A stretch of 64,000 bases of DNA from Heptranchias perlo (taxonomy: Eukaryota): assembly GCF_035084215.1 (NCBI RefSeq), contig NC_090357.1:12152001-12216000 (forward strand). The letters run 5' to 3'. Each line of letters begins with the position of its first letter. Positions within the stretch are counted from its first letter, which is position 1. Of the stretch, positions 1 through 64,000 are shown in pieces. A model generated the notes under the pieces. That model was not told the origin of the DNA, searched no databases, and saw nothing but the letters and a program-made list of their open reading frames with translations. The position numbers were made by a program, and so were the translations under genes.

Positions 1-801
1 TCTGTAGTTATATTAACAATTTATTTTTTGTCTGTCATGAAATTTCCAAAAATGATAAAAACAGTTGCTTCAGTTGTATTACTGACAGTTACCCATTTTG
101 GAGTATACCAACAATGTAGGTATTTTACTGATCCTCTTTTGGAGAGAAATAGCTAGTACTGGGCATTTATTTATTGCTATTTGCTCTCCTTGGGGTGGGG
201 AGGAGGGAAAACCTTAGTGATTAGCATATGAAGGACCAAAGTTAGTGGTTCATAATCGAGCCTTTTGAGATAGTAGCATTTCGGTTGGAACATCCCAATA
301 TAATGTCTTTTTCACATTAACTATAGCATTGGGAACTGAATACATCTGATAGGCCTCTCAACGTTCTGACGTTCAGCAGGAGTGTCTGGTTCTCCCACCT
401 CAGAACTGTAACCTCACAGTAATGGAGGACTTGCACCGATTCTATTGGTAATTCGCAGCTTCGCGGTCCAACATACTTCTCCTGCCTTCTCTTGTTTTTG
501 GTGATGGAATGAAAGTTGTTCATTGCTTAATGATCTTAAGTAAAATGAGTTTGGCAGGCTAAACTTAGTGTCAACCAGTTACAAATCCACAGCATATAAC
601 TTGCCAGTCTCACTTAATGAACCTTCAAGGATGACTGGCATGGGGAATGGAAAAAAATGTATTTGCTGCAGAAGGGAAAGCTTTTTTCAGATTTGGGTTG
701 AGACATATTTGGAACAAAATAGGGGGAGCTGTATTGTACGGCCATCTGTTTACTGCACCTAGCATGACCTTGATCCTGGGTGCTAAAAATGAACAAGTGT
801 T

Positions 802-2257
802 GCATCTACCTGACAATGTGGAAAATTGCCCAGGGGATGTCCTGTCCACAAAAAGCAGGACAAATCCAATCCGGCCAATTATCACCCCATCTGTCTACTC
901 TCAATCATCAGCAAAGTGATGGAAGGTGTCGTCAACAGTGCTATCAAGCGGCACTTACTCACCAATAACCTGCTCACCAATGCTCAGTTTGGGTTCCGGC
1001 AGGACCACTCGGCTCCAGACCTCATTACAGCCTTGGTCCAAACATGGACAAAAGAACTGAATTCCAGAGGTGAGGTGAGAGTGTCTGCCCTTGACATCAA
1101 GGCAGCATTTGACCAAGTGTGGCACCAAGGAGCCGTGGTAAAAATTGAAGTCAATGGGAATTAGGGGGAAAATTCTCCAGTGGCTGGAGTCATACCTAGC
1201 ACAAAGGAAGATGGTCGTGGTTGTTGGAAGCCAATCATCTCAGCTCCAGGACATTGCTGCAGGAGTTCCTCAGGGCAGTGTCCTAGGCCCAACCATCTTC
1301 AGCTGCTTCATCATTGACCTTCCCTCCATCATAAGGTCAGAAATGGGGATGTTTGCTGATGATTGCATAGTGTTCAGTTCCATTCGCAACCCCTCAAATA
1401 ATGAAGCTGTTCGTGCCCGCATGCAGCAACACCTGGACAACATCCAGGCTTGGGCTGATAAGTGGCAAGTAACATTTGCGCCATACAAGTGCTAGGTAAT
1501 GACCATCTCCAACAAGAGAGAATCTGACCACCTCCCCTTGACCTTCAACGGCATTATCATCACCGAATCCCCTACCATCAACATCCTGGGGGTCACCATT
1601 GACCAGAAACTTAACTGGACCAGCCATATAAATACGGTGGCTACAAGAGCAGGTCAGAGGCTGGGTATTCTGCGGCAAGTGACTCACCTCCTGACTCCCC
1701 AAAGCCTTTCCACCATCTACAAGGCACAAGTCAGGAATGTGATGGAATGCTCTCCACTTGCATGGATGAGTCGAGCTCCAGCAACACTCAAGAAGCTCGA
1801 CACCATCCAGGATAAAGCAGCCCGCTTGATTGGCACCTCATCCAGCAACCTAAACGTTCACTCCCTTCACCACCGGCGCATAGTGGCTGCAGTGTGTACC
1901 ATCCACAGGATGCACTGCAGCAACTCGCCAAGGCTTCTTCGACAGCACCTCCCAAACCCACGACCTCTACCACCTAGAAGGACAAGGGCAGCAGGCACAT
2001 GGGAACACCACCATCTGCATGTTCCCCTCCAAGTCACACACCATCCCAACTTGGAAAGATATCACCGTTCCTTCATCGTCGCTGGGTCAAAATCCTGGAA
2101 CTCCCTACCTAACAGCAGTGTGGGAGAACCTTCACCACATGGACTGCAGCGGTTCAAGAAGGCGGCTCACCACCACCTTCTCAAGGGCAATTGGGGATGG
2201 GCAATAAATGCTGGCCTCGCCAGCGATGGCCACATCCCATGAATGAATAAAAAAAAA
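802..2257 (+). mobile_element. 5'-truncated non-LTR retrotransposon, CR1 group (invertebrate/Zenon-like lineage), frameshifted RT ORF2 plus 3' tail
   Basis: ORFs 826-1164, 1145-1495 and 1499-2242 give consecutive RT motifs: NYHPICLLSIISKVME, QFGFR, ALDIKAAFDQVWH, GVPQGSVLGP, MFADD, IYKAQVR. It ends in GGGATGGGCAATAAATGCTGGCC...CATCCCATGAATGAAT-A(n). Confidence 0.92.
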
Positions 2258-2404
2258 TCCCCTTCCAAGCATGGTTGTAAATTCACTCAAAAAGTAAATT
2301 AAAAACCTCAGCAAGATAAGTATAGTACAGGATGGACACAAAGTAAAAGTCCAAGTTTTTCACCCCATCAGTGCTCCTTAATCTTAAGCTGCTCCTCAGA
2401 AGAG

Positions 2405-2739
2405 CACCATGGCAGTTTGAGAATTTGAATTCAGTTTTTAAAAATTGGGAAATAAAAGGCTAGTATCAGTAGAAGTAATCATGAAGCTGTCAGATTGTCA
2501 TAACAACCCAACTGGTTCACTAAATCCTCTTAGGGAAGGAGATCTGCTGTCCTTACCCGGTCTGGCCTATATCTAACTCCAGTCCCACACCAACATGGTT
2601 GACTCATAACTGCCCTCTAAAGTGGCCTAGCAAGCCACTCAGTTGTATTAAACCGCTTACCATCTTCTCATGACAACTAGGGATGGGCAATAAATGCCAG
2701 CCTTGCATGTGACACCCACAACCCAAGAATGAATAAAAA
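2405..2739 (+). mobile_element. 5'-truncated SINE sharing its 3' tail with the adjacent Zenon-like LINE
   Basis: Collinear with the full-length copy at 10129-10526. Its tail GGGATGGGCAATAAATGCCAGCCTTGC...CCCAAGAATGAATAAAAA matches LINE 2194-2257. Confidence 0.85.
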
Positions 2740-4425
2740 TGAGAGTGGGTAAGGCTGGAATAATCCATATGTCCAGTTTGCACATCTGTCAGAATCAGTG
2801 TGCCATTGCAGTAGCTGAAAAACTTACTTTTCGTATTTTGGTAATCCTGACAACTGGTAGTCATCATTCTCCGATTCTTTTAAAAGTTAGGGTGGTAGTA
2901 ACTAGCTGTCCACGATTGGGCCACATGTCTATAAACATTTTCCACTTTCATATAAATTTGTCAACTGAATAACCTCAAAAGGCCAAACTTGTTCGGAGGC
3001 TTTCACAAATCGGAGCATTCTGTCCGATTAGTCCTGAACAAGCTGAAGACTGTACCCTTGGACGCTCTACCTGTACATTTTGTGCCCCTAAACAATAATT
3101 GTGACCTCATTGTTCAAACTTTCACTAATTTTTAAACAGGTGTGTGAATAATTTCAATAAATAATAAATTGATCAAATAAGTTTGGTTAGAACTTATTGT
3201 GCAAGACATTAATTTTCGGTGTACCAAAATACCTAATCACTAAGCCTTTGTGGAAAATACTTTTTCACTTACAAATAGACCACATGCAAAAAAAAATTAA
3301 AATTGGGATCAATAGTTTTCAGTAAGGTCTAGGGTCTGTGTGTATTTCTGTTGGCATTTAAGATTATTTTCAATTGATTTTCATCATTTTCTCTATCGGC
3401 ATCTTTTTCATCTTGCTGTCTGGCTACTTTTCTGCTTTTTTGGTAGCTGTGTCAGCCTTATGGATACAGCAGGCTGGAAAGTGAGGCAGGAAAAGAAAAA
3501 CTATAAGCACCGTACTGCATTTCAGTCTTTGTGTTATAATAATATTTATAGCCATGACCAGATTCCCGGCAGTAACAGTGTATTCCAAGTCACGGAATGT
3601 TTATTATTGTCAGATGATGTGCTTGATGTGGTCTGAAGGTGGCAACACAGAAACTGACTTTGTCTTGTGCTGTTGATCTGCATTTGGCAGCTTCACACAC
3701 CAGATGCACTTGTATCATACCACAGGGATAAGCGGTTTCAAATTGCAGAGAGAGATGATAATGCTGAGTAACCAATATTGTAAATTACAAACATAAATGG
3801 GCTAGAGATCTTTACAAAGCAGACATCTACTTGAACTGATAAAGGGCCACCTTGTAGAAATGACATGTGCCATGTGGGATAGTATCAGTGCAGTCATTTG
3901 AAAACTGAAGTCCCGGCTTCCTCCTGTGTTCAGTGTATCAGACTGTTTTGATAATGTTTACTTCTACTTTACATCTGCAAGTGTTTTTTTTTTAAAAGGA
4001 CACTATTTTGACTGCGGGTAGAGTAAAAAGAGCCAGACAATTGCAGTGATGCTGTCATGAGCTGGTGCCATTTATTAATGTGGTGGTGTGTGTTGACATG
4101 AACTTCGTCGTTGCATTGAGTGTTTGGGAAAACACTTTTTGAAGAACATTGTGCCACTTTTATTGCAAACCTTATATAAAGTATATATTTTTTTAAACTT
4201 AAGAGGCACAAAACATTCAACAGCATAACTGCAAATATCGCAATCTAGTCAGTAAGTCACTGTTATATTTTATTATTTATAGTAAAAAAAATTCAAGTTG
4301 CACCAGTGTATAAGCATTTGGTGGGTATCAAAGCATGTTCAACTAATAAACCATATTTTACAACATACATTGCACTGGGAAAACTGCAGAATTATGCATA
4401 ATTGGAACAAAAGTAACAATGCAAA

Positions 4426-5031
4426 GAGCTGGATTTTCTTCCAGAGCAGAGTTGCCACCGGAGGTGATTTGGGGGCGGAACTTTTGGCCACTGCCCGACT
4501 CCGCTGTGTTTCTAACCTGCCTTATTAAATATGCAAGCAGGCATCCTGGAAGGATCTTTGCCACAGAAAGGGAGCCCGCTGCCTCTGCCTAGAAAAGTTC
4601 AGTAGCACATCAACCGGACAATGGCTGCAGTGCCTCAAGGAGGAGGAGGATGTCTTAAATTGAGCAGAAGCCAAAGATTTTTTTAAAATTTAAAAATGAG
4701 ACTATTACTGAGCCACGGGCCATCCAGCTGTAAGTAAGGGGACCTTGAGGAAGGAAAGTGCCGACAACTAAGCCCTATCCCTCCAACACTGGCAATAGGG
4801 GGCTTTCCGCGGCTGCCTCAGGATGTACTGCCACTCCTCTGATTGCCTCTATGGGGTTGGTGGTAATTGAAGTTGAAACTAACTAGTAAAAATGGAACAG
4901 ATGACTGAGGAGGATTCTCGGTGGTGCTAGCACGGGTGGGAATCCGGTGGCAGGCCTCTGTCCCATTTTGCTCCCCACTTTGCCATTATACTGCCTGATT
5001 TCGGGCAGTATTGTGGAGGAAAATCCAGCCC
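4426..5031. mobile_element. MITE, PIF/Harbinger-like
   Basis: TIRs GAGCTGGATTTTCTTCCA / TGGAGGAAAATCCAGCCC, flanked by AAA on both sides (3-bp TSD). GC-rich interior. Confidence 0.75.
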
Positions 5032-6233
5032 AAAGTATCACAAATATCGAGAACAAAATAACATAGTTTACTCCTCTTAATTCAAAGTTGTTAATGCAAT
5101 TATCCAATAATTAATTTTGTTTAGCACTAAACTCCCACCTTGCTGTGGTACTTATGTTGCTTATTCATGTTTTTGGATGATTTAGTTTTGTTAGTGCAAA
5201 GAATGACCAAATTATCAGGAATAGGCTAGAATTTTTCTCCCACTCTGCAGCCAGCAGAGGGCACAATCATGCTTTGGAGAAACAGCAGATCCCTTTATGT
5301 CTAAGCTACAAAAAATGATCTGTTCGTTTAACACCAAGTTTTTTAAACCACGAAACCAGTGAAACAAGAAAGTTGAATTGAACAGTCCCTCCTATTCGAA
5401 GTTATGTTTAAGGAAATTTTGATACGAGATTAAAATTAAAACAAATAAACTGTAAATTGTGTGGGGTTTTGCCAGTTCCAAAACTGGAAATGATTGTAAT
5501 AGCTTTCTGGGTACAGCTTTGAAGAAAAAGAACAAAATGACGCCATCCTCTTATCTAAACGGATGGATGAAATGTGTAGGTTTTAACACTTTACTGCTTA
5601 CCGTCGGAAATGAACCAATGTAAGCCATAGATGTCGGGGAAACTTTCATCTTGTCCACAATTAGAAAGAGGACAGGGTTTTCCTTTTAGTTGAAGGGGTT
5701 AGAGCTTAGAAATTACACTGTACGATATTACCTTTTGAATGGTTAGTCAACTTCATTGGCTATTTTAGCAGAGGCAATAAATGGTTTAACAACTTAATTA
5801 CAATAGTGTTCAGAGTAATTTTATTCAAATCCATTAAGCATTTGTATTATTGCAAGACAGCTATACATAATGACATTTTAAAACCCGGTATTCATTTTAA
5901 CTTAAATAAAATGACTAGTTTTCAGTGGGGCCCTGTGGTGGGAAAATAGTACCATTTAAACTGTAAAAAGAAATATTATAAATATATCCAGCATTTGGAT
6001 TTCATATATGGTATAAGAGGCTCAAGCTGTGGACAAGTATGTGCCAAAGAACAGTTCACCATTTGTGCAACCTCCACGAGAAACCTCGAGCATCACTTAT
6101 GATAGATTCAAAGGCATCTCCTGCCTCCTTTCAGCTGCCAGGTTTCCCAAGCCTTGGGAAACCCAGCCTGCAGCCATTAAATTCAAATGGCTCCCAAAAT
6201 TTGAGGAATGGAGCCTCATTTAATATTATAATC

Positions 6234-7896
6234 ATAAGTCACCCGGTCCGGATGGGATGCATCCTAGGTTGCTGAGGGAAGTAAGGGTGGAAATTGCGGA
6301 GGTACTGGCCATAATCTTACAAACGTTCTTAGATACAGGGATGCCAGAGGACTAGAGAATTGCAAATGTTACACCCTTATTCAAAAAAGGGTGTAAGGAT
6401 AAACCCAGCAATTATAGGCCAGTCAGTTTAGCCTGGTGGTGGGGAAACTTTTCGAAACGATAATCCGGGACAGAATTAACAGTCACTTGGACGAGGGTAG
6501 ATTGATTAAAGGCAAATCGTGTTTAACTAACATGATAGAGTTTTTTGATGAGGTAACAGAGAGGGTAGATGAGGGCAAAGCAGTTGATGTGGTGTATATG
6601 GACTTTCAAAAGGCGTTTGATAAAGTGCCGCACGGTAGGCCTATCATCAAGATTGCGGCCCATGGAATAAAGGGGGCAGTAGAAACATGGATACAGAATT
6701 GGCTAAGGGACGAGAAACAGAGAGTAGTGGTCAATGGTTGTTTTTCAGACTGGCGGGTGGTGTACAGTGGTGTTCCCCAGGGGTCAGTGCTGGGACCACT
6801 GCTTTTCTTGATATATACTAATGACTTGGACTTGGTATTCGAGGGCACAATTTCACAATTTGCAGATGACACAAAACTTGGAAGGGTAGTAAACAGTGAG
6901 GAGGATAGTGATAGACTTCAAGAGGATATAGACAGGCTGGTGGCATGGGCAGATGAAATTTAACGCAGAAAAATGCGAAGTGATACATTTCAGTAGGAAG
7001 AATGAGGAGAGGCAATGTAAATTAAATGCTACAATTCTAAAGCGGGTGCAGGAACCGAGAGACCTGGGGGTAAATGTGCATAAATCGTTGAAGGTGGCAG
7101 GGCAGGTTGAGAAAGTGGTTAAAAAAGCATCCGGGATCCTGGGCTTTATAAATAGCCATGATGTGGAGATGCCGGTGATGGACTGGGGTGGACAAATGTA
7201 AGGAATCTTACAACACCAGGTTATAGTCCAACAGTTTTATTTGAAAATCACAAGCTTTTGGAGGCTTTCTCCTTTGTATAGAGTACAATAGAGGCATAGT
7301 GTACAATAGTGTGGAAGTCATGATGAACCTTTATAAAACACTGGTTCAGCCAAAACTGGAGTATTGTGTCCAGTTGTGGGCACCGCGCTTCAGGAAAGAT
7401 GTGAAGGCCTCAGAAAGGGTGCAGAAGAGATTTACTAGAATGATTCCAGGGATGAGGGACTTTAGTTACGTGGATAGACTGGAGAAGCTGGGGTTGTTCT
7501 CCTTGGAACGGAGGAGATTTGATTGAGGTATTTAAACTCATGAAGGGTCCAGACAGAGTAGATGGAGAGAAATTGTTCCCATTGGCGGAAGGTCAAGGAC
7601 CAGAGGACATAGATTTAAGGTGATTGGCAAAAGAACCAAAGGTGACACGAGAAAAAACTTTTTTACACACCGAGTGGTTAGGATCCGGAATGCACTGCCT
7701 GAGGAGGTGGTGGAGGCAGATTCAATCATGGCCTTCAAAAGGGAACTGGATAAGTACTTGAAAGGAAAAAATTTGCAGGGCTACGGGGAAAGGGCGGGGG
7801 AGTGGGCCTAGCTGGATTGCTCTTGCATAGAGCCGGCGCGGACTTGATGAGCCGAATGGCCTTCTTCCATGCTGGAACCTTTCTATGATTCTATGA
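6234..7896 (+). mobile_element. CR1 LINE (HER1-type), 5'-truncated and decayed
   Basis: RT motifs GKSCLTN, VYMDFQKAFDKVPH, GVPQGSVLGP, FADDTK, LYKTLVQPKLEYCVQLW, FFTHRVVRIRNALP. The 3' end is (TTCTATGA)2. Confidence 0.95.
7156..7277 (-). mobile_element. Short Penelope-derived insertion (subfamily B) nested in CR1
   Basis: CCATGATGTGGAGATGCCGGTGATGGACTGGGGT...CACAAGCTTTTGGAGGCTTTCTCCTTTGT interrupts the CR1 frame. AATAG is duplicated (7151-7155 / 7287-7291), with a short locally templated filler. Confidence 0.85.
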
Positions 7897-10128
7897 CCCG
7901 CCTCTCTGGAGCGGGTTACTCAGACGTCGCCAAACCCACCGCGGTAAAACCGGAAGTAGGCGCGGCGGGTTGGGGTCGGGTTTCACATTTTTAACAATTT
8001 AACATGACCCTCTCCCGCACGCCGTGGGGGAGGGGGGTGAGCGGGTGGTTAAAATTCCCCATAAGTATTATATGGTTATCGTTCTTAGAAAATGGGTGAA
8101 ATGATGCACTCTGTGAGATTTAATTTTAGATTTCTACATATAAATCTCATCGATGATTGGAAAAAAGATACAATTTGACTTTAAAACGTCTGTTGTTGTA
8201 AACTCTCCAGTATTTTTATTCAGTGCTTTTTCAGTGTTATAACTGCCATGTATAATTTCAACGGTGTAAAATTACTGTGTTTCTCAAAATATATGTGCAC
8301 AGTTTCAACAAAACTGAATGTACCATCGCCTTAAACCGCTCTACTAACAAAATTTGCTCCAAGTGGGTACTGAAAACCTATTGTCTAGATCTAAAACTTC
8401 AAATAGTTAGAGCTTAAGACCTTTACACTACTAAATTCTGTCATAAAAAGAGAGCATATTGCACTTACAGTATGTGTACTTGGCAGCTAGTTCTGAAATG
8501 ACCCTGCTCGCTTCAGGCTAGGAGGTGGTACTGTTTTAAAGAAATTATTTTATGGGTAGACATGTGACACTGAATAAACAAATGAAATCGGTCCAACTTC
8601 TATTTTTAGTATTATTGTACAACCAAAAACACAAATGTGGAATTTCAGCAATTTTAATCAAACCTAACTAATTGCAACGTAACTGCTGATTATAATCTGC
8701 AGTCGTGACAAAAGATAAACTATTGATATTAGTATTGATATTAAAGGTAAAATATTCGATATTGTTAGAATCTAGACTCTGTGACTGGCAACACGATCCA
8801 GTATGTGTAATATTAGCTCAAAGTCCACTGAATATACACCAACCTCAAGTTCTAGCTGACATGAAGTCATCAGTTAATACAGCACAGTCATGCTACTTAA
8901 CATCAGGGATATTTTTTCAGCAGATAACTGGACTTGCAGGCCACTGATAGTTTCTTCCCAGGGAGGGTTGACTACAAGAATATTTCTGTCATGAAGTTGT
9001 TTCTATAAATCTCGCCTGTATTTTTAGTCTTGGTGCTGCTCGAGTAATCTGTTGACCGAAAATGGTATTGTTCTGTGAAAGAGGTACTTAATGTCATTTG
9101 TTGCATGGTGGAGGGACCCCAGCCAGCAGGGCAATCAATGTAAGCAACATATAACATCTGATTAGTTTAACATTCTTTCAAAAAAGGGTTCTTGATGGAG
9201 AGCCAAGAATTTTATCCAACTGTGCTTTTTTTTCTCCTCTTTGTAAAGCTGAATTCTTAATGTGGTGTACATTGTTTGTTTTGCTTTTGTTTTGCACGTG
9301 CTTTGACATCTATTTTGTTACACTGTCACAAACTCAACCCAGTCAACTATTTCTACCAGCCAGTGTCATGTTTATAAAACAACATTTAGCCACCGATGGC
9401 CTCTTAAGGAATGGAAAATAATTTCTTTCACTATTATAATTTTTATTTGCCATCCACTCCTGGGCTGCAAGGATGGTAGTAAAAAAAACCTTTAACTCCA
9501 TTCGAATTTCAGGACAGATGAGATTACATTTGTCTCCCATGTACCCATTTGACTGGCACAAAAGAGGCATTTAGATTTGGATGAAATGCTTCCTAAGTAG
9601 TATTATGCTGTGTTTTGGTTTGGGCAAGAGCCGTGTTATTTTTGTAAGGTCACTGAAAGTTCATGGCAATATGATATTCTTAAAATGAAGTTAATGTGAA
9701 ATAGACACCACATTAATTCACCTAAAGTTTAGAGCTGAATCGCATCTCCCACAGAGCAGTGGTAGTGAATTCTGCCAACTGTTTTACAAATAAGAAAGGT
9801 GGAATATCCTAAATGGTTTAACAGAACATGCTCGTAACTCATGGAATTATAAATGTGTGTCAAATGCTTTAAGTCTTTTATCATGTTTTTAAAAAACTTC
9901 AAAAAATTGGTTGCATATAATCTGGACCTAATGAAATAATAATCAAAAATTTTGGGATTGCTTGTATATTACCAAGGTAATAGAATTTAATTTAGTAAAG
10001 CCCAATCGTTTTCCTCTATCTTAGAAACCCATATGGGAATACACCATAAATTAGATGCAAGTTTGTTAATTTGTTTTTAAGTTCATAGGCTTTTTTTTCT
10101 GTTTTTTTCTAAGCTAGTCAGTTTTGCT

Positions 10129-10526
10129 TTATTCATTCTCAGGATGTGGGTGTCGCTGGCAAAGCCGACATTTACTGCCCACGCTTAGTTGCCCTGAGAA
10201 GGTGGTTGTGGGCCTTCTTCTTGAATCCCTGAACGGTTTGATACAATGAATGGCTTCCTAGGTCACTTCAGAGGAATCATGTTTTTGTGGGACTGGAGTC
10301 ATAAATAAGCCAGACCAGGTAAGGGCAGCAGGTTTCTTTCCCTAAAGGACATGTGAACTGACAGCTTCATGGTCATTTTTACTGATACCAGCCTTTTATT
10401 TCCAGATTTTTTAAAACTGAATTCAAATTCTCAAACTGCCATGGTGGGATTTGAACTCGCATTCTCTTGATTACTAGTCCAAGGTCTGGACCACTCGTTC
10501 AGTATCCTAACCACTGTACCACCATA
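10129..10526 (-). mobile_element. Full-length tRNA-derived SINE with Zenon-like LINE 3' tail
   Basis: The minus strand has an A-box-like TGGTACAGTGG and a B-box GTTCAAATCC. The body matches 2405-2739. The tail TTCAAGAAGAAGGCCCACAACCACCTTCTCAGGGCAA...GAATGAATAAA matches the LINE end at 2153-2257. Confidence 0.85.
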
Positions 10527-10629
10527 TTGCAGATCTTCCAACTTATTGACTTTTCTATGGTGTCCTTATCAATTTTTTCATGGCAGCTTAGAATGAATCT
10601 ACATACAATGATAGTATCAGTACCAAGTG

Positions 10630-10692
10630 TAAACAATTTTACAACACCAAGTTATAGTCCAGCAATTTTATTTTAAATTCACAAGCTTTCGG
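10630..10692 (-). mobile_element. Short Penelope-derived insertion (subfamily A), 63 bp
   Basis: TAAACAATTTTACAACACCAAGTTATAGTCCAGC...CACAAGCTTTCGG, flanked by TSD AGTACCAAGTG (10619-10629 / 10693-10703). Confidence 0.85.
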
Positions 10693-12254
10693 AGTACCAA
10701 GTGGTTTTACTTTGCACTGATACTGAAGTTGCAGTGCACCCTTGGAACTAGGGTGTGAGGTACCACAAAATTGCTACTTGACATGGATGCTACCTTTGTA
10801 GTGTAAATGCACCTTTGTAGTGTCCTGATTTAAATTCATCCATCCAATGCCACGTTTTGTGTTAAGAGTTCATTTACGTATGATACCCTGCATTGACTAT
10901 CTCCCTGCAAGCCTAAACATAAGATAGAAAGCAGGAATGGAGTTCATCTGGTGGCCCAGTGCATGAAATAGAATTTCAAACTGTGCTCCCCAACTGTTTT
11001 CACATTGGGATGTCCTGGCTTTTGCTTTTTAAAATCCGGTTTAGCTTGATCAACCTATGATTTCCCAATATCTGCCTTATCTAGCCTAACTTATTCAGTT
11101 AGTAGAGTCGAATCCTCTGGGCCACAGACCTGTTCATGGGAACTGCAAATTGTGCTTTATGACCAGCCAGCACAGGCTATGGGATTGCAGAGTGAGAGAG
11201 ACTGGACCTGCCAGCTTCTCCACTTGTTCAAGACGGTGCACTACCCTCTGTGCAGGGCTCCATATGGTGGTCAAATCTTGCACATTGAACACAGATGAGT
11301 TTGAATATCAGTCATGGCCAAAATTGAAACTTGAAATACTCTCCTTGGCAGGTTCGCTGTCTTGATTTTTACTCATTGTATGTGGAGGATGACTTGGGTC
11401 AAAGAATTTATGATAATGCCCTAAAGGTGGGTAATCCACCCTCAGAATCAATTAGTTATGCATGCAGGAAAAATCTACATCAAATAAGATTTTGAGTAAT
11501 TACATTTTTAAAAAAGCAATATTCCCAAGGGCACGGAACCTGATACGTTAAAGGGGTTTTGACATTTCCAATTGATACATATATCTAAGTCCTCCCACAT
11601 CTTTAAATATTTAAGATACTAGGTGCATCAGTTTGAGATCAACAGTGTTCTAAACCGCCATAAACCCTTTTATTCGTGACAGTTTAATGGTAAAACTCAT
11701 AAAATTATGTTTTAGAATGTCTCATGACTTGATCGCAGCACATATTGTAATACACGGTAATATTAGTATTTGATATGCTGGGAAGTGCAGTTTTTCTTTG
11801 AGACAGATCAGAAAGGAAATCATCACCCTGTTCTACAGTCTGAAGCATGTACTGGCATCAAATCCACTGGGGTGCCATTTCCATTTTTAGTCATGTTGTA
11901 TTTAGACAACAGAATTGAAGTAAGTGATGAAGATAGTTCGCTCTACCTTTTAGAAGAATTGCATATTTAATGTCATTCTAGTGGAAGTTCTGGTTTTGTT
12001 TTTAACGACACTTCATCGATTGATACTAAATGAAATAGAAAGAAATGATTACAGGGATGATCATAACACTATCACATGTTGCTGGATGTCATATCTTAAC
12101 TTAAGTGCTTATGTTTTGTTGGTTCAGTGGGATGGGTAGCCCTCTTTAGAAAAAGTTATAAATATGCAGTAGCTTTTTATCTGTTTTTAGATCCAGTATT
12201 GGAATTTTCATTATTTGCACTCAGTTTATTCATCTTCCTGATTATCCACCAGAA

Positions 12255-12790
12255 TTTTGTGTCGAACACCAGATTGTAGAGTATTGTAAATAGTGATCGG
12301 AATTGTGAAATACTGCAGGATAGACGTGCAGGTTGGGCAGATAGGTGGCAGATGCATGGAAAAATGTAACATCATATATTTTGGAAATATGAATAGGGAA
12401 AGGAAATACATGGTAAGATTTTAAATGGACTGGAGAAGCTGAGGGACCTTGATTATGCAAATGCACAGGTTATTAAAAATGGCATTGCAAATAGATAAGG
12501 CCATAAAAAGGCAAATGTAATCCTTAGTTTTGTATCTAGAGCTGTAGAATAAAACAGCAAGAAAAAAATTTTGAACTTGTTCATCTTGTTCATGACCTTA
12601 GATAGGCTGCAGTGCAGTATTGTATACAGTTTTGGACATGCCATCACAAGAACGATATAAAAGCAATGGAAAAAGCAGTATAGATTCATTAGAATGTTAT
12701 TAAGGATGAGGGATTATAGTTATAAAGAGAGACTTGAGAAGACTTTCACCAGAGCTGAGAAGGTTACAGTATTAGGTCTTCAAAATTATG
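12255..12790 (+). mobile_element. Old, highly decayed CR1 fragment
   Basis: Remnants of WADRWQM, CNIIYFG, YCIQFW and RMRDYSYKERLEK. Confidence 0.7.
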
Positions 12791-13127
12791 AATGGTTATT
12801 GTCATGGTTTGGGATCCTTTCACCTTTTTTTCACAAAGTCTTGGACACAAGCTACATTAAGATGTGTATTTTTAGCAAAAGCTTTCCTAAAAGGGATTAA
12901 CTTCCCAAGACAGCCCCATGCTGAGTTGTGGTTTGGTAGGCAGACAAATGGCAATTACAATGTGAGATGGGAAATTCTCCTCAGACATCCAAGCAATGGA
13001 CAATTCATTAGCCTTGTCTGATTATTCAGAAGGACACTTTGCACTTTGTTGTTGAAAAACTTTTCTTGATCTCTGGGGGTTGCTGTGAGAGAGGCTTTTA
13101 ACATTGAGAACATAGACACCAATAATG

Positions 13128-13275
13128 CATTGTTCTGTGAATTATAAATGCGACTTCATTTCGAGGATTTCATTTCCACATCGTTCACCTGAGGAAGGAG
13201 GTAGCCTCCGAAAGCTTGTGAATTTAAAATAAAATTGCTGGACTATAACTTGGTGTTGTAAAATTGTTTACAATA
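13128..13275 (+). mobile_element. Short Penelope-derived insertion (subfamily A) with complete hammerhead motif
   Basis: TSD ACCAATAATG (13118-13127 / 13276-13285). Contains TTCACCTGAGGAAGGAGGTAGCCTCCGAAAGCTTGTGAA followed by AATAAA. Confidence 0.85.
13184..13222 (+). ncRNA. Minimal type I hammerhead ribozyme motif (Penelope type)
   Basis: Stem I TTCAC/GTGAA, core CTGAGGA plus an extra A, stem II GGAG-GTAGC-CTCC, then GAAA. Palindromic AAGCTT replaces stem III. Predicted cleavage after CUU (13217). Confidence 0.7.
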
Positions 13276-13406
13276 ACCAATAATGAAGGCTGCGAAGGGA
13301 GTGGCCTGCTTTCCTGGGTTGTCGGACAGTACAGAGAGATTGTGCTTTTAAGTTGAGTTAGATAACCCATCAGAGTGGGCTAACGCTTGTGTGTTGTTTA
13401 TTTTTG

Positions 13407-13613
13407 ATGTGGAGATGCCGGTGATGGACTGGGGTGGACAAATGTAAGGAGTCTTACAACACCAGGTTATAGTTCAACAGCTTTATTTAAAATCTCAAGC
13501 TTTCGGAGGCTTCCTCCTTTGTCAGGTGAGTGACGAAGGAGGAAGCCTCCGAAAGCTTGTGATTTTAAATAAAGCTGTTGGACTATAACCTGGTGTTGTA
13601 AAACTCCTTACAT
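13407..13613 (-). mobile_element. Palindromic Penelope-derived mini-element (subfamily B)
   Basis: About 85-bp inverted arms around loop GGTGAG (13525-13530), with a 33-nt tail on the left. TSD TTGTTTATTTTTG (13394-13406 / 13614-13626). Confidence 0.9.
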
Positions 13614-14369
13614 TTGTTTATTTTTGTAACAGTACACGGACGTACTGTAATGCGTACTGTGGAATAAAGCAGCTTGCAATATGAACCGAACTTTGGTGCT
13701 AATTAGGTCTACCTTTGGAGAGATTGAGGGAGTACATGTGCGTAAGGCACAGTATTATAATTACTTGCGTAAAATCACAATGCTCTTACACTCCAGCTGA
13801 AGACTATGGCCCATGTTTCTGTGGTCATAAGTAGAAACTCCCATTTAGTTTGCAGTCTAACTTACATTTAGAATATAACTGTTCATGGGAAAGCCGACGA
13901 TTCCATCTATGTCACCTCATGGAAAGCCCATCTCCTGGCAATGGAATGCCATTGTAGCAGGAGCCACGGACTTGTCTGCCTTCCAGCTATCAGCAGTTAC
14001 AGGAATAAAAGGAGAAGAAGGGGAAGATATGTAAATATACTGCAGATTGAGTACTGAATGCTCCATTTGCAAACAGCAAATCTCTTCCATTTCATTTGAG
14101 TGTTGGCTGGTTGTGAACATCTTTCATTTGTATTATTTTCATTGAAAAGTTGAGCTTATTTCCATGTCTTTTTTCCACAATTCCCATCATAGAAAAAAAG
14201 GAAACTGCATCCATAAAAAATTTAGGGAACAGACAAAATAAAACCCATTACTTCGTGGCATGGAAGAAATGTGTTTTCCTTGCACACATTCTGAAATCCA
14301 TATAGCATACTAACTTAATCAGTTATGGAGGGAAGGAGAGTGTGAAAACCTATTTTAAGCAGAACATAT

Positions 14370-14810
14370 TTCTTTTCAATCCCTCCCCAGTTTTCTCCCT
14401 TGTAGTCACACTGGGGTTTCATGTATACTAGCTGCCTTCCAGTGCCTTACCCAAGTGGCCAATTTTCATGTGTGAGCCTAGACATCACAACGCAGCCTGC
14501 TCCTGTCCTACTCAATTTCTACCGTGTCAATACTGGAATACATTCTGAATCAGAGGATCCTGTTAAAATATAAAATACACACAACAAAACCAAAAGCATT
14601 CCAGCAGAGGTTATATGGCAGCAATTAGGAGTGTGAACCCTAGCTGAATTTCTCCTTTCACTTGCCGAAGGGTACTGAGACCAGTTATAGTGGCTGTACT
14701 GCTGCCTAGCTGAAATCATATAGATTAAGCACAGGTTGGGGGATTGAATCTGGGATCTTTCTAGTCTGTACAGTTTGGCTACGGAATTGGACTGTGCCTT
14801 TACCACATGA
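14370..14810 (-). mobile_element. Ancient tRNA-derived SINE (family also at about 16005, 28078, 33073, 44520 and 52285)
   Basis: The reverse complement contains GTCTAGGCTCACACATGAAAATTGGCCACTTGGGTAAGG and TAGGACAGGAGCAGGCT blocks shared with the other copies. Confidence 0.6.
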
Positions 14811-16004
14811 CCCATTATGGGAGCAAAATAATGCATTTAGGACAAGAATGAGAACTTTTGTGACAACACTTGGATACAAGATCCTACTCGAGGGAAATGC
14901 TTTGCAGAAAAGTAGAGACCTTGCGACAATTCTGTCAGTTCTAACATTTGATTATCAGTGATTTTTCCATTGTTTTTCAAAATGACTAAGTTTTATAGTG
15001 TACACACTTAAAATAATTAAAAATGAAATTGTTATAAACCATACCATGTAAGCATGGCTTAAAGAAACTTTATTGCATGTTATATTTTGAAGCTTTAGTA
15101 AATCTAAAGCAAATAAAGCTGTCTGTAAAAGTAAATAAGATATATTTTCCTTACTAATAACAGAGAAAATACATCATTTTTGATGTAAAAGATTTACCAC
15201 TAATGGTTTTTAGCCAGAAACGTGGCTGAGGCTGTGTTTGGCCTTGTGGAAATCTGCTGGGCCCTAGAGAAGTGGATAAAGCATTTCATTGTCACATTGC
15301 CAGGCTACACACATGCAACTTAGTTTTCTTATTTGCTTCAGTCCCTGAGGTACCATTTGAATTAATCACCACACATGTAGTGTGTGGGTTGTGCCAAAGA
15401 ACCCCACATTACAGATTCAATAAAACAAATTTTAAAAATGCAACGCAAGCATATGTTAATGGGGAAGAGAAGAGAGTGGGTCGAGAGTCCATGTTAGAAC
15501 TTCGCAGTCAAAAATGTATCCACATTCTCCATAAAAGGTGTTTCTGTGGAAGGGCTTCAGAATGTAGCAATTACTGAAAGTGATAGCTTTATACTGAGAA
15601 TGCAGTCGATAGTTTGCTAAGTGTTTAAACATTTGAGTACTTATAATATGGAAGAATTATGCTCGATGTAATTCATATATTCTAGGAAAGCTAAATTCAT
15701 CAGTTGACTTATGGCCTGTGTTTAATTATAACATGCATTCCAGCCTGGAGAGGTAATACAGTTAATGTGACTATGGTTCTGAGCTGTATCACAAATATGG
15801 AACAGAAGCAGTAGATGGCGGTAGAATATCACAATTGCTGAGCAGGACTTTTTCACTTTAAAGTTTCATTGTATTTTTAAGATATGGCATTCCTTGTCTG
15901 TTTTGCCATAGCTGTATAGTGAGAGTAAGCTTTCAAATTTACATTGTTAAACTACCTCCATTAAGTTTTACTTGGTGCTCAGCTAGGATGGCTCAAAGTT
16001 GCTG

Positions 16005-16228
16005 GATTAGGAAGAAGGGTTCCTGCTCCCGATCCCATACCTATTGACCTGTGCAGGTGAGAACAGGATTGGGCTATTCTGTGATGCCCCAATGACTAAA
16101 CAGCCGACCAACTTATTGCCTAAGCTCGTGAAAACTGCCTGCTTGGGCCAGGTACTGAAGGGTTTCCAGTATCTGTGGAGCTGTACCTCCGCACGAATCG
16201 GCACCTTCAGGAGACAAGGGTAGAAAAT
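16005..16228 (+). mobile_element. 3' half of the same ancient SINE family
   Basis: GGGTTCCTGCTCCCGATC...GGTGAGAACAGGATTGGGCT...GTGATGCCCC...TTGGGCCAGGTACTG...CACCTTCAGGAGA. Confidence 0.6.
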
Positions 16229-17300
16229 TGAAGATCTCTTTATAAATGTAGCTTGACCACCACTAATTTTGTAAACTAGAATGGTGTACTGTTCTGTTAA
16301 ACAAAATTTAATTTTCCACTGTATTTAAGAAAACATTGAAACTGTTTTACCTTGAAGAGTGCATCTCGTTCCTCTTGTTTGTGCTCGTGTTAAAGATGCA
16401 CATGCAACAGATTGCACGCAGACCAACCACATTTAGAAGCAGCTAGGTGTAGCCATATTAATTTCTTCTTCAGATGTGTTTGTGCAATCATGGATTGGTA
16501 AACATTTACACATACAGAAAGTGTTTGTTTTTGTCTGTGACCAGCTCAGTAATTTACAGATTTTAAAAAAATCTAAAAGAAGTTAAATCCTTTTGTTATA
16601 TCCTTGATTTGTATCCCCTTTGAGCTCATTCAAGCAGCAGGTTTCCATAACACTAGATCCATATTTGTTTCAATCGATAATATTGATATTAAAAAGTATT
16701 TAAGCATTTCTTCAAAAAGCAATGCTATTTAATAAAAAGGCTTGCTTGTTGTTAAATTTGCATAATGACATATTAATTGTGGATTAAGATTACGTTTTGC
16801 AAAACCCTGCTGCTTGAATAGGCTGGCACGGCAGCAGTGAGAGCCATTGGTATCATTGCGTCCTAGCGATAGCATGACATACAGTGTTGTAAGTGAGCAC
16901 CTCTACTAAAAGTTGTGACAAAAAGTTGGAGTATGGGGGCTGTGGTCCAACAGTAGTACACAGGTGGAGGCATAATAAAAGGTCCAATTTACATTGGAAA
17001 TGGGATACTAAATTAAGAATTTAATATGAATTGATCACTAATTGAATCATTGAGATGCCTCACAAGTTCTTTGGAGCAACCTTTTCAGATCGTGTGTTAT
17101 TTGGGGTAGTGGGTTGTGGATTACTGATTAAGTATTCAGTGTGTAGTATAGGGACAATAATAAATACCTGAAAGTAATCTCATCAAGGGGTTAATCCAGT
17201 TTCAGTTATCTGTATACTGTTTATAATTACACTGTTTCAGCTTGCTTTTTGTATGCAATGAGGAATGGGGTTATTCTGTATTGGCATGCTTTTGTCTACC

Positions 17301-17509
17301 GTTGTAAACAATTTTACAACACCAAGTTATAGTCCAGCAATTTTATTTTAACTTCACAAGCTTTCGGAGGCTTCCTCCTTCCTCAGGTAAATGAGGAAGG
17401 AGGAAGCCTCCGAAAGCTTGTGAAGTTAAAATAAAATTGCTGGACTATAACTTGGTGTTGTAAAATTGTTTACAATTGTCAACCCCAGTCCATCACCGGC
17501 ATCTCCACA
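17301..17509 (+). mobile_element. Palindromic Penelope-derived mini-element (subfamily A)
   Basis: Perfect 84-bp arms (17302-17385 / 17392-17475) around loop GGTAAA, then tail ACCCCAGTCCATCACCGGCATCTCCACA. TSD TTTTGTCTACC (17290-17300 / 17510-17520). Confidence 0.92.
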
Positions 17510-19109
17510 TTTTGTCTACCAGCAGCTGACTGGTTGTAGCCTTTAAATATTCTGTGATGATGTCCACATAAAAGGATTAATAATTGTAGTAACTTTATTA
17601 AGACATTCTGCATTGATTACTAGGAAATATTGTACATGTATTAAAAAAAAGTTTATCTTATGTGAAAGTGGTCATTCAAACTGTCATTATAGAGGTGGTA
17701 CAGGATACACTGATGTACAACATTTATACTTGACTGACAAAAGTGGTCTCAACTCAGAAATATTAATACCTTCAACAGTGCAATGGTTCATTCCTGCCCA
17801 CCACATGCTTTATGGCACAAGTTTTGACTTTGATATATATTCCAATTTTTAAAAAAAATCTTTGTATTTAATAGTACTTCAGGAACTAGCATTGGAAGAT
17901 GGAGCACTATGTCTTGACAATGGTGCAGCTGAGCTGGAAAGCTTCTATTTGTTGATTCTTTCTAATCAGTTCCCGTAAAACATTGCGGTTGTTAACACAA
18001 TCACTGCGTTTGTTTCAACTGGATTTAATTTCTGATCGCAATTTGAAATCAGACCGAGTAAAACAAACAAAGGCATAGAATTTTCGATGTGTTGGTGATG
18101 AAGGTATGATCTGCTTTGCTACTAAGATGCCACTTGTGGTGAGATATATATTATGTGGATGTATACTCATTGTATATAGACTGCTATTTTGTCAGACTTT
18201 AAATTTTCTCACAGAAGTAGCTGCATATGTTAAACAATACAATTTATTTCTTATTGTCTGCCAGTGAAAACATTTGGAGGTGCTTTATTGACATTGTTTA
18301 AACACTCTACACTGTAATAGCATTCTTCCACATGGATTGGATTTCTTAAGTATTCCAGCAGTATCTCTGTGTTTTGTCAAGAAATCTGGGATTTGTAGCA
18401 TTTTCAGTAGAGGATGATTTGGTAATTGGCCCCAAAGGATTAGTGAGAAGTCAGTGTTGGACAAGGCTGAGTTTTATTTTTGTTTTGCTCCCGCTCCCCA
18501 AGAAAAAATTGTAAGGAAAACCACAATTTTCATTGGCTCTCTCAGTTTTTTCAGATGATCTGTGAACATTTGAGGTCTCTTCAAGCCATTATCTTTTATT
18601 TAGAGAGATGCTTAATTTATTGTGCTCTTCTGATTTCAGATTTCCCCCTGCAAGAACTTCAGATTACTGTAGTTTATCATGAACTGAAGCCATGTTTTCA
18701 CAGACAGGAACGATTTATCTCTTTCACTTATGTTTTTCCCTTCAGGAATTCTGGCAGTAACACCCATGAAGAATAACACAGTTGATGCCAGTTGTTACTG
18801 TTGCTATGTTATTCTTAAGGGTGTCAACAAGGGTCTTCTAGCAATTGTTGCATTTTAAAATGTGACAGTGTTACTCGTGGAAATTAAGAGGGTAAACCAT
18901 TACTGTTGAAGCCAGTTGAATTTGCACTTTTGACAATGCTGGTCTTTTACTACAGTTGTAATGGAAGAATTCACTCTGTTCTGGATACAATGGGTTTCAG
19001 GTCAAGATCAATGTGTGCATGCAGCTGCTATATTCTGTGTTGTGCTTCACTTCCGTCCTAACGAGTTTTGTTTCTCATTACACTATTCAAAGTCAAATTC
19101 ATTGGTCGT

Positions 19110-19171
19110 GTTCCTCCTCCCTATCAAGGCCATTGATCTTGTTCCTCCTCCCTATCAAGGCCATTGATCTT
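19110..19171. repeat. Perfect 31-bp tandem duplication at the 5' junction of a Penelope mini-insertion
   Basis: GTTCCTCCTCCCTATCAAGGCCATTGATCTT occurs twice in tandem. Confidence 0.95.
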
Positions 19172-19262
19172 GTGAATTTAAAATAAAATTGCTGGACTAT
19201 AACTTGGTGTTGTAAAATTGTTTACAATTGTCAACCCCAGTCCATCACCGGCATCTCCACAT
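19169..19262 (+). mobile_element. Short Penelope-derived insertion (subfamily A), 3' arm plus tail
   Basis: CTTGTGAATTTAAAATAAAATTGCTGGACTATAAC...GGCATCTCCACAT, with CATTGAT on both sides. Confidence 0.88.
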
Positions 19263-20429
19263 CATTGATACATTAAGTTTCAGATGGAAGGTAGGTAGAT
19301 GGATGAGTGTGTTGTGTCTGACATTAGTAATGCTCCTTCAGAGTTGAGAGCAGACCTACTTGAGTGTAAGACACGGAACGAAAGTCCTTCCCTTTATCAG
19401 TGATGAACACTTCAGTGGTCGAGTTATGAACATTGGGGCTCAGTTAGCAAACAGTGAAATCCAACATAGTGCTTAACTTGGCTTCAGTGGCACTGTTGGC
19501 ACTCAAATCTATAACCATAGGAGCATAAAGTAAGCATACAAACAACCATGGACTACTGGTGCTCATATCTGTAACTATAGGAGTGTGAGGTAAGCATTGT
19601 CTACTTCTTCTCCATGTTCTAGTGAAATGTCTCCAATATGAGTTTCATCTCTCAAACTGACTCCTGCGTAAAAGTGGTGGCAACCAAAGTGAACATAAGT
19701 ACACTTGAAATTGACCTCAGTTGAATTCTATTCCCTCAGTTAATTGGGGCTAACTACAGTGGCTGTGTTATTGTACAGTGAAACCATTGTTAAACAGTTA
19801 TGGTGTAGAATGACCAAAGGTGGTTGTGGAGGATAGGAGGCTCATTAATCCAGGTTAACAATGATTCATTTTTGTAACCTGATAACTAACTGCAGCTGAA
19901 TGCAGTCCTTTTAATACCCAGTGTATTTCTACTAGTCGTGCTTTCAAAGAATTTCTCACTCACCAGTTTCTGTTCTGTCTAGTATTTTCAGTGGGTTACA
20001 TACTCCTCAGTTTCTGTTATTGTAAGCAGACCAGATATGTATTTTCTGTGGCTTCTTGTTTTATTTTTAACTGTGTTCATTTATAATTATACTTTGGCAA
20101 GCAAAATAATTGATTTTAATCAATAGAAGCTTTTGATCTCTTTGACCCACGTTGTACAAAGATTGGCTGAAGTACTTCCTAATAAGTTCGTAAAGTCAAA
20201 AACATCAAATGTCAACAAAAACATTAGCAAGATGGTAACAATTAGGAAAAAAAATTATAGTTCTCCGTACTTGCCAAGGTAATGCAGTTATGACAGAGAA
20301 ACACATCGTTGAATCGAATCTTGAGCAAGCCTTCTCCATCACAGACCTTAGGGGTCACTAACAATACAATTTATCGTAGGACAATTCTTTTTCAACCAGC
20401 TCCTATATTGGCCTTGGAGGGGCTACAGG

Positions 20430-20891
20430 GCCTTCACCAGAATTAAATCAGGCATATTAAAGCGTTACATTTGGAGGAGAGGCTGCAAAACGTGGCTTGT
20501 ATTCCCCTGAGTTTGGAAGGTTGAGGGATGATCTACTTGAGGTTTTTGAAATGATAAAGGGATTCGATAGGATGGATACAGAGAAACAATTTCCTCTGGT
20601 GGGGGGAATCCAGAAGAAGGGGGCATAATCTTATAATTAGAGCTAGGCCATTTGGGAGTGAAATCAAGAAGCATGTTTTCACCTAAAGGCAAGTGGAATT
20701 CTGGAACTCTCCACCACAAGGCTGTGCATGCTGGGTCTATTGAAATTTTCAAGGCTGAGGTCGATAGATTTTTGTTGGGAAAGGGTATCAAGGGATATGG
20801 AGCAAAAGTGGGTAAATGGAGCTGAGGTACAGATTAGCCATGATCTCACTGAATGGCTCAAGGGGCTGAACAGCCTACTCATGTTCCTATG
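20430..20891 (+). mobile_element. CR1 3' fragment
   Basis: Decayed ERL..LGL / LRDDLLEVF segment and a CR1 3' UTR ending GCCTACTCATGTTCCTATG. Confidence 0.85.
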
Positions 20892-21739
20892 AATATAGTT
20901 GATTTACTGTAGACTTCCAGCCATGTTATGTTAGCACATGGCCATTTGGGAGTGTGTTTTGCAGTATCATAGTTTAACCTATATATATATATATATATAA
21001 CATATGAAATAGGAACAGGGGTAGGCCATATGGCCCCTCGAGCCTGCTCCGCCATTCAATAAAATCATGGCTGATCTTCGACCTCAACACCAATTTCCCG
21101 CTCGATTCCCTTAGAGTCCAAAAATCTATCTATCTCAGCCTTGAATATACTCAACTCAGCAGCCAGAGCCCTCTGGGGTAGAGAATTCCAAAGATTCACA
21201 ACCCGCTGAGTGTAGAAATGCCTCATGATCTCAATCATAAATGGCTGACTCCTTATCCTGAAACTATGCCCCCTAGTTCTAGACTCTCCAGCCAGGGGAA
21301 ACAACCTCTCAGCATCTCAATCTTTCTGAACAACAACATTTAATAGTTTCTCACCATTAAAAAATACTCTTTCTTTTTCTATTCTTCCTACCAATGTGAA
21401 TAACCTCACATTTCCCCACATTACCTGTCACCTTCTTGCCTACTCATTTAACCTGTCCATATCCCTTTACAGACTCTTTGGGCTCAATATTAGCAGGGCG
21501 GTGGGTTCTCAGCGGGGGGTCGACTGGGCGCGTAGGTAACGTGCCCGGTGAAATCGGGGTGCTCCGCACGCAATTACAGGATAATTGGAGCCACTTACCC
21601 GTGCTTCCGGGTTTCCCGCTGGTAAGCTGCGCGGCGGGCGGACTGCGCATGCGCAGCAAGGTCTGTCAGCTGGAGGAGCCCTATTTAAAGGGGCAGTCCT
21701 CCACTGACTGATGCTGCAGAAAATAGGAAAAATTACAGC

Positions 21740-21986
21740 ATGGAGCAGCCCAGGAGGAAGGCTGCTCCCAGGTTTAATGTTGCCTCACTCCAGGTATCAT
21801 TGGATGGGGTGAGGAGGAGGGGGAGGACAGAGATCCTCCCCCCCGGCGGGCGGGAGGAAGCGGCCTGCCTCTGCCACCAAGAAGGCCTGGCTCGAGGTGG
21901 CAGAGGAGGTCACCAGCACCACCAACATATTGCGCACCTGCATACAGTGCAGGAGGCGCTTCAATCACCTAAGTAGGTCAGCCGAA
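21740..21986 (+). pseudogene. Harbinger Myb/SANT-like DNA-binding protein, first coding exon (frameshifted)
   Basis: MEQPRRKAAPRFNVASLQVSLDGVRRR... shifts frame to AWLEVAEEVTSTTNILRTCIQCRRRFNHL. A GTGAGT donor follows at 21987, and a TATTTAAA lies at about 21683. Confidence 0.8.
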
Positions 21987-22529
21987 GTGAGTACACTTAG
22001 TCATTCCCCTACACTCCATCTGCCACATCACCGCCCCCACCCCACATCTCCTTCTGCACTGCCAACACTATTCTATCACATCACCCCTCACACCCACTCA
22101 AAGCTCATCCTCATCTTACCTGCTCTTACTCACCTCGCCAGTACTCATCCCACCACTACCACTCAACCCAATCCTCATACAATCTCATGGCTGAATCTCA
22201 TACTCACCCTCTGATGCATCTCTTTCACGGTCAGCCTCACTCAACCTGCCACGACCTGTGCTGCAGCCACAGGGCATGCATCACATATGTGCAGTAGGAA
22301 GCGTAAGGCAAACATGTCGTGAGCATGAAGGGTGTTTGAGGATTTGTCATGGTGTTTACCTATATTTAATTTCTGATCAACTCACATTACATATTATATT
22401 GTCACCACTACTGCCACGTCTTTGCAAATCTTGTCTGGTTTGTGCAATATTACCCTTTCCTGAGGATCACTATGAAGACCCACAACTGATGCCACCCATT
22501 GTGTCACTGCAGAGTGGGTGCAGGTGTAT

Positions 22530-22930
22530 TTGCAGGGCTCTTTTGTGCAGATGACTGAGAGACGTCGGCGATGTCCCCAGTGGCACCCTGGAAGGAGGCG
22601 GAGGAGAAGTTGTTGAGGGCAGTGGTGACTTTGATAGCGACAGGTAAGAAGATAGTGCTCGGGCCAGCCGGGAGCAGCTCGGCATGAAGGAGGCTGCAGA
22701 TGTCCACGGCTACATGTCCACGGAAGCTGAGCCTCGGTCTGTCAACCCTGTGGCGAGGGTAGTGCCCTCTGTGAAGCATCTCTCTCTGCCTTTGCCCTCC
22801 CTCCTGCTGTGCAGGTGGATGTGTCCCAGCACTGTGTTGTGGAGCTGCACGTGTTAGAGGTGCCTGGCGAGGCTGGTGATGCTGTTCGCCCTCCGAGGAG
22901 GTTATCACTGCAGCTACGGGGGCCCCTATC
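22530..22930 (-). pseudogene. Harbinger (HARBI1-like) transposase, N-terminal fragment
   Basis: RGHYPRHRVDRPRLSF...DICSLLHAELLP...LPVAIKVTTALNNFSSASFQGATGDIADVSQSSA matches the HTH region of Harbinger transposases. The DDE region is absent. Confidence 0.82.
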
Positions 22931-25900
22931 CGGAAGATGTAAATTTGAGGGGGTCCACAAAGTAGGTAAATGTGTCTGGACACCGGGGTAAGTGTGCAAG
23001 TTTATGCATTTGATTGTTAGGAGGAGGGTGGTGGAGGCCAAACTTTGTCCAAACTGACAGAGTGGCCTCCTGCAATGAGTGAGTGAGGGTCTCCCCCCCC
23101 CCCCCCCCCCCCCCACCTGTCAAATGGACTTTTGCAGATGCCACAGGCTGGTGGCTGCAACACGTCCATTTCAACTGGGAGTGTTTCCCCCAGTACGGGA
23201 AACAGTCTCAGTTAATTGCAAAATCCGATCCCTCCTAAAATATCAGGTCAATCAGGTCTGTAAACAACCTGAAGTACCTGTTCAATTACTTTAATTGGCA
23301 CCCTGACGGCTTTAATTGCTGGCGGGAGTCCCACATGCGGGGGCTGCGCACGCATGTGAGCGCGTCACTGGGGAACCTGGAAATGGGGCGGGTTGGAGCC
23401 GGGCTCCGGACCCGCCCCAGGAATCCCACATTTTCGCAGCCCCCCCCCCCCTCCCGCCACCAACGCACCAACGCAGGTGCGAAAATAGAGCCCTTTGTGT
23501 CCTCCTCACAGCTTACTTTCCCACCTACTTTTGTATAGTCAGCAAACTCGGTCCCTTCATCTAAGTCATTAATATAGATTGTAAATAGCTGAGGCCCAAG
23601 CACCAATCCGTGCGGTATTCCACAGCCTGCCAACCTGAAAATGACCTGTTTATCCCTACTCTCTGTTCTCTGTCCGTTAACCAATCTTCTATCCATGCTA
23701 ATATATTACCCCTATCCCTATGAGCCCTTATCTTGTGTAACAACCTTTTACGGTGGCATCTTATCAAATGCCTTTTGAAAATCCAAATATACTACAAACC
23801 ACTGGTTCCCCTTTATCTACCCTGCTCGTTACATCCTCAAAAAACTCTAATAAACTTGTCAAACATGATTTCCCTTTCATAAAACCATGTTGACTCTGCC
23901 TTCTATTATGATTTTCTAAATGCCCTGATACCACTTCCTTAATAACGGATTCCAGCATTTTCCCGACGACTGATGTCAGGCTAACTGGCCTGTAGTTCCC
24001 TGTTTTCTCTCTCCCTCCTTTCTTGAACAGCGGGGTTGTATTTGCTACCTTTCAATCCGCTGGGACCATTCCAGAATCTAGGGAATTTTGGATATTTAAC
24101 AGCTGAAAAATATACTGTGGGATGAATTATCTAAAGAAGGTAGTAAGGAAATGGAGGTGGAGAGAGGGTAGGGGGCAGCAACACTAATGGAATCTTTGTG
24201 TTTTGTGGCATGGCTGCTTCAGTTTTACTGCAGGTATAAAATCCACAAATAAGTTTCACTGCTGCAAATAGGTTTCTAAATTGACCAAAGGGGTGTATCT
24301 TTTGATAACACTAGCATAAAGAAATCCCATGTCCCATTATTACATTTCTGCTTTGTTTAAGCAGCATTGTATGTTTGATCCATTTCCTTGAGCATTGACA
24401 TAAAAAAGCTGTAAGGAATGATCCAGAAGATTTAAATCACTGGAGGCTACATGTTTCACAGTAGAATCTGCTGAATCACTCTTGTAGCCACACATACATG
24501 CATGAAACACGCTTTTAAAATTTTAAAAACATTCGAACAATATAATCTGTCTTAATCTTTTCTCACTAGCTAATCGAAAGACATTTTAGAATTATTTTGC
24601 CTCCTAATAAAAAATACAATTTTCTCAGTTACTAGCCAAGTCCATGAAAGTTACTGTTCGTATATTGAAGATATGTCTTGGATATATAGGGTTGAAATCT
24701 TTTGGGGAAAGATAATAATTTGTCATATCTTAATAGTTGGAACAATCGTAGAATCACTGATCCATGTCCTATTCCTTATCCTCTTCTCTTATGCTTTATT
24801 TATAGCAGGAGGCTGTAGTATAAAAGTCAGCATATTAGAACCTGAATAGGTCTGCAGTGGATCTCAACAATACTTCATTTCACCCTGTTCCCAGCAAGAA
24901 GCAAATCATTTTGTGGCTGGCTCCCTGCAGAGGTTAAGTCAATGTTGACAATAGATCCCTGGACACCTGACGGGAGTTAAATTGTTAAACTGGTGTAAGG
25001 CCATTCTTCAGTTGTTTTACTGATATTAATTTTTGCCTGGACTTACAGTGCTTTTGATTATGACTTGCCAGGAACTAACCGTGTTAAAGCTGAGAAGGCA
25101 GGGAAAATAGATTGTAAAACAACAGTTTAATCTTTTCACACAGCTCCATAAAGAGTAAAAGGCCATCGCCTGCGGTTCTCTTCAATTCTGGCTTAAAGCA
25201 AGATTGTCTGCTAAATATTTGTTGCGCAACACTCACTTATTATTAAATCTACGTAATCTGACATTACAAAACCACTGTTCTTGCATTATGCATAAAAAAA
25301 CAATTTACAGATACCCAGATAGTCTTTACATCAGTAGGGGAGAAAAATCCAGCTGGAAAGTAAGTGCATATGAACAGATTTATCTAAATCAAGATTCTGT
25401 GATTGGTGTTCCTGTTTATTGGACTATTTCAGATGTCATGAGTATATCCAGTCGGTCCTTCCATGTTACAAGAGGATTAATTTTCTAAATTCCTGGCCAC
25501 AGGGAGCTTTAATTAAATATTTTATGGTTTTTCCTTATTAAATTTGCGACTTAAAAAAGTAATGAGCCATATGCTTTCACTATTTGATTAAATAAATGCT
25601 TCCGTATGAATTATATTTCCAATTGTCACATGAATGTAAAAGTATAATGGATTCCCTTATCTTCATCATAGTTTGTTACACTTAGTGAATGAAATCAGAC
25701 TGTGCATTACAGCCAACACATACACTAAATGTGTGTTAATGTGTAGTAATTTGCTGTGATAGCATTAATGGGTTTTGCCCATCCTTCTAAAATGCGCTGG
25801 ATTGTACTACATTAATACAAAAGCTCAATATTAATGATTTTTGGCTTGTTAAATACCAATTAACACTAAATGTGCAGCTATAATCACGCTAGCCTTTGAA

Positions 25901-26024
25901 CCTACATTATGTTAATAGCATCTGGTGTAAAAGTGGTATTAAGACATTGGGGAAGATCGGTCGAAGCCGTGTCTGAAGGAGGAAACATTGGAAAATTAAC
26001 TCAATTGTTTCAGTCCACACAGCA

Positions 26025-26400
26025 GCAGCATGGGTGCATCATTTTGTGAGACATTTTGAAAGAGGAGGAGGAAAAGGAAGGGGAGCAGCAAAAGAGGGCC
26101 AGGAAAGTCTGAGTGCAGTGGAGGAGGTCCAAAAGAATCCACTACTCCCTCAGGCAAGAGAGATACTGTAACCTCATCAAGGAGCAAAGTGTGACGTGAC
26201 TATGCCTCATCAAGGAAACTATAGATGAATTGTCCCCAAGAACCAGACCTACAAGTAAGGAACAACATTGGCACTGTGCTACCAGTAGCAGTAAAAAAAG
26301 ATGACACTCATCTTTTTAGCAGTCTCCTTCCAGGCAGGAGACTTATCAAGGATCAGTCAGTTTTTAGATAACACCTGTGTCCCTCAGATGATAGATACCT
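26025..26400 (+). pseudogene. Ancient Harbinger transposase fossil, not in the ORF track
   Basis: Hand translation gives RYCNLIKEQSV-*-LCLIKETIDEL, VLPVAVK and AVSFQAGDLSRISQ. These are collinear with the Harbinger motifs seen at 22530-22930. Confidence 0.6.
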
Positions 26401-26522
26401 TGTTTTTAGGAACCAGAGAAGTTCTTGTCAACAAATGGGATTCATAGTTAATAGAAATGCAGCAATGGAATAATGTGGATAGGGGGCTAGATGGACTGAA
26501 GGTCTTGTCCTGCCTGAAACTT

Positions 26523-27180
26523 TGGCTTCAATTTTTATAAGAGGGTGGGAAGGGTGCGCGGGAGCCCGGTAGCGGGTGACGAAGCCTGCAAGATCGGGGA
26601 TGTGGAGGCCCTGCTGATCTTAATGGCAGGGCCTCATTTGAATAAATATTTAAGAACATAAGAAATAGGAGCAGGAGTAGGCCAATCGGCCCCTCGAGCC
26701 TGCTCCGCCATTCAATAAGATCATGGCTGATCTGATCCTAACCTCAAATCTAAATTCATGTCCAATTTCCTGCCCGCTCCCCGTAACCCCTAATTTCCTT
26801 TACTTTGAGGAAACTGTCGATTTCTGTTTTAAATTTATTTAATGATGCAGCTTCCACAGCTTCCTGGGGCAGCAAATTCCACAGACCTACTACCCTCTGA
26901 GTGAAGAAGTTTCTCCTCATCTCAGTTTTGAAAGAGCAGCCCCTTATTCTAAGATTATGCCCCCTCGTTCTAGTTTCACCCATCCTTGGGAACATCCTTA
27001 CCGCATCCACCCGATCAAGCCCCTTCACAATCTTATATGTTTCAATAAGATCGCCTCTCATTCTTCTGAATTTGCAGAGTCCCTCCCAATACCCAGCCAG
27101 ATTGTCTACATGGCCGGCAAGCGGGAGTGGAAATCTGGCGGCAGGAGGCCACAGCCGGGGACCTGAGGGGGTCAGTGGAT
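26523..27180. mobile_element. GC-rich MITE-like fragment interrupted by a CR1 3' end
   Basis: CpG-rich blocks at 26523-26650 and 27071-27180 flank the CR1. The GGCCTCATTTGAATA motif resembles other MITE interiors. Confidence 0.45.
26651..27070 (-). mobile_element. CR1 3' fragment
   Basis: ORF MRGDLIETYKIVKGLDRVD...FFTQRVVGLWNLLP is uninterrupted to its stop. The tail reads AAGAACATAAGAAAT on the + strand. Confidence 0.93.
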
Positions 27181-28077
27181 GTAAAAAATACTGTGCCGTA
27201 GAAAAGTCACCTCTTGCTTCACCGCAATGAAAAATTGGTCAGTAGAATTTGTAAGTGTAAGGAAGCATGTCATAGGTGCACTTGTTTGTGCTCTTAAAAT
27301 ATCCTGCATTTTACAGCTGATCATGGTGCTGGAGAATACTTGAGCTTTACTCATTTGTGAAACAGAATTTCCTTCTTAGCACTTAAGATAGATGCTGTAT
27401 ATAATCCTAAATATCCCATTAGCATTATGAAATTGTCGAGCATTATTTCCAAATCTCTACAGGGTTTTTAATTATTTTCATATTAAAAGATGGAAATCAT
27501 TCCACATAACATAGTCTTTGCAATAAAAGGCTTTGTGATACTGCATGTTGCTCATTCTTTTGACATACTACAATCCAGACTAGGCAGAAAACATTTTTGT
27601 CATGCTTTTGTACTTTTTTGTGAGGGGCGTAGTCAAAGATCGTAAAAACATCAGTTCCAGTTCACGATATTAATACAAAATGTTATTACAAGTTACCCTG
27701 AGAGTAGATGGACCTTAGGAGAGGGGTGAAAAAATGACACTGCTGCCAAAACATATAGAAACAGATTTAAGGTCGCTCTACTCAAGAAACCTCGCCTGAC
27801 GACTGTCTGTTGTGTCCAAAGGCCCCCTCATTTTTCTCAGTTATTGTCTTTCAGCATTTGAACTTGTTAGTGAGTTTCGAAAATCTGTACTACATATGAA
27901 AAGCTGCTGGGTTCTGCACTAAAAACAGCTGCATGTTGCTATGCCAATGGGACTTTTGGGTATTAGACTAGGAATTAAAGAGTGTAGGCATGCTGCAGAA
28001 ATACACCATTGAGTGCTGTTAGCTTTCTTGGCAAAAAAGGTAATTGGTTAGAAAGGACTTTATTGGTTTTGTGATGT

Positions 28078-28350
28078 CTTAGTAATTAAATGCACTGCAT
28101 GGTGTGATGCCCATGTAGATTAGAAAGGTTAGATCCCTGGATTATGCTGATTTTGCCGATCTCAGCTGAGATGGCAGTGGCGACACTACAATCAGTCTCA
28201 GCATCTTTGGCCAAGGAAGGAAAAATCAACCAGTATTCCCAAACTCTATGCTGTTCAATGACTTTGCTAACGGTGACCTGTGTCTGACCACTGGATAAGG
28301 ATAATATGAAACTTAGTTTTGATTAACCCATAGTTGATTAGCCTGTCTAG
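28078..28350 (+). mobile_element. Ancient tRNA-derived SINE copy
   Basis: TAAATGCACTGCATGGTGTG...GATCTCAGCTG...CTACAAT...GGAAGGAAAAATCAACCAG is collinear with 33073-33480. Confidence 0.6.
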
Positions 28351-28754
28351 GTTTACATTGACGAAAGCCTGCTTCGATGATGTACTGGAAGCATCTACCG
28401 CCTATGGCATGAATCCCATCATGAATTGGTCCCTTCAGGAGAGAAAGGATAAGGAGAAGAAAAGGGGCGTTTAGCCACTCTGAACACTGTTTGAAAAGTA
28501 TGTTGCCATGAGTGTGCATATGGCTTAGTCGACTAGATTTTCCATATGAGAATTATCATATTTTATAGTTTCTTCTGTGAACAATATTATTAATTTAATG
28601 TTACATAAAGAGCTTCTGAACATCTGAAATTGCTTGCAGAAAAATGTGATGGACTGAAAATGGAGACATTAAAGAAACACAAATTATATCTTCCATCAAA
28701 ATATTTTTCAGTTCAAATGTATTGGAAAGTTTTACAGATTTTGGAAAATGTGAA

Positions 28755-28893
28755 CTTTGGCCAAGGAAGGAAAAATCAACCAGTATTTCCAGACTTGATG
28801 CTGTTCAATGACTTTGCTAACGGTGACCTGTGTCTGACCACTGGATAAGGATAATATGAAACTTAGTTATGATTACCCCATAGTTGATTAGCC
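28755..28893 (+). repeat. 139-bp direct copy of 28205-28343
   Basis: Ungapped match with 6 mismatches by eye, offset 550 bp. Confidence 0.95.
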
Positions 28894-30093
28894 AAATTTT
28901 CTTTGGGGGGAAGGGAATGAAAGGAAAAATAAACATAGTTTCACATACAGTAGCTCACATTTCTTAAATACTAAAATAACATTGCCAGAATAATCAGCAA
29001 TTGCTAACCTCCCTGTAATTGTTTATGCAGCATAACTGTTATTGTAGAGACAGCAAGAGGGTCAATTTAACTGTCAGGTGTAACTAAGTATATTTTGTCA
29101 GAGAACTTTGTAAATAGATTTGTGATTGATGTAGAATTATATACTTTGTATTATTAACCTTTTTACTACAATAACATATTTATAAAGGTACCATAATACA
29201 ATATGTTCAGGGACAGCACAGTTAAAAGGATTCAAATATATATCAAGACATTTTCATTAGCAAGTGGTCATTTGCCCAAAGGAACTTTTTTTCTACCTAC
29301 CTTAATACTTACTCATTGAAAAGGAAGATGAGAAAATCGAGCTTAATTTAACCTTGCATCCACTTACAAAAAAAATCACTTCTAAGCAATATGTAGAGGA
29401 GATAAACAGTAAAGTTGGATTCGATTTACACATTAGTCTGACAAAGAATTAAACCACTAGCTGTGAACGAGTACCTCCTTCTTCACTGAGTGAAACTTAT
29501 TCTCCACAGTCTTAATCCTATTTCTCTTGAGGTGCACTGCAAGTTTAGGGTTGGTGTGTGGTAAAAATACAATCTATGTTAGAGCTAAACATTACAATTA
29601 TATAATTAAGGAATTTTTCTTGCAGCTTACTATGGTCATCAGTTGAATTAACACGTAAATGTATCGCAACAATTGACCAGATACTCCCTCACTTTTAAAA
29701 CACTTGTGGTTTGTTGGTTGTTACAGATTATTTTGGGCAAGTTCACCAACTTCTTAACATCTTCCAAGAAAGTATAATTTGCTGCCTAACTTCCCGGCAA
29801 TTGAATTAAAAAAAAATGTAGTTTATTTTTTTATCGCTTCCATCCTTATTGGTCTTCATAATTAAGAGGTTTGACTGATAATCTTCACGCCACTCTTAAG
29901 GTAGTGTAGGAGAGCGTGCATTTCTTACCCTTTCAATAGAGGAGTGACTCTCAATAATAGCATTGTTGAAAGCAGCAAATCAACATCAGGGAAACTGCAA
30001 TCTTAGCTGTGTTGACTACCAAATCGGCAGTAACTAAATTTATCTAAAGTCTCTGACACTGTCCTAATCTCGAATATAAATTTGGCTCAGTTT

Positions 30094-31019
30094 TACTCAC
30101 TGCAGAATACCCAGCCTCTGACCTGCTCTTGTAGCCATAGTATTTGTGGCTGGTCCAGTTAAGTTTCTGGTTAATGATGACCCCCAAGATGTTGATTGTG
30201 GGGGATTCGGTGATGGTAATGCCGTTGAATGTCAAGGGGAGGTGGTTAGACTCTCTCTTATTGGAGAGATGGTCATTGCCTGGCACTTGTCTGGTGCAAA
30301 TGTTACTTGCCACTTATCAGTCCAAGCCTGGATGTTATCCAGGTCTTGCTGCATGCGGGCACGGACTGCTTCATTATCTGAGGGGTTGTGAATGGACCTG
30401 AACACTGTGCATTCATCAGCGAACATCCCCATTTCTGACCTTATGATGGAGGGAAAGTCATTGATGAAGCAGCTGAAGATGGTTGGGCCTAGGACACTGC
30501 CCTGAGGAACTCCTGCAGCAATGTCCTGGGGCTGAGATGATTGGCCTCCAAAAACCACTACCATCTTCCTTTGTGCTAGGTATGACTCCAGCCACTGGAG
30601 AGTTTTCCCCCTGATTCCCATTGACTTCAATTTTACTAGGGCTCCTTGGTACCACACTCTGTCAAATGCTGCCTTGATGTCAAAGGCAGTCACTCACCTC
30701 ACCTCTGGAATTCATCTCTTTTGTCCATGTTTGGACCAAGGCTGTAATGAGGTCTGGAGCCGAGTGGTCCTGGCAGAACGCAAACTGAGCATCGGTGAGC
30801 AGGTTATTGGTGAGTAAGTGCTGCTTGATAGCATTGTTGACGACACCTTCCATCACTTTGCTGATGATTGAGAGAAGACTGATGGGGCAGTAATTGGCTG
30901 GATTGGATTTGTCCTGCTTTTTGTGGACAGGACATACCTGGGCAATTTTCCACATTGTCAGGTAGATGCCAGTGTTGTAGCTGTACTGGAACAGTTTGGC
31001 CAGAGGCGCGGCTAGTTCC
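30094..31019 (-). mobile_element. Second Zenon-like CR1-group LINE copy, truncated at both ends
   Basis: ELAAPLAKLFQYSYNTGIYLTMWKIAQVCPVHKK, FDIKAAFDRVW, GVPQGSVLGP and MFADE. Closely similar to 802-1680. Confidence 0.92.
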
Positions 31020-31375
31020 ATGACCCGGTTGCTGCAATGCCAAATAAAGAATAGCAGTGGCTTGGAACAGCCGCATCAACAACAATAGAATTACAAACTG
31101 GTAAACTAAACACGCTGTCCCTGCTACCCATGTAATGCAGCTTTTTAACCATGATTATGTTATTACCATTTCAGATAAGTGGTTGATTCATGACTGAAAA
31201 TTTTAGACCTAAAATTTGCTCTATATTGACAACCCTAGATTCAGCCCCTCTCAGTCCTTGATGTATTCAACATCCCTAATGATCTATGAGACCAGCTGGA
31301 TTGTAGCCCTCAATCAGAAGCTTGGGAGTGCACTAACCACTGCTTATTAATGAGAAGAGGTTGAATAGCCTTAAG

Positions 31376-31379
<4 letters not shown>

Positions 31380-31413
<34 letters not shown>
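31380..31413. repeat. (TA)n(CA)n microsatellite
   Basis: Direct reading of the sequence. Confidence 0.9.
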
Positions 31414-31414
<1 letters not shown>

Positions 31415-31687
31415 AGAGGAATAAAATACTTATTGTAGGTTAGATGAGAAGGAAGCCAATTTGCTAAACCTCTATTAATTCTCTAGATGGAGGATTTTTG
31501 TCAAAACTTGCCTTGTTAAAAATGATGACTATTTTATTTATAAAAGACTGTTGGAGGGATTTAGTTGAATTTTGATACCATAGCTGAGGTCATGTATATC
31601 CGTCGTACAAGAGCCTGTAAATGGCTATCAAAAAAAAATGTAAGATCCCCTTACTGCCATTGTAAAGCTCTATCAATTACAATTCAA

Positions 31688-32362
31688 AGAAAACAAAAGC
31701 AAAATTCTGCGGATGCTGGAAATCTGAAATAAAAACAGAAAATGCTGGAAACACGCAGCAGCTCAGGCAGCACCTGTGGAGTTAGAAACAGAGTTAACGT
31801 TTCAGGTCAATGACTTTTCATCAGAACTAAAAGATGTTAAAGATGAACAGCTTTTAAGCAAGTACAGAGCCAGGGAAAAGGGAGGCTGGGAAAAAACAAA
31901 AGGGAAAGGTCTGTGATAGAGTGCAGGGCGGGAGTGATTAAAGGACAAAAGGGATGATGGTGCAAGGCAAAAAGGTGATAAGGGAACAAGTATAGAAACA
32001 AAAGATGGGTCCCAAGAAGGTGTAAATAATTACAGCAGAATAGCAGTCGGGGAAGACAGCATGGAAAATCTGGCAAAGAGGAAGGGGTTGCTGTGGCCTG
32101 GGAATATGGAGGAAGAAAGGCAGATGCAGAGGGGTGCAGACCACCCATCTGGCCATGTACCGATATTGTGGAACCCCACCCTAAGCACCAGCCCACAGCT
32201 CCTCCACTCCCAGTACCTCTGGTGCAGCAATCCTCCGTTACCAGCTCGTGCTGTCCGAGAGAAAATTAGAGCGGTGGTTAAGATCTAAAGATGTTAAACA
32301 CAATGTTAAGGCCGGAAGGTTGTAAAGTGCCTAGTAGAAAGTTGAGGTGCTGTTCCTCAAGA
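31688..32362 (-). mobile_element. Penelope-like element 3' fragment (GIY-YIG C-terminus, 3' UTR and terminal repeat), a second family
   Basis: The minus-strand ORF ends EEQHLNFLLGTLQPSGLNIVFNIFRS*, a typical PLE endonuclease C-terminus. A pyrimidine-rich UTR follows, then a hammerhead motif and CCAGCATTTTCTGTTTTTATTTCAGATTTCCAGCATCCGCAG. Confidence 0.82.
31792..31828 (-). ncRNA. Minimal type I hammerhead ribozyme motif
   Basis: The minus strand reads AGTT-CTGATGA-A-AAGTC-ATT-GACCT-GAAA-CG-TT-AACT. Stem I is AGTT/AACT, stem II has one mismatch, and AACGTT is palindromic. Confidence 0.68.
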
Positions 32363-33072
32363 AATGTGACATTTCTCTGAATTGTTTTTTGGTTTCTGTT
32401 CAGTGAACCCAAATTACACAAAAAACAACTGGCCATCTTTAACCCAGCTTTAAAGGATTGCATGCATTTATATCATTGTTAAATCCCCAATGAAGTACCA
32501 TAAAACCAAAGTGTTTCAATTTACAGCATTGTTAAATACCTCCTATTAAATTAAATCTACTGAAAATGAAATAAAGAGTTCGATCCCTACAGGCTACAAG
32601 TAAATCTACAACAAATAGGATTAAAGATAATGAAGCACACTAGTACAATTGGTACTAGAGAGTTGTGTGCCACAACTCAATTAAAAGCCATTCTACTTAC
32701 ATTTCAGTATCCAGGACACCTAGTGTGATTTTTTTTGAATGATTAAGCAATGTATGTTGGAGTTGCAAAGTTTGAGACAATAAATGGGTTCTGCGTGCTG
32801 AATAAATGACTTGGCTCAAGAACGATTTGTTTGTATGCATGCAAAAAAACGATTTTATAGTGTAAATTCAGCAGCTCCAATGTACATAGCTATTAAACTA
32901 CCTTATTTTATTGGAGACATTTGGAATCTGGTTTTGAGACAATATTTGCCCTAGTATTTGATAATTTCACTGTGGAGCTGCAGTATATTTGTGATCTTAC
33001 GCAAGTTTATGTTTTTAGGAGTATTCATTGGCTTAGACTTGGTTCTTGCAGTATTATTTCTGTTTATGTCTC

Positions 33073-33480
33073 TGGTGGTTTAGTGAGTAAATGCACTGGA
33101 TGGTGTGGTACAGAACTGTCCAGAGCAGGAAAGCTCCAGGTTTGTGCAGAGTTTGCTCATCCCAGTCAGAGCAGCAGTGAGAGTACTACAATTAGATATG
33201 GAGTCTCTGGCATTGGGAAAGAAAAAGAATCAGGCAGGATTTCCAATTTTGATTGATGCTCTGTGAACCCTACTGGAAAATGCACATATTTCAAGGTCAG
33301 ATAAGGACAGGTTTGGGCTTAACTTGTGATGCCTGAGATAGTTGAATAGCTTGACAAACTCACTGTCGAGAAAAAAAACATGAAGAATGACCATATGGGC
33401 ATGGTACCAGAGTGCTGCCAGTGCTCATGAAACTGTCCACCAGCAGACGTCACTGTCTGCAGGAGAGGAGAAAATCAGGG
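33073..33480 (+). mobile_element. Near full-length ancient tRNA-derived SINE
   Basis: Head TGGTGGTTTAGTGAGTAAATGCACTGG, then GATAAGGACAGG, CATGAAGAATGACCA and the end GCAGGAGAGGAG, shared with five other copies. Confidence 0.62.
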
Positions 33481-35186
33481 GAATAATAATTATTCTAAAA
33501 AGGTCATGTTTGTTAGGCAAACAAAAGTTTCAGCAAATATTTTTTCCTTTGCACTCAAAGTGCAAAATATTTGATTATTATCATTCCCCACACTATAGGT
33601 ATGAAAAAGTTTGCTTTAGTTGTCAAAATTTACATTTATATTTGAAAACAATTATTTCTTAGAAGTATCCTTTGTCCAGTTTTTGAAGTGAAACAAATTT
33701 AGGGAATTGGAATTGGAAAACTGCCCTTAAGTTTGGCAACTGATTCTGACTTCTGCTCATCAAGAGTACAAACATAAATTGGGTGTGAAAACAAAGTGGG
33801 TACATATTTGATAAATGAATGGCTCTGGCTTCAGATAAGTGAAGCAAATCCAATGCTTCATCTTTTTTTGAGCCTGTACATACACACAAGCACTCTTGTC
33901 TCCTAGTTGGTCTAAACCTGTGGTTTTGGTTGACATCATTCCCTAACTTTTAGAGCTGAAAATAGAAGTATGAGGGAAAAAAAAGTGATGGTGTGTATAC
34001 ATAATACTCGGTGAGTGCTTACTTAGTGCAGTGATGGGAATTTCACATTAATGATTTCATTCTGGGAAAGTAGGCGCACACAACACACATTTCAAGAACA
34101 TTGTATAATTTTCAGACAACAAACATTAAATCAAACTTCAGAAGGCCAAGAATTTAAAGCAGAACCAAGAATTTTAATATAGACTCAATGGGCTAATTAA
34201 TTGGGTCATGCTTTTACCTTTTAGTGTTCCATTCGCCATAACTCCACTCCTCAGTTAAGCCTTTTGAGCAAACTTTTTTTATGGTTTAAATGCTGGGTAG
34301 GTTAATGAGCAGTAAGCCCTAGATAATGACGTGGCCACGTATCAGAAGAAAGGATAGCGTCCAGCTGGAAAGTGCGCACATATTGAAGTTTCTTAGAAAA
34401 AAACCCAATAAAGATTAATTGCAGAACTGTAACTGCTTTATGAGAGACTAATATATGCTCTGTTATTAAACCCATGTTGTATTAATTACAAAGCACTGAT
34501 GATGCTCATTGTATCGCGAACATTTTGTTTTACAAGGCAATGGTTATAAGGTTCACAATGAATGATCAGAAAAAGAATCTTGGCTCTCAATTGAGCCAAA
34601 CCAAATAAATTTCTAATTGTTTAGCATCTCCTGTCATCACTTGTTTTGTTTTTCTCTTTTGATAGTTATTTACCAATTGGATGCTATTTTTATTATTTTT
34701 TTGTACTCACATCATATTCAGAACAAGGAGGTGGAGGCTTCAAATATCTGGTTTGTATAGTACAGTGTGGAACTCTGAAAGGCTCATTGGTGCCTGATGG
34801 GCATTGACAATACTCCTGTGAGTAAAAGGAAAATAACATTAAAATAATAACCACCTGTAATTTGTGTTATAATAGAAATCTACCTCAGAAGGGCAGAAAA
34901 TTTGCATGTCAGTGGAAAAGCAAATGATCTAAATGTCTTCTGAGCTATAATCACATTTTCACTCTTCCCCATGCTCGGGCAGACATCGGTGCATTTTTCT
35001 GAGATAAGAAATTTGACGGAATAATATGTTGGAATCATAATTGTGAAACTGTTAATCTTAGATAGGGTACATTGTAAAGATAAGCATATAAAAGCTGACA
35101 TTTGCTGATTATCTGTCAATCACACATACTAGGTTTTTCCAGTAGTCTTCAGTTAGGTTGAAGAATTGAACAATTACCTTGCATCA

Positions 35187-35545
35187 AGTCTACAACACAG
35201 AAACAGGCCATTCGGCCCAACTGGCCTACGCCGACATTTATGCTCCACATGAGCCTCCTCCCTCCCTACTTCATCTAACCCTATCACCATACCTCTCCAT
35301 TCCTTTCTCCCTCATGTGCTTACTTAGCTTCCCCATAAATTCATCTGTGCTATTTGCTATCAATTACTCCTCGTGGTAGCACATTCCACATTCTAACCAC
35401 TCTTAGGGTAAAGAAGCTTCTCCTGAATTCCCTATTGGATTTATTAGTGACTATCTTATATTTATGACCTCTAGTTTTGGACTCCCCCACAAGTGGAAAC
35501 ATTTTTTCTATGTCTACCCTATCAAACCCTTTCATTATCATTAAT
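35187..35545 (-). mobile_element. CR1 3' fragment with a distinct 3' UTR
   Basis: IMKGFDRVDIEKMFPLVGESKTRGHKYKI...FFTLRVVRMWNVLP. Confidence 0.9.
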
Positions 35546-36299
35546 TCAACCGTGAATTTCAAATGACATTCAGTTTGTGACATAAACTAATGAACTACCT
35601 TGTGACTCATTATTATTCTGTATTTTCTGGTAGCTTACGAATCCACATTTTTAATTAATTTTTTTTGTCAAGTGTGGGGATTCAGAGTGCAAACAGACCT
35701 TCTTGGGATAGGATTCAGATTTTGGATAAAAGTTAAATGGATTCATTCTTCATCGATTATGTAACTTTCGGCTTGGCCATAAGAATGACACATAAAGTAA
35801 TGAGATTCAAACTAGTCTACAGATATCTTAATGTTAAATGGAACAAAGAAAAATAAACAAATGTGCTATCATTCAAAATAAGAATGTCCTTGATGGGCAA
35901 TTTAACATTCAAACAAATGCAATTATTAATGAGATCTCGTCTGCCAAACATTGATAGCAGTTGGCCAAAAACTAAGGAGAAATAGTGTGCACAACAGCCA
36001 CAGCTTATTTGCTAAGAAAATTAACTTGAAATATACTGAAGAAAATTCATTGATGCAGCAACAAAAGGGAAAATTAATAGTGACCATTTACCAAACAGCA
36101 TGTCTGTGATTAATTCCAAAAAAGCAAAATTAATACATGATATGTAAGATAGGAAGGTAAACAGTTGCAACTGACCACTAGCTCTCCCCCACACACAGAC
36201 ACAGTACACATTTTTTGGTTTTCTCTTTCTTTTTTTACTTGCTTTCTTTTGTGCACATTAAGCTAAGGAATGTTGGTACAGAGGAATGAAACATTTCTA

Positions 36300-36655
36300 T
36301 ATGGGGCACCCAGTGCCAGTATCAAACACTTGCATGTGAGGTGTAACATGGGTTAGATGCAGAGTGAAGCTCTCTCTACTCCATCTCAAAAAGGTGCTTC
36401 AGTTCCCACCTCCTACGTGAATCACTGGCATTTTTCCATTTTCCATGCCAGCCATCCTGTGGCCTCTATGCCTGAGATTTAGTCCTGAATTAATTGCAGT
36501 TTTGTACTTTGGATCCACGCCCACAAGGAAGTGGTTTGAAACTCTCCAAACATATTTGAGTTGGGATCCTTAAGCCAGCAGACAGAGCAGACCTTTATCC
36601 CATTAGCCTGGGCAGGATTTGAATCCAAGTCTTAGAGGTAAAAGCCCAATGTGCC
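36300..36655 (-). mobile_element. Old tRNA-derived SINE, LF-SINE-like
   Basis: The minus-strand head GGGCTTTTACCTCTAAGACTTGGATTCAAATCCTGCCCAGG (B box) and the 3' part AGAGCTTCACTCTGCATCTAACCCATG resemble my recollection of LF-SINE. The family name is tentative. Confidence 0.45.
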
Positions 36656-36789
36656 ACATTTGATTTCTTAAGTTTTCAATGCACTATTTCCTTGGTGGAA
36701 CTTGGTATTAAACATGTTTGCAGTCCTTTGCTGATGCCATTATTGAACTGTCCACCAGCAGATATGTGGACGACAAAGTTGCGAATGGT

Positions 36790-36902
36790 CTGGTTCAGCC
36801 TCAGACAGTGGTCAGGAAGAGGGATGGAGTCTGTGGCTAGGGAACAGAGTTCATGTAGGGGACCAAAGACAGTGGTTTTGGTCTTCCCGATATTTAGTTG
36901 GT
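36790..36902 (-). mobile_element. Small L2 LINE fragment
   Basis: The minus strand encodes QLNIGKTKTTVFGP, matching the L2 RT C-terminal LN..KT motif. Confidence 0.55.
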
Positions 36903-37179
36903 ACAGGATAAGATGGAATATTTAATGAATATTATTATGTGATAATTTGATAGCATCAGGGTACCCAGAGTACTTGGTGTCACTTTGAAACTGAATTAAT
37001 TACCAGCATTAACTGCAAACAAATTGGATGAAATTAGACATAACTATTATCACCTCGGTAACAGAGCATGTGATTAAATTGTTTTGATTAATGTGAAGAT
37101 TAGGTGGATTGTAGAGAGGATCGAGCTAAGCAGAATGATACAGTGCATCTTGTTTAGTGTAAAATTTGAGTTGTCGTCC

Positions 37180-39378
37180 TATTTGACCCTGAGATGAGCT
37201 TCCGACCACATATCCACTCCATCACCAAGACTGCCTACTTCTACCTCCGTAACGTCGCCCGTCTCCGCCCCTGCCTCAGCTCATCTGCTACTGAAACCCT
37301 CATCCATGCTTTTGTTACCTCTAGACTTCACTATTCCACCTCCTGGCCGGCTTCCCATCTTCCACCGTCCATAAACATGAGCTGATCCAAAACTCTGCTG
37401 CCCGTATCCTAACTCGCACCAAATCCCGTTTACCCATCACCCCTTTGCTCACCGACCTACATTGGCTCCCGGTCCGGGAACGCCTCGATTTTAAAATTCT
37501 CATTCTTGTTTTCAAATCCCTCCATGGCCTCGCCCCTCCCAATCTCTATAACCTCTCCAGCCCTACAACCCTCCGAGATCTCTGCGCTTTTCGAATTCCT
37601 ACCTCTTGCGCATCCCCATTTTAATCGCTCCACCATTGGCGGCTGCTCCTTCAGCTGCGTAGGCCCTAAGCTCTGGAATTCCCTCCCTAAACCTCTCCGC
37701 CTCTCTAGGAACATAGGAACAAGAGTAGGCCATTCAGCCCCTATGCCTGCTCCGCCATTTGGTAAGATCATGGCTGATCTGTGATCTAACTCCATATACC
37801 TGCCTTTGGCCCATATCCCTTAATACCTCTGGTTGCCAAAAAGCTATCTATCTCAGATTTAAATTTAGCAATTGAGCTAGTATCAATTGCCGTTTGCGGA
37901 AGAGAGTTCCAAATTTCTACCACCCTTTGTGTGTAGGAATGTTTTCTAATCTCGCTCCTGAAAGGTCTGGCTCTAATTTTTAGACTGTGCCCCCACTCCT
38001 AAAATCCCCAACCAGCGGAAATAGTTTCTCTCTATCCACCCTATCCGTTCCCCTTAATATCTTAAACTTCGATCAGATCACCCCTTAACCTTCGAAACTC
38101 TAGATAATACAACCTCAATTTGTGTAATCTCTCCTCGTAACTTAACCCTTGAAGTCCGGGTATCATTCTAGTAAACCTACGCTGCAATCCCTCCAAGGCC
38201 AATATGTCCTTCCGAAGGTGCGGTGCCCAGAACTGCTCACAGTACTCCAGGTGCGGTCCAACCAGGGTTTTGTATAGCTGCAGCATAACTTCTGCCCCCT
38301 TGTACTCTAGTCCTCTAGATATAAAGGCCAATATTCCATTTGCCTTCTTGATTATTTTCTGCACCTGTTCATGACACTTCAATGATCTATGTACCTAAAC
38401 CCCTAAGTCCCTTTGGACATCCACTGTTTTTAACTTTTTACCATTTAGAAAGTACCCTGTTCTATCCTTTTTTGATCCAAAGTGGATGACCTCACATTTG
38501 TCTACATTGAATTCCATTTGCCACAGTTTTGCCCATTCACCGAATCTATCAATATCCCTTTGTAATTTTATGTTTTCATCTACACTGCTTACAATGCCAC
38601 CAATCTTTGTGTCATCGGCAAACTTAGATATGAGACTTTCTATGCCTTCATCTAAGTCGTTAATAAATATTGTGAATAATTGAGGCCCCAAGACAGATCC
38701 CTGCGGGACTGCACTAGTCACATCCTGCCAATGTGAGTACCTACCCATTATCCCTTCTCTCTGTCGCCTTTCGCTCAGCCAATTTCCTAACCAAGTCCGT
38801 ACTTTTCCCTCGATTCCATGGGCTTCTATCTTAGCTAACAGTCTCTTATGTGGGACCTTATCAAATGCCTTCTGGAAGTCCATATAAATAACATCCATTG
38901 ACATTCCCCTGTCCACTACTTTAGTCACCTCTTCAAAAAATTCAATCAGGTTTGTCAGGCACCACCTACCTTTCACAAATCCATGCTGGCACTCTCTGAT
39001 TAACTGAAAATTCTCGAGGTGTTCAGTCACCCTATCCTTAATTATAGACTCCAGCATTTTCCCCACAACAGATGTTAGGCTAACTGGTCAAAAATTCCCC
39101 GGTTTCCCTCTCTCTCCTTTCTTAAAAAGCGGAGTGACATGTGCAATTTTCCAATCTAGAGGGACAGTTCCTGAATCTAGAGAACTTTGAAAGATTATAC
39201 TGCTCTCTCCTCCTTTAAGACGCTCCTTAAAACCTACCTCTTTTTGGTCACCTATCCTAATGTCTTCTTACTTGGCTTGGTGTCAAATTTTGGTTAATAA
39301 TCGCTCCTGTGAAACACCTTGAGACGTTGTACTACGTTAAAGGTGCTATATAAATACAAGTTGTTGTTGTTGTTGTTG
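37180..39378 (+). mobile_element. L2 LINE 3' end (37180-37705 and 39200-39378) split by CR1
   Basis: FDPEMSFRPHIHSITKTAYFYLRNVARLRPCLS...LIHAFVTSRLHYS, LHWLPV and GPKLWNSLP. The 3' end is AAAGGTGCTATATAAATACAAG(TTG)n. Confidence 0.9.
37706..39199 (-). mobile_element. CR1 LINE nested in L2, relatively young
   Basis: A 223-aa RT ORF (QHGFVKG, YMDFQKAFDKVPH, VPQGSVLGP, KFADDTK) plus the downstream ORF. The tail reads TAGGAACATAGGAAC on the + strand. Confidence 0.95.
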
Positions 39379-39480
39379 TGCCCATTCTTTGAAATATTTT
39401 CGTAACAGGTTTTTTACTTCCCCAATCTAATTCATTAATATTCAACATTCGTATAATGAATAAACAATTAAACATTTTAA

Positions 39481-39483
<3 letters not shown>

Positions 39484-39520
<37 letters not shown>
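39484..39520. repeat. (TA)n microsatellite
   Basis: Direct reading of the sequence. Confidence 0.9.
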
Positions 39521-40329
39521 TTATTACAATTCCTCAGTAAATTATACATGAAGGAATTCTGGCTCTTCAATATGTGCAAATTTTGCCCACAGAGTTGCAG
39601 GATTTTGTAAATCACTACCACTGATTTTTACGTTCTAGCTTTTGCCAATCAAACAATCTGTGGATGTTTAGCATTTTAAATAAAATTATGAAAATTACAC
39701 ATATGTTACCCATTTCCTTCTCTATCAGTAGTGATTTTAGGCATAAAAATGCAAGTAGGGAGTTACTCTGCCAGAAACAGTAGAAAGCAGTTTTTAAAAA
39801 AGTATTCTTTTGATAAATGACTATCATTTGTTTCATGCTGAGAACTGTTATATATCCAAGCACTTTATATTAAATGAAATAGAAATGTATAACTGATTCT
39901 ACTTAGACCAGACTCAAGTGTTTTCCTCTACGTTACTTCATTTCCCTATTGACTGCTGATTCATGTCCCATTTGATAGCCTGATCCTAACTAACAGCTGG
40001 GACCCTATCTAGCAGTGTTTCCAGTTCTTGGACAATTGATAGCTTGTGTCTCCTCCTTACTGACAACTCTTGCCTTAGCTGGGATTGTGTCTCCCCCAGC
40101 TGACTCTTCAGGTCACATTTCCTGAACTGACTGCCCCAATTGCCATTATATCACCCTGCGTTCCGTTTCTGTCAATGCATGCCTTTAACTGACGGCTTGT
40201 ATTCTGTATGTAGGATTGCGTTAACTAACATCTAGCATTGATATTTTTCACTAACAAACTCGACAGTATGGATAAGACTTTGATTATGGGCTGATGTTTC
40301 TTTCTGTCTCTCAATTCTTTGAGCTCTGT

Positions 40330-40930
40330 TTTACAATGTCAAGAAGATGGTCATGTCCTCCTTGACGTTTCTATGATGTTTGACACGGTTAGTTGTGAGA
40401 GACGTCTCCACCATCTTTCCCATCTCAATGGGACTGCCCTTGTTTGGTTCTACTTCTACATATCTCAGCGCAGCCAACAAATTTCCAGCAATGGCTTTTC
40501 CTCTCGGATGTACACAGTCACCCCCAGTGTTCCCCAAGGATCCATCTTCGGCACCACCCTCTTCTTTATCTACATACTGGCTATCGTGATATCATCTGTG
40601 GACATGTTAGCTTCCACAGGTATGGTGATGACATTCACCATTTCGCACAACAGGACCATCACCATGCTGTCAGACTGCCTTTCTCATATTAAGTCATGTG
40701 TGAGCCAGAATTTCCTAATGCCATATTTTTTGGGCCACGCCATAATCTCTTCACCCTTACCATCGACTTCGTTCCTGTCCATGACTGCTCACTGAGGCTG
40801 AACCAGACTGTTTGATCTGTTTGACCCATAGCTGTGCTTCAAACCCCAAGTCCTATTCCATCTCTAAGACTGCTTACTTCAACATTACCTGCCAAAACCC
40901 TTATCCATACTTCTATCACCCCTGGACTCA
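40330..40930 (+). mobile_element. Old L2 LINE RT fragment
   Basis: VLLDVSMMFDTV, GTALVWFYFYISQRSQ, SVPQGSIFGTTLFFIY, HVSFHRYGDD and LSDCLSHIKSCVSQNFL. Confidence 0.8.
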
Positions 40931-42228
40931 ACATCTATATTCTGGGTATTTAGCCTTGTTATTGTAGCCAAACCTTCAGTACTTATCCCAATACTCTGAG
41001 ACCACCAAATTAGTTATTAACCGGGGATTTATCTTATAAAGATTTGAGCTCCTCTTGAAAATCTGAATGGAGTTTCAGCCAGGACTTTGGAGAGAGGAAG
41101 AGAAAGCTGTTCTAAAGAGAAGCTTGTAACGAAACAGTTTGTCAATATAGCTTTTCTATCCTTGTTAATGACTAAAGTTAAATTGCCAAACAGTGTATGT
41201 GGTTATCAGGCATGTACAGTATCTCACTATGTATTTTAGTTTTCTACATTGTACCAAAATACAGTAATGAAAACCAGGTTCCACCAATGTAATGCTTAGT
41301 TCTGATAATATCAGTACAAGTTGTATCAGACACAATTGCTTCCTTGTGCTTTCTGTGCCTCTGAGACATTGACAAGTTATGCCAGACCACGCACACTTGT
41401 TTTAGGAAATGCGGTATCAGGTTGTTATGCGTATCTTCTGAAATATCTGTGGGGATGGTCAGGAATGCAAATTAATGTGAATTGTAGTGGGACGAATATC
41501 TCCTTATTTGGAAATGTTGTTAAAAAGACAGCATATACCTTATTTGGATTTTCAAAATGTAATCCTTTTATAGCCATAGAAGACAGTCCTATTTTGGAAT
41601 GGTAGATAGAGATAATTATCTTGTGCTTTAAGGTTTCTGTACTTCAGAACAGAACCTGCACAGAGTGTGTGTGTGTTTTTTTTGTTTGTGGAAGAATTTA
41701 TTTTTTTCTCAACTAAGTTGGCTGTTAGGTCATTAAATAAATCTTGGGGATGGTGTTGATCCAGATTAAGAATTATCCGTACCCAATATTGAAGAACTGA
41801 CACAAAGTTGGGATTTCAAACTTATTTTGTTGAAGACATACAAGGGCTGAAGTGATGTTCTTCTGGCAGTGCGGAACCTTGCTGGTAGTGAGCGTGGATC
41901 AAAGATTCAGCGCTACAGTGTTATAGCCCTATCTGTTCCCCCTTGCTCGCATCGAAGTTGGTTCCATGGCAGAAGATTAATCTTGTTATTTGGGCCCTAT
42001 AGAGTAAACCCCTTAGTATAACACTCAAAGATGTCGCTTGATTGCTGGTCTTCCCCACATTGTAAACAGAACTTCCTTATGTCTCCAAAAGGAGCATTAT
42101 ACTTATGTTGTTCAGCTACCTTCCATGCCATGTAGTACATCAGAATGCCAGATCATAATGATGAAATCAGTTAATCCAGCGTAGCATAAAAATGCTAAGG
42201 CTACAATTCTCAGTAAGTTTTTGTTTAA

Positions 42229-42496
42229 ATCTGCATTCACACTTCAAATGTAGGGTTGGTGTCGAGCGGTTTGGCTTCATACTGGCACTGCAGGTACAGT
42301 GCAAATACAGCTGAATTTGGTATGAGGGCCCAACCTGACACCAGAATAAAGCTGAGTGAGACTTCTTGGAGGAGGTAATCTCATTCTGCTTTTTTTGGGA
42401 ATCAGATAGCGCCTGATTTACACTCCAAGTTTAGTGCCGTTGTTAAATGGTTTTGGCTTTGCGCCGACGCTAAACTTGTGTAGTGTGAATGCACCC
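42229..42496. mobile_element. Old MITE with TGCATTCACACT terminal inverted repeats
   Basis: TGCATTCACACT (42232-42243) pairs with AGTGTGAATGCA (42482-42493), with imperfect inward extension of about 20 bp. Confidence 0.6.
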
Positions 42497-42511
42497 TTAG
42501 TGTGACATTTC

Positions 42512-42695
42512 AAAAACAGATTAACTGACCACTCATCTCATTCGTGTTTGTGGAACGATACCGTGTGCAATGTGGTTGCCACTTTCACCTGCATAACAAC
42601 AGTAACTGCAATTCAACGCAATTCATTGTAGGTGAAGTACTTTGAGATGTTTCTGACAGGTGTGTTAAGGTACTATATTAATGTGAGTCTTTCTT
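42512..42695 (+). mobile_element. 3' part of a DeuSINE-like SINE with L2-type tail
   Basis: AAACAGATTAACTGACCACTCATCTCATT matches 63460-63495. It ends GTGAAGTACTTTGAGATG...AAGGTACTATATTAATG. Confidence 0.6.
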
Positions 42696-44519
42696 CACAA
42701 TACAATATCACTCTGAATTCCTAGCTGGTGCTCTCATCGGGGGAGGTTCCAGTAAAGTTGACTAGTTGTAACTCAGGTCATTTTGTTATTTATTAACCTG
42801 GTTGCAAGAGTGTAATAAGGCATAAATAACAGTTATCGGCATGCCGTTTTCAATGATGTCATACCGTGGCTGTGTGCATCTGCTACATGCACTTAGAGTA
42901 ATTGATAACATGCCTGAGAAAACAATCCAGACCAGAGGAGGGGGAAGGGAAGGAATGTGACCTTTATGAACCCCAAACCTCAAGTACTACTTTTCTCAAC
43001 TATAGTAACATCCATCCGATACAGCTTTTTAACCCTTTGCAAGTTGTGGTTACATGGAAAAATAATAAGATATTACAGTATTTAAAATCTATCAAGCGGG
43101 TCCAAATAATTTATCATTCTTCTGACTCTACATTATTCAATTCTGCTTTAGAATTGATTTTTTTGCAGCTGTTATATAAAGAACAATATGACCAGGAGTG
43201 TGGCACAAGACTTTAACATGTTTGAAGAATTTCAGTGATGTCAGGTGATCATAAACCCTCCCAATGGACCTCTGTGCTTTTACAATTCGTGGCAGTGAGA
43301 CAATTCAACTCTTCGGAATTATAGATACCTGCGAGTCTGTTTTTATTTATAACTTAACACTTTGTGTTGTATATTCGTGAAGGACAAAGTCGCTTCTAGA
43401 TTATTAGCGTATCAATCTATCCACTCAGACTTGTTTATACAGGATACAGCACCTTAATTCTGGACTATACCAACTGCACATATATCAGACAGATTAGCCA
43501 TGATCTTCCAATTAGCCGCAACACCAGCAGACTTGCGGCAGTCCAGAACTTCCACCACTGCAAAGATGCCCTCTGACACCAGCTGAGTTTCCAAGGTCAG
43601 GGTCATTTAAATAATTCTGCCTGGGAGCCATCTTGGGACCTGAGGCTTGCCCCAGTGTAACATGGCCTCTCGGGTAGCTGAAGAGTGGTAGAATTCTTTT
43701 CCAATTTTTCAAACTCATGGGACTGGAGAGTTTAATTGATCACCCCACTATCGATTTAACTGCCTTTAGGGGATTTAAAATTTAAATTCACTCCTCTACC
43801 AGCTATAGCAACACAGAGGGGCACAGAGGTGTCATTTGTGTCCAGTGTTGCTCAGGCACGTATGATGTATTCATGTCATTTTCCTCTAATTATGTTCTGA
43901 CAGAAAGTTAGCAAACCTGCTCTCGAAGATTGTTCTGACACACTGCTAGAGTTATGTCCAGGAGCTGACTTGAAAGGAAAATCGAAGCATTATTCCTTAC
44001 TCTCAACATTAATTGTATTAGGGCAAAAAAGTAAAAATTAATTAACAATGAGTCATTTCTACAAGTCTAGAATAGGTTGCAACTGGAAAAGTGTAGCAGA
44101 CTATTTGTCTGGAGATTTTTATCAGGATCCTGGAAACAATAAGAACTGCTAGCATTTCAAGTTGCCTGTGTTAAAATTCAGGAAGCATTTTACAACACAT
44201 TCTAAAAAGAAAATTTTGCCTGAGTAGACCACCAAAAAGTGATAAAGTAACTTGACAGTTCATTACAAAGGAAAGCCACAATGCTATTAGGCTTTTTTGA
44301 TAACTCATGATGTGCTAAAAGGTTAAATGAAAAGGATAAATATTGACTTGTGGTTATTGTCATTGGTAGCATTGAAAGTTTAGTCTTTTATGGCTCTTGC
44401 ATGAGGAACTGAGACTTGAAATGAGTTAGCTGCTAAATGTCTTGCACCTTTTGAAGATTATTTTTTAAAATGGCTGGCATCATTAATTATTAAGAATTTT
44501 AATCTTAATCTATGGATTC

Positions 44520-44830
44520 TTTTTCTCCTCCACTATTTTCTCCTGTATTCCTAATTTACTCTCCTCTCCCAAAGGTGAGGATTCATACTGAGATTCACTT
44601 CCATGAATATTGTTCAGTACCTCACCCAGGGGTTTTATCCTTCACATATGTGTCTGAATACTGGCTATTTGCATATTATTCAACATGGGAGGCATCAAGT
44701 CAAGTTCAATCCTGTCACACTCGACATACCTCCACTTCCAGCAGGGGTCACTTATTGGAGAAGCAGGAGTTAGAACCTGTCTGATTTTCCTTTCTCCCTC
44801 ACTCACTCAGGGACACTAAGCTCATCTGTG
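44520..44830 (-). mobile_element. Ancient tRNA-derived SINE copy
   Basis: CAGTACCTCACCCAGG...CTTCACATATGTG...ATCCTGTCACACTCGAC...TTCCAGCAGGGGTCAC is the reverse complement of the family body. Confidence 0.58.
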
Positions 44831-44965
44831 GAGCTCTCCAGCATTTTTGAACGATTTAGGTACTGACATTGAGACCATAAAAGTAGAAAATATAAAATAT
44901 TCAGAACATTATAACAGCTCTGTATCAGTTTTAGCGCCAAAGTAAAGAAGCAAATTGAAAGCCAA

Positions 44966-45609
44966 GAGCCCAATATTAACGGGTGGGTGGGGGGTTAAAA
45001 TCATGTCTTTGAGCTCCCCACACCATTCTCGACCCGTTCACGACGCACGCCAATTTAACAGGTGCTTTTCTGGCTTCAGGACAGCCGCAAGCCCCAGACA
45101 AGCGGGGGCCTAATTACAGAGGCAGAGTTGCAGTCCGATGACGTAATTGCAACATGCACGTGATTTTAACTCTGGGTCGACTAACTGGCAGCAGGCAGCA
45201 TCGTGGCCAGAAGAGGCCCAAGTAAGTCTTTGAAACATTTTTTTTTTAATGGTTCCTTGTGGGACAGGAGGAGCCGGAGTGATCCTCCTACCCCACAGGG
45301 AGACTTTAGAAATTCCGCTTCCTCAGGCCTCTTCCCCTTCCGATCATGATCGTTCCCAGTTCCCTCCCTTTACTCACACCTTGCTGGTGACTGTTTCCTT
45401 ATACCCCCAGCAACGCCCTGCAGCCTCCCGATTTCCTGCTCTCGTTCCCCCGACCCCTACGCATCCCCGCCGGTTTTGGGCAGGTGTCCGTGAGGGAACA
45501 ATAAAGTGAGGCCTGGATGTTAAAATCGCCCAGGCCTCATGCTCCAGGTTGCCAATCGGATTACTGCCCGCTTCAGGGCCCGATTCCTTCCACAGGTTAA
45601 AATCGGGGC
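44966..45609. mobile_element. MITE, Harbinger-like
   Basis: Imperfect TIRs GAGCCCAATATTAAC / GTTAAAATCGGGGC. CpG-rich interior with repeated GTTAAAATC / GATTTTAAC motifs. Confidence 0.7.
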
Positions 45610-48597
45610 TAAGTTGTCCAGCTGTCTCATTCTTGAAAGGGCTGTGGAACAAATCTCCTCTTTTCAGACAGATGATATTGATTAGAAATGTAAATCTAGT
45701 GATTTTAAATTTGGCAAAAGTTGTTGGGGGTGAATTTCCGCTGGTGTCCTCCTGATCATCCACTGTAACTTCAGCAAAAGAGCTGCGGAAACCCTGGAAA
45801 AATGATGTTTGCGCCATTTCGCTGGGGTTTCAGTGGTTCTTTCACTGAAGCAATGGCGGACAAGCAAGAGAACCCCCGCAGCACGTCACCCCTGTTCCAA
45901 CACTGATTTTGTTTTTTGGACTGAGGTGCTTGCAGGTGGAAAGCAGATAACACTGACCTTTCCGACTGCAGACGTGAAGTCATCTTTAAAGCAGACATGA
46001 GAAGCTAGCTTATCTTCAGGGGAAACCAGCCTTTCCTCGTAAATTACTTACAGCCATCGGCCCATTTGACATGTGACATTTTAAACAATGTAACAGTTCC
46101 TCAATACCACTGAACAGAACATGCGATTTAGTCAGTATTAATCTGGATGACATTGTAGTAAGCTCAGCTAGTGCAATTAGTTTGGAGATACTGATGCTGT
46201 CTGAACAGGCTCTCGGGTCATTAATTGTCACATCGGCATTTTGAAACTTCACTTTATGTTACAAGTATTTTTTTTAAATGAAATGACCTGTTATTTTTAG
46301 GAAAAAAGTACAGGAGATATAAATTGACAACATTTTTGCAGTCTCCAAATCATACTTTAGTGTTAATCAATGCCTAGTTACAGGCATCAAGCAGGGTTTG
46401 GAATCGAGAAGACTTGAGGGACGTAGTAGGTGAAGGAAGTTGAGTTTTGACAAAAAAAATTCCGTTTTTAGTTTTACAATGGTGTTGCTGTCATTAACAT
46501 GATGTTCTTAAAATGGAGCATGTGAGACACTACAGAAAAGTCACTGCAGAGCTGCACTTCTTGCTAAACTCCTTAGTACTTGGCTTTATTTTTATTCTAA
46601 GTTACAAACTGAAGAAACTATGACATTTCAGAGACTGCACCCTGCAGAAAAATTTCATCCAAGAGGGTTTGGAGATGTATTTAGGTGGTATTGTTTAGAT
46701 ATTGGTTTGAATCAAAGTAATTTCAGCTGTAAACAGAGCAGTACAAGCCAACAGCACCAACCTAAATGATTGGATTAAATTCACAACCAATGATAGTCGA
46801 GGTCTCTACAAAATCAAGGTCGTATCATGCAAAGATCCCAAAGGACGAGTAATTGTTCTCCAATAATGGTATGATCAGGTTATTCTTTCACTGGAACTAG
46901 ATTGTCATTTTGAACAAAGGAACAAGTGGCGGCTTAAAGAGTAAGTTCAAAATAGTCAATAGTGTGCTGTTCATGTCGATTTATGTGTGTGTCTGAGCAG
47001 TTGTGGGTGTACCTTCAGAGGTCAGGAAAAGCCCCCAGTAAAACATTAACAATAAATTAAATGTTGCAAAAGCTGGACATAGGATTTCCAAATGCCAATG
47101 TTCTTTCAGCTTGTTCAGTTTATAGTTGTACGGCATGCCACGTATTAATAATTGCCAATGCAATATGTATTTTTAAAAATGAAATATACATAAAGATCCT
47201 GAAATCTGCAGTTATGCTTTAAGTCATTATACAAGAGTTTTCAATTTATATTTAAAATATAGTAATTATGAGCAGATTTATTGTGGCATTGCACATGGTG
47301 AATCAGTTATGTTTTCTGATATTTAATTTACAATATAATAAGCACTAATTTACAGTGATTCAATAAGTCAAACTATGTTTTTATTACAGAGTTGTAAGAT
47401 TGTTAGTGATGTTTCGGGGCTTGAATTCAATGATTGTGTATATGTTGTGTCACATGGTAGTTCTTTTTATCTCAATTTTTAAAAAAAGTCCTGGATACAG
47501 AAGAAGATGGTAGGAAAATTGTTCTAGGCTGCAGGTAGGTAGAAGCTATGTGGTTCACGACTAGAGAGTTGATGGGACTGTGTGGATTTGTTGTATTTTA
47601 AGGATGGACCTAGGTTTAAGAAAAAGGCATCATGTAGTATGGGAGCATTGGAGCTGTGTAAGGTTTTTGGGTAATTGGAGGGGAGGATGGGAGATGTGGG
47701 AGCACTGGAGAGGCTGTACAGAAATTTAGGAGTACTAGAATGGGAACACTAGGGTCTCTTAGGAGTGAGAGAAGACCATTGGGTATGCCAGCAATGGGAG
47801 GGAGTCCTGGGTTATGAGAGGACTGGGAGAGGCGCTCTGAGGGTTGGAGACTCTTGAGAGGCTGGGTGTGACAGTGGAATTGAATACCCACAGATACCAA
47901 TTAAAATAGGCAACCACCAGATGAAAAATTAGGTAGACCGGCTTGCTGTTAACACTGATAGGGAAGATTGCTCTAGGCAGTGCATTTATTACACAGTAAG
48001 TTAGATGACTTTATGTAAAGTTTAAATTGAAACATAGCACAAATGGATAATTGACCACAATCCAGTGAACCATTAACCTTATCAATTAGAAAGAAATATT
48101 GGACAATCGCACTGTGGGTTCTTGTTTTACTGATGCATATCACTGTATTGTTCAGCAGTCTAATTCTATTTGTATTCTGTTCTTTGACACTGACCAATTT
48201 TATTTTCAATTTGAATGTGAAGCATGATATTATATCTAGTTCGTCTGATCATAGTTTGAAATGATTGTTATAGTTGCTGCAAAGGTTTCTTAAAACCATT
48301 TCTTCAACTACATATTTCTCTATAACTGATATTAATAAAATCCGTGGTAGTACCCATGGATAAAAATGTGCTTCTCTCTGCTTGTCTCCCACTCTCCAAT
48401 TTTACCTGGCTCTTGCTTCCTTTCTATTTATTTTCAACTTTTTACGTCTCACTCTGTATGCCTCACACTCTCTTTTGTCATCTCGTGTCTCTGTTTGTTT
48501 ATGGCTTATTTATTCATGTTTTCTCCCTTTGTGTGAGTCTTTTGTATGTCTCATAGTCTGCATGCCTCTCGCACATTTTCTGTCTTTGTCACTGTAT

Positions 48598-48732
48598 TGA
48601 TAATTCAGTGATCCCGCACTCTCAGCGGAGACCTGTGCTCACAGGGACTAGCTATCTGGAGCATTGTATCTCCGACCTGCGCTGCCTATAAGCACAGTTT
48701 TCCTGAGGAATGCGGTGGTGCGGAATTAATTA
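48598..48732. repeat. Degenerate inverted repeat (small hairpin MITE-like)
   Basis: Left arm TAATTC..CCGCA..CTCAG..CTGTGCT..CAGG mirrors right arm CCTA..AGCACAG..CTGAG..TGCGG..GAATTA. Confidence 0.55.
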
Positions 48733-48735
48733 TTG

Positions 48736-48797
48736 TATGTCTTGCTCTCTTTCTATGTCTTGCTCTCTTTCTATGTCTTGCTCTCTTTCTATGTCTT
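48736..48797. repeat. 18-bp tandem repeat, 3.4 copies
   Basis: TATGTCTTGCTCTCTTTC occurs three times, followed by TATGTCTT. Confidence 0.95.
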
Positions 48798-49397
48798 TCA
48801 TTCTTTAAACACTTTGAAGGTTTTGAAGTCAGCTTTGCACACAAGCATAGAGAAGAAGGGAACCGGCAGAAGCTTCACAGACTGGATCAAAGAAACTCTA
48901 AGGCCACCTTTGGCTTATGGGCTGGATCTTAAACATAACTCAGTTAGGGCACAAAACATTTTTAAAGTTCCTATTTGAAGGTTTGAAAGTTGGTAAAAAC
49001 AAAATAAATGCCTCCTAGCTATTCTAGGAGCCACTTACATTTTTGCTTTCTTGCAAGCATATAGGTAGGATATTTGACTCTCCTTCCTGCACAACTGCCT
49101 TGTGCAGTATTCAGTTCATGAGAACAATAAATAAACATTAGGAGTACAGTTAGAAAAGAATGCACCATTAATAGGTATTACAAATGGTCATAACCTATTT
49201 GAAGTGTAGCATTCAGTGATTTAAAAAGACTTGGGCCCTGAAAATTCATGATGAGGCACTATGTATGTGGGCAGGGGTGGAATTGGGACTGGACCCACAT
49301 ATATTTGATCTCTGTCTCCTTTTTTCAGAATTGAAACTTCCTCTAGAAGTTGAGACGAATGCTTCTTGCAGTCAGCCTCTTCCATCCAAACATCATT

Positions 49398-49596
49398 ACA
49401 ACACCAGGTTATAGTCCAACAAATTTATTTGAAAATCACAAGCTTTCGGAGGCTTTCTCCTTTGTCATTCACCTGACGAAGGAGAAAGCCTCCGAAAGCT
49501 TGTGATTTTCAAATAAAACAGTTGGACTATAACCTGGTGTTGTAAGATTCTTTACATTTGCCAACCCCAGTCCATCACCGGCATCTCCACATCATG
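49398..49596 (+). mobile_element. Palindromic Penelope-derived mini-element (subfamily B) with complete hammerhead motif
   Basis: About 70-bp arms around loop TTCACC (49468-49473), then tail ACCCCAGTCCATCACCGGCATCTCCACATCATG. TSD CCAAACATCATT (49386-49397 / 49597-49608). Confidence 0.92.
49469..49505 (+). ncRNA. Minimal type I hammerhead ribozyme motif
   Basis: TCAC-CTGACGA-A-GGAG-AAAGC-CTCC-GAAA-GC-TT-GTGA. Predicted cleavage after 49501. Confidence 0.7.
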
Positions 49597-51482
49597 CCAA
49601 ACATCATTGAAAGAGGCAGAACTGGCAGGATGATGTCATCCACCCAAGCTCCCACCAGTCCTTCAGTGAACTCAGCACAGACCAATTTTAAAATCTGGGA
49701 CCACCCTGGTCTTTATTTACATGGTGCATTTAGCCACAGAGTCAATTTTGGTTGTTCTTAAAGTTGCACCTCAGTGTTGGATATCTGTGACATCCAGCAT
49801 GGCTCTGACGTACATGGAGGATCCCTGAGAGAGTTAGGCTGGTTTTGGTCATGGAATAGTGGAATTTGTTTTGATCAAATTTTTCTGCTGCAGAGGCTGC
49901 ATCTGTTTTCTTCAAAATTAGAAGTTTTTATAACTATTCTGCGTCACAGGGGAATAATGTTAGGTTGTGTTGACATTTGTGCTAGTGGGACTGTTCTTGG
50001 CTTGTGAAATAATTATAGATAAACAGATTACCTCAGTCAAGTTACCTACTTGTCTGACAACAATCTGTACAATGGAAAGGTTAGTGGAATGCAAACTTCT
50101 ACCCAAAGCATTTTAACACTTCTTAAGACTAACAGCTATGGAGATGTAAATGGTAAAAAAAAAATGTTAAAGCAAAAGTCTTTTTAATGTCAAAGCATGA
50201 GAACATAATGTTAATTATAGGACAATTTTCTCTGTTATTGTCAGAAAAGATAGGCCTGACTTTATTTGGCAGTAAATTGCACCCTCACAAGCTGAGGTCT
50301 CTAACTTCAAAAGAGTCATTGATTTTTTTTACTATTTCCTTTCAACAATTTTGTTTCCATTGAACAGTCTTGAATTGATCATTGATTTTTTCTCTTTCTA
50401 AAATCCACTATAAAACCAGTCCAAAGGCATAGCCTACACAGATTAAGGCATTTCAGTGCCAAAATATGAACGAGCAAAAGCAGTTCAGTAAGTACTCTTG
50501 TTTGCAAAAAATATGCATTTAGACCCATATCTGACCTTTGTTGTCGATATAATTATATTTATATAGAGTACAAACCAGTTAATGGAGCTGGTGATGCATG
50601 TTCATTAGGAATCAACAGTTATGTGGATAGCCCGTGTCAATTTGACATCCTGCAGCCAAAGTAAGCAGCAAGTGTTGAAGCTTTTTAATCACGTTGCCAA
50701 ACATTTGTGGTCAGTACAGTTAGACTTATTGGCTTTGCGTTTTTATTAATTTATAAAGGAAATCTTCAATCAAAAAATATGGGCAATAAATTACTTTAGC
50801 TGTCAGAAATTAACCCTAAAGCCCTGGTTTGACGTTAACATTTCTGCACTCAGTTATAGGCTGTATGTTGAAATTTTAATCAGTTTATTTGGGTCACTGT
50901 TGTGCGTCAGTAAGTATCCAATTAACTTTTAGACCCCATCAGAATTTGCTAGTAATTGAATTGCAGTAAGCTTTATTTTCAATTCTGAGGTTGCTGAACT
51001 TTAAAAAAATATATATTTTGTATTAAGTACAGTTGATCTTTATACTACTATCTTTGGGAGCTATGCAAACATTATGTTATCAAAACGAACCCCATTAGTT
51101 TTTAAATGGATTCTTGGATTATTAGGGAGCCATTCACAATATGCATTACATGAAATGGCATTCTGAAGGAGATTTGGATACTTTAGTTTTTATCATATTT
51201 TCAATTCTGTTTCTTATAACTTTCTTATCCTAGAATGGACTGTTTACTGCAGTAACAAAGTACTTTCAGTAGAAACATTTTAAGTCTGACGCTATGTCTG
51301 AAATTATATTACCAAAGGTTTCATTGGATGGCAGAGGCTTTGAAAATCATTATAGGTTTAACCATCTTCATTTTGAAATCAGAACGAAAGGGAGTGATAA
51401 CGTGGGACACAGCTCCATCTATTGCTGTAATCCATCTACAGAAAGTAAAAAAAGAACTTGGCATTTATATATTGCCTTATCA

Positions 51483-52169
51483 GGGGATCAATTTTGAAAT
51501 GGTGGCGGGTTGGCAGCGGGGGGTGGGGTGGGGGTGGTGGTGGTGGTGAAGGTACAAGTGGCAAACCCGAATTTAAAAAAAACTTACCGTTTCCGACACG
51601 ATCGCAATGTAATTGATGGTGATTAAAGTTCTTTCCGGGTTTCGCGCCCAGCAGCCCCTGATTGACAGGCTGGCTGCTGACAGGAGCTGCAACTCCAAGG
51701 TCGGGGGGTGGGGGTGAGAAAGAGAGAGAGCGAGACGTCATCCGGCGCTGGAACAGAAGATCGGGGTGGGGGGGAGACGGGAAGATCAGGGCGGGGGTGG
51801 GGGGGAGGGGGGAGGGGGGAGATCGAAGAGGGACATCAGTGAGGGGGAGATCTGAGAGGGACATCGGAGAGGGAGACATCGGACACCGGAGCAGGGTGGA
51901 AAGGTAGGTTTGTTTTGTTTTTTTAACTTTGTGCAATGGTTTTTATTTAATTTATTTTGTTTATTTTTGCCTGATCCGGCCCTTCATGCCTGGTTTCACC
52001 AGGTGTGAATCGGAAGCCGTGGGAAATCCACCCGGGTAAGTTTAAAATCGTTTTAACTACCCAATATGTCAGAAATAAGGTACCTTAAGAAACTCAATAA
52101 GGTACATTTGGTTGTTCAACTATCATCCCGCCCCCAATGCACCTGCAATTTAATTTTAAAATTGACCCC
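51483..52169. mobile_element. MITE, Harbinger-like
   Basis: TIRs GGGGATCAATTTTGAAAT / ATTTTAAAATTGACCCC. G-rich, CpG-rich interior. Confidence 0.75.
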
Positions 52170-52284
52170 TGGGTCTCTTAAAAAGGTCCTAAATCGCTTC
52201 AAGTGGAATGAAAACAGACATGTGCATTGAGTGTTTCTGTAGCCCAACCAGTCAGTCCAATATTAACTCACATCCTAAACTCCT

Positions 52285-52592
52285 CTGGTGGCTCATTGAG
52301 CTTATCTAAAATTGCTGAACCATACAGGCCATACAAGTCACAGATTCAACTCCACTCTGCTGAGTTAGTTGAAAAATTGGTCAGAGTTTCTGTTCCTGAT
52401 TGCTAACCAGTAGCCCCCTGCTGTAAGTATGCATGCATGGACATCAGATGAAGATAGAGGACAGAATCGGGTTCAGCTGTGCTGCTGCAGTCTGGCCTGC
52501 TGACGCTCACTGCCACATATCACACATAAATAAGGGCCATTTGGAAGAGAACACCTCGCACCTGTGGAACTGTACCCCAGCAAAGAGTTGAT
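52285..52592 (+). mobile_element. Ancient tRNA-derived SINE copy
   Basis: CCATACAGGCC...CTGCTGAGTTAG...TTCCTGATTGCTAACCAG...GAGGACAGAATCGGG...GTGGAACTGTACCCCAGCAA. Confidence 0.6.
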
Positions 52593-54155
52593 GGGGGCAG
52601 ATTTTCCTGTCCCTCACTGACGCTGCTCAGTTCAATAACACATTCAGAGATCTTAATAATCTGATCATGTTTTGTTGCCAGTGCTTCAGCAATACTGTTT
52701 TTATAATGTGAAATTTACTGCTGCTGTATTAGTATTGAGTTACTAGATTTCCTCAACACTGAGCCAATTATGTAGAACTACAGTTGGTTCAAGTTTGTCA
52801 TAGAATCTACATAACAATTTACATTTGAGTGCTTTCTAATTTTCTATCATTAAATTCAATTCATTATTGAACTTCGAACTGTTTTTAATGTTTAGGAAAA
52901 AGCATTAATCTACCACATATATTGATGTCATAATTTTAAACAAAGCTTTTTACTTGAACTGCTCATTTTTTATGCATGGCTCGCTCACAGAATATCAGCC
53001 TGTAAAATGTAATTGATTGCCCAAATGCAGATTTTGCTAATGGAAGTGTTAGCATCCATCCGAAAGTAGTTTTTGTAGCAGTAATGGTTTTCATATGTGT
53101 TTGTTTCGGATACCTCTCTGTAACCTTTCAAAACGTAATCAGGTTGCCATTATAACTGCTCCAGCAGCTAATCCTAGGGTACATTAAATTACACCAAAAC
53201 TGATATGTTATTCCAACAATTACATGCTATACTCATATGGCACTTAAACACTTTCAAATAGGTGGATGTTTTGTAGCAAAGAGTCTTAAATCACACTGGT
53301 AGTATAAAGGCTATTTCTCTTGTTTAAGGGACATGTTGACAGAATGCTGTCACTAGCATTGCTGGACTTGACTTTGTTGACAACTGTTTTGCTGTAAATT
53401 CCAAAATAGACTACATTTGAGAGGTGGATACACTAGGACTTGATGACTATGAGGAGGAGTCAGTTTTTAGAGCTTTATGAGATGTACATCCTATATCAAA
53501 TCACGGTGCACTGAATTGGTATTAACTGGAGGTCTAAATCTGTTGCTTTTTAATGTGTACATCATATCACACATTCTTGTTGCTTGTGTTTGAATATCTT
53601 CGACAATATATTGTTTTCATCTCTGATGCCAGCAGGGTATTTAGTGGAAGTTGATAAAAGCCAGGGTAGGAGTAGATACTTTCAGTACAAACTGTTCCTC
53701 AATCTATCTACATACATTTTTAAAAGGTTACATGCCTGCTGCATGGCTGGAAACATTTTTTGTTGAATTGATTTATTTTCCCTGTTTGGAGACCTGCCAT
53801 TTCATGGCTACGTTCATACACACCACCATCTTGATGGTGCACGATATGCCAGCGGTCTGAAGATACATTATGGATGATTTTTGTCACCGGACCGCCCCAT
53901 TTTTCAGCGTGAATTTGGAGGTAGCGGGACAAAAACTGGAATAAAAAATTGCCAACATGCTGCTGGAGGACTGCCCATTGTGATTTTGTAGTATGTCCTA
54001 ATTCAGACAGTTAGCACTCCTGTCGGAAACAGACAGGAATCTAATGAATATATTTAAATTAGAGACCAGTGGCACAATTGAACCCAGACTCCATTTTTGT
54101 GTGACTCAGCGCTGCCTATTGACAACTGGAAATAGCACGATAGAGTTGGTTGACC

Positions 54156-54601
54156 TTTGAGGAGAGATTGAGTAGAATGGGCCTATATTTTCTGGAGTTT
54201 AGAAGAATGAGAGGTGATCTCATGGAAACATACAAGATTCTGAGGGGGCTTGACAGGGTCGATGCTGAGAGGTTGTTTCCCCTGGCTGGAGAATCTACAA
54301 CTAGGGGAGTATAGTCTCAGGATAAGGGGTCAGCCATTTAAGACTGAGAAGAGGAGGAATTTCTTCACTTCGAGGGTTGAGAATCTTTGGAATCCTCTAC
54401 CCCAGAGGGCTGTGGATGTTGAGTCATTGAATATGTTCAAGGCTGAGATAGATAGATTTTTGGACTCTAGGGGAATCAAGGGATATGGGGATCGGGCAGG
54501 AAAGTGGAGTTGAGGTCGAAGATCAGCCATGATCTTATTGAATGGCGGAGCAGGCTCGAGGGGCCATATGGCCTACTCCTGCTATTATTTCTTATGTTCT
54601 T
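54156..54601 (+). mobile_element. CR1 3' fragment
   Basis: LEFRRMRGDLMETYKIL and FFTSRVENLWNPLP. The 3' end is TTTCTTATGTTCTT. Same subfamily as 20998-21320. Confidence 0.93.
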
Positions 54602-55104
54602 AGATCTTTGGGGTTCGTGTAGATTGCAGGCTTCCTCTAAGTCAAGGGCATCATTGCCATATAGGCTCTTGCAGAGGAGCTCATTGCCTTCATGAATTGC
54701 AAGGGATTGCGTTCCAGTAATGCACAACTGGTATGTGATCATCAGCAGCGCATCGTGCCCACTTTCTTGGTAGGTGCCATGATGCTTTTATGTTGCAGGC
54801 CCACTGCCTGCCCACTCGATGCATACCACACATGAAAATCAAGCCCTTACCTTTCTAAGCTAGATAGAAAGCGGAAGTACTTCATGCTGATAGAACTTGC
54901 TTTATTCTGTTTTAAGTGTAAGTTGAGTTGCAAAGCATGTGTAACCTATAGATATTTGTGTGTGAATGTGTGATTGAAAGAGTTTATTTAAATTTCTGTT
55001 TAGTTTTATTTGTGCAATGGATGATTGATCACTTATTAGTTGTTGATTAATATCATGCATATGTTTTCTAGTGCAGTGGCTGATTATATATTTTCTGCTT
55101 ACAG

Positions 55105-55289
55105 GTGGCTTGAGGTCCAGGTTGTTAACCTGACATGTACTCAACACTGGGTTGTGTACCTCAGGCTTTTACAGGAAGCTATCTGGCCTGGAGGAGCCTT
55201 ACCTAAATGGCCGAAGCCAGCCAGAACTCAAAAGCAGAAAGAACAGACCCAGGAACTGGCCTTCCAATGCCTAATGAAGATGCTGCCAG
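55105..55289 (+). CDS. SNX19: Sorting nexin 19, internal coding exon (C-terminal Nexin_C/PXC region)
   Basis: Acceptor TTTTCTGCTTACAG, donor GTTAGC, 185 nt, phase 2/1. It encodes (R)WLEVQVVNLTCTQHWVVYLRLLQEAIWPGGALPKWPKPARTQKQKEQTQELAFQCLMKMLP, which aligns without gaps to my recollection of human SNX19 RWLEVQVANLTSPQRWVQYLLLLRESIWPGGVLPKFPRPVRTQEQKLAAEKQALQSLMGVLP. Confidence 0.93.
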
Positions 55290-55969
55290 GTTAGCATATT
55301 TTTATTTTTAGTAACTGGAAGGGCTAAATTCAATTGTATCTCGCAGCAGGGAATGAATTTCCTTTACTTGACTAAAAGCAGGTAGATCTGCTTGACACGT
55401 GGCTTTCAAGGGGGAATAGTATGTTGTGAGGGAAATATTGGATATGTTCATTAAAGGGAAAACAAAGTCCAGGGGAATACTCATTGTTCAAGATACTCCT
55501 TGTAGAGTTTTCATCCCCTTTAAATTGTGTAAGTTTGAATAGTAGAAAATCATATTGTCCTTTAAGACAGTGAAACCACTCTCCAGGCCTTACAGGAGGA
55601 TTTGCTGAGCAATGAAAGATTAGCTAACAAGAAGTATTGAAGATAAAATTCAAAGGAGAAATACATAAAAGATAGGAAATAATTAAAGTTCAGGATGGTT
55701 TTACAAAAGCCATGGTTGCAAAACAGCATAAGTATTTAATCCTACCTCACTGTGACCTTTCTTGCCCTTTCATGTATTTTATGCCCTCCATATAGTGCTG
55801 CAAACAGCCAAATAAACATCAATGATGATAAATATTTGGCAATAAGTTCATGGTTAAATCCAGTTTAGCACTGCTACTGACAGTCACGAGCCACTGATAA
55901 TTTGTTATTTTTGAAGATCGCAAATATATTAATGGAAAAGTTGTATGTTAGTTTTTAAAAATTTTGTAG

Positions 55970-56534
55970 TGGTTAGACCGCACCTGAAGTACTGTGAGCA
56001 GTTCTGGACACCGCACCTTCGGAAGGACATATTGGCCTTGGAGGGAGTGCAGCGTAGGTTTACTAGAATGATACCTGGACTTCAAGGGTTAAGTTACGAG
56101 GAGAGATTGCACAAATTGGGGTTGTATTCTATAGAGTTTCGCAGGTTAAGGGGTGATCTGATCGAAGTTTATAAGATATTAAGGGGAACAGATAGGATGG
56201 ATAGAGAGAAACTATTTCCGCTGGTTGGGGATTTTAGGAGTAGGGGGCACAGTCTAAAAATTAGAGCCAGACCTTTCAGGAGTGAGATTAGAAAACATTT
56301 CTACACACGAAGGGTTGTAGAAGTTTGGAACTCTCTTCCGCAAACGGCAATTGATACTAGCTTAATTGCTAAATTTAAATCTGAGATAGATAGCTTTTTG
56401 GCAACCAGAGGTATTAAGGGATATGGGCCAAAGGCAGGTATATGGAGTTAGATCACAGATCAGTCATGATCTTATCAAATGGCGGAGCAGGCACGAGGGG
56501 CTGAATGGCCTACTCCTGTTCCTATGTTCCTATG
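55970..56534 (+). mobile_element. CR1 3' fragment, young, same subfamily as 37706-39199
   Basis: Uninterrupted ORF VRPHLKYCEQFW...FYTRRVVEVWNSLP...GIWS*. The tail is TGTTCCTATGTTCCTATG. Confidence 0.95.
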
Positions 56535-58062
56535 GTTGCTTACCATTCTGTAGGCTCATAAAATGAAATATGTTCATCATAATCATTATTGTCTAAGAAT
56601 GCCATAGAAAGCAATATATTATTAATCTGAGTATGACTTAATTTAATTACCCACTGGATTATTTTACATTGGTGAAGAGCTAAGGGCAAGGATTCATGCA
56701 TGTGAAATAATCCTTAATGATGATCAGCAACAATTAATTTGAAGAACGAGTTTTGCTCCCTGTTTAAATCAAATGATAATGAAGTGTATGATTAACTGTA
56801 ATATATTTTTGTTTGTCTTTTTATGAGTTAGCTAGGTTTGAATATTTTTGCTTAAGTAGATCATTGATAACCTCATAAAGGTAACTGGCTTGGGGAACTA
56901 CTGCTGCAGTGAGGGGTGGTGGGGGGGAAGAATTAGTCCTAGTAAAGATGCAGTCCATTAACCCAGAAAGCTTAAAAATTATCTCCCGCATGCTATAAGT
57001 TTAATAATCCGTGCAAGCTTCTAATAATGTCAAACTTCTTTCAGCACTCGTTAAGCAACAATATTTTTATAAAAGGAAAGAAAAAATAGAATTTTTTAAC
57101 ATTTTGAGTTTTTTATAAAAAGGAACTTAATGAACTCTGTATTTAAGGATGTGATTAAAGATGCTACTCAGATGTAACTGGTAATGGAGAATAGCAGCCA
57201 TTCTTTCACTCGTACAGAAGACAGTCATAACGAACATATCTGAAGCAGTTGTTAATTGCTATACTTTAATTCTCAGAGGAACATGAGCATGCTGTCTGCA
57301 ATATAAATTGAATAGGATAAATAAGTTAACTCTATCCTGTTTGGGGTCATGTATAGCCGTCGTACTCTGATCTTTAAAATGTTAATTGGTTATAAATTCT
57401 GTCACTGTTTGAAGTAATGTTCAAATTCTGGCTTGCTTCATCAACTCTGTACGTCACACTCCGCATCCCGTCTATAAAACAGCTGCCAAGATGCACTTTT
57501 ATGGTCAAATTCATATCTTTTCTCTGGTTTCCAAACTCTCCAGTTGTGTAAACCATTTACACTTTGGCATTGGGAGTATGCTTTGCCTCATTTAGTGGTA
57601 CAAAGACGTTTTCAATTAGACAAAACACTAGTTGAGTTCCGTGCACTGATTATCGTTTGTTTTGGAAGGTTTTCTTTTCTTAATCTGATAGACTAAATCA
57701 TTTATTTAAGAACACACAAAAGCATATGCTTTTGTGTTGTAACATTTTTAAAGTTATGGTTTATTTTTCAAGGTTTGAAATGTTGAAACTTAAAGGATTG
57801 TTCTCATGAATACCGGTCCTTACAGAATGCTCTTTGGCTAATAACCATGCTTACTTTTTGTTTTTCAGTAATGTCATATTATCTAGATGCCAATGTTGTT
57901 TGGCTCATAAATGATGCATTTTTGTTAGAAAAAGCAAAATAAAGAACTTACATTTATATAGTGCTTTTCAGATGCCAGCATTGGCTCAATGGTAGAACTC
58001 TTTATCTCTCTCACTTCTCTCTCCATCTCTCTCCCTTCCCCTCTCTTTCCCCCCCCCCTCCC

Positions 58063-59455
58063 CATAAGAACAGGAGTAGGCCATTCAGCCCCTCGAGCCT
58101 GTTCTGCTATTCAATTAGATCATGGCTGATCAGTATCTAAACTCCATCTACCTACCTTGGTTCCATAACCTTAATACCCTTGCCCAACAAAAATCAACCA
58201 ATCTCAGTTTTGAAATTTTCACTAGTCCTAGCCTCAACAGCTTTTTGGGGCAGAAAGTTCCAGATTTCCACCACCCTTTGTGTTATCACCCCTGAATGGC
58301 CAAGCTCTAATTTTAAGGTTATGCCCCTTTGTTCTGGACTCTCCCACCAGAGGAAATAGTTTCTCTCTATGTACCCTATCAAATCTTTTAATTATCTTAA
58401 ACACTTCAATTAGATCACCCCTTAATCTTCTATATTCAAGGGAATCCAAACCTAGTCTATGCAACCTGTTCTCATAATTTAACCCTTTTAGCTCCGGTAT
58501 AATTCTGGTGAACCTGTGCTGCACCCCGTCCAAGGCCAATATATCCTTCCTGAGGTGCGTTAGTCTGGAACTGAATGCAGTACTCCAGGTGGGGCCTAAC
58601 CAGAGTTCTATTCAGCTGTAACATAACTTCCACTCCTTTGTATTCCAGCCCCCTTGAGATTAGGGCCAGCATTCCATTAGCCTTTTAAATTATATTTTGT
58701 ACCTGGCCACTAGCTTTTAGTGATTTCCGTACTTGCACCCCTAAATCTCTCTGCTCATCCACAGTTCTAGCTTTTTGCCATTTAGAAAATACTCTGATCT
58801 ACCTTTCTTAGGTCCAAAGTGGATGACATCACACTTTCCTACATTGAACTCCATCTGCCACAGTTTTGCCCATTCATTTAATCTATCAATGTCCCTTTGC
58901 AACTTTTTGCTTCCATCTACACTGTTAACTGTGCCACCTAACTTAGTGTCATCAGCAAGCTTAGATATATGGCTCTCCATTCATCCAAGTCATTTATAAA
59001 TATAGTGAAAAGCTGTGGCCCCAGTACAGATCCCTAGGGGCCACCACTAGCCACAACCTGCCAATTTGAGTACAGACTCATTATCCCTACTCTCTGTCTC
59101 CTGCCTCTTAACAATTCCCTATCTAAGCTAATAGGTTGCAATTCCATACAATCTCATTTTTGTTAACAGTCTCTTATGTGGAGCCTTGTCAATGCCTTCT
59201 GGAAATCCATATAAATAACATCCATAGGCACTCCCTTATCTACCATGTTAGTTACCTCCTCAAAAAATTCAACTAGGTTTGTTAAACATGACTTACCCTT
59301 TACAAATCCGTGCTGGCTCTCTCTGATCAGCTCATATTTGTCCAAATGCTGAGTCACTCTGTCCCTAATAACAGATTCTAGTCACTTCCCCACAATTGAC
59401 GTTAGACTAATAGGCCTATAATTTCCGAGTTTATCTCTTTTACCCTTCTTAAATA
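58063..59455 (-). mobile_element. CR1 LINE, 5'-truncated and decayed
   Basis: SQHGFVKGKSCLTNL, YMDFQKA, LADDTK, LVRPHLEYCIQF and RVVEIWNFLP. Confidence 0.93.
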
Positions 59456-59488
59456 TCCTTCTCTCTCTCTCTTCCCTAATCTGTATTG

Positions 59489-59565
59489 ATGTAAGGAATC
59501 TTACAACACCAGGTTATAGTCCAACAAATTTATTTTAAAATAAATGTGGCACCTCCACATCATGG
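59489..59565 (+). mobile_element. Collapsed Penelope mini-element (subfamily B)
   Basis: Start of the inverted arm, a residual palindrome ATTTATTTTAAAATAAAT, and tail end CTCCACATCATGG. TSD CTAATCTGTATTG (59476-59488 / 59566-59578). Confidence 0.85.
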
Positions 59566-59594
59566 CTAATCTGTATTGGTGTGAAAATCTGGAG

Positions 59595-59830
59595 AAGTTG
59601 GCCGGTCTTTGACTTGTCCTTTGAGATCTTTTATGTCCACCTGAACAGGCAGAGGGGGCCTCAGTATAATGGCTCATTCAAGATATAGTACCTTCAACAA
59701 TGCAGCACTCTGTCAGTACTGCACTGAAGTGTTAGCATATATTATGTGCTCAAGTTCTGGAATGGAGCTTGAACCCATGATATTCTAACTCCAAGGCAAG
59801 AGTGCTACCACTAGATCAAACTGACACTGA
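59595..59830 (-). mobile_element. DeuSINE-like (SacSINE1-like) SINE, 5' half
   Basis: The minus strand reads AGTGGTAGCACTCTTGCC...GGGTTCAAGCTCCATTCCAGAACTTGAGCAC...CAGTGCAGTACTGA...CAGGTGGACATAAAAGATC. Confidence 0.7.
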
Positions 59831-60212
59831 GACTATATAGGTTGGTTTTTGAACAATCCAAACTATTTCCAATCTTCTAACGTTTTGTAGATATAATTTG
59901 TCTCAGTATCACTTGACTAAGTTGATATTTTGTTTGTCATTTAGACTCAATATTTCATAATGCGATGACTTCATCAGTTTTCACTGATTAATCCAAGTAA
60001 CTGTCTGTGAGGAGAGGGCTCTTGCTGCATTTTTAATTACTCCAATGGCCCAACCAAGCAACGATATTGACTGCGTCTGTGGAGACGGTTGTGAAATAGA
60101 TTTCTTATCTACTCCTGAGGGAAGGTGTCTTCTGCTTTTGGAGTTGTTATTGTTAAAAACTTTTTTTAAAGAAATTAAATATACGAACAAAAAACGAAAA
60201 AAAAATTGAATC

Positions 60213-60319
60213 TAAAACAAAAGCAGATTATGCTGGAAATACAGAGCCGGTCATTGAGCAGGCCCAGTCTTTTCTGTCCACAGATACTGACCGATCTGCA
60301 TTTTCTGGTTTTGTTTTTG
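60213..60319. mobile_element. Decayed tail-to-tail Penelope terminal remnant (family of 31688-32362)
   Basis: AAAACAAAAGCAG..ATGCTGGAAATAC at the left end and TCCACAGATACTG..GCATTTTCTGGTTTTGTTTTT at the right end. Confidence 0.5.
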
Positions 60320-61775
60320 ATATACTAACACTTTGTGAAAACTACTACAGTTAGTATACCAATGTATGTGCCTGACACTTAAAAATGTGTAGGTTACTGC
60401 TGCTAAGAATGAACTTGGTCCCATACTAACTGTCTTGTAGTCTCAGTGATGATTTAATAGTACAAGTAGTAAAATTTTGCTTCAGGTATCCACAAAATCC
60501 ATTGATGTGACTTATTTTCTTTTATGTGATGCCAAAGCAAATGTTTTTATGAAGCTCCTATTACTGGGCATGTTTGCCAAAATGTTCACCGCTGCAATAA
60601 CAAAATCTGTTTTCTGAAGTGATGTCTGCTTTTATTTCTCTGAACATTTGGCTATTAATTTGCCATGGTCGGCACTACATCAGAGCATTGACAAAGTCTG
60701 CATCTGATTAATGACAATTTTTGGTATTTGTCATTTTGAAAAACATTACTTTTATTATATACCCTTTCTTAGATTATTTTTATTTCCCCATCTGCAAAAA
60801 TAGTTGGACGAATATGCTTGGGCGCTGAGTGTTCTGCTGTATGAGGTGTGGGAGAATAGCATCTGTCTGCTGGTAAACAATCATGCTGCAAAATGCAGAA
60901 GAAAAATACAAGTCTTTGAAATAGCAAAAAAGTCCTGCAGAACCTTCACAGCTGATAATCTGTGAAATGTTATAAGTTAGTCTTAGAGTCAACAACACGA
61001 TTAACATGGGCCTGTCAAGTGTCTCACATTTTGAATGAAATTTTGATGCATCTTTCTCTTCGAAAGGGACACAGTTCACTTTATTTAAATGGGTTTGTAA
61101 TCTGCTGCATTCTTTTTGATCATCAAACCCTCATCTCTGGCCTTTCACTGATGTTAGCAGTTCTCGCTGGTCTGGCATGCTACTGTGTAAAAACAGCATC
61201 TGGTTTGCTAACACAAGAGTGTGCTGCAATTTTATTCTTCATTTTTATTGACTTGCTGCACAATTTACTGTCATGGTGTGCTGGTGACAACGGACTACCC
61301 CAGCAAAGAAGTGTGGGACCATTCCAGTGGTCATTACGATTAAAGACTTAACCAATTGGGACTGGGGATCTTTTCCTAATTGTAAAGTTTTATCCTCTCA
61401 TCATAAAACCTGATTTGGTGCATGCCTTCGCTAAGCAACTGAAAATATGAGTTTTAAATAGAACAAAGATTGTGGTTTTTCAATGATGCAAATTCTAACA
61501 TTAAAATCCATCCCCTTCACTATGACAGAATCTTAATCAACCTCACTGGCAATAAAAGTCACGTACACACTAAGACATAATTTTTTGCAATAACACTACA
61601 TATGTTTGAAATGTAGTAGAATGTTGCCCAGCACACTGGAGCATAAAGCCTGGGCACAGAACATTTTGTTGGTGACATTTTTGAGTTCATCACAGTTCCT
61701 AAAACTAAATAAAAAATCTAAATTTATTAACATGTCAGCTTAAGATTTCTTTTGATATCTGAATAGGAAATCTAT

Positions 61776-62836
61776 GGGGCAGAACGTACTCAGCTCACGC
61801 GCCGTTCCTCAATGGCGTCCTGTCCAACCGCCGTCAAATCCCTCGGAGCACGTTCGCACATACGCATTAAAGCCCCGAAATCGCGAACTTGCTCCGATTG
61901 GTTCACCGGCGTTTTGACAGTTACGAACTAAAGGGCCACCTACGCAACAATCAATACAATCAGCAAACATCCGTAAACTTACCCATCTGCCCAGCTGGAA
62001 CGAAGATACTTATGCCTTGAGAAGGTATGCTTGAAAATACCAGCCCTACACTACTTTTTAAAAGCGCGGAGACTTATCATGACTGCAAAACAACAACAAA
62101 TAAATTTTTAAAATGTGGAATGTCTAATTATTCTTATTTTAATATTTTTTGATCATTAAAAACATTTTTTTTTACTTTTAATTCCTGTACGTTTTAGTAC
62201 GTTATAAATTATTTCCTTGCCTTTTTTATAACAAGGTATGTTACTAACATAGGGAATGTCACTTTAAATGAATGAGTATTACTTGCCTGCTTGTGGGCGG
62301 GGCTTGCATTCCCACAGTCTTTGCATGCGCACATGGCCTGCGTTGATCTCTGAGCGCACACGGCCTGCGCTGATCTCTGAGCGCACACGGCCTGCGTTGA
62401 TCTCGGAGCGCACACGGCCTGCGTTGATCTCTGAGCGCACACGGCCTGCGCTGATCTCTGAGCGCACACGGCCTGCGCTGATCTCTGAGCGCACACGGCC
62501 TGCGCTGATCTCTGAGCGCACACGGCCTGCGCTGATCTCTGAGCGCACACGGCCTGCGCTGATCTCTGAGCGCACACGGCCTGCGCTGATCTCTGAGCGC
62601 ACACGGCCTGCGCTGATCTCTGAGCGCACACGGCCTGCGCTGATCTCTGAGCGCACACGGCCGGTGCTGATCTCTGAGCGCACACGGCCGGCGCTGATCT
62701 TGGAGCGCACCACTGGAGAAGATTTCAAAATTCAGCAAATGGACGTCGTGGCCTACACAGTGAGTATATTCATATTTTTTTTATTAGCAGGATATGCGGA
62801 GAGCCTTGCCACGCCGGTCGGAGCAAGTTCTGGTCC
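61776..62836. mobile_element. MITE, Harbinger-like, containing an expanded minisatellite
   Basis: Imperfect TIRs GGGGCAGAACGTACTC / GAGCAAGTTCTGGTCC. CpG-rich subtermini and an internal GAACTTGCTCCG copy. Confidence 0.65.
62327..62710. repeat. 27-bp CpG-rich minisatellite, 14 units
   Basis: Consensus GCGCACACGGCCTGCGCTGATCTCTGA. 62327-62704 equals 14 x 27 bp, plus a partial unit. Confidence 0.97.
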
Positions 62837-63214
62837 AATATTTCCTGAATTACGGTATTTTCATTTTAACAAGGAACCACCTTCTCGCAGAAAAAAATAC
62901 ATTCTGTGCTTATTATGAGATTCCTTTTCTCATGGATAGTTATAACTCCCCTCATTTTGAAAGTTTAGCAGTATTTCATCGATAGAGAAAAGGGTCAATG
63001 TGGCACATGTTAATTGTATGATTTATATCAATGAGTGTTAATTGTATTCAGGTGGTGAGTATCAATTGGGGACTCTCTTGTTACCTTTTTATAGGAGAGC
63101 TCATCTAGCGTGTGGTGTGTGTGTAAGGGGTACCTCTATGAATAAAGGCATGAAAACAACCGAAAACCAGGCTCTAGTATTCTATCCTTTGCCACGTGGC
63201 TATCCAATTATAAC

Positions 63215-63610
63215 AGCACAGTGGTAGCACTCTCACCTCTGAGCCACAAGGTTATGAGTGTAACCCCACCCCAGGACTTGAACACATAGTCTAGGCTGAT
63301 ACTTCAGTACAGTATTGAGGGAGGTGCAGCCTTTTGGATAAGAGGATAAACTAACGTCCCTGTTGAGGTGGATGTCAAGGATCTCAGGCACTGTTTGAAG
63401 CAGAGCAGGGGATTTCACCTGGTGTCCTGGCCAACATTTATCCCCTCAGCAAAACCACTAAAATCAGATTAACTGGTCATTTATCTCATTGCTCTTCCTG
63501 GGACCTTGACGCGTAGGTCTCCATAACAGACACCACACTGCAAAAAATATATAATTTTCTATAAAGCCCTTTGTGACATCCTGAGGACCATTATTAAATG
63601 CAATTTCATT
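63215..63610 (+). mobile_element. DeuSINE-like (SacSINE1-like) tRNA-derived SINE
   Basis: CAGTGGTAGCACTCTCACCTCTGAG head and the Deu-domain-like block AGGTGGATGTCAAGGATC...GAGCAGGGG...GGTGTCCTGGCCAACATTTATCCC, followed by a decayed L2-type tail. Confidence 0.72.
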
Positions 63611-64000
63611 CATTTGCACATAACCTTTATAAGAAGCTAAAATGTCTTAAATAGAGGAAGTATTGGTACATAATGAACATGGTGCATTTGGTGCAATAGG
63701 TTCGCAATAATTGCATTTTTAAGAAAATGCCCAACTGTGTTATTATGTATCTACTGCTGTCCATTCTAAATACCACCCTGTGATTCTGCAAAGAGATTCC
63801 AGTAATAAATACCTAGAAATACTGCTCTGGCAGTACAAGGGTGTGACTAAGAACTTTGTTTTTTTCCCTTCTGATTAACTTTTGTTTTATGACTGGCAAT
63901 ATTTTTGAAAGTTCTTTCTAATTTGCTCATGACCTTTCCTGAACTGAATGATTAACATTTTCAGGGGCTAGCTGCGACTAGAAATGGCAGTGTTTCATCT

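Follow-up and report, generated by a model that had tools for sequence, protein, structure and literature searches.

The window, the whole stretch of 64,000 nucleotides of DNA analysed here, comes from a cartilaginous fish and carries eight related short inserts (starts 7156, 10630, 13128, 13407, 17301, 19169, 49398 and 59489, all as a preliminary description had them) and one exon of SNX19 (Table 1). The inserts had been placed in SNX19 introns; the exon is indeed there, but it is the only one of that gene in the window, and the intronic position is presumed from it. An nhmmer search of the window with a profile of the arms returned 11 arms at E<=1e-15 and no other match below E 2, and blastn with five copies as queries yielded no further copy in the window above the noise of 13-28 bp. 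Four of the eight inserts are inverted, four are single truncated arms and none is tandem. The division into subfamilies A and B was confirmed (B arms are 0-3 nt apart, A and B differ by about 10-18%), as was the shared end CTCCACA(T), found in six of eight inserts. Sizes described as uniform are bounded, but with arms ranging from 18 to 147 nt they are not uniform; likewise, the stated density of one per 8 kb hides an uneven spacing, with 6/8 starts within 12 kb (P ~0.02). The spread of arm lengths was smaller than an exponential distribution would give (P 0.03 with the 11 arms, P 0.05 with the 8 inserts), a borderline result with n=8.

Table 1. Features of the inserts and their surroundings in the window (arm positions and strands as annotated; insert lengths are those between duplications).
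Feature	Position	Strand	Description
Insert 7156	7156..7286	-	Subfamily A; 131 bp, counting 11 nt of filler; single arm 7156-7275 with tail end, filler 7276-7286
Duplication of insert 7156	7151-7155 / 7287-7291		5 bp; target is a CR1-like LINE
Insert 10630	10630..10692	-	Subfamily B; 63 bp; single tailless arm ending at site 1; its 5' end lies in stem II
Duplication of insert 10630	10619-10629 / 10693-10703		11 bp
Insert 13128	13128..13275	+	Subfamily B; 148 bp; single arm without tail
Duplication of insert 13128	13118-13127 / 13276-13285		10 bp
TATA-like box and Inr-like motif	13143..13176	+	Box 13143-13149; motif 13170-13176, with A at 13172, 29 nt downstream
Minimal type I hammerhead	13184..13222	+	Stem I, CUGANGA, bulged A, 5-bp stem II, GAAA, palindromic AGCU
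AATAAA	13228-13233	+	Beside hammerhead 13184..13222
Hairpin at 3'-end site 1	13257..13272	+	Small
Insert 13407	13407..13613	.	Subfamily A; 207 bp; head-to-head palindrome of a tailed minus arm (13407-13530) and a tailless plus arm (13531-13613)
Junction of 13407	13522-13533		TCA 13522-24, 6-nt loop 13525-30, TGA 13531-33
Insert 17301	17301..17509	.	Subfamily B; 209 bp; head-to-head palindrome; minus arm without tail 17302-17391 (bears complete hammerhead), plus arm with tail 17392-17509
Loop of 17301 junction	17386-91		Junction same as in 13407
Paired 31-bp units	19100..19161	+	Left of insert 19169; second begins like insert junction
Insert 19169	19169..19262	+	Subfamily B; 94 bp; single arm with tail, start 3 nt upstream of predicted cut
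Duplication of insert 19169	19162-19168 / 19263-19269		7 bp
Insert 49398	49398..49596	.	Subfamily A; 199 bp; head-to-head palindrome of a short minus arm (49398-49467) and a plus arm (49468-49596) that bears complete hammerhead and tail
Loop of 49398 junction	49468-73		Junction same as in 13407
SNX19 exon	55105..55289	+	Nexin_C, about aa 858-920, AG/GT-bounded
Insert 59489	59489..59565	.	Subfamily A; 77 bp; inverted; minus arm without tail 59489-59540 and 18-nt tail piece 59548-59565 (plus)
Duplications of inverted inserts			13407: 13 bp; 17301: 11 bp; 49398: 12 bp; 59489: 13 bp

Target duplications and ends of the inserts

Each insert had been credited with its own flanking duplication. Among 1500 random position pairs, a duplication of at least 10 bp occurred by chance at 0.9%, of at least 7 bp at 10.8% and of at least 5 bp at 76%; the claim thus stands beyond chance for six of the eight inserts (10-13 bp), while the two shorter cases are weaker. 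The 7-bp duplication of 19169 is weak taken alone, and the 5-bp duplication of 7156 rests on the empty site, which restores a collinear CR1-like LINE. No element A tract, as a poly(A) tail would leave, was found at any of 12 ends. The filler of insert 7156 resembles the adjacent target, and the second 31-bp unit beside 19169 was probably copied from the target as filler when a joining was aborted.

Relative to position 13172, the 3' ends of the 11 aligned arms lie at +99 to +103 (five arms), +88 (one) and +136 to +142 (five), forming two classes about 35-40 nt apart, and the twelfth piece, 59548-59565, likewise ends at the tail. The segment between the two classes is the known PLE (Penelope-like element) 'tail'. 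In each of the four inverted inserts, all arranged head-to-head, the two ends belong to different classes and a single end has the tail. At the inner pair 13262/13267 of the site-1 hairpin, subfamily B has A-U where subfamily A has G-C, the sole compensatory change seen. At the other side, 10/11 arms start at +13 to +51 and one starts upstream; only copy 13128 extends above the ribozyme, by 56 nt, and there it carries the TATA-like box and Inr-like motif, which we regard as a candidate pLTR transcription start. Such spacing is rare, with six such pairs in 128 kb (both strands of the window). Against such a start speaks the internal promoter of D. virilis Penelope, which is TATA-less (PMC2377424).

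Three palindromes share one junction

We found that 3/3 full palindromes, from both subfamilies, fold back at a base-identical junction at the 5' edge of the ribozyme, yet a snap-back of at least 3 bp is possible at 29/129 cDNA end positions. An automatic palindrome-centre scan gave tied wider loops for these three and no good centre at 59489, where the minus arm turns back at a natural AT palindrome and is joined to the tail piece. The arms of 17301 are identical (0/84 differences), those of 13407 have three private changes in common, and those of 49398 differ at 4/70 positions, the short arm being nearer 59489 (1/38). Given that arms group not only by subfamily but, in two of the three palindromes, by locus too, either the junction was remade or the arms were homogenised. 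The tail lies on the loop-bearing arm in two palindromes and on the other arm in one; in 17301 it sits on an arm that pure fold-back could not supply, and pure single-strand fold-back as the only mechanism is ruled out for 17301 and doubtful for 49398. Because of this tail position and the closeness of the 49398 short arm to 59489, two cDNAs are indicated, and judged from their sequences the arms of 49398 appear to come from different templates. In L1 twin priming, two cDNAs from two target nicks give an inverted insert with non-overlapping parts of the RNA; here, by contrast, the two arms are copies of one and the same short segment, with a hint of two templates in one case. Gene conversion could account for the identity of arms as well as for the mosaic at 49398. 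Such palindromes are explained otherwise in the account of PMC3846280, by self-priming on an antisense template.

The hammerhead motif

A descriptor of the minimal hammerhead matched exactly the three copies previously called complete, at 13189(+), 17386(-) and 49473(+), against a chance expectation of 0.01 matches per 64 kb (200 Markov shuffles). The palindromic AGCU stands in for stem III in hammerhead 13184..13222, and cleavage is predicted here after 13217, the same site as proposed before. The features of the motif were also read from an alignment of eight arms. In stems I and II, 90% of cells were paired, compared with 31-52% when the stems were slid. Both stems are near-invariant and give little information on covariation: six of ten pairs never vary, and double changes occurred in 0/10. 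The monomer MFE structure forms stems I and II, while the two-strand MFE structure differs from the active dimer. Rfam hammerhead models gave no match at E<=5 in the whole window; the 12 Rfam matches at this level all fell below the gathering score.

The idea that the ribozyme region is better conserved than its flank was rejected (5/39 versus 8/52 columns; two of those five are ties or CpG decay). Coding constraint on the unit, considered because several changes between A and B are synonymous in one frame, appears doubtful: no start codon occurs in that frame, and a count of 4 among about 8 changes is unremarkable. The best of the sub-threshold Rfam matches were to miRNA models, and these and the leader matches reflect the hairpins of the inserts.

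Search for a parent element

No RT or GIY-YIG parent was detected by Pfam in 293 non-LINE ORFs of at least 52 aa and in the LINE ORFs, by protein searches, or by bacterial and archaeal scans. The Pfam scan covered 293 of 751 stop-free frames of at least 40 aa (those of at least 52 aa outside masked repeats), with two further selections of 7 and 12 frames; PLE remnants that are shorter or frameshifted might escape it. Its only matches were LINE RVT_1, Nexin_C and weak sub-cutoff ones including Myb/SANT. Protein searches with frames through the unit gave 0 significant matches among three candidates each, and five profile-free protein matches (34-44% identity, multiple stretches) were judged compositional. 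Two exact-pattern scans of bacterial and archaeal genomes, made as a host-contamination check, returned 0 matches each.

Since no such parent was found, PLE membership rests on cis features. The inserts have the following features of EN+ PLEs: a minimal type I hammerhead with a bulge before stem II, G10.1-C11.1 and a palindromic stem III region; an optional 30-40-nt tail, often single-ended; head-to-head inversion and 5' truncation; and a variable duplication of 5-13 bp without poly(A). As far as sequence can tell, the insert anatomy is that of PLE terminal repeats minus the ORF. A PLE origin with a minimal type I hammerhead, as first suggested, is supported by this anatomy, though no parent ORF was seen.

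Comparison with known systems

The EN+ PLEs (Penelope/Poseidon, Neptune) described in PMC8557442, PMC3846280 and PMC4209133 resemble the inserts in the minimal type I hammerhead in a terminal repeat, the optional 30-40-nt tail at one end, the head-to-head inverted copy, the variable duplications and the strong 5' truncation. The inserts differ in that their arms are only 18-147 nt long with no ORF between them, and in the one base-identical junction of three inversions. A PLE pLTR with TATA/Inr, a shorter inverted pLTR and 8-10-bp duplications is described in PMC3846280. In Poseidon of Anolis carolinensis (PAc), studied in vitro, both strands are cut and extended, the tail is bounded by two internal RT start sites, one start is at a stem-loop, and ribozyme cleavage is dispensable, ribozyme mutants still inserting (PMC11167929); all this is, by description, like our proposal. 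The PAc ORF begins in stem II and the start sites lie at least 111 nt inside it (PMC11167929); in contrast, a stop codon follows the ribozyme of the inserts in all three sense frames, and their sole candidate ATG lies where the tail ends.

Animal genomes are already known to hold very many dispersed minimal hammerheads, which PMC4209133 attributes to truncated PLEs: most are single motifs, and some are opposite-strand pairs 100-700 bp apart. These min-HHRs share with the inserts the bulge before stem II, G10.1-C11.1 and a palindromic 15.2-16.2. Unlike those pairs, the inserts have opposite-strand motifs that meet and overlap at one junction; their stem II has 4-5 bp, compared with 7-8 bp in Schistosoma, and the available portion of PMC4209133 makes no mention of chondrichthyans among the hosts. 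Metazoan non-LTR retrozymes, as portrayed in PMC7229834 and bioRxiv 10.64898/2026.07.22.740005, are likewise non-coding, pLTR-related and flanked by long duplications, with a type I hammerhead; they form head-to-tail repeats with a ribozyme per unit and circular RNAs, whereas the inserts have neither tandem units nor cut-bounded ends.

Discussion

We consider it fairly probable, by a modest measure, that the inserts are ORF-less insertion products of an endonuclease-bearing PLE family, arising from short, capped cDNAs that are made by internal initiation and joined. Of the options raised in the preliminary description, this favours a strongly stereotyped truncation pathway, and it fits two-site internal initiation and head-to-head inverted pLTRs as presented in PMC11167929, PMC8557442 and PMC3846280. 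The family would have been active in two waves, A being older and B recent. A putative RT/GIY-YIG protein would nick both target strands about 11-13 bp apart, as the observed duplications suggest, and each nick would prime internal reverse transcription at either of two sites 35-40 nt apart; by the mechanism of PMC11167929, the choice of site would yield the two observed classes of end, without or with the tail. Initiation in a pLTR copy near the RNA 5' end would leave about 100-140 nt of template upstream and hence a short cDNA, whose end may fall on or close to the transcription start immediately above the hammerhead. With one cDNA, microhomology would link its far end to the target, in some cases with filler copied from the target; with two, head-to-head joining would proceed via a fixed 2-3-bp fold-back at the ribozyme 5' edge and produce the palindrome with a tail at one end that is seen here. 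The ribozyme would be carried along as part of the pLTR, the template would be uncleaved RNA, and cleavage would not set the ends.

Several observations count against this model. Apart from the unsuccessful search for a parent ORF and the small n, the shared junction lies about 10 nt downstream of the TATA+Inr-like start and not at it, the start motifs occur in one copy and were noticed post hoc, the unit has ordinary folding z-scores (-0.25 to -1.7), and 59489 stops 4 nt below the cut, which fits a cleaved template. A further-reaching version is possible, and we hold it more doubtfully: the RT may be dimeric, and the joining at the fixed fold-back of two strong-stop-like cDNAs, one per start site and sometimes from different RNAs, may be a programmed PLE step, its boundary set by the ribozyme fold or the adjacent start and not by cleavage. 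In this shark lineage the product would then dominate as abundant ORF-less palindromes of about 200 bp, possibly self-propagating non-autonomously, and would place long dsRNA hairpins in introns.

Ordinary severe 5' truncation from the 3' pLTR, by a poorly processive RT with no length cap and with the junction as a pause at the ribozyme fold, seems to us unlikely, although PLEs are usually strongly 5'-truncated (as noted in PMC8557442 and PMC8969392), copy 13128 goes 43 nt past the predicted start, exponential lengths are rejected only at P 0.03-0.05, and the long arms stop exactly at the stem I 5' strand. None of 11 arms exceeds 147 nt, compared with LINE-like self-matching segments of 300-1500 bp in the window, and three junctions are identical though many sites were possible. 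Unlikely too is a non-autonomous mini-element, transcribed and then mobilised in trans, SINE-fashion, with the protein of a PLE, whether as a hairpin master or as solo pLTRs that have kept the promoter, as 13128 has. The inserts are locally dense and have no coding remnant, pLTR sequences are given as enough for trans mobilisation in PMC3846280, non-autonomous PLE derivatives appear in the accounts of PMC8557442 and bioRxiv 10.64898/2026.07.22.740005, and internal initiation hides sequence 3' of the tail, whereby a short template would leave the same inserts as a full mRNA. However, the classical head that a SINE-like origin implies is absent: there is no tRNA gene, no Rfam match of tRNA/5S/7SL type, and in three arms on both strands no Pol III B box and one lone A-box-like match. 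Nor is there an A-rich or repeat tail; architectures vary, the arms do not cluster by side as a hairpin master predicts, and two inserts share the end CATCATGG then CTA, possibly marking the start codon of an ORF further downstream.

We find it very improbable that the inserts, for which a retrozyme-like nature had also been suggested, are non-LTR retrozymes, that is, ribozyme-cleaved circular RNA monomers reverse-transcribed and inserted. The type I hammerhead, a size within range and the long duplications agree with this, and pLTR-derived retrozymes have been reported in one chondrichthyan, but 0/8 inserts are head-to-tail tandem, the motif is minimal and not canonical with loop-loop contacts (PMC7229834), and the predicted cut is spanned by 10/11 arms while 0/11 begin at it. 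The 56 nt upstream of the ribozyme in 13128, considered as a repeat of the downstream unit and a sign of circular or tandem origin, are not a wrap-around of the tail, and that reading was rejected (shuffle P 0.14). A MITE or fold-back DNA transposon with long inverted repeats would explain three of eight inserts as near-perfect 70-85-bp hairpins with duplications; it is scarcely credible, being largely refuted by duplications that vary from 5 to 13 bp and by the four of eight inserts that are single 5'-truncated arms, and the ends are asymmetric and a hammerhead is present.

The effect on SNX19 is expected to be small: only 13128 has a free sense-strand ribozyme, and it is predicted to need a dimer partner. 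Inverted pLTRs and tails are among the features of the PLE cycle called undefined in the text of PMC8557442, and the later steps of PLE insertion are called unvalidated (PMC11167929); three inserts that fold back at the same base provide a handle on insertion by this class of element. Annotation can mistake copies like these for SINEs, MITEs or microRNA hairpins. With complete, duplication-bounded inserts below 210 bp, a family that is young and seems abundant would offer thousands of legible insertion events within a single genome. These could separate twin-cDNA joining from antisense self-priming and could show which of the two, transcription start or ribozyme fold, sets the upper length of the cDNA.

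Inserts, target duplications and surroundings

We recovered 11 arms (copies of the shared unit) at eight loci, together with an 18-nt tail piece at 59548-59565, by blastn with five copies and a profile search, and neither search found further copies in the window, bearing out the eight related inserts of the preliminary description. Each insert had been credited with its own 5-13-bp duplication; six of these are secure, because at least 10 bp arose in just 0.9% of 1500 random position pairs (at least 5 bp in 76%). At 7156, whose duplication is 5 bp, the support comes instead from the CR1-like LINE that the insert interrupts: with the insert taken out, the LINE sequence is continuous. The tandem unit abutting 19169 probably arose in the course of that insertion, through slippage onto flanking DNA.

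Features located in the window
Feature	Position (strand)	Length between duplications (bp)	Duplication (bp)	Description
Insert 7156	7156	131	5	A, single arm
Insert 10630	10630	63	11	B, single arm
Insert 13128	13128	148	10	B, single arm
Insert 13407	13407	207	13	A, inverted
Insert 17301	17301	209	11	B, inverted
Insert 19169	19169	94	7	B, single arm
Insert 49398	49398	199	12	A, inverted
Insert 59489	59489	77	13	A, inverted
Tandem unit	19100-19173			31-bp unit
GC-rich island	21813-22211 (+)			Weak Myb/SANT-like match, E 0.001, below cutoff
Broken frame	22507-23119 (-)			Faces the Myb/SANT-like match
Direct repeat	28205-28343, 28755-28893			139 bp, 96% identity, 550 bp apart
LINE RT fragment	802-1673, 30102-30969			Two young inverted copies, 92%
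Similar inverted pair	37706-38264, 55970-56532			95%
Minisatellite	62327-62710			GC-rich, 27-bp unit, 14.2 copies, 96% matches

Subfamily B arms differ from one another at 0-3 nt and A arms at about 3-11%, indicating that B is recent and A older. The insert starts are clustered, six of eight falling in a 12-kb stretch (P 0.02), so the earlier figure of about one copy per 8 kb averages over an uneven spread and is no basis for extrapolation. All four B inserts lie within 8.5 kb (10630-19262; P 0.009), a pattern that short-range hopping or a hot spot in this region could explain.

One frame in the window matches Nexin_C (E 5e-14), and the best 10 of its 38 relatives are sorting nexins from sharks, rays and chimaeras (81-89% identity), nine of them named SNX19, which places the host among the cartilaginous fishes. 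A single AG- and GT-bounded SNX19 exon (aa 858-920) was matched by tblastn with nine relatives, and no second one in the window; the host gene proposed earlier is thus represented by one exon, and the location of the inserts in its introns is likely, by inference. No upstream exon was seen in the 55 kb ahead of it (1-55104), so that either the intron is very long or the exons are too short or too divergent to be picked up. Among the other repeats, the island and the facing frame have a layout resembling that of a Harbinger transposon remnant, the direct repeat is unexplained (LTR-like or a local duplication), and the inverted pairs could form long intronic dsRNA.

Arm ends and predicted hammerheads

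Measured from 13172, the A of an Inr-like motif in copy 13128, the 3' ends lie at +99 to +103 in five arms, at +88 in one and at +136 to +142 in the other five; all four inverted inserts carry one 3' end of each class, and the right piece of 59489 ends at the tail too. The 35-40-nt gap between the classes matches the 30-40-bp tail of Penelope-like elements (PLEs) in PMC8557442, and in an Anolis PLE this tail is what lies between two internal RT start sites (PMC11167929). Site 1, the tail-less 3' end, coincides with the base of a small hairpin, on its 3' side; this hairpin holds the lone compensatory change that we found (1 of 19 predicted pairs, five sequences). Microhomology of 1-4 nt to the target occurs at several of the 3' junctions. 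Two inserts terminate in CATCATGG then CTA, and these two junctions suggest that the tail end may be the ORF start codon; in D. virilis a 34-bp repeat sits at the ORF start (PMC2377424).

At the 5' side, ten of the 11 arms begin between +13 and +51, and only 13128 goes further, to -43. In the 56 nt that it adds there is a TATA-like box with the Inr-like motif 29 nt downstream, a pairing noticed post hoc that occurs six times in 128 kb. TATA and Inr motifs occur in the terminal repeat (pLTR) of a rotifer PLE, which also has a shorter inverted pLTR (PMC3846280), whereas D. virilis Penelope is TATA-less (PMC2377424). The predicted hammerhead cut, after 13217, is spanned by 10/11 arms and is the start of none (19169 starts 3 nt above it, 59489 4 nt below), indicating mostly uncleaved templates, as in PMC11167929.

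In the suggested hammerhead search, a relaxed descriptor found three complete motifs in the window against 0.01 expected, in agreement with the three reported earlier; the Rfam hammerhead models gave no match. In common with the PLE motifs listed in PMC4209133, the three predicted minimal type I hammerheads show a bulge ahead of stem II, a G10.1-C11.1 pair and a palindromic region in the place of stem III. Changes between subfamilies A and B affect N7, the closing position of loop II and the end of stem I; the anticipated stem I/II covariation was seen in 0/10 pairs, six of which never vary, and conservation was no higher than in the flank. The catalytic G8 sits in a CpG in subfamily A and reads A in 3/5 A arms, changes that would fit neutral decay.

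A common inversion junction and its possible origin

In 13407, 17301 and 49398, one of the two arms starts at stem I (5' strand) and its partner at core position U4, so that the junction reads TCA, a 6-nt loop, TGA. On the reference cDNA, snap-back of at least 3 bp is possible at 29/129 end positions and of at least 2 bp at 65/129; for independent events spread uniformly, the chance of three coinciding would be about 1 in 800 or less. The palindrome arms sort by subfamily, those of 17301 are identical and those of 13407 have three private changes in common, which rules out simple copies of one hairpin. Pure fold-back is likewise rejected for 17301 and doubtful for 49398: in 17301 the tail is carried by the arm that must then be the copy, and the short arm of 49398 resembles 59489 (1/38 differences, against 4/70 from its partner arm), with two changes in common that the partner lacks. 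Gene conversion is an alternative that could account for both of these patterns. For such head-to-head palindromes PMC3846280 proposes self-priming on an antisense template, which may also apply here. In insert 59489 the reversal falls at a natural AT palindrome, from where the sequence switches to the tail.

The simplest account of the observed pieces would be staggered nicks in the target, internal initiation of reverse transcription at two sites, and short cDNAs that would be limited in length by a nearby RNA 5' end and joined to the target or to one another. The spread of arm lengths is narrower than exponential (P 0.03-0.05) and the longest is 147 nt, against 300-1500 bp for self-matching LINE-like segments in the window. 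The sample is small, and plain low RT processivity is a real rival for the short arms. A non-autonomous master, with a short non-coding RNA as template rather than the full mRNA, is a further possibility, to which the inserts are blind because initiation would be internal.

Family membership

The inserts have the cis features of endonuclease-bearing PLEs and behave like a PLE family; very probably they are one. These features support the proposed Penelope derivation; the defining ORF was not found in ORF domain scans of the window, protein searches or bacterial and archaeal genome scans. The inserts do not display the tested features of non-LTR retrozymes (PMC7229834; bioRxiv 10.64898/2026.07.22.740005), SINEs or MITEs; the retrozyme-like option is unlikely, and the non-autonomous element is conceivable in the form of a short non-coding master.

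Earlier publications already describe minimal hammerheads of truncated PLEs, both dispersed and on opposite strands, as well as tails and inverted pLTRs. Within the literature covered, including excerpts of PMC8969392, PMC4350176 and bioRxiv 10.1101/2025.06.08.657570, we found neither an account of this shark family nor a description of a base-identical inversion junction; the family may already be catalogued in Repbase, Dfam or subscription journals. The base-identical inversion junction is the one mechanistically useful detail.

Follow-up and report, generated by a model that had tools for sequence, protein, structure and literature searches.

Head-to-head insertions of a Neptune-type PLE in Heptranchias perlo and their possible origin from two cDNAs primed at one target site

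Results

PLE Copies in the Window

The analyzed DNA is a stretch of 64,000 nucleotides of the Heptranchias perlo genome (assembly GCF_035084215.1, contig NC_090357.1, positions 12,152,001 to 12,216,000), referred to as the window. It contains three head-to-head PLE insertions in which one arm ends with a 35-nt tail and the other arm lacks it. Insertion 1 (subfamily C, 13405..13617) consists of a minus-strand tail arm (13532 to 13405) and a plus-strand tail-less arm (13531-13617), with 95% identity over 87 bp (13438-13524/13531-13617), a 6-nt loop on the tail arm (13525-13530) and a 13-bp TSD at 13394 and 13614. Insertion 2 (subfamily B, 17301..17510) has its tail-less arm on the minus strand and a plus-strand tail arm starting at 17392; the arms are 100% identical over 84 bp (17302-17385/17392-17475), the loop (17386-17391) is on the tail-less arm, and an 11-bp TSD lies at 17290 and 17510. 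Insertion 3 (subfamily C, 49398..49596) has a tail arm on the plus strand, which carries the loop (49468-49473), and is flanked by a 12-bp TSD at 49386 and 49597. Its arms are distinguished by three adjacent family-variant bases (49421-49423 versus 49518-49520), a mismatch that likely reflects the use of two templates.

An earlier note on this DNA had reported that these hairpins fold back at the same nucleotide of the ribozyme core, and its description of the three apices holds. The apices TCA-GGTGAG-TGA (13522-13533), TCA-GGTAAA-TGA (17383-17394) and TCA-TTCACC-TGA (49465-49476) were all recovered, one arm begins at the U of CUGA in all three, the loop of the 17301 copy is inverted relative to the other two, and the copies, with differing TSDs (13, 11 and 12 bp), are independent insertions.

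The window also holds a single tail-less subfamily A copy that retains the promoter region (13128..13275, plus strand, 10-bp TSD at 13118 and 13276), a single tail-bearing copy starting just within the hammerhead core (7157..7277, minus strand), a short single tail-less copy (10630..10692, minus strand, 11-bp TSD), and a single copy with a tail whose 5' part is truncated close to where the ribozyme is predicted to cut, with a 31-bp flank duplication upstream (19169..19262, plus strand). A very short head-to-head copy (59489..59565, 13-bp TSD) combines a minus-strand tail-less arm with a tail remnant.

Identity of the Element

Elsewhere in the genome two copies (L111 and L120) retain an intact 902-aa ORF that starts from an ATG at the tail end. 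The ORF matches Pfam RVT_1 (E = 3e-10; score 40.5 bits, cut-off 29.6) and contains the motifs VVYLI (aa 790) and YIGET (aa 805), with no Pfam match to GIY-YIG at E ≤ 0.001. Between the RT and the putative endonuclease, CHGNLCKTC (aa 753) conforms to the CX2-5CxxC linker, which according to the accessible text of PMC8557442 occurs in Neptune and Nematis and is missing from Poseidon. A partial-tandem pLTR is present (a 3,086-bp unit is repeated in L111), and arms terminating near +84 and near +121 leave a tail in the 30-40-bp range. Judged by its sequence features, the family is probably a Neptune-type endonuclease-positive PLE, the linker being common to Neptune and Nematis. We rejected a palindromic MITE or other non-autonomous hairpin unit with an inherited apex, as junctions vary among copies whose arms are otherwise identical.

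Promoter, Ribozyme and Transcript Ends

In the single subfamily A copy we identified a TATA box (TATAAATG, 13143..13150, plus strand), whose first T precedes the hammerhead nucleotide C3 by 46 nt. Positions such as -17, +84 and +121 are counted here from C3; other subfamilies keep the box at -36 to -47. The sequence TCATTTC (13170..13176, plus strand), which we take to resemble the Inr consensus, places its A (13172) at TATA+29 and at -17 from C3. This A is the predicted transcription start of subfamily A, whose arms also have their 5' end most often at this position.

A minimal type I hammerhead motif follows at 13183..13222 (plus strand), with CUGANGA from 13189, a 5-bp stem II and GAAA. Stem I pairs 13183-13188 with 13217-13222, and a palindromic AGCU replaces stem III. 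The predicted fold shows every feature of the described min-HHR (CUGANGA/GAAA core, short stem I, unpaired base before stem II; PMC4209133), including the extra unpaired base and the missing stem III. The RNA fold of the region has a free energy of -13.6 kcal/mol (z -1.6), and an Rfam scan gave no hammerhead match, returning chance hairpin matches only. A possible polyadenylation signal, AATAAA, is located at 13228..13233 (plus strand), and the RNA 3' end may lie about 15 nt downstream of it. A genome search for poly(A)-ended PLE copies returned one, whose position agrees, which is too few to count as support; one poly(T) loose end in a contig of run X7 (a run guessed to be RNA) apparently belongs to a host transcript ending within a PLE copy. 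Contigs of runs X5-X8, all guessed to be RNA, revealed neither a transcript start nor a transcript end when compared with the pLTR of a full-length element.

The 5' ends of longer arms fall at TATA+29 to +32 in 28/54 copies of subfamily A, 23/41 of B and 11/20 of C. Ends at -17 to -14 versus -10 to -7 number 24:9 in A and 3:28 in B and C together (p = 2e-7, with windows chosen after the modes had been seen). Rank tests of A versus B, which pooled all size bins unweighted and excluded ends downstream of -5, did not support the TATA reading (p = 0.15 relative to C3, p = 0.003 relative to TATA). The upstream edge of the junction zone lies at -17 in A, -10 in B and -7 to -9 in C, with the ribozyme at a constant position; in subfamily B this edge is less sharp, single-anchored copies beginning at -12 to -22, and the edge modes coincide also with subfamily-specific short palindromes. 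Inspection by eye of ends on the predicted start revealed no cap-derived extra G. The 5' ends were placed by multi-reference alignment, since a single-reference BLAST misplaced them in diverged subfamilies; the alignment is still too short for some subfamily C and E arms.

Genome-Wide Census of Junctions

The genome contains 48,430 tail-bearing copies of the element. With one set of anchors, head-to-head copies with inner gaps of 62-92, 93-123, 124-154 and 155-185 nt number 2,611, 11,519, 5,407 and 954 genome-wide, the second bin corresponding to a junction near the ribozyme 5' edge; the exact-match anchors bias these counts to young copies. The samples tabulated in this study are the first places listed on contig C1 (reaching C2 for the 6-nt class) rather than random draws, and one of 30 loci sampled for the 124-154-nt bin is not counted in it. 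Among 92 distinct copies picked by their tail alone (100 rows, 8 merged because of identical flanks), 44 start at -20 to +8, 5 at -60 to -21, 33 beyond -60 and 10 downstream of +8, and 58 have an inverted partner at most 2.4 kb away.

This tabulation bears on the earlier note, which had proposed a fixed apex and called for such a count. Apices do crowd at the ribozyme 5' edge. However, the junctions spread over about 30 nt, a scatter that the note had itself named as speaking against a fixed apex, and 19 spacing classes occur among the 96 distinct copies listed with a junction in the zone (100 rows, minus 3 unfetched and one two-tailed copy listed twice). The commonest is a near-perfect palindrome centered 7 nt upstream of CUGA (15/96), whereas the 6-nt loop accounts for 5/96 of the copies listed; locus L199 is a probable sixth, obscured by mutations. 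Genome-wide, the 6-nt class comprises 580 copies against 11,519 zone palindromes, or about 5%, a figure that is approximate because the two counts use different anchors. Finding three copies of one spacing class within one window has a chance of about 0.005, which is unusual, yet to be expected at some place in a scan when the genome has over 20,000 copies of this kind. We therefore ascribe the apex shared by the three window hairpins to coincidence at a hot spot that is real but modest; being one of many microhomologies, a fixed micro-hairpin would be of little importance alone.

Arm Ends, Polarity and Templates

Among the 219 copies listed, the tail-less arm has its 3' end at +82 to +88 in 172 and the tail arm at +119 to +125 in 204; a TSD of any length is present in 208 and one of 11-14 bp in 176. 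Tails on both arms occur in a single copy (L187), at which no TSD was detected. The loop of the 6-nt class is on the tail-less arm in 268 and on the tail arm in 312 copies genome-wide. The longer arm is the tail-less one in 86, the tail arm in 52 and neither in 27 (n = 165, p = 0.005). Among 92 identical-arm copies the corresponding numbers are 52, 25 and 15, so 77 of them have asymmetric junctions; as the bias is already present there, late flipping towards 50:50 is not its cause.

Arms were compared in 207 of the 219 copies, excluding arms under 45 nt and nested insertions. They are identical in 114 and without variant difference in 179, and this concordant majority is equally compatible with a template that was copied a single time and with one that served twice. 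In 11 copies, including one from the window, arms are discordant at no fewer than two non-CpG family-variant sites, compared with a mean of 0.17 and a maximum of 2 in 60 runs of a one-template mutation null; random pairing gives 83%. Discordance could also stem from later gene conversion instead of two templates. Other differences average 1.0 per copy with discordant arms versus 0.63 in the remainder (10 versus 204 copies).

Junction Microhomology and Fillers

Microhomology of at least 2 nt is found at 41/70 filler-free junctions, versus 61/350 simulated blunt joins (p = 9e-12). Fillers are present at 56/126 junctions; of those measuring at least 8 nt, 12/27 are copied from the element's own arms, and some others are host-flank copies or could not be assigned a source. 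Short end microhomology and locally templated insertions, the marks of polymerase theta, are thus both present, the latter being described as its scar in the available text of PMC7165422. In subfamily B, 73 copies have their apex at a perfect 10-bp palindrome immediately 5' of the predicted start and 506 at a 2-3-nt match immediately 3' of it, a contrast that is overstated because only 4/11 subfamily B reference types contain the palindrome.

Discussion

Two cDNAs as the Source of Head-to-Head Insertions

We favor, at a probability of roughly 60%, a model in which both target nicks prime cDNAs that run off at the predicted RNA 5' end and are joined by microhomology. A staggered cut of 12-13 bp would supply two primers, with one cDNA beginning near +121 and the other near +84, mostly on the same RNA or sister RNAs and in roughly 6% on unrelated ones. 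The RNA is predicted to start 29-31 nt past the TATA box, so that cDNAs begun in the 5' pLTR would be run-off products of 90-140 nt, comparable to retroviral strong-stop DNA. Their 3' ends, of the same polarity, would be joined at inverted matches of 2-4 nt about 20 nt or less from the ends, with polymerase-theta-like end joining or the RT itself as candidates. The 6-nt-loop apex would be one favored outcome, produced by pairing between the TG of CUGA and the CA that most closely precedes stem I. A two-cDNA or run-off model for PLEs was not found in the literature searched, with most subscription papers (including those of 2004-2008 on Penelope) and supplements outside its scope.

More speculatively, and in our estimate improbably, the PLE RNA may have an LTR-like layout combined with target priming at both nicks, with every insertion begun by two strong-stop cDNAs. 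The transcript would then begin at TATA+30 of the 5' pLTR and end at a poly(A) site around +58 of the 3' pLTR, confining the tail start sites to the RNA 5' end. A jump over the roughly 70-nt terminal repeat would yield long copies with a restored pLTR, and failed jumps would be end-joined into hairpins. If true, pLTRs, tails and inverted ends would all follow from one cycle of retroviral-type strand transfer and target priming.

The strongest competitor to the two-cDNA model, though in our view a rather unlikely one, is a self-primed palindromic double-stranded intermediate that is resolved by the endonuclease, leaving the tail randomly at either end, with centers perhaps trimmed later. Self-priming has been put forward for PLE inverted junctions (PMC3846280) and the tail attributed to endonuclease resolution (PMC8557442), as far as the accessible parts of these papers go. 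It agrees with the concordant arms (179/207), with a near-perfect palindromic center as the commonest class among the copies listed (15/96) and, since random resolution permits roughly 50:50 polarity, with the 268:312 loops. Against it stand the arms of different variants (11/207), the fillers (56/126), some from host flank or of unassigned source, the above-chance excess of longer tail-less arms, and arm 3' ends at two fixed positions, which resemble the two RT start sites seen in vitro (PMC11167929, available text).

Less probable still is two-ended priming in which the cDNAs end by RT stalling or drop-off at the folded hammerhead instead of at the RNA end. Stem I and CUGA lie within the zone, short arms beginning at +1 to +5 are numerous, and the hammerhead region is predicted to fold as RNA; but the upstream edge shifts with the TATA box while the ribozyme stays fixed, and no accumulation of ends is seen where the cut is predicted, near +27.

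We consider very unlikely the suggestion of the earlier note that a TCA/TGA micro-hairpin built into the element either primes one cDNA to snap back or determines how far longer palindromes collapse. The same junction does recur in 580 independent copies from several subfamilies and in 3/3 window hairpins of this size, but at about 5% of zone junctions it is refuted as a general rule. No fold is predicted on either strand (0 kcal/mol). The proposed precursor TCG-TTCACC-TGA is present at 13181-13192, but in a subfamily A copy that is parent to none of the three hairpins; in their parent subfamilies most reference copies have ACA or GCA before the loop, so that their match to the U4-G5 end of CUGA is usually limited to CA/TG (2 nt). 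Snap-back of one cDNA would necessarily leave the loop on the tail arm, whereas 268/580 loops lie on the arm unable to template the tail; together with the 11/207 discordant arms (null 0.17) and junctions with 2-4-nt microhomology or templated fillers, this contradicts simple snap-back. Collapse of palindromes would not follow the TATA box, and identical-arm copies are already asymmetric at the junction (77/92). What survives is that short inverted matches, CA/TG among them, steer the join, with microhomology enriched at junctions; a fixed micro-hairpin is very probably not involved. Self-priming had already been published as an origin of inverted PLE junctions (PMC3846280, accessible text).

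An artefact of the assembly or the library, arising from palindromes that collapsed or reads that folded back, is an unlikely source of the window hairpins and hardly credible overall: no apex-bridging contig is among the read-derived contigs listed, yet TSDs on 208/219 copies, the tail asymmetry and the arm differences speak against it, and contigs of run X1, which may be the assembly's own sample, join both unique flanks of insertion 2 to oppositely oriented element ends (14570-17325, 17487 onward).

Comparison With Known Systems

In LINE-1 twin priming, both target nicks prime cDNA, and an inversion arises with microhomology at the join and the TSD kept. The LINE-1 arms represent non-overlapping parts of one RNA, whereas both PLE arms contain the same 3' module (+1 to +84) with two fixed start sites; the PLE insertions therefore work similarly but are not members of that class. 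Retroviral minus-strand strong-stop DNA starts internally near the RNA 5' end, runs off at the cap and requires a jump to continue. It is primed by tRNA, whereas the PLE cDNA would be primed by nicked chromosomal DNA; failed jumps would be fixed as insertions only in the PLE, whose terminal redundancy is tentative.

Polymerase theta uses microhomologies about 15 nt or less from 3' single-stranded ends and leaves locally templated insertions of 3-30 bp (PMC7165422, available text). The PLE junctions resemble such scars, although RT template jumping could leave similar marks.

The head-to-head architecture itself is already published, with self-priming as explanation. In described PLE insertions an inverted pLTR, truncated at its 5' end, is accompanied by a tail of 30-40 bp (PMC3846280; PMC8557442), and, as in the endonuclease-positive PLEs covered by the accessible text, the copies studied here are head-to-head with a single-end tail, a TSD, a palindromic or overlapping inverted junction, and a TATA box and Inr-like motif in the pLTR. 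In their accessible parts these papers leave the mechanism open or prefer self-priming on an antisense template, whereas we favor two primed cDNAs; the junctions argue against self-priming in its simple form.

The protein of PAc, a Poseidon element of the green anole, cuts and extends both strands in vitro, starting at the two ends of the tail, in favor of the two-cDNA model; against the model, top and bottom strands did not differ in start site. The hammerhead is dispensable for insertion and a dimer is predicted (PMC11167929, available text). PAc belongs to the Poseidon clade, with an ORF beginning inside the ribozyme, whereas the H. perlo element has a Neptune-type linker and an ORF beginning at the tail end. 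The available text of PMC11167929 draws no connection between two-strand extension and inverted ends and leaves later steps open, and there, as in that of PMC8557442, the origin of PLE tandem and inverted ends is called an open question. The over 20,000 short head-to-head events, which make the polarity, two-template and TATA-tracking tests feasible, together with subfamilies of differing promoter spacing and intact ORFs, provide a test bed for PLE ends, for which the two-cDNA model predicts a start site per subfamily, mixed-template arms and POLQ dependence. The junctions would connect PLE inverted ends with the biochemistry of the anole element, in which two strands are extended and two start sites are used.

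Element identity and pLTR structure

Longer copies of the element run on into a reading frame, and the full-length units L111 and L120 contain an intact 902-aa ORF that starts at the ATG ending the tail. Its RT domain matches Pfam RVT_1 and it carries a CX4CxxC linker and GIY-YIG-like motifs; Pfam gave no GIY-YIG match. Under the definitions in the accessible text of PMC8557442, the element is classified from its sequence features as a Neptune/Nematis-type Penelope-like element (PLE). Features of the pLTR are a TATA box and initiator-like motif, a minimal hammerhead (as described in the accessible part of PMC4209133), AATAAA and the tail, and at least five subfamilies are distinguished upstream of the ribozyme. 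Hammerhead stem II shows compensatory changes across subfamilies, with a constant core and AGCU palindrome, a pattern suggestive of selection for the fold of the ribozyme. The full-length units L111:6372-9080, L120, L122 and L142 all lie within the first 6 Mb of another contig, C1. Recent activity of the family is likely, since L111 and L120 encode one identical intact 902-aa protein.

Head-to-head copies and their proposed origin

An exact-pattern search of the whole genome (3.25 Gb) returned 48,430 tail-bearing copies, and head-to-head copies with inner gaps of 62–92 nt (2,611), 93–123 nt (11,519, the main bin), 124–154 nt (5,407) and 155–185 nt (954). We propose, with a probability of roughly 0.6, that head-to-head copies arise from two primed cDNAs that run off and are end-joined. 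A staggered cut, suggested by the TSDs and by in vitro work, would supply two primers; priming would take place at +121 and +84 (counted from C3 of the hammerhead), the observed start positions; both cDNAs would extend to the predicted transcript start; and their 3' ends would be linked through microhomology, the signature of which is present. This model was not found in the literature searched; older subscription papers and supplements, which lie outside that search, may contain part of it. In their accessible text, PMC3846280 and PMC8557442 already describe inverted pLTRs, a one-sided tail, junction palindromes and the TATA/Inr motif. The accessible text of a 2026 preprint on animal retrozymes (10.64898/2026.07.22.740005) has no bearing on the junctions. 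As a natural data set, the family is well suited to the study of how inverted PLE ends form.

Arm polarity and templates

Self-priming is the proposed cause of inverted PLE ends in the accessible parts of PMC3846280 and PMC8557442. A self-primed palindrome, formed beforehand and randomly resolved, is an unlikely rival. For snap-back of one cDNA, as suggested in the earlier note, the loop is expected on the tail arm, because a folded-back cDNA cannot supply the missing tail to its copy. Of the 580 copies with a 6-nt loop, 268 instead carry it on the tail-less arm, which argues against snap-back. Across all bins (n = 165) the tail-less arm was longer in 86 copies and the tail arm in 52, with 27 equal. 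Since copies with identical arms (n = 92) have the same length bias (52, 25 and 15, respectively), loop flipping at a later stage explains this polarity poorly.

The two arms differ at ≥2 non-CpG sites, both letters being family variants, in 11 of 207 copies, among them the window copy at 49385. As one template would yield 0.17 such copies and random pairing 83%, unrelated templates were probably used in roughly 6% of copies; the remainder could each stem from one RNA or a single source locus. Later gene conversion is a possible alternative source of the discordant arms. Two-tailed head-to-head copies were also observed (L187; L074/L075), L187 having arms of differing variants and no detected TSD.

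Arm 5' ends and the promoter

The 5' ends of 92 copies picked by tail alone are bimodal, with 44 at −20 to +8, 5 at −60 to −21, 33 further upstream and 10 downstream. The TATA box is located at −46/−47 in subfamily A, −38 to −40 in B and −36 to −38 in C, and the longer arm ends at TATA+29 to +32 in 28/54, 23/41 and 11/20 copies, respectively. The modes of the longer-arm ends differ between subfamilies in the predicted manner (24:9 versus 3:28, in windows picked after the modes had been seen), the mode in A being the A of the initiator-like TCATTTC. In 73 copies of subfamily B the apex is a perfect 10-bp palindrome immediately upstream of the predicted start, versus 506 in which it is a 2–3-nt match immediately downstream; only part of B has the palindrome. 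The junction zone thus follows the promoter and not the ribozyme. A stall at the ribozyme fold is an improbable explanation of the junctions.

The simplest reading of the arm ends is cDNA run-off at the predicted RNA 5' end, followed by trimming of up to ~20 nt. Against run-off, the edge is soft in subfamily B, inspection of arm ends by eye showed no cap-derived G, and rank tests on longer-arm ends gave no support for it. At window position 13467, one contig of the putatively RNA-derived sequencing run X7, which continues into non-element sequence, has a poly(A) junction ~15 nt past the element AATAAA, and genomic copy L336 has one at the same distance; host transcripts may use poly(A) signals supplied by short PLE copies.

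Hairpins in the window

The 12-mers reported in the earlier note, three apices (13522-13533, 17383-17394 and 49465-49476) and a putative precursor (13181-13192), are present in the window. The hairpin arms measure 84–87 bp and are complementary at 95–100%. As had been noted, the three copies have unlike TSDs (13, 11 and 12 bp), one arm of each starts at the U of CUGA, and loop orientation is not uniform (tail arm in two, tail-less arm in one). The hairpin feature is real, its architecture being already known, and an artefact can practically be dismissed.

The apex is not fixed, and a micro-hairpin that would fix it is very improbable. The 6-nt-loop junction, taken at first as the fixed apex, accounts for only 580 copies genome-wide, ~5% of the main bin; it was present in 5 of 96 distinct copies sampled from the first 100 of the 11,519 main-bin matches (a sixth, under mutations, is probable) and was less common than a near-perfect palindrome 7 nt upstream (15/96). 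One arm was cut within the core in 27 of the 96. The supposed parent sequence belongs to subfamily A and the hairpins to B and C, neither precursor strand is predicted to fold as DNA, and in B and C reference copies mostly CA alone faces the TG of CUGA. That 3/3 window hairpins share this junction is a coincidence with a chance of roughly 1 in 200, at a hot spot that is genuine but minor.

For one search pattern, the 64-kb window, on contig C36, holds 3 palindromes versus 4,308 in 3.25 Gb (~0.085 expected), and it contains eight copies of the PLE family in total; the excess may be fortuitous or mark a local hot spot for insertion. A 31-bp tandem duplication of host flank (19100-19173) directly abuts a truncated copy on its 5' side, and a 7-bp repeat is present at the 3' end. 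A GC-rich minisatellite (27-bp unit, 14 copies, 96% matches) occupies 62327-62710. Further interspersed repeats, in both orientations, occur at 20494-21273, 23554-24090, 37744-39189, 54180-59453, 823-1626 and 30147-30949, and are presumably LINE-like, judging by resemblance. The window's repeats outside the PLE family seem to resemble those known from cartilaginous fish.

Arm 3' ends, junction scars and comparison with known systems

Among 219 copies, the tail-less arm ends at +82 to +88 in 172 and the tail arm at +119 to +125 in 204; two tails occur in only one, and the TSD measures 11–14 bp in 176. Microhomology of ≥2 nt is found at 41 of 70 filler-free junctions versus 61 of 350 simulated blunt joins. 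Fillers are present at 56 of 126 junctions. Among 27 fillers measuring ≥8 nt, the arms were the source of 12, and another 2 match host flank (1 of low complexity). Some head-to-head arms are separated by 27–150 nt of non-element sequence (L019:1352-1500, L062, L116 and L302), which in L116 matches host flank; in such widely spaced copies, host sequence may have been captured at the junction.

According to the accessible text of PMC11167929, an anole PLE in vitro cuts and extends both strands, with starts at two tail ends, and these start sites match the arm 3' ends found here. The mark of polymerase-theta joining, described in the accessible part of PMC7165422 as short microhomology near 3' ends together with templated inserts, is likewise seen at the PLE junctions.
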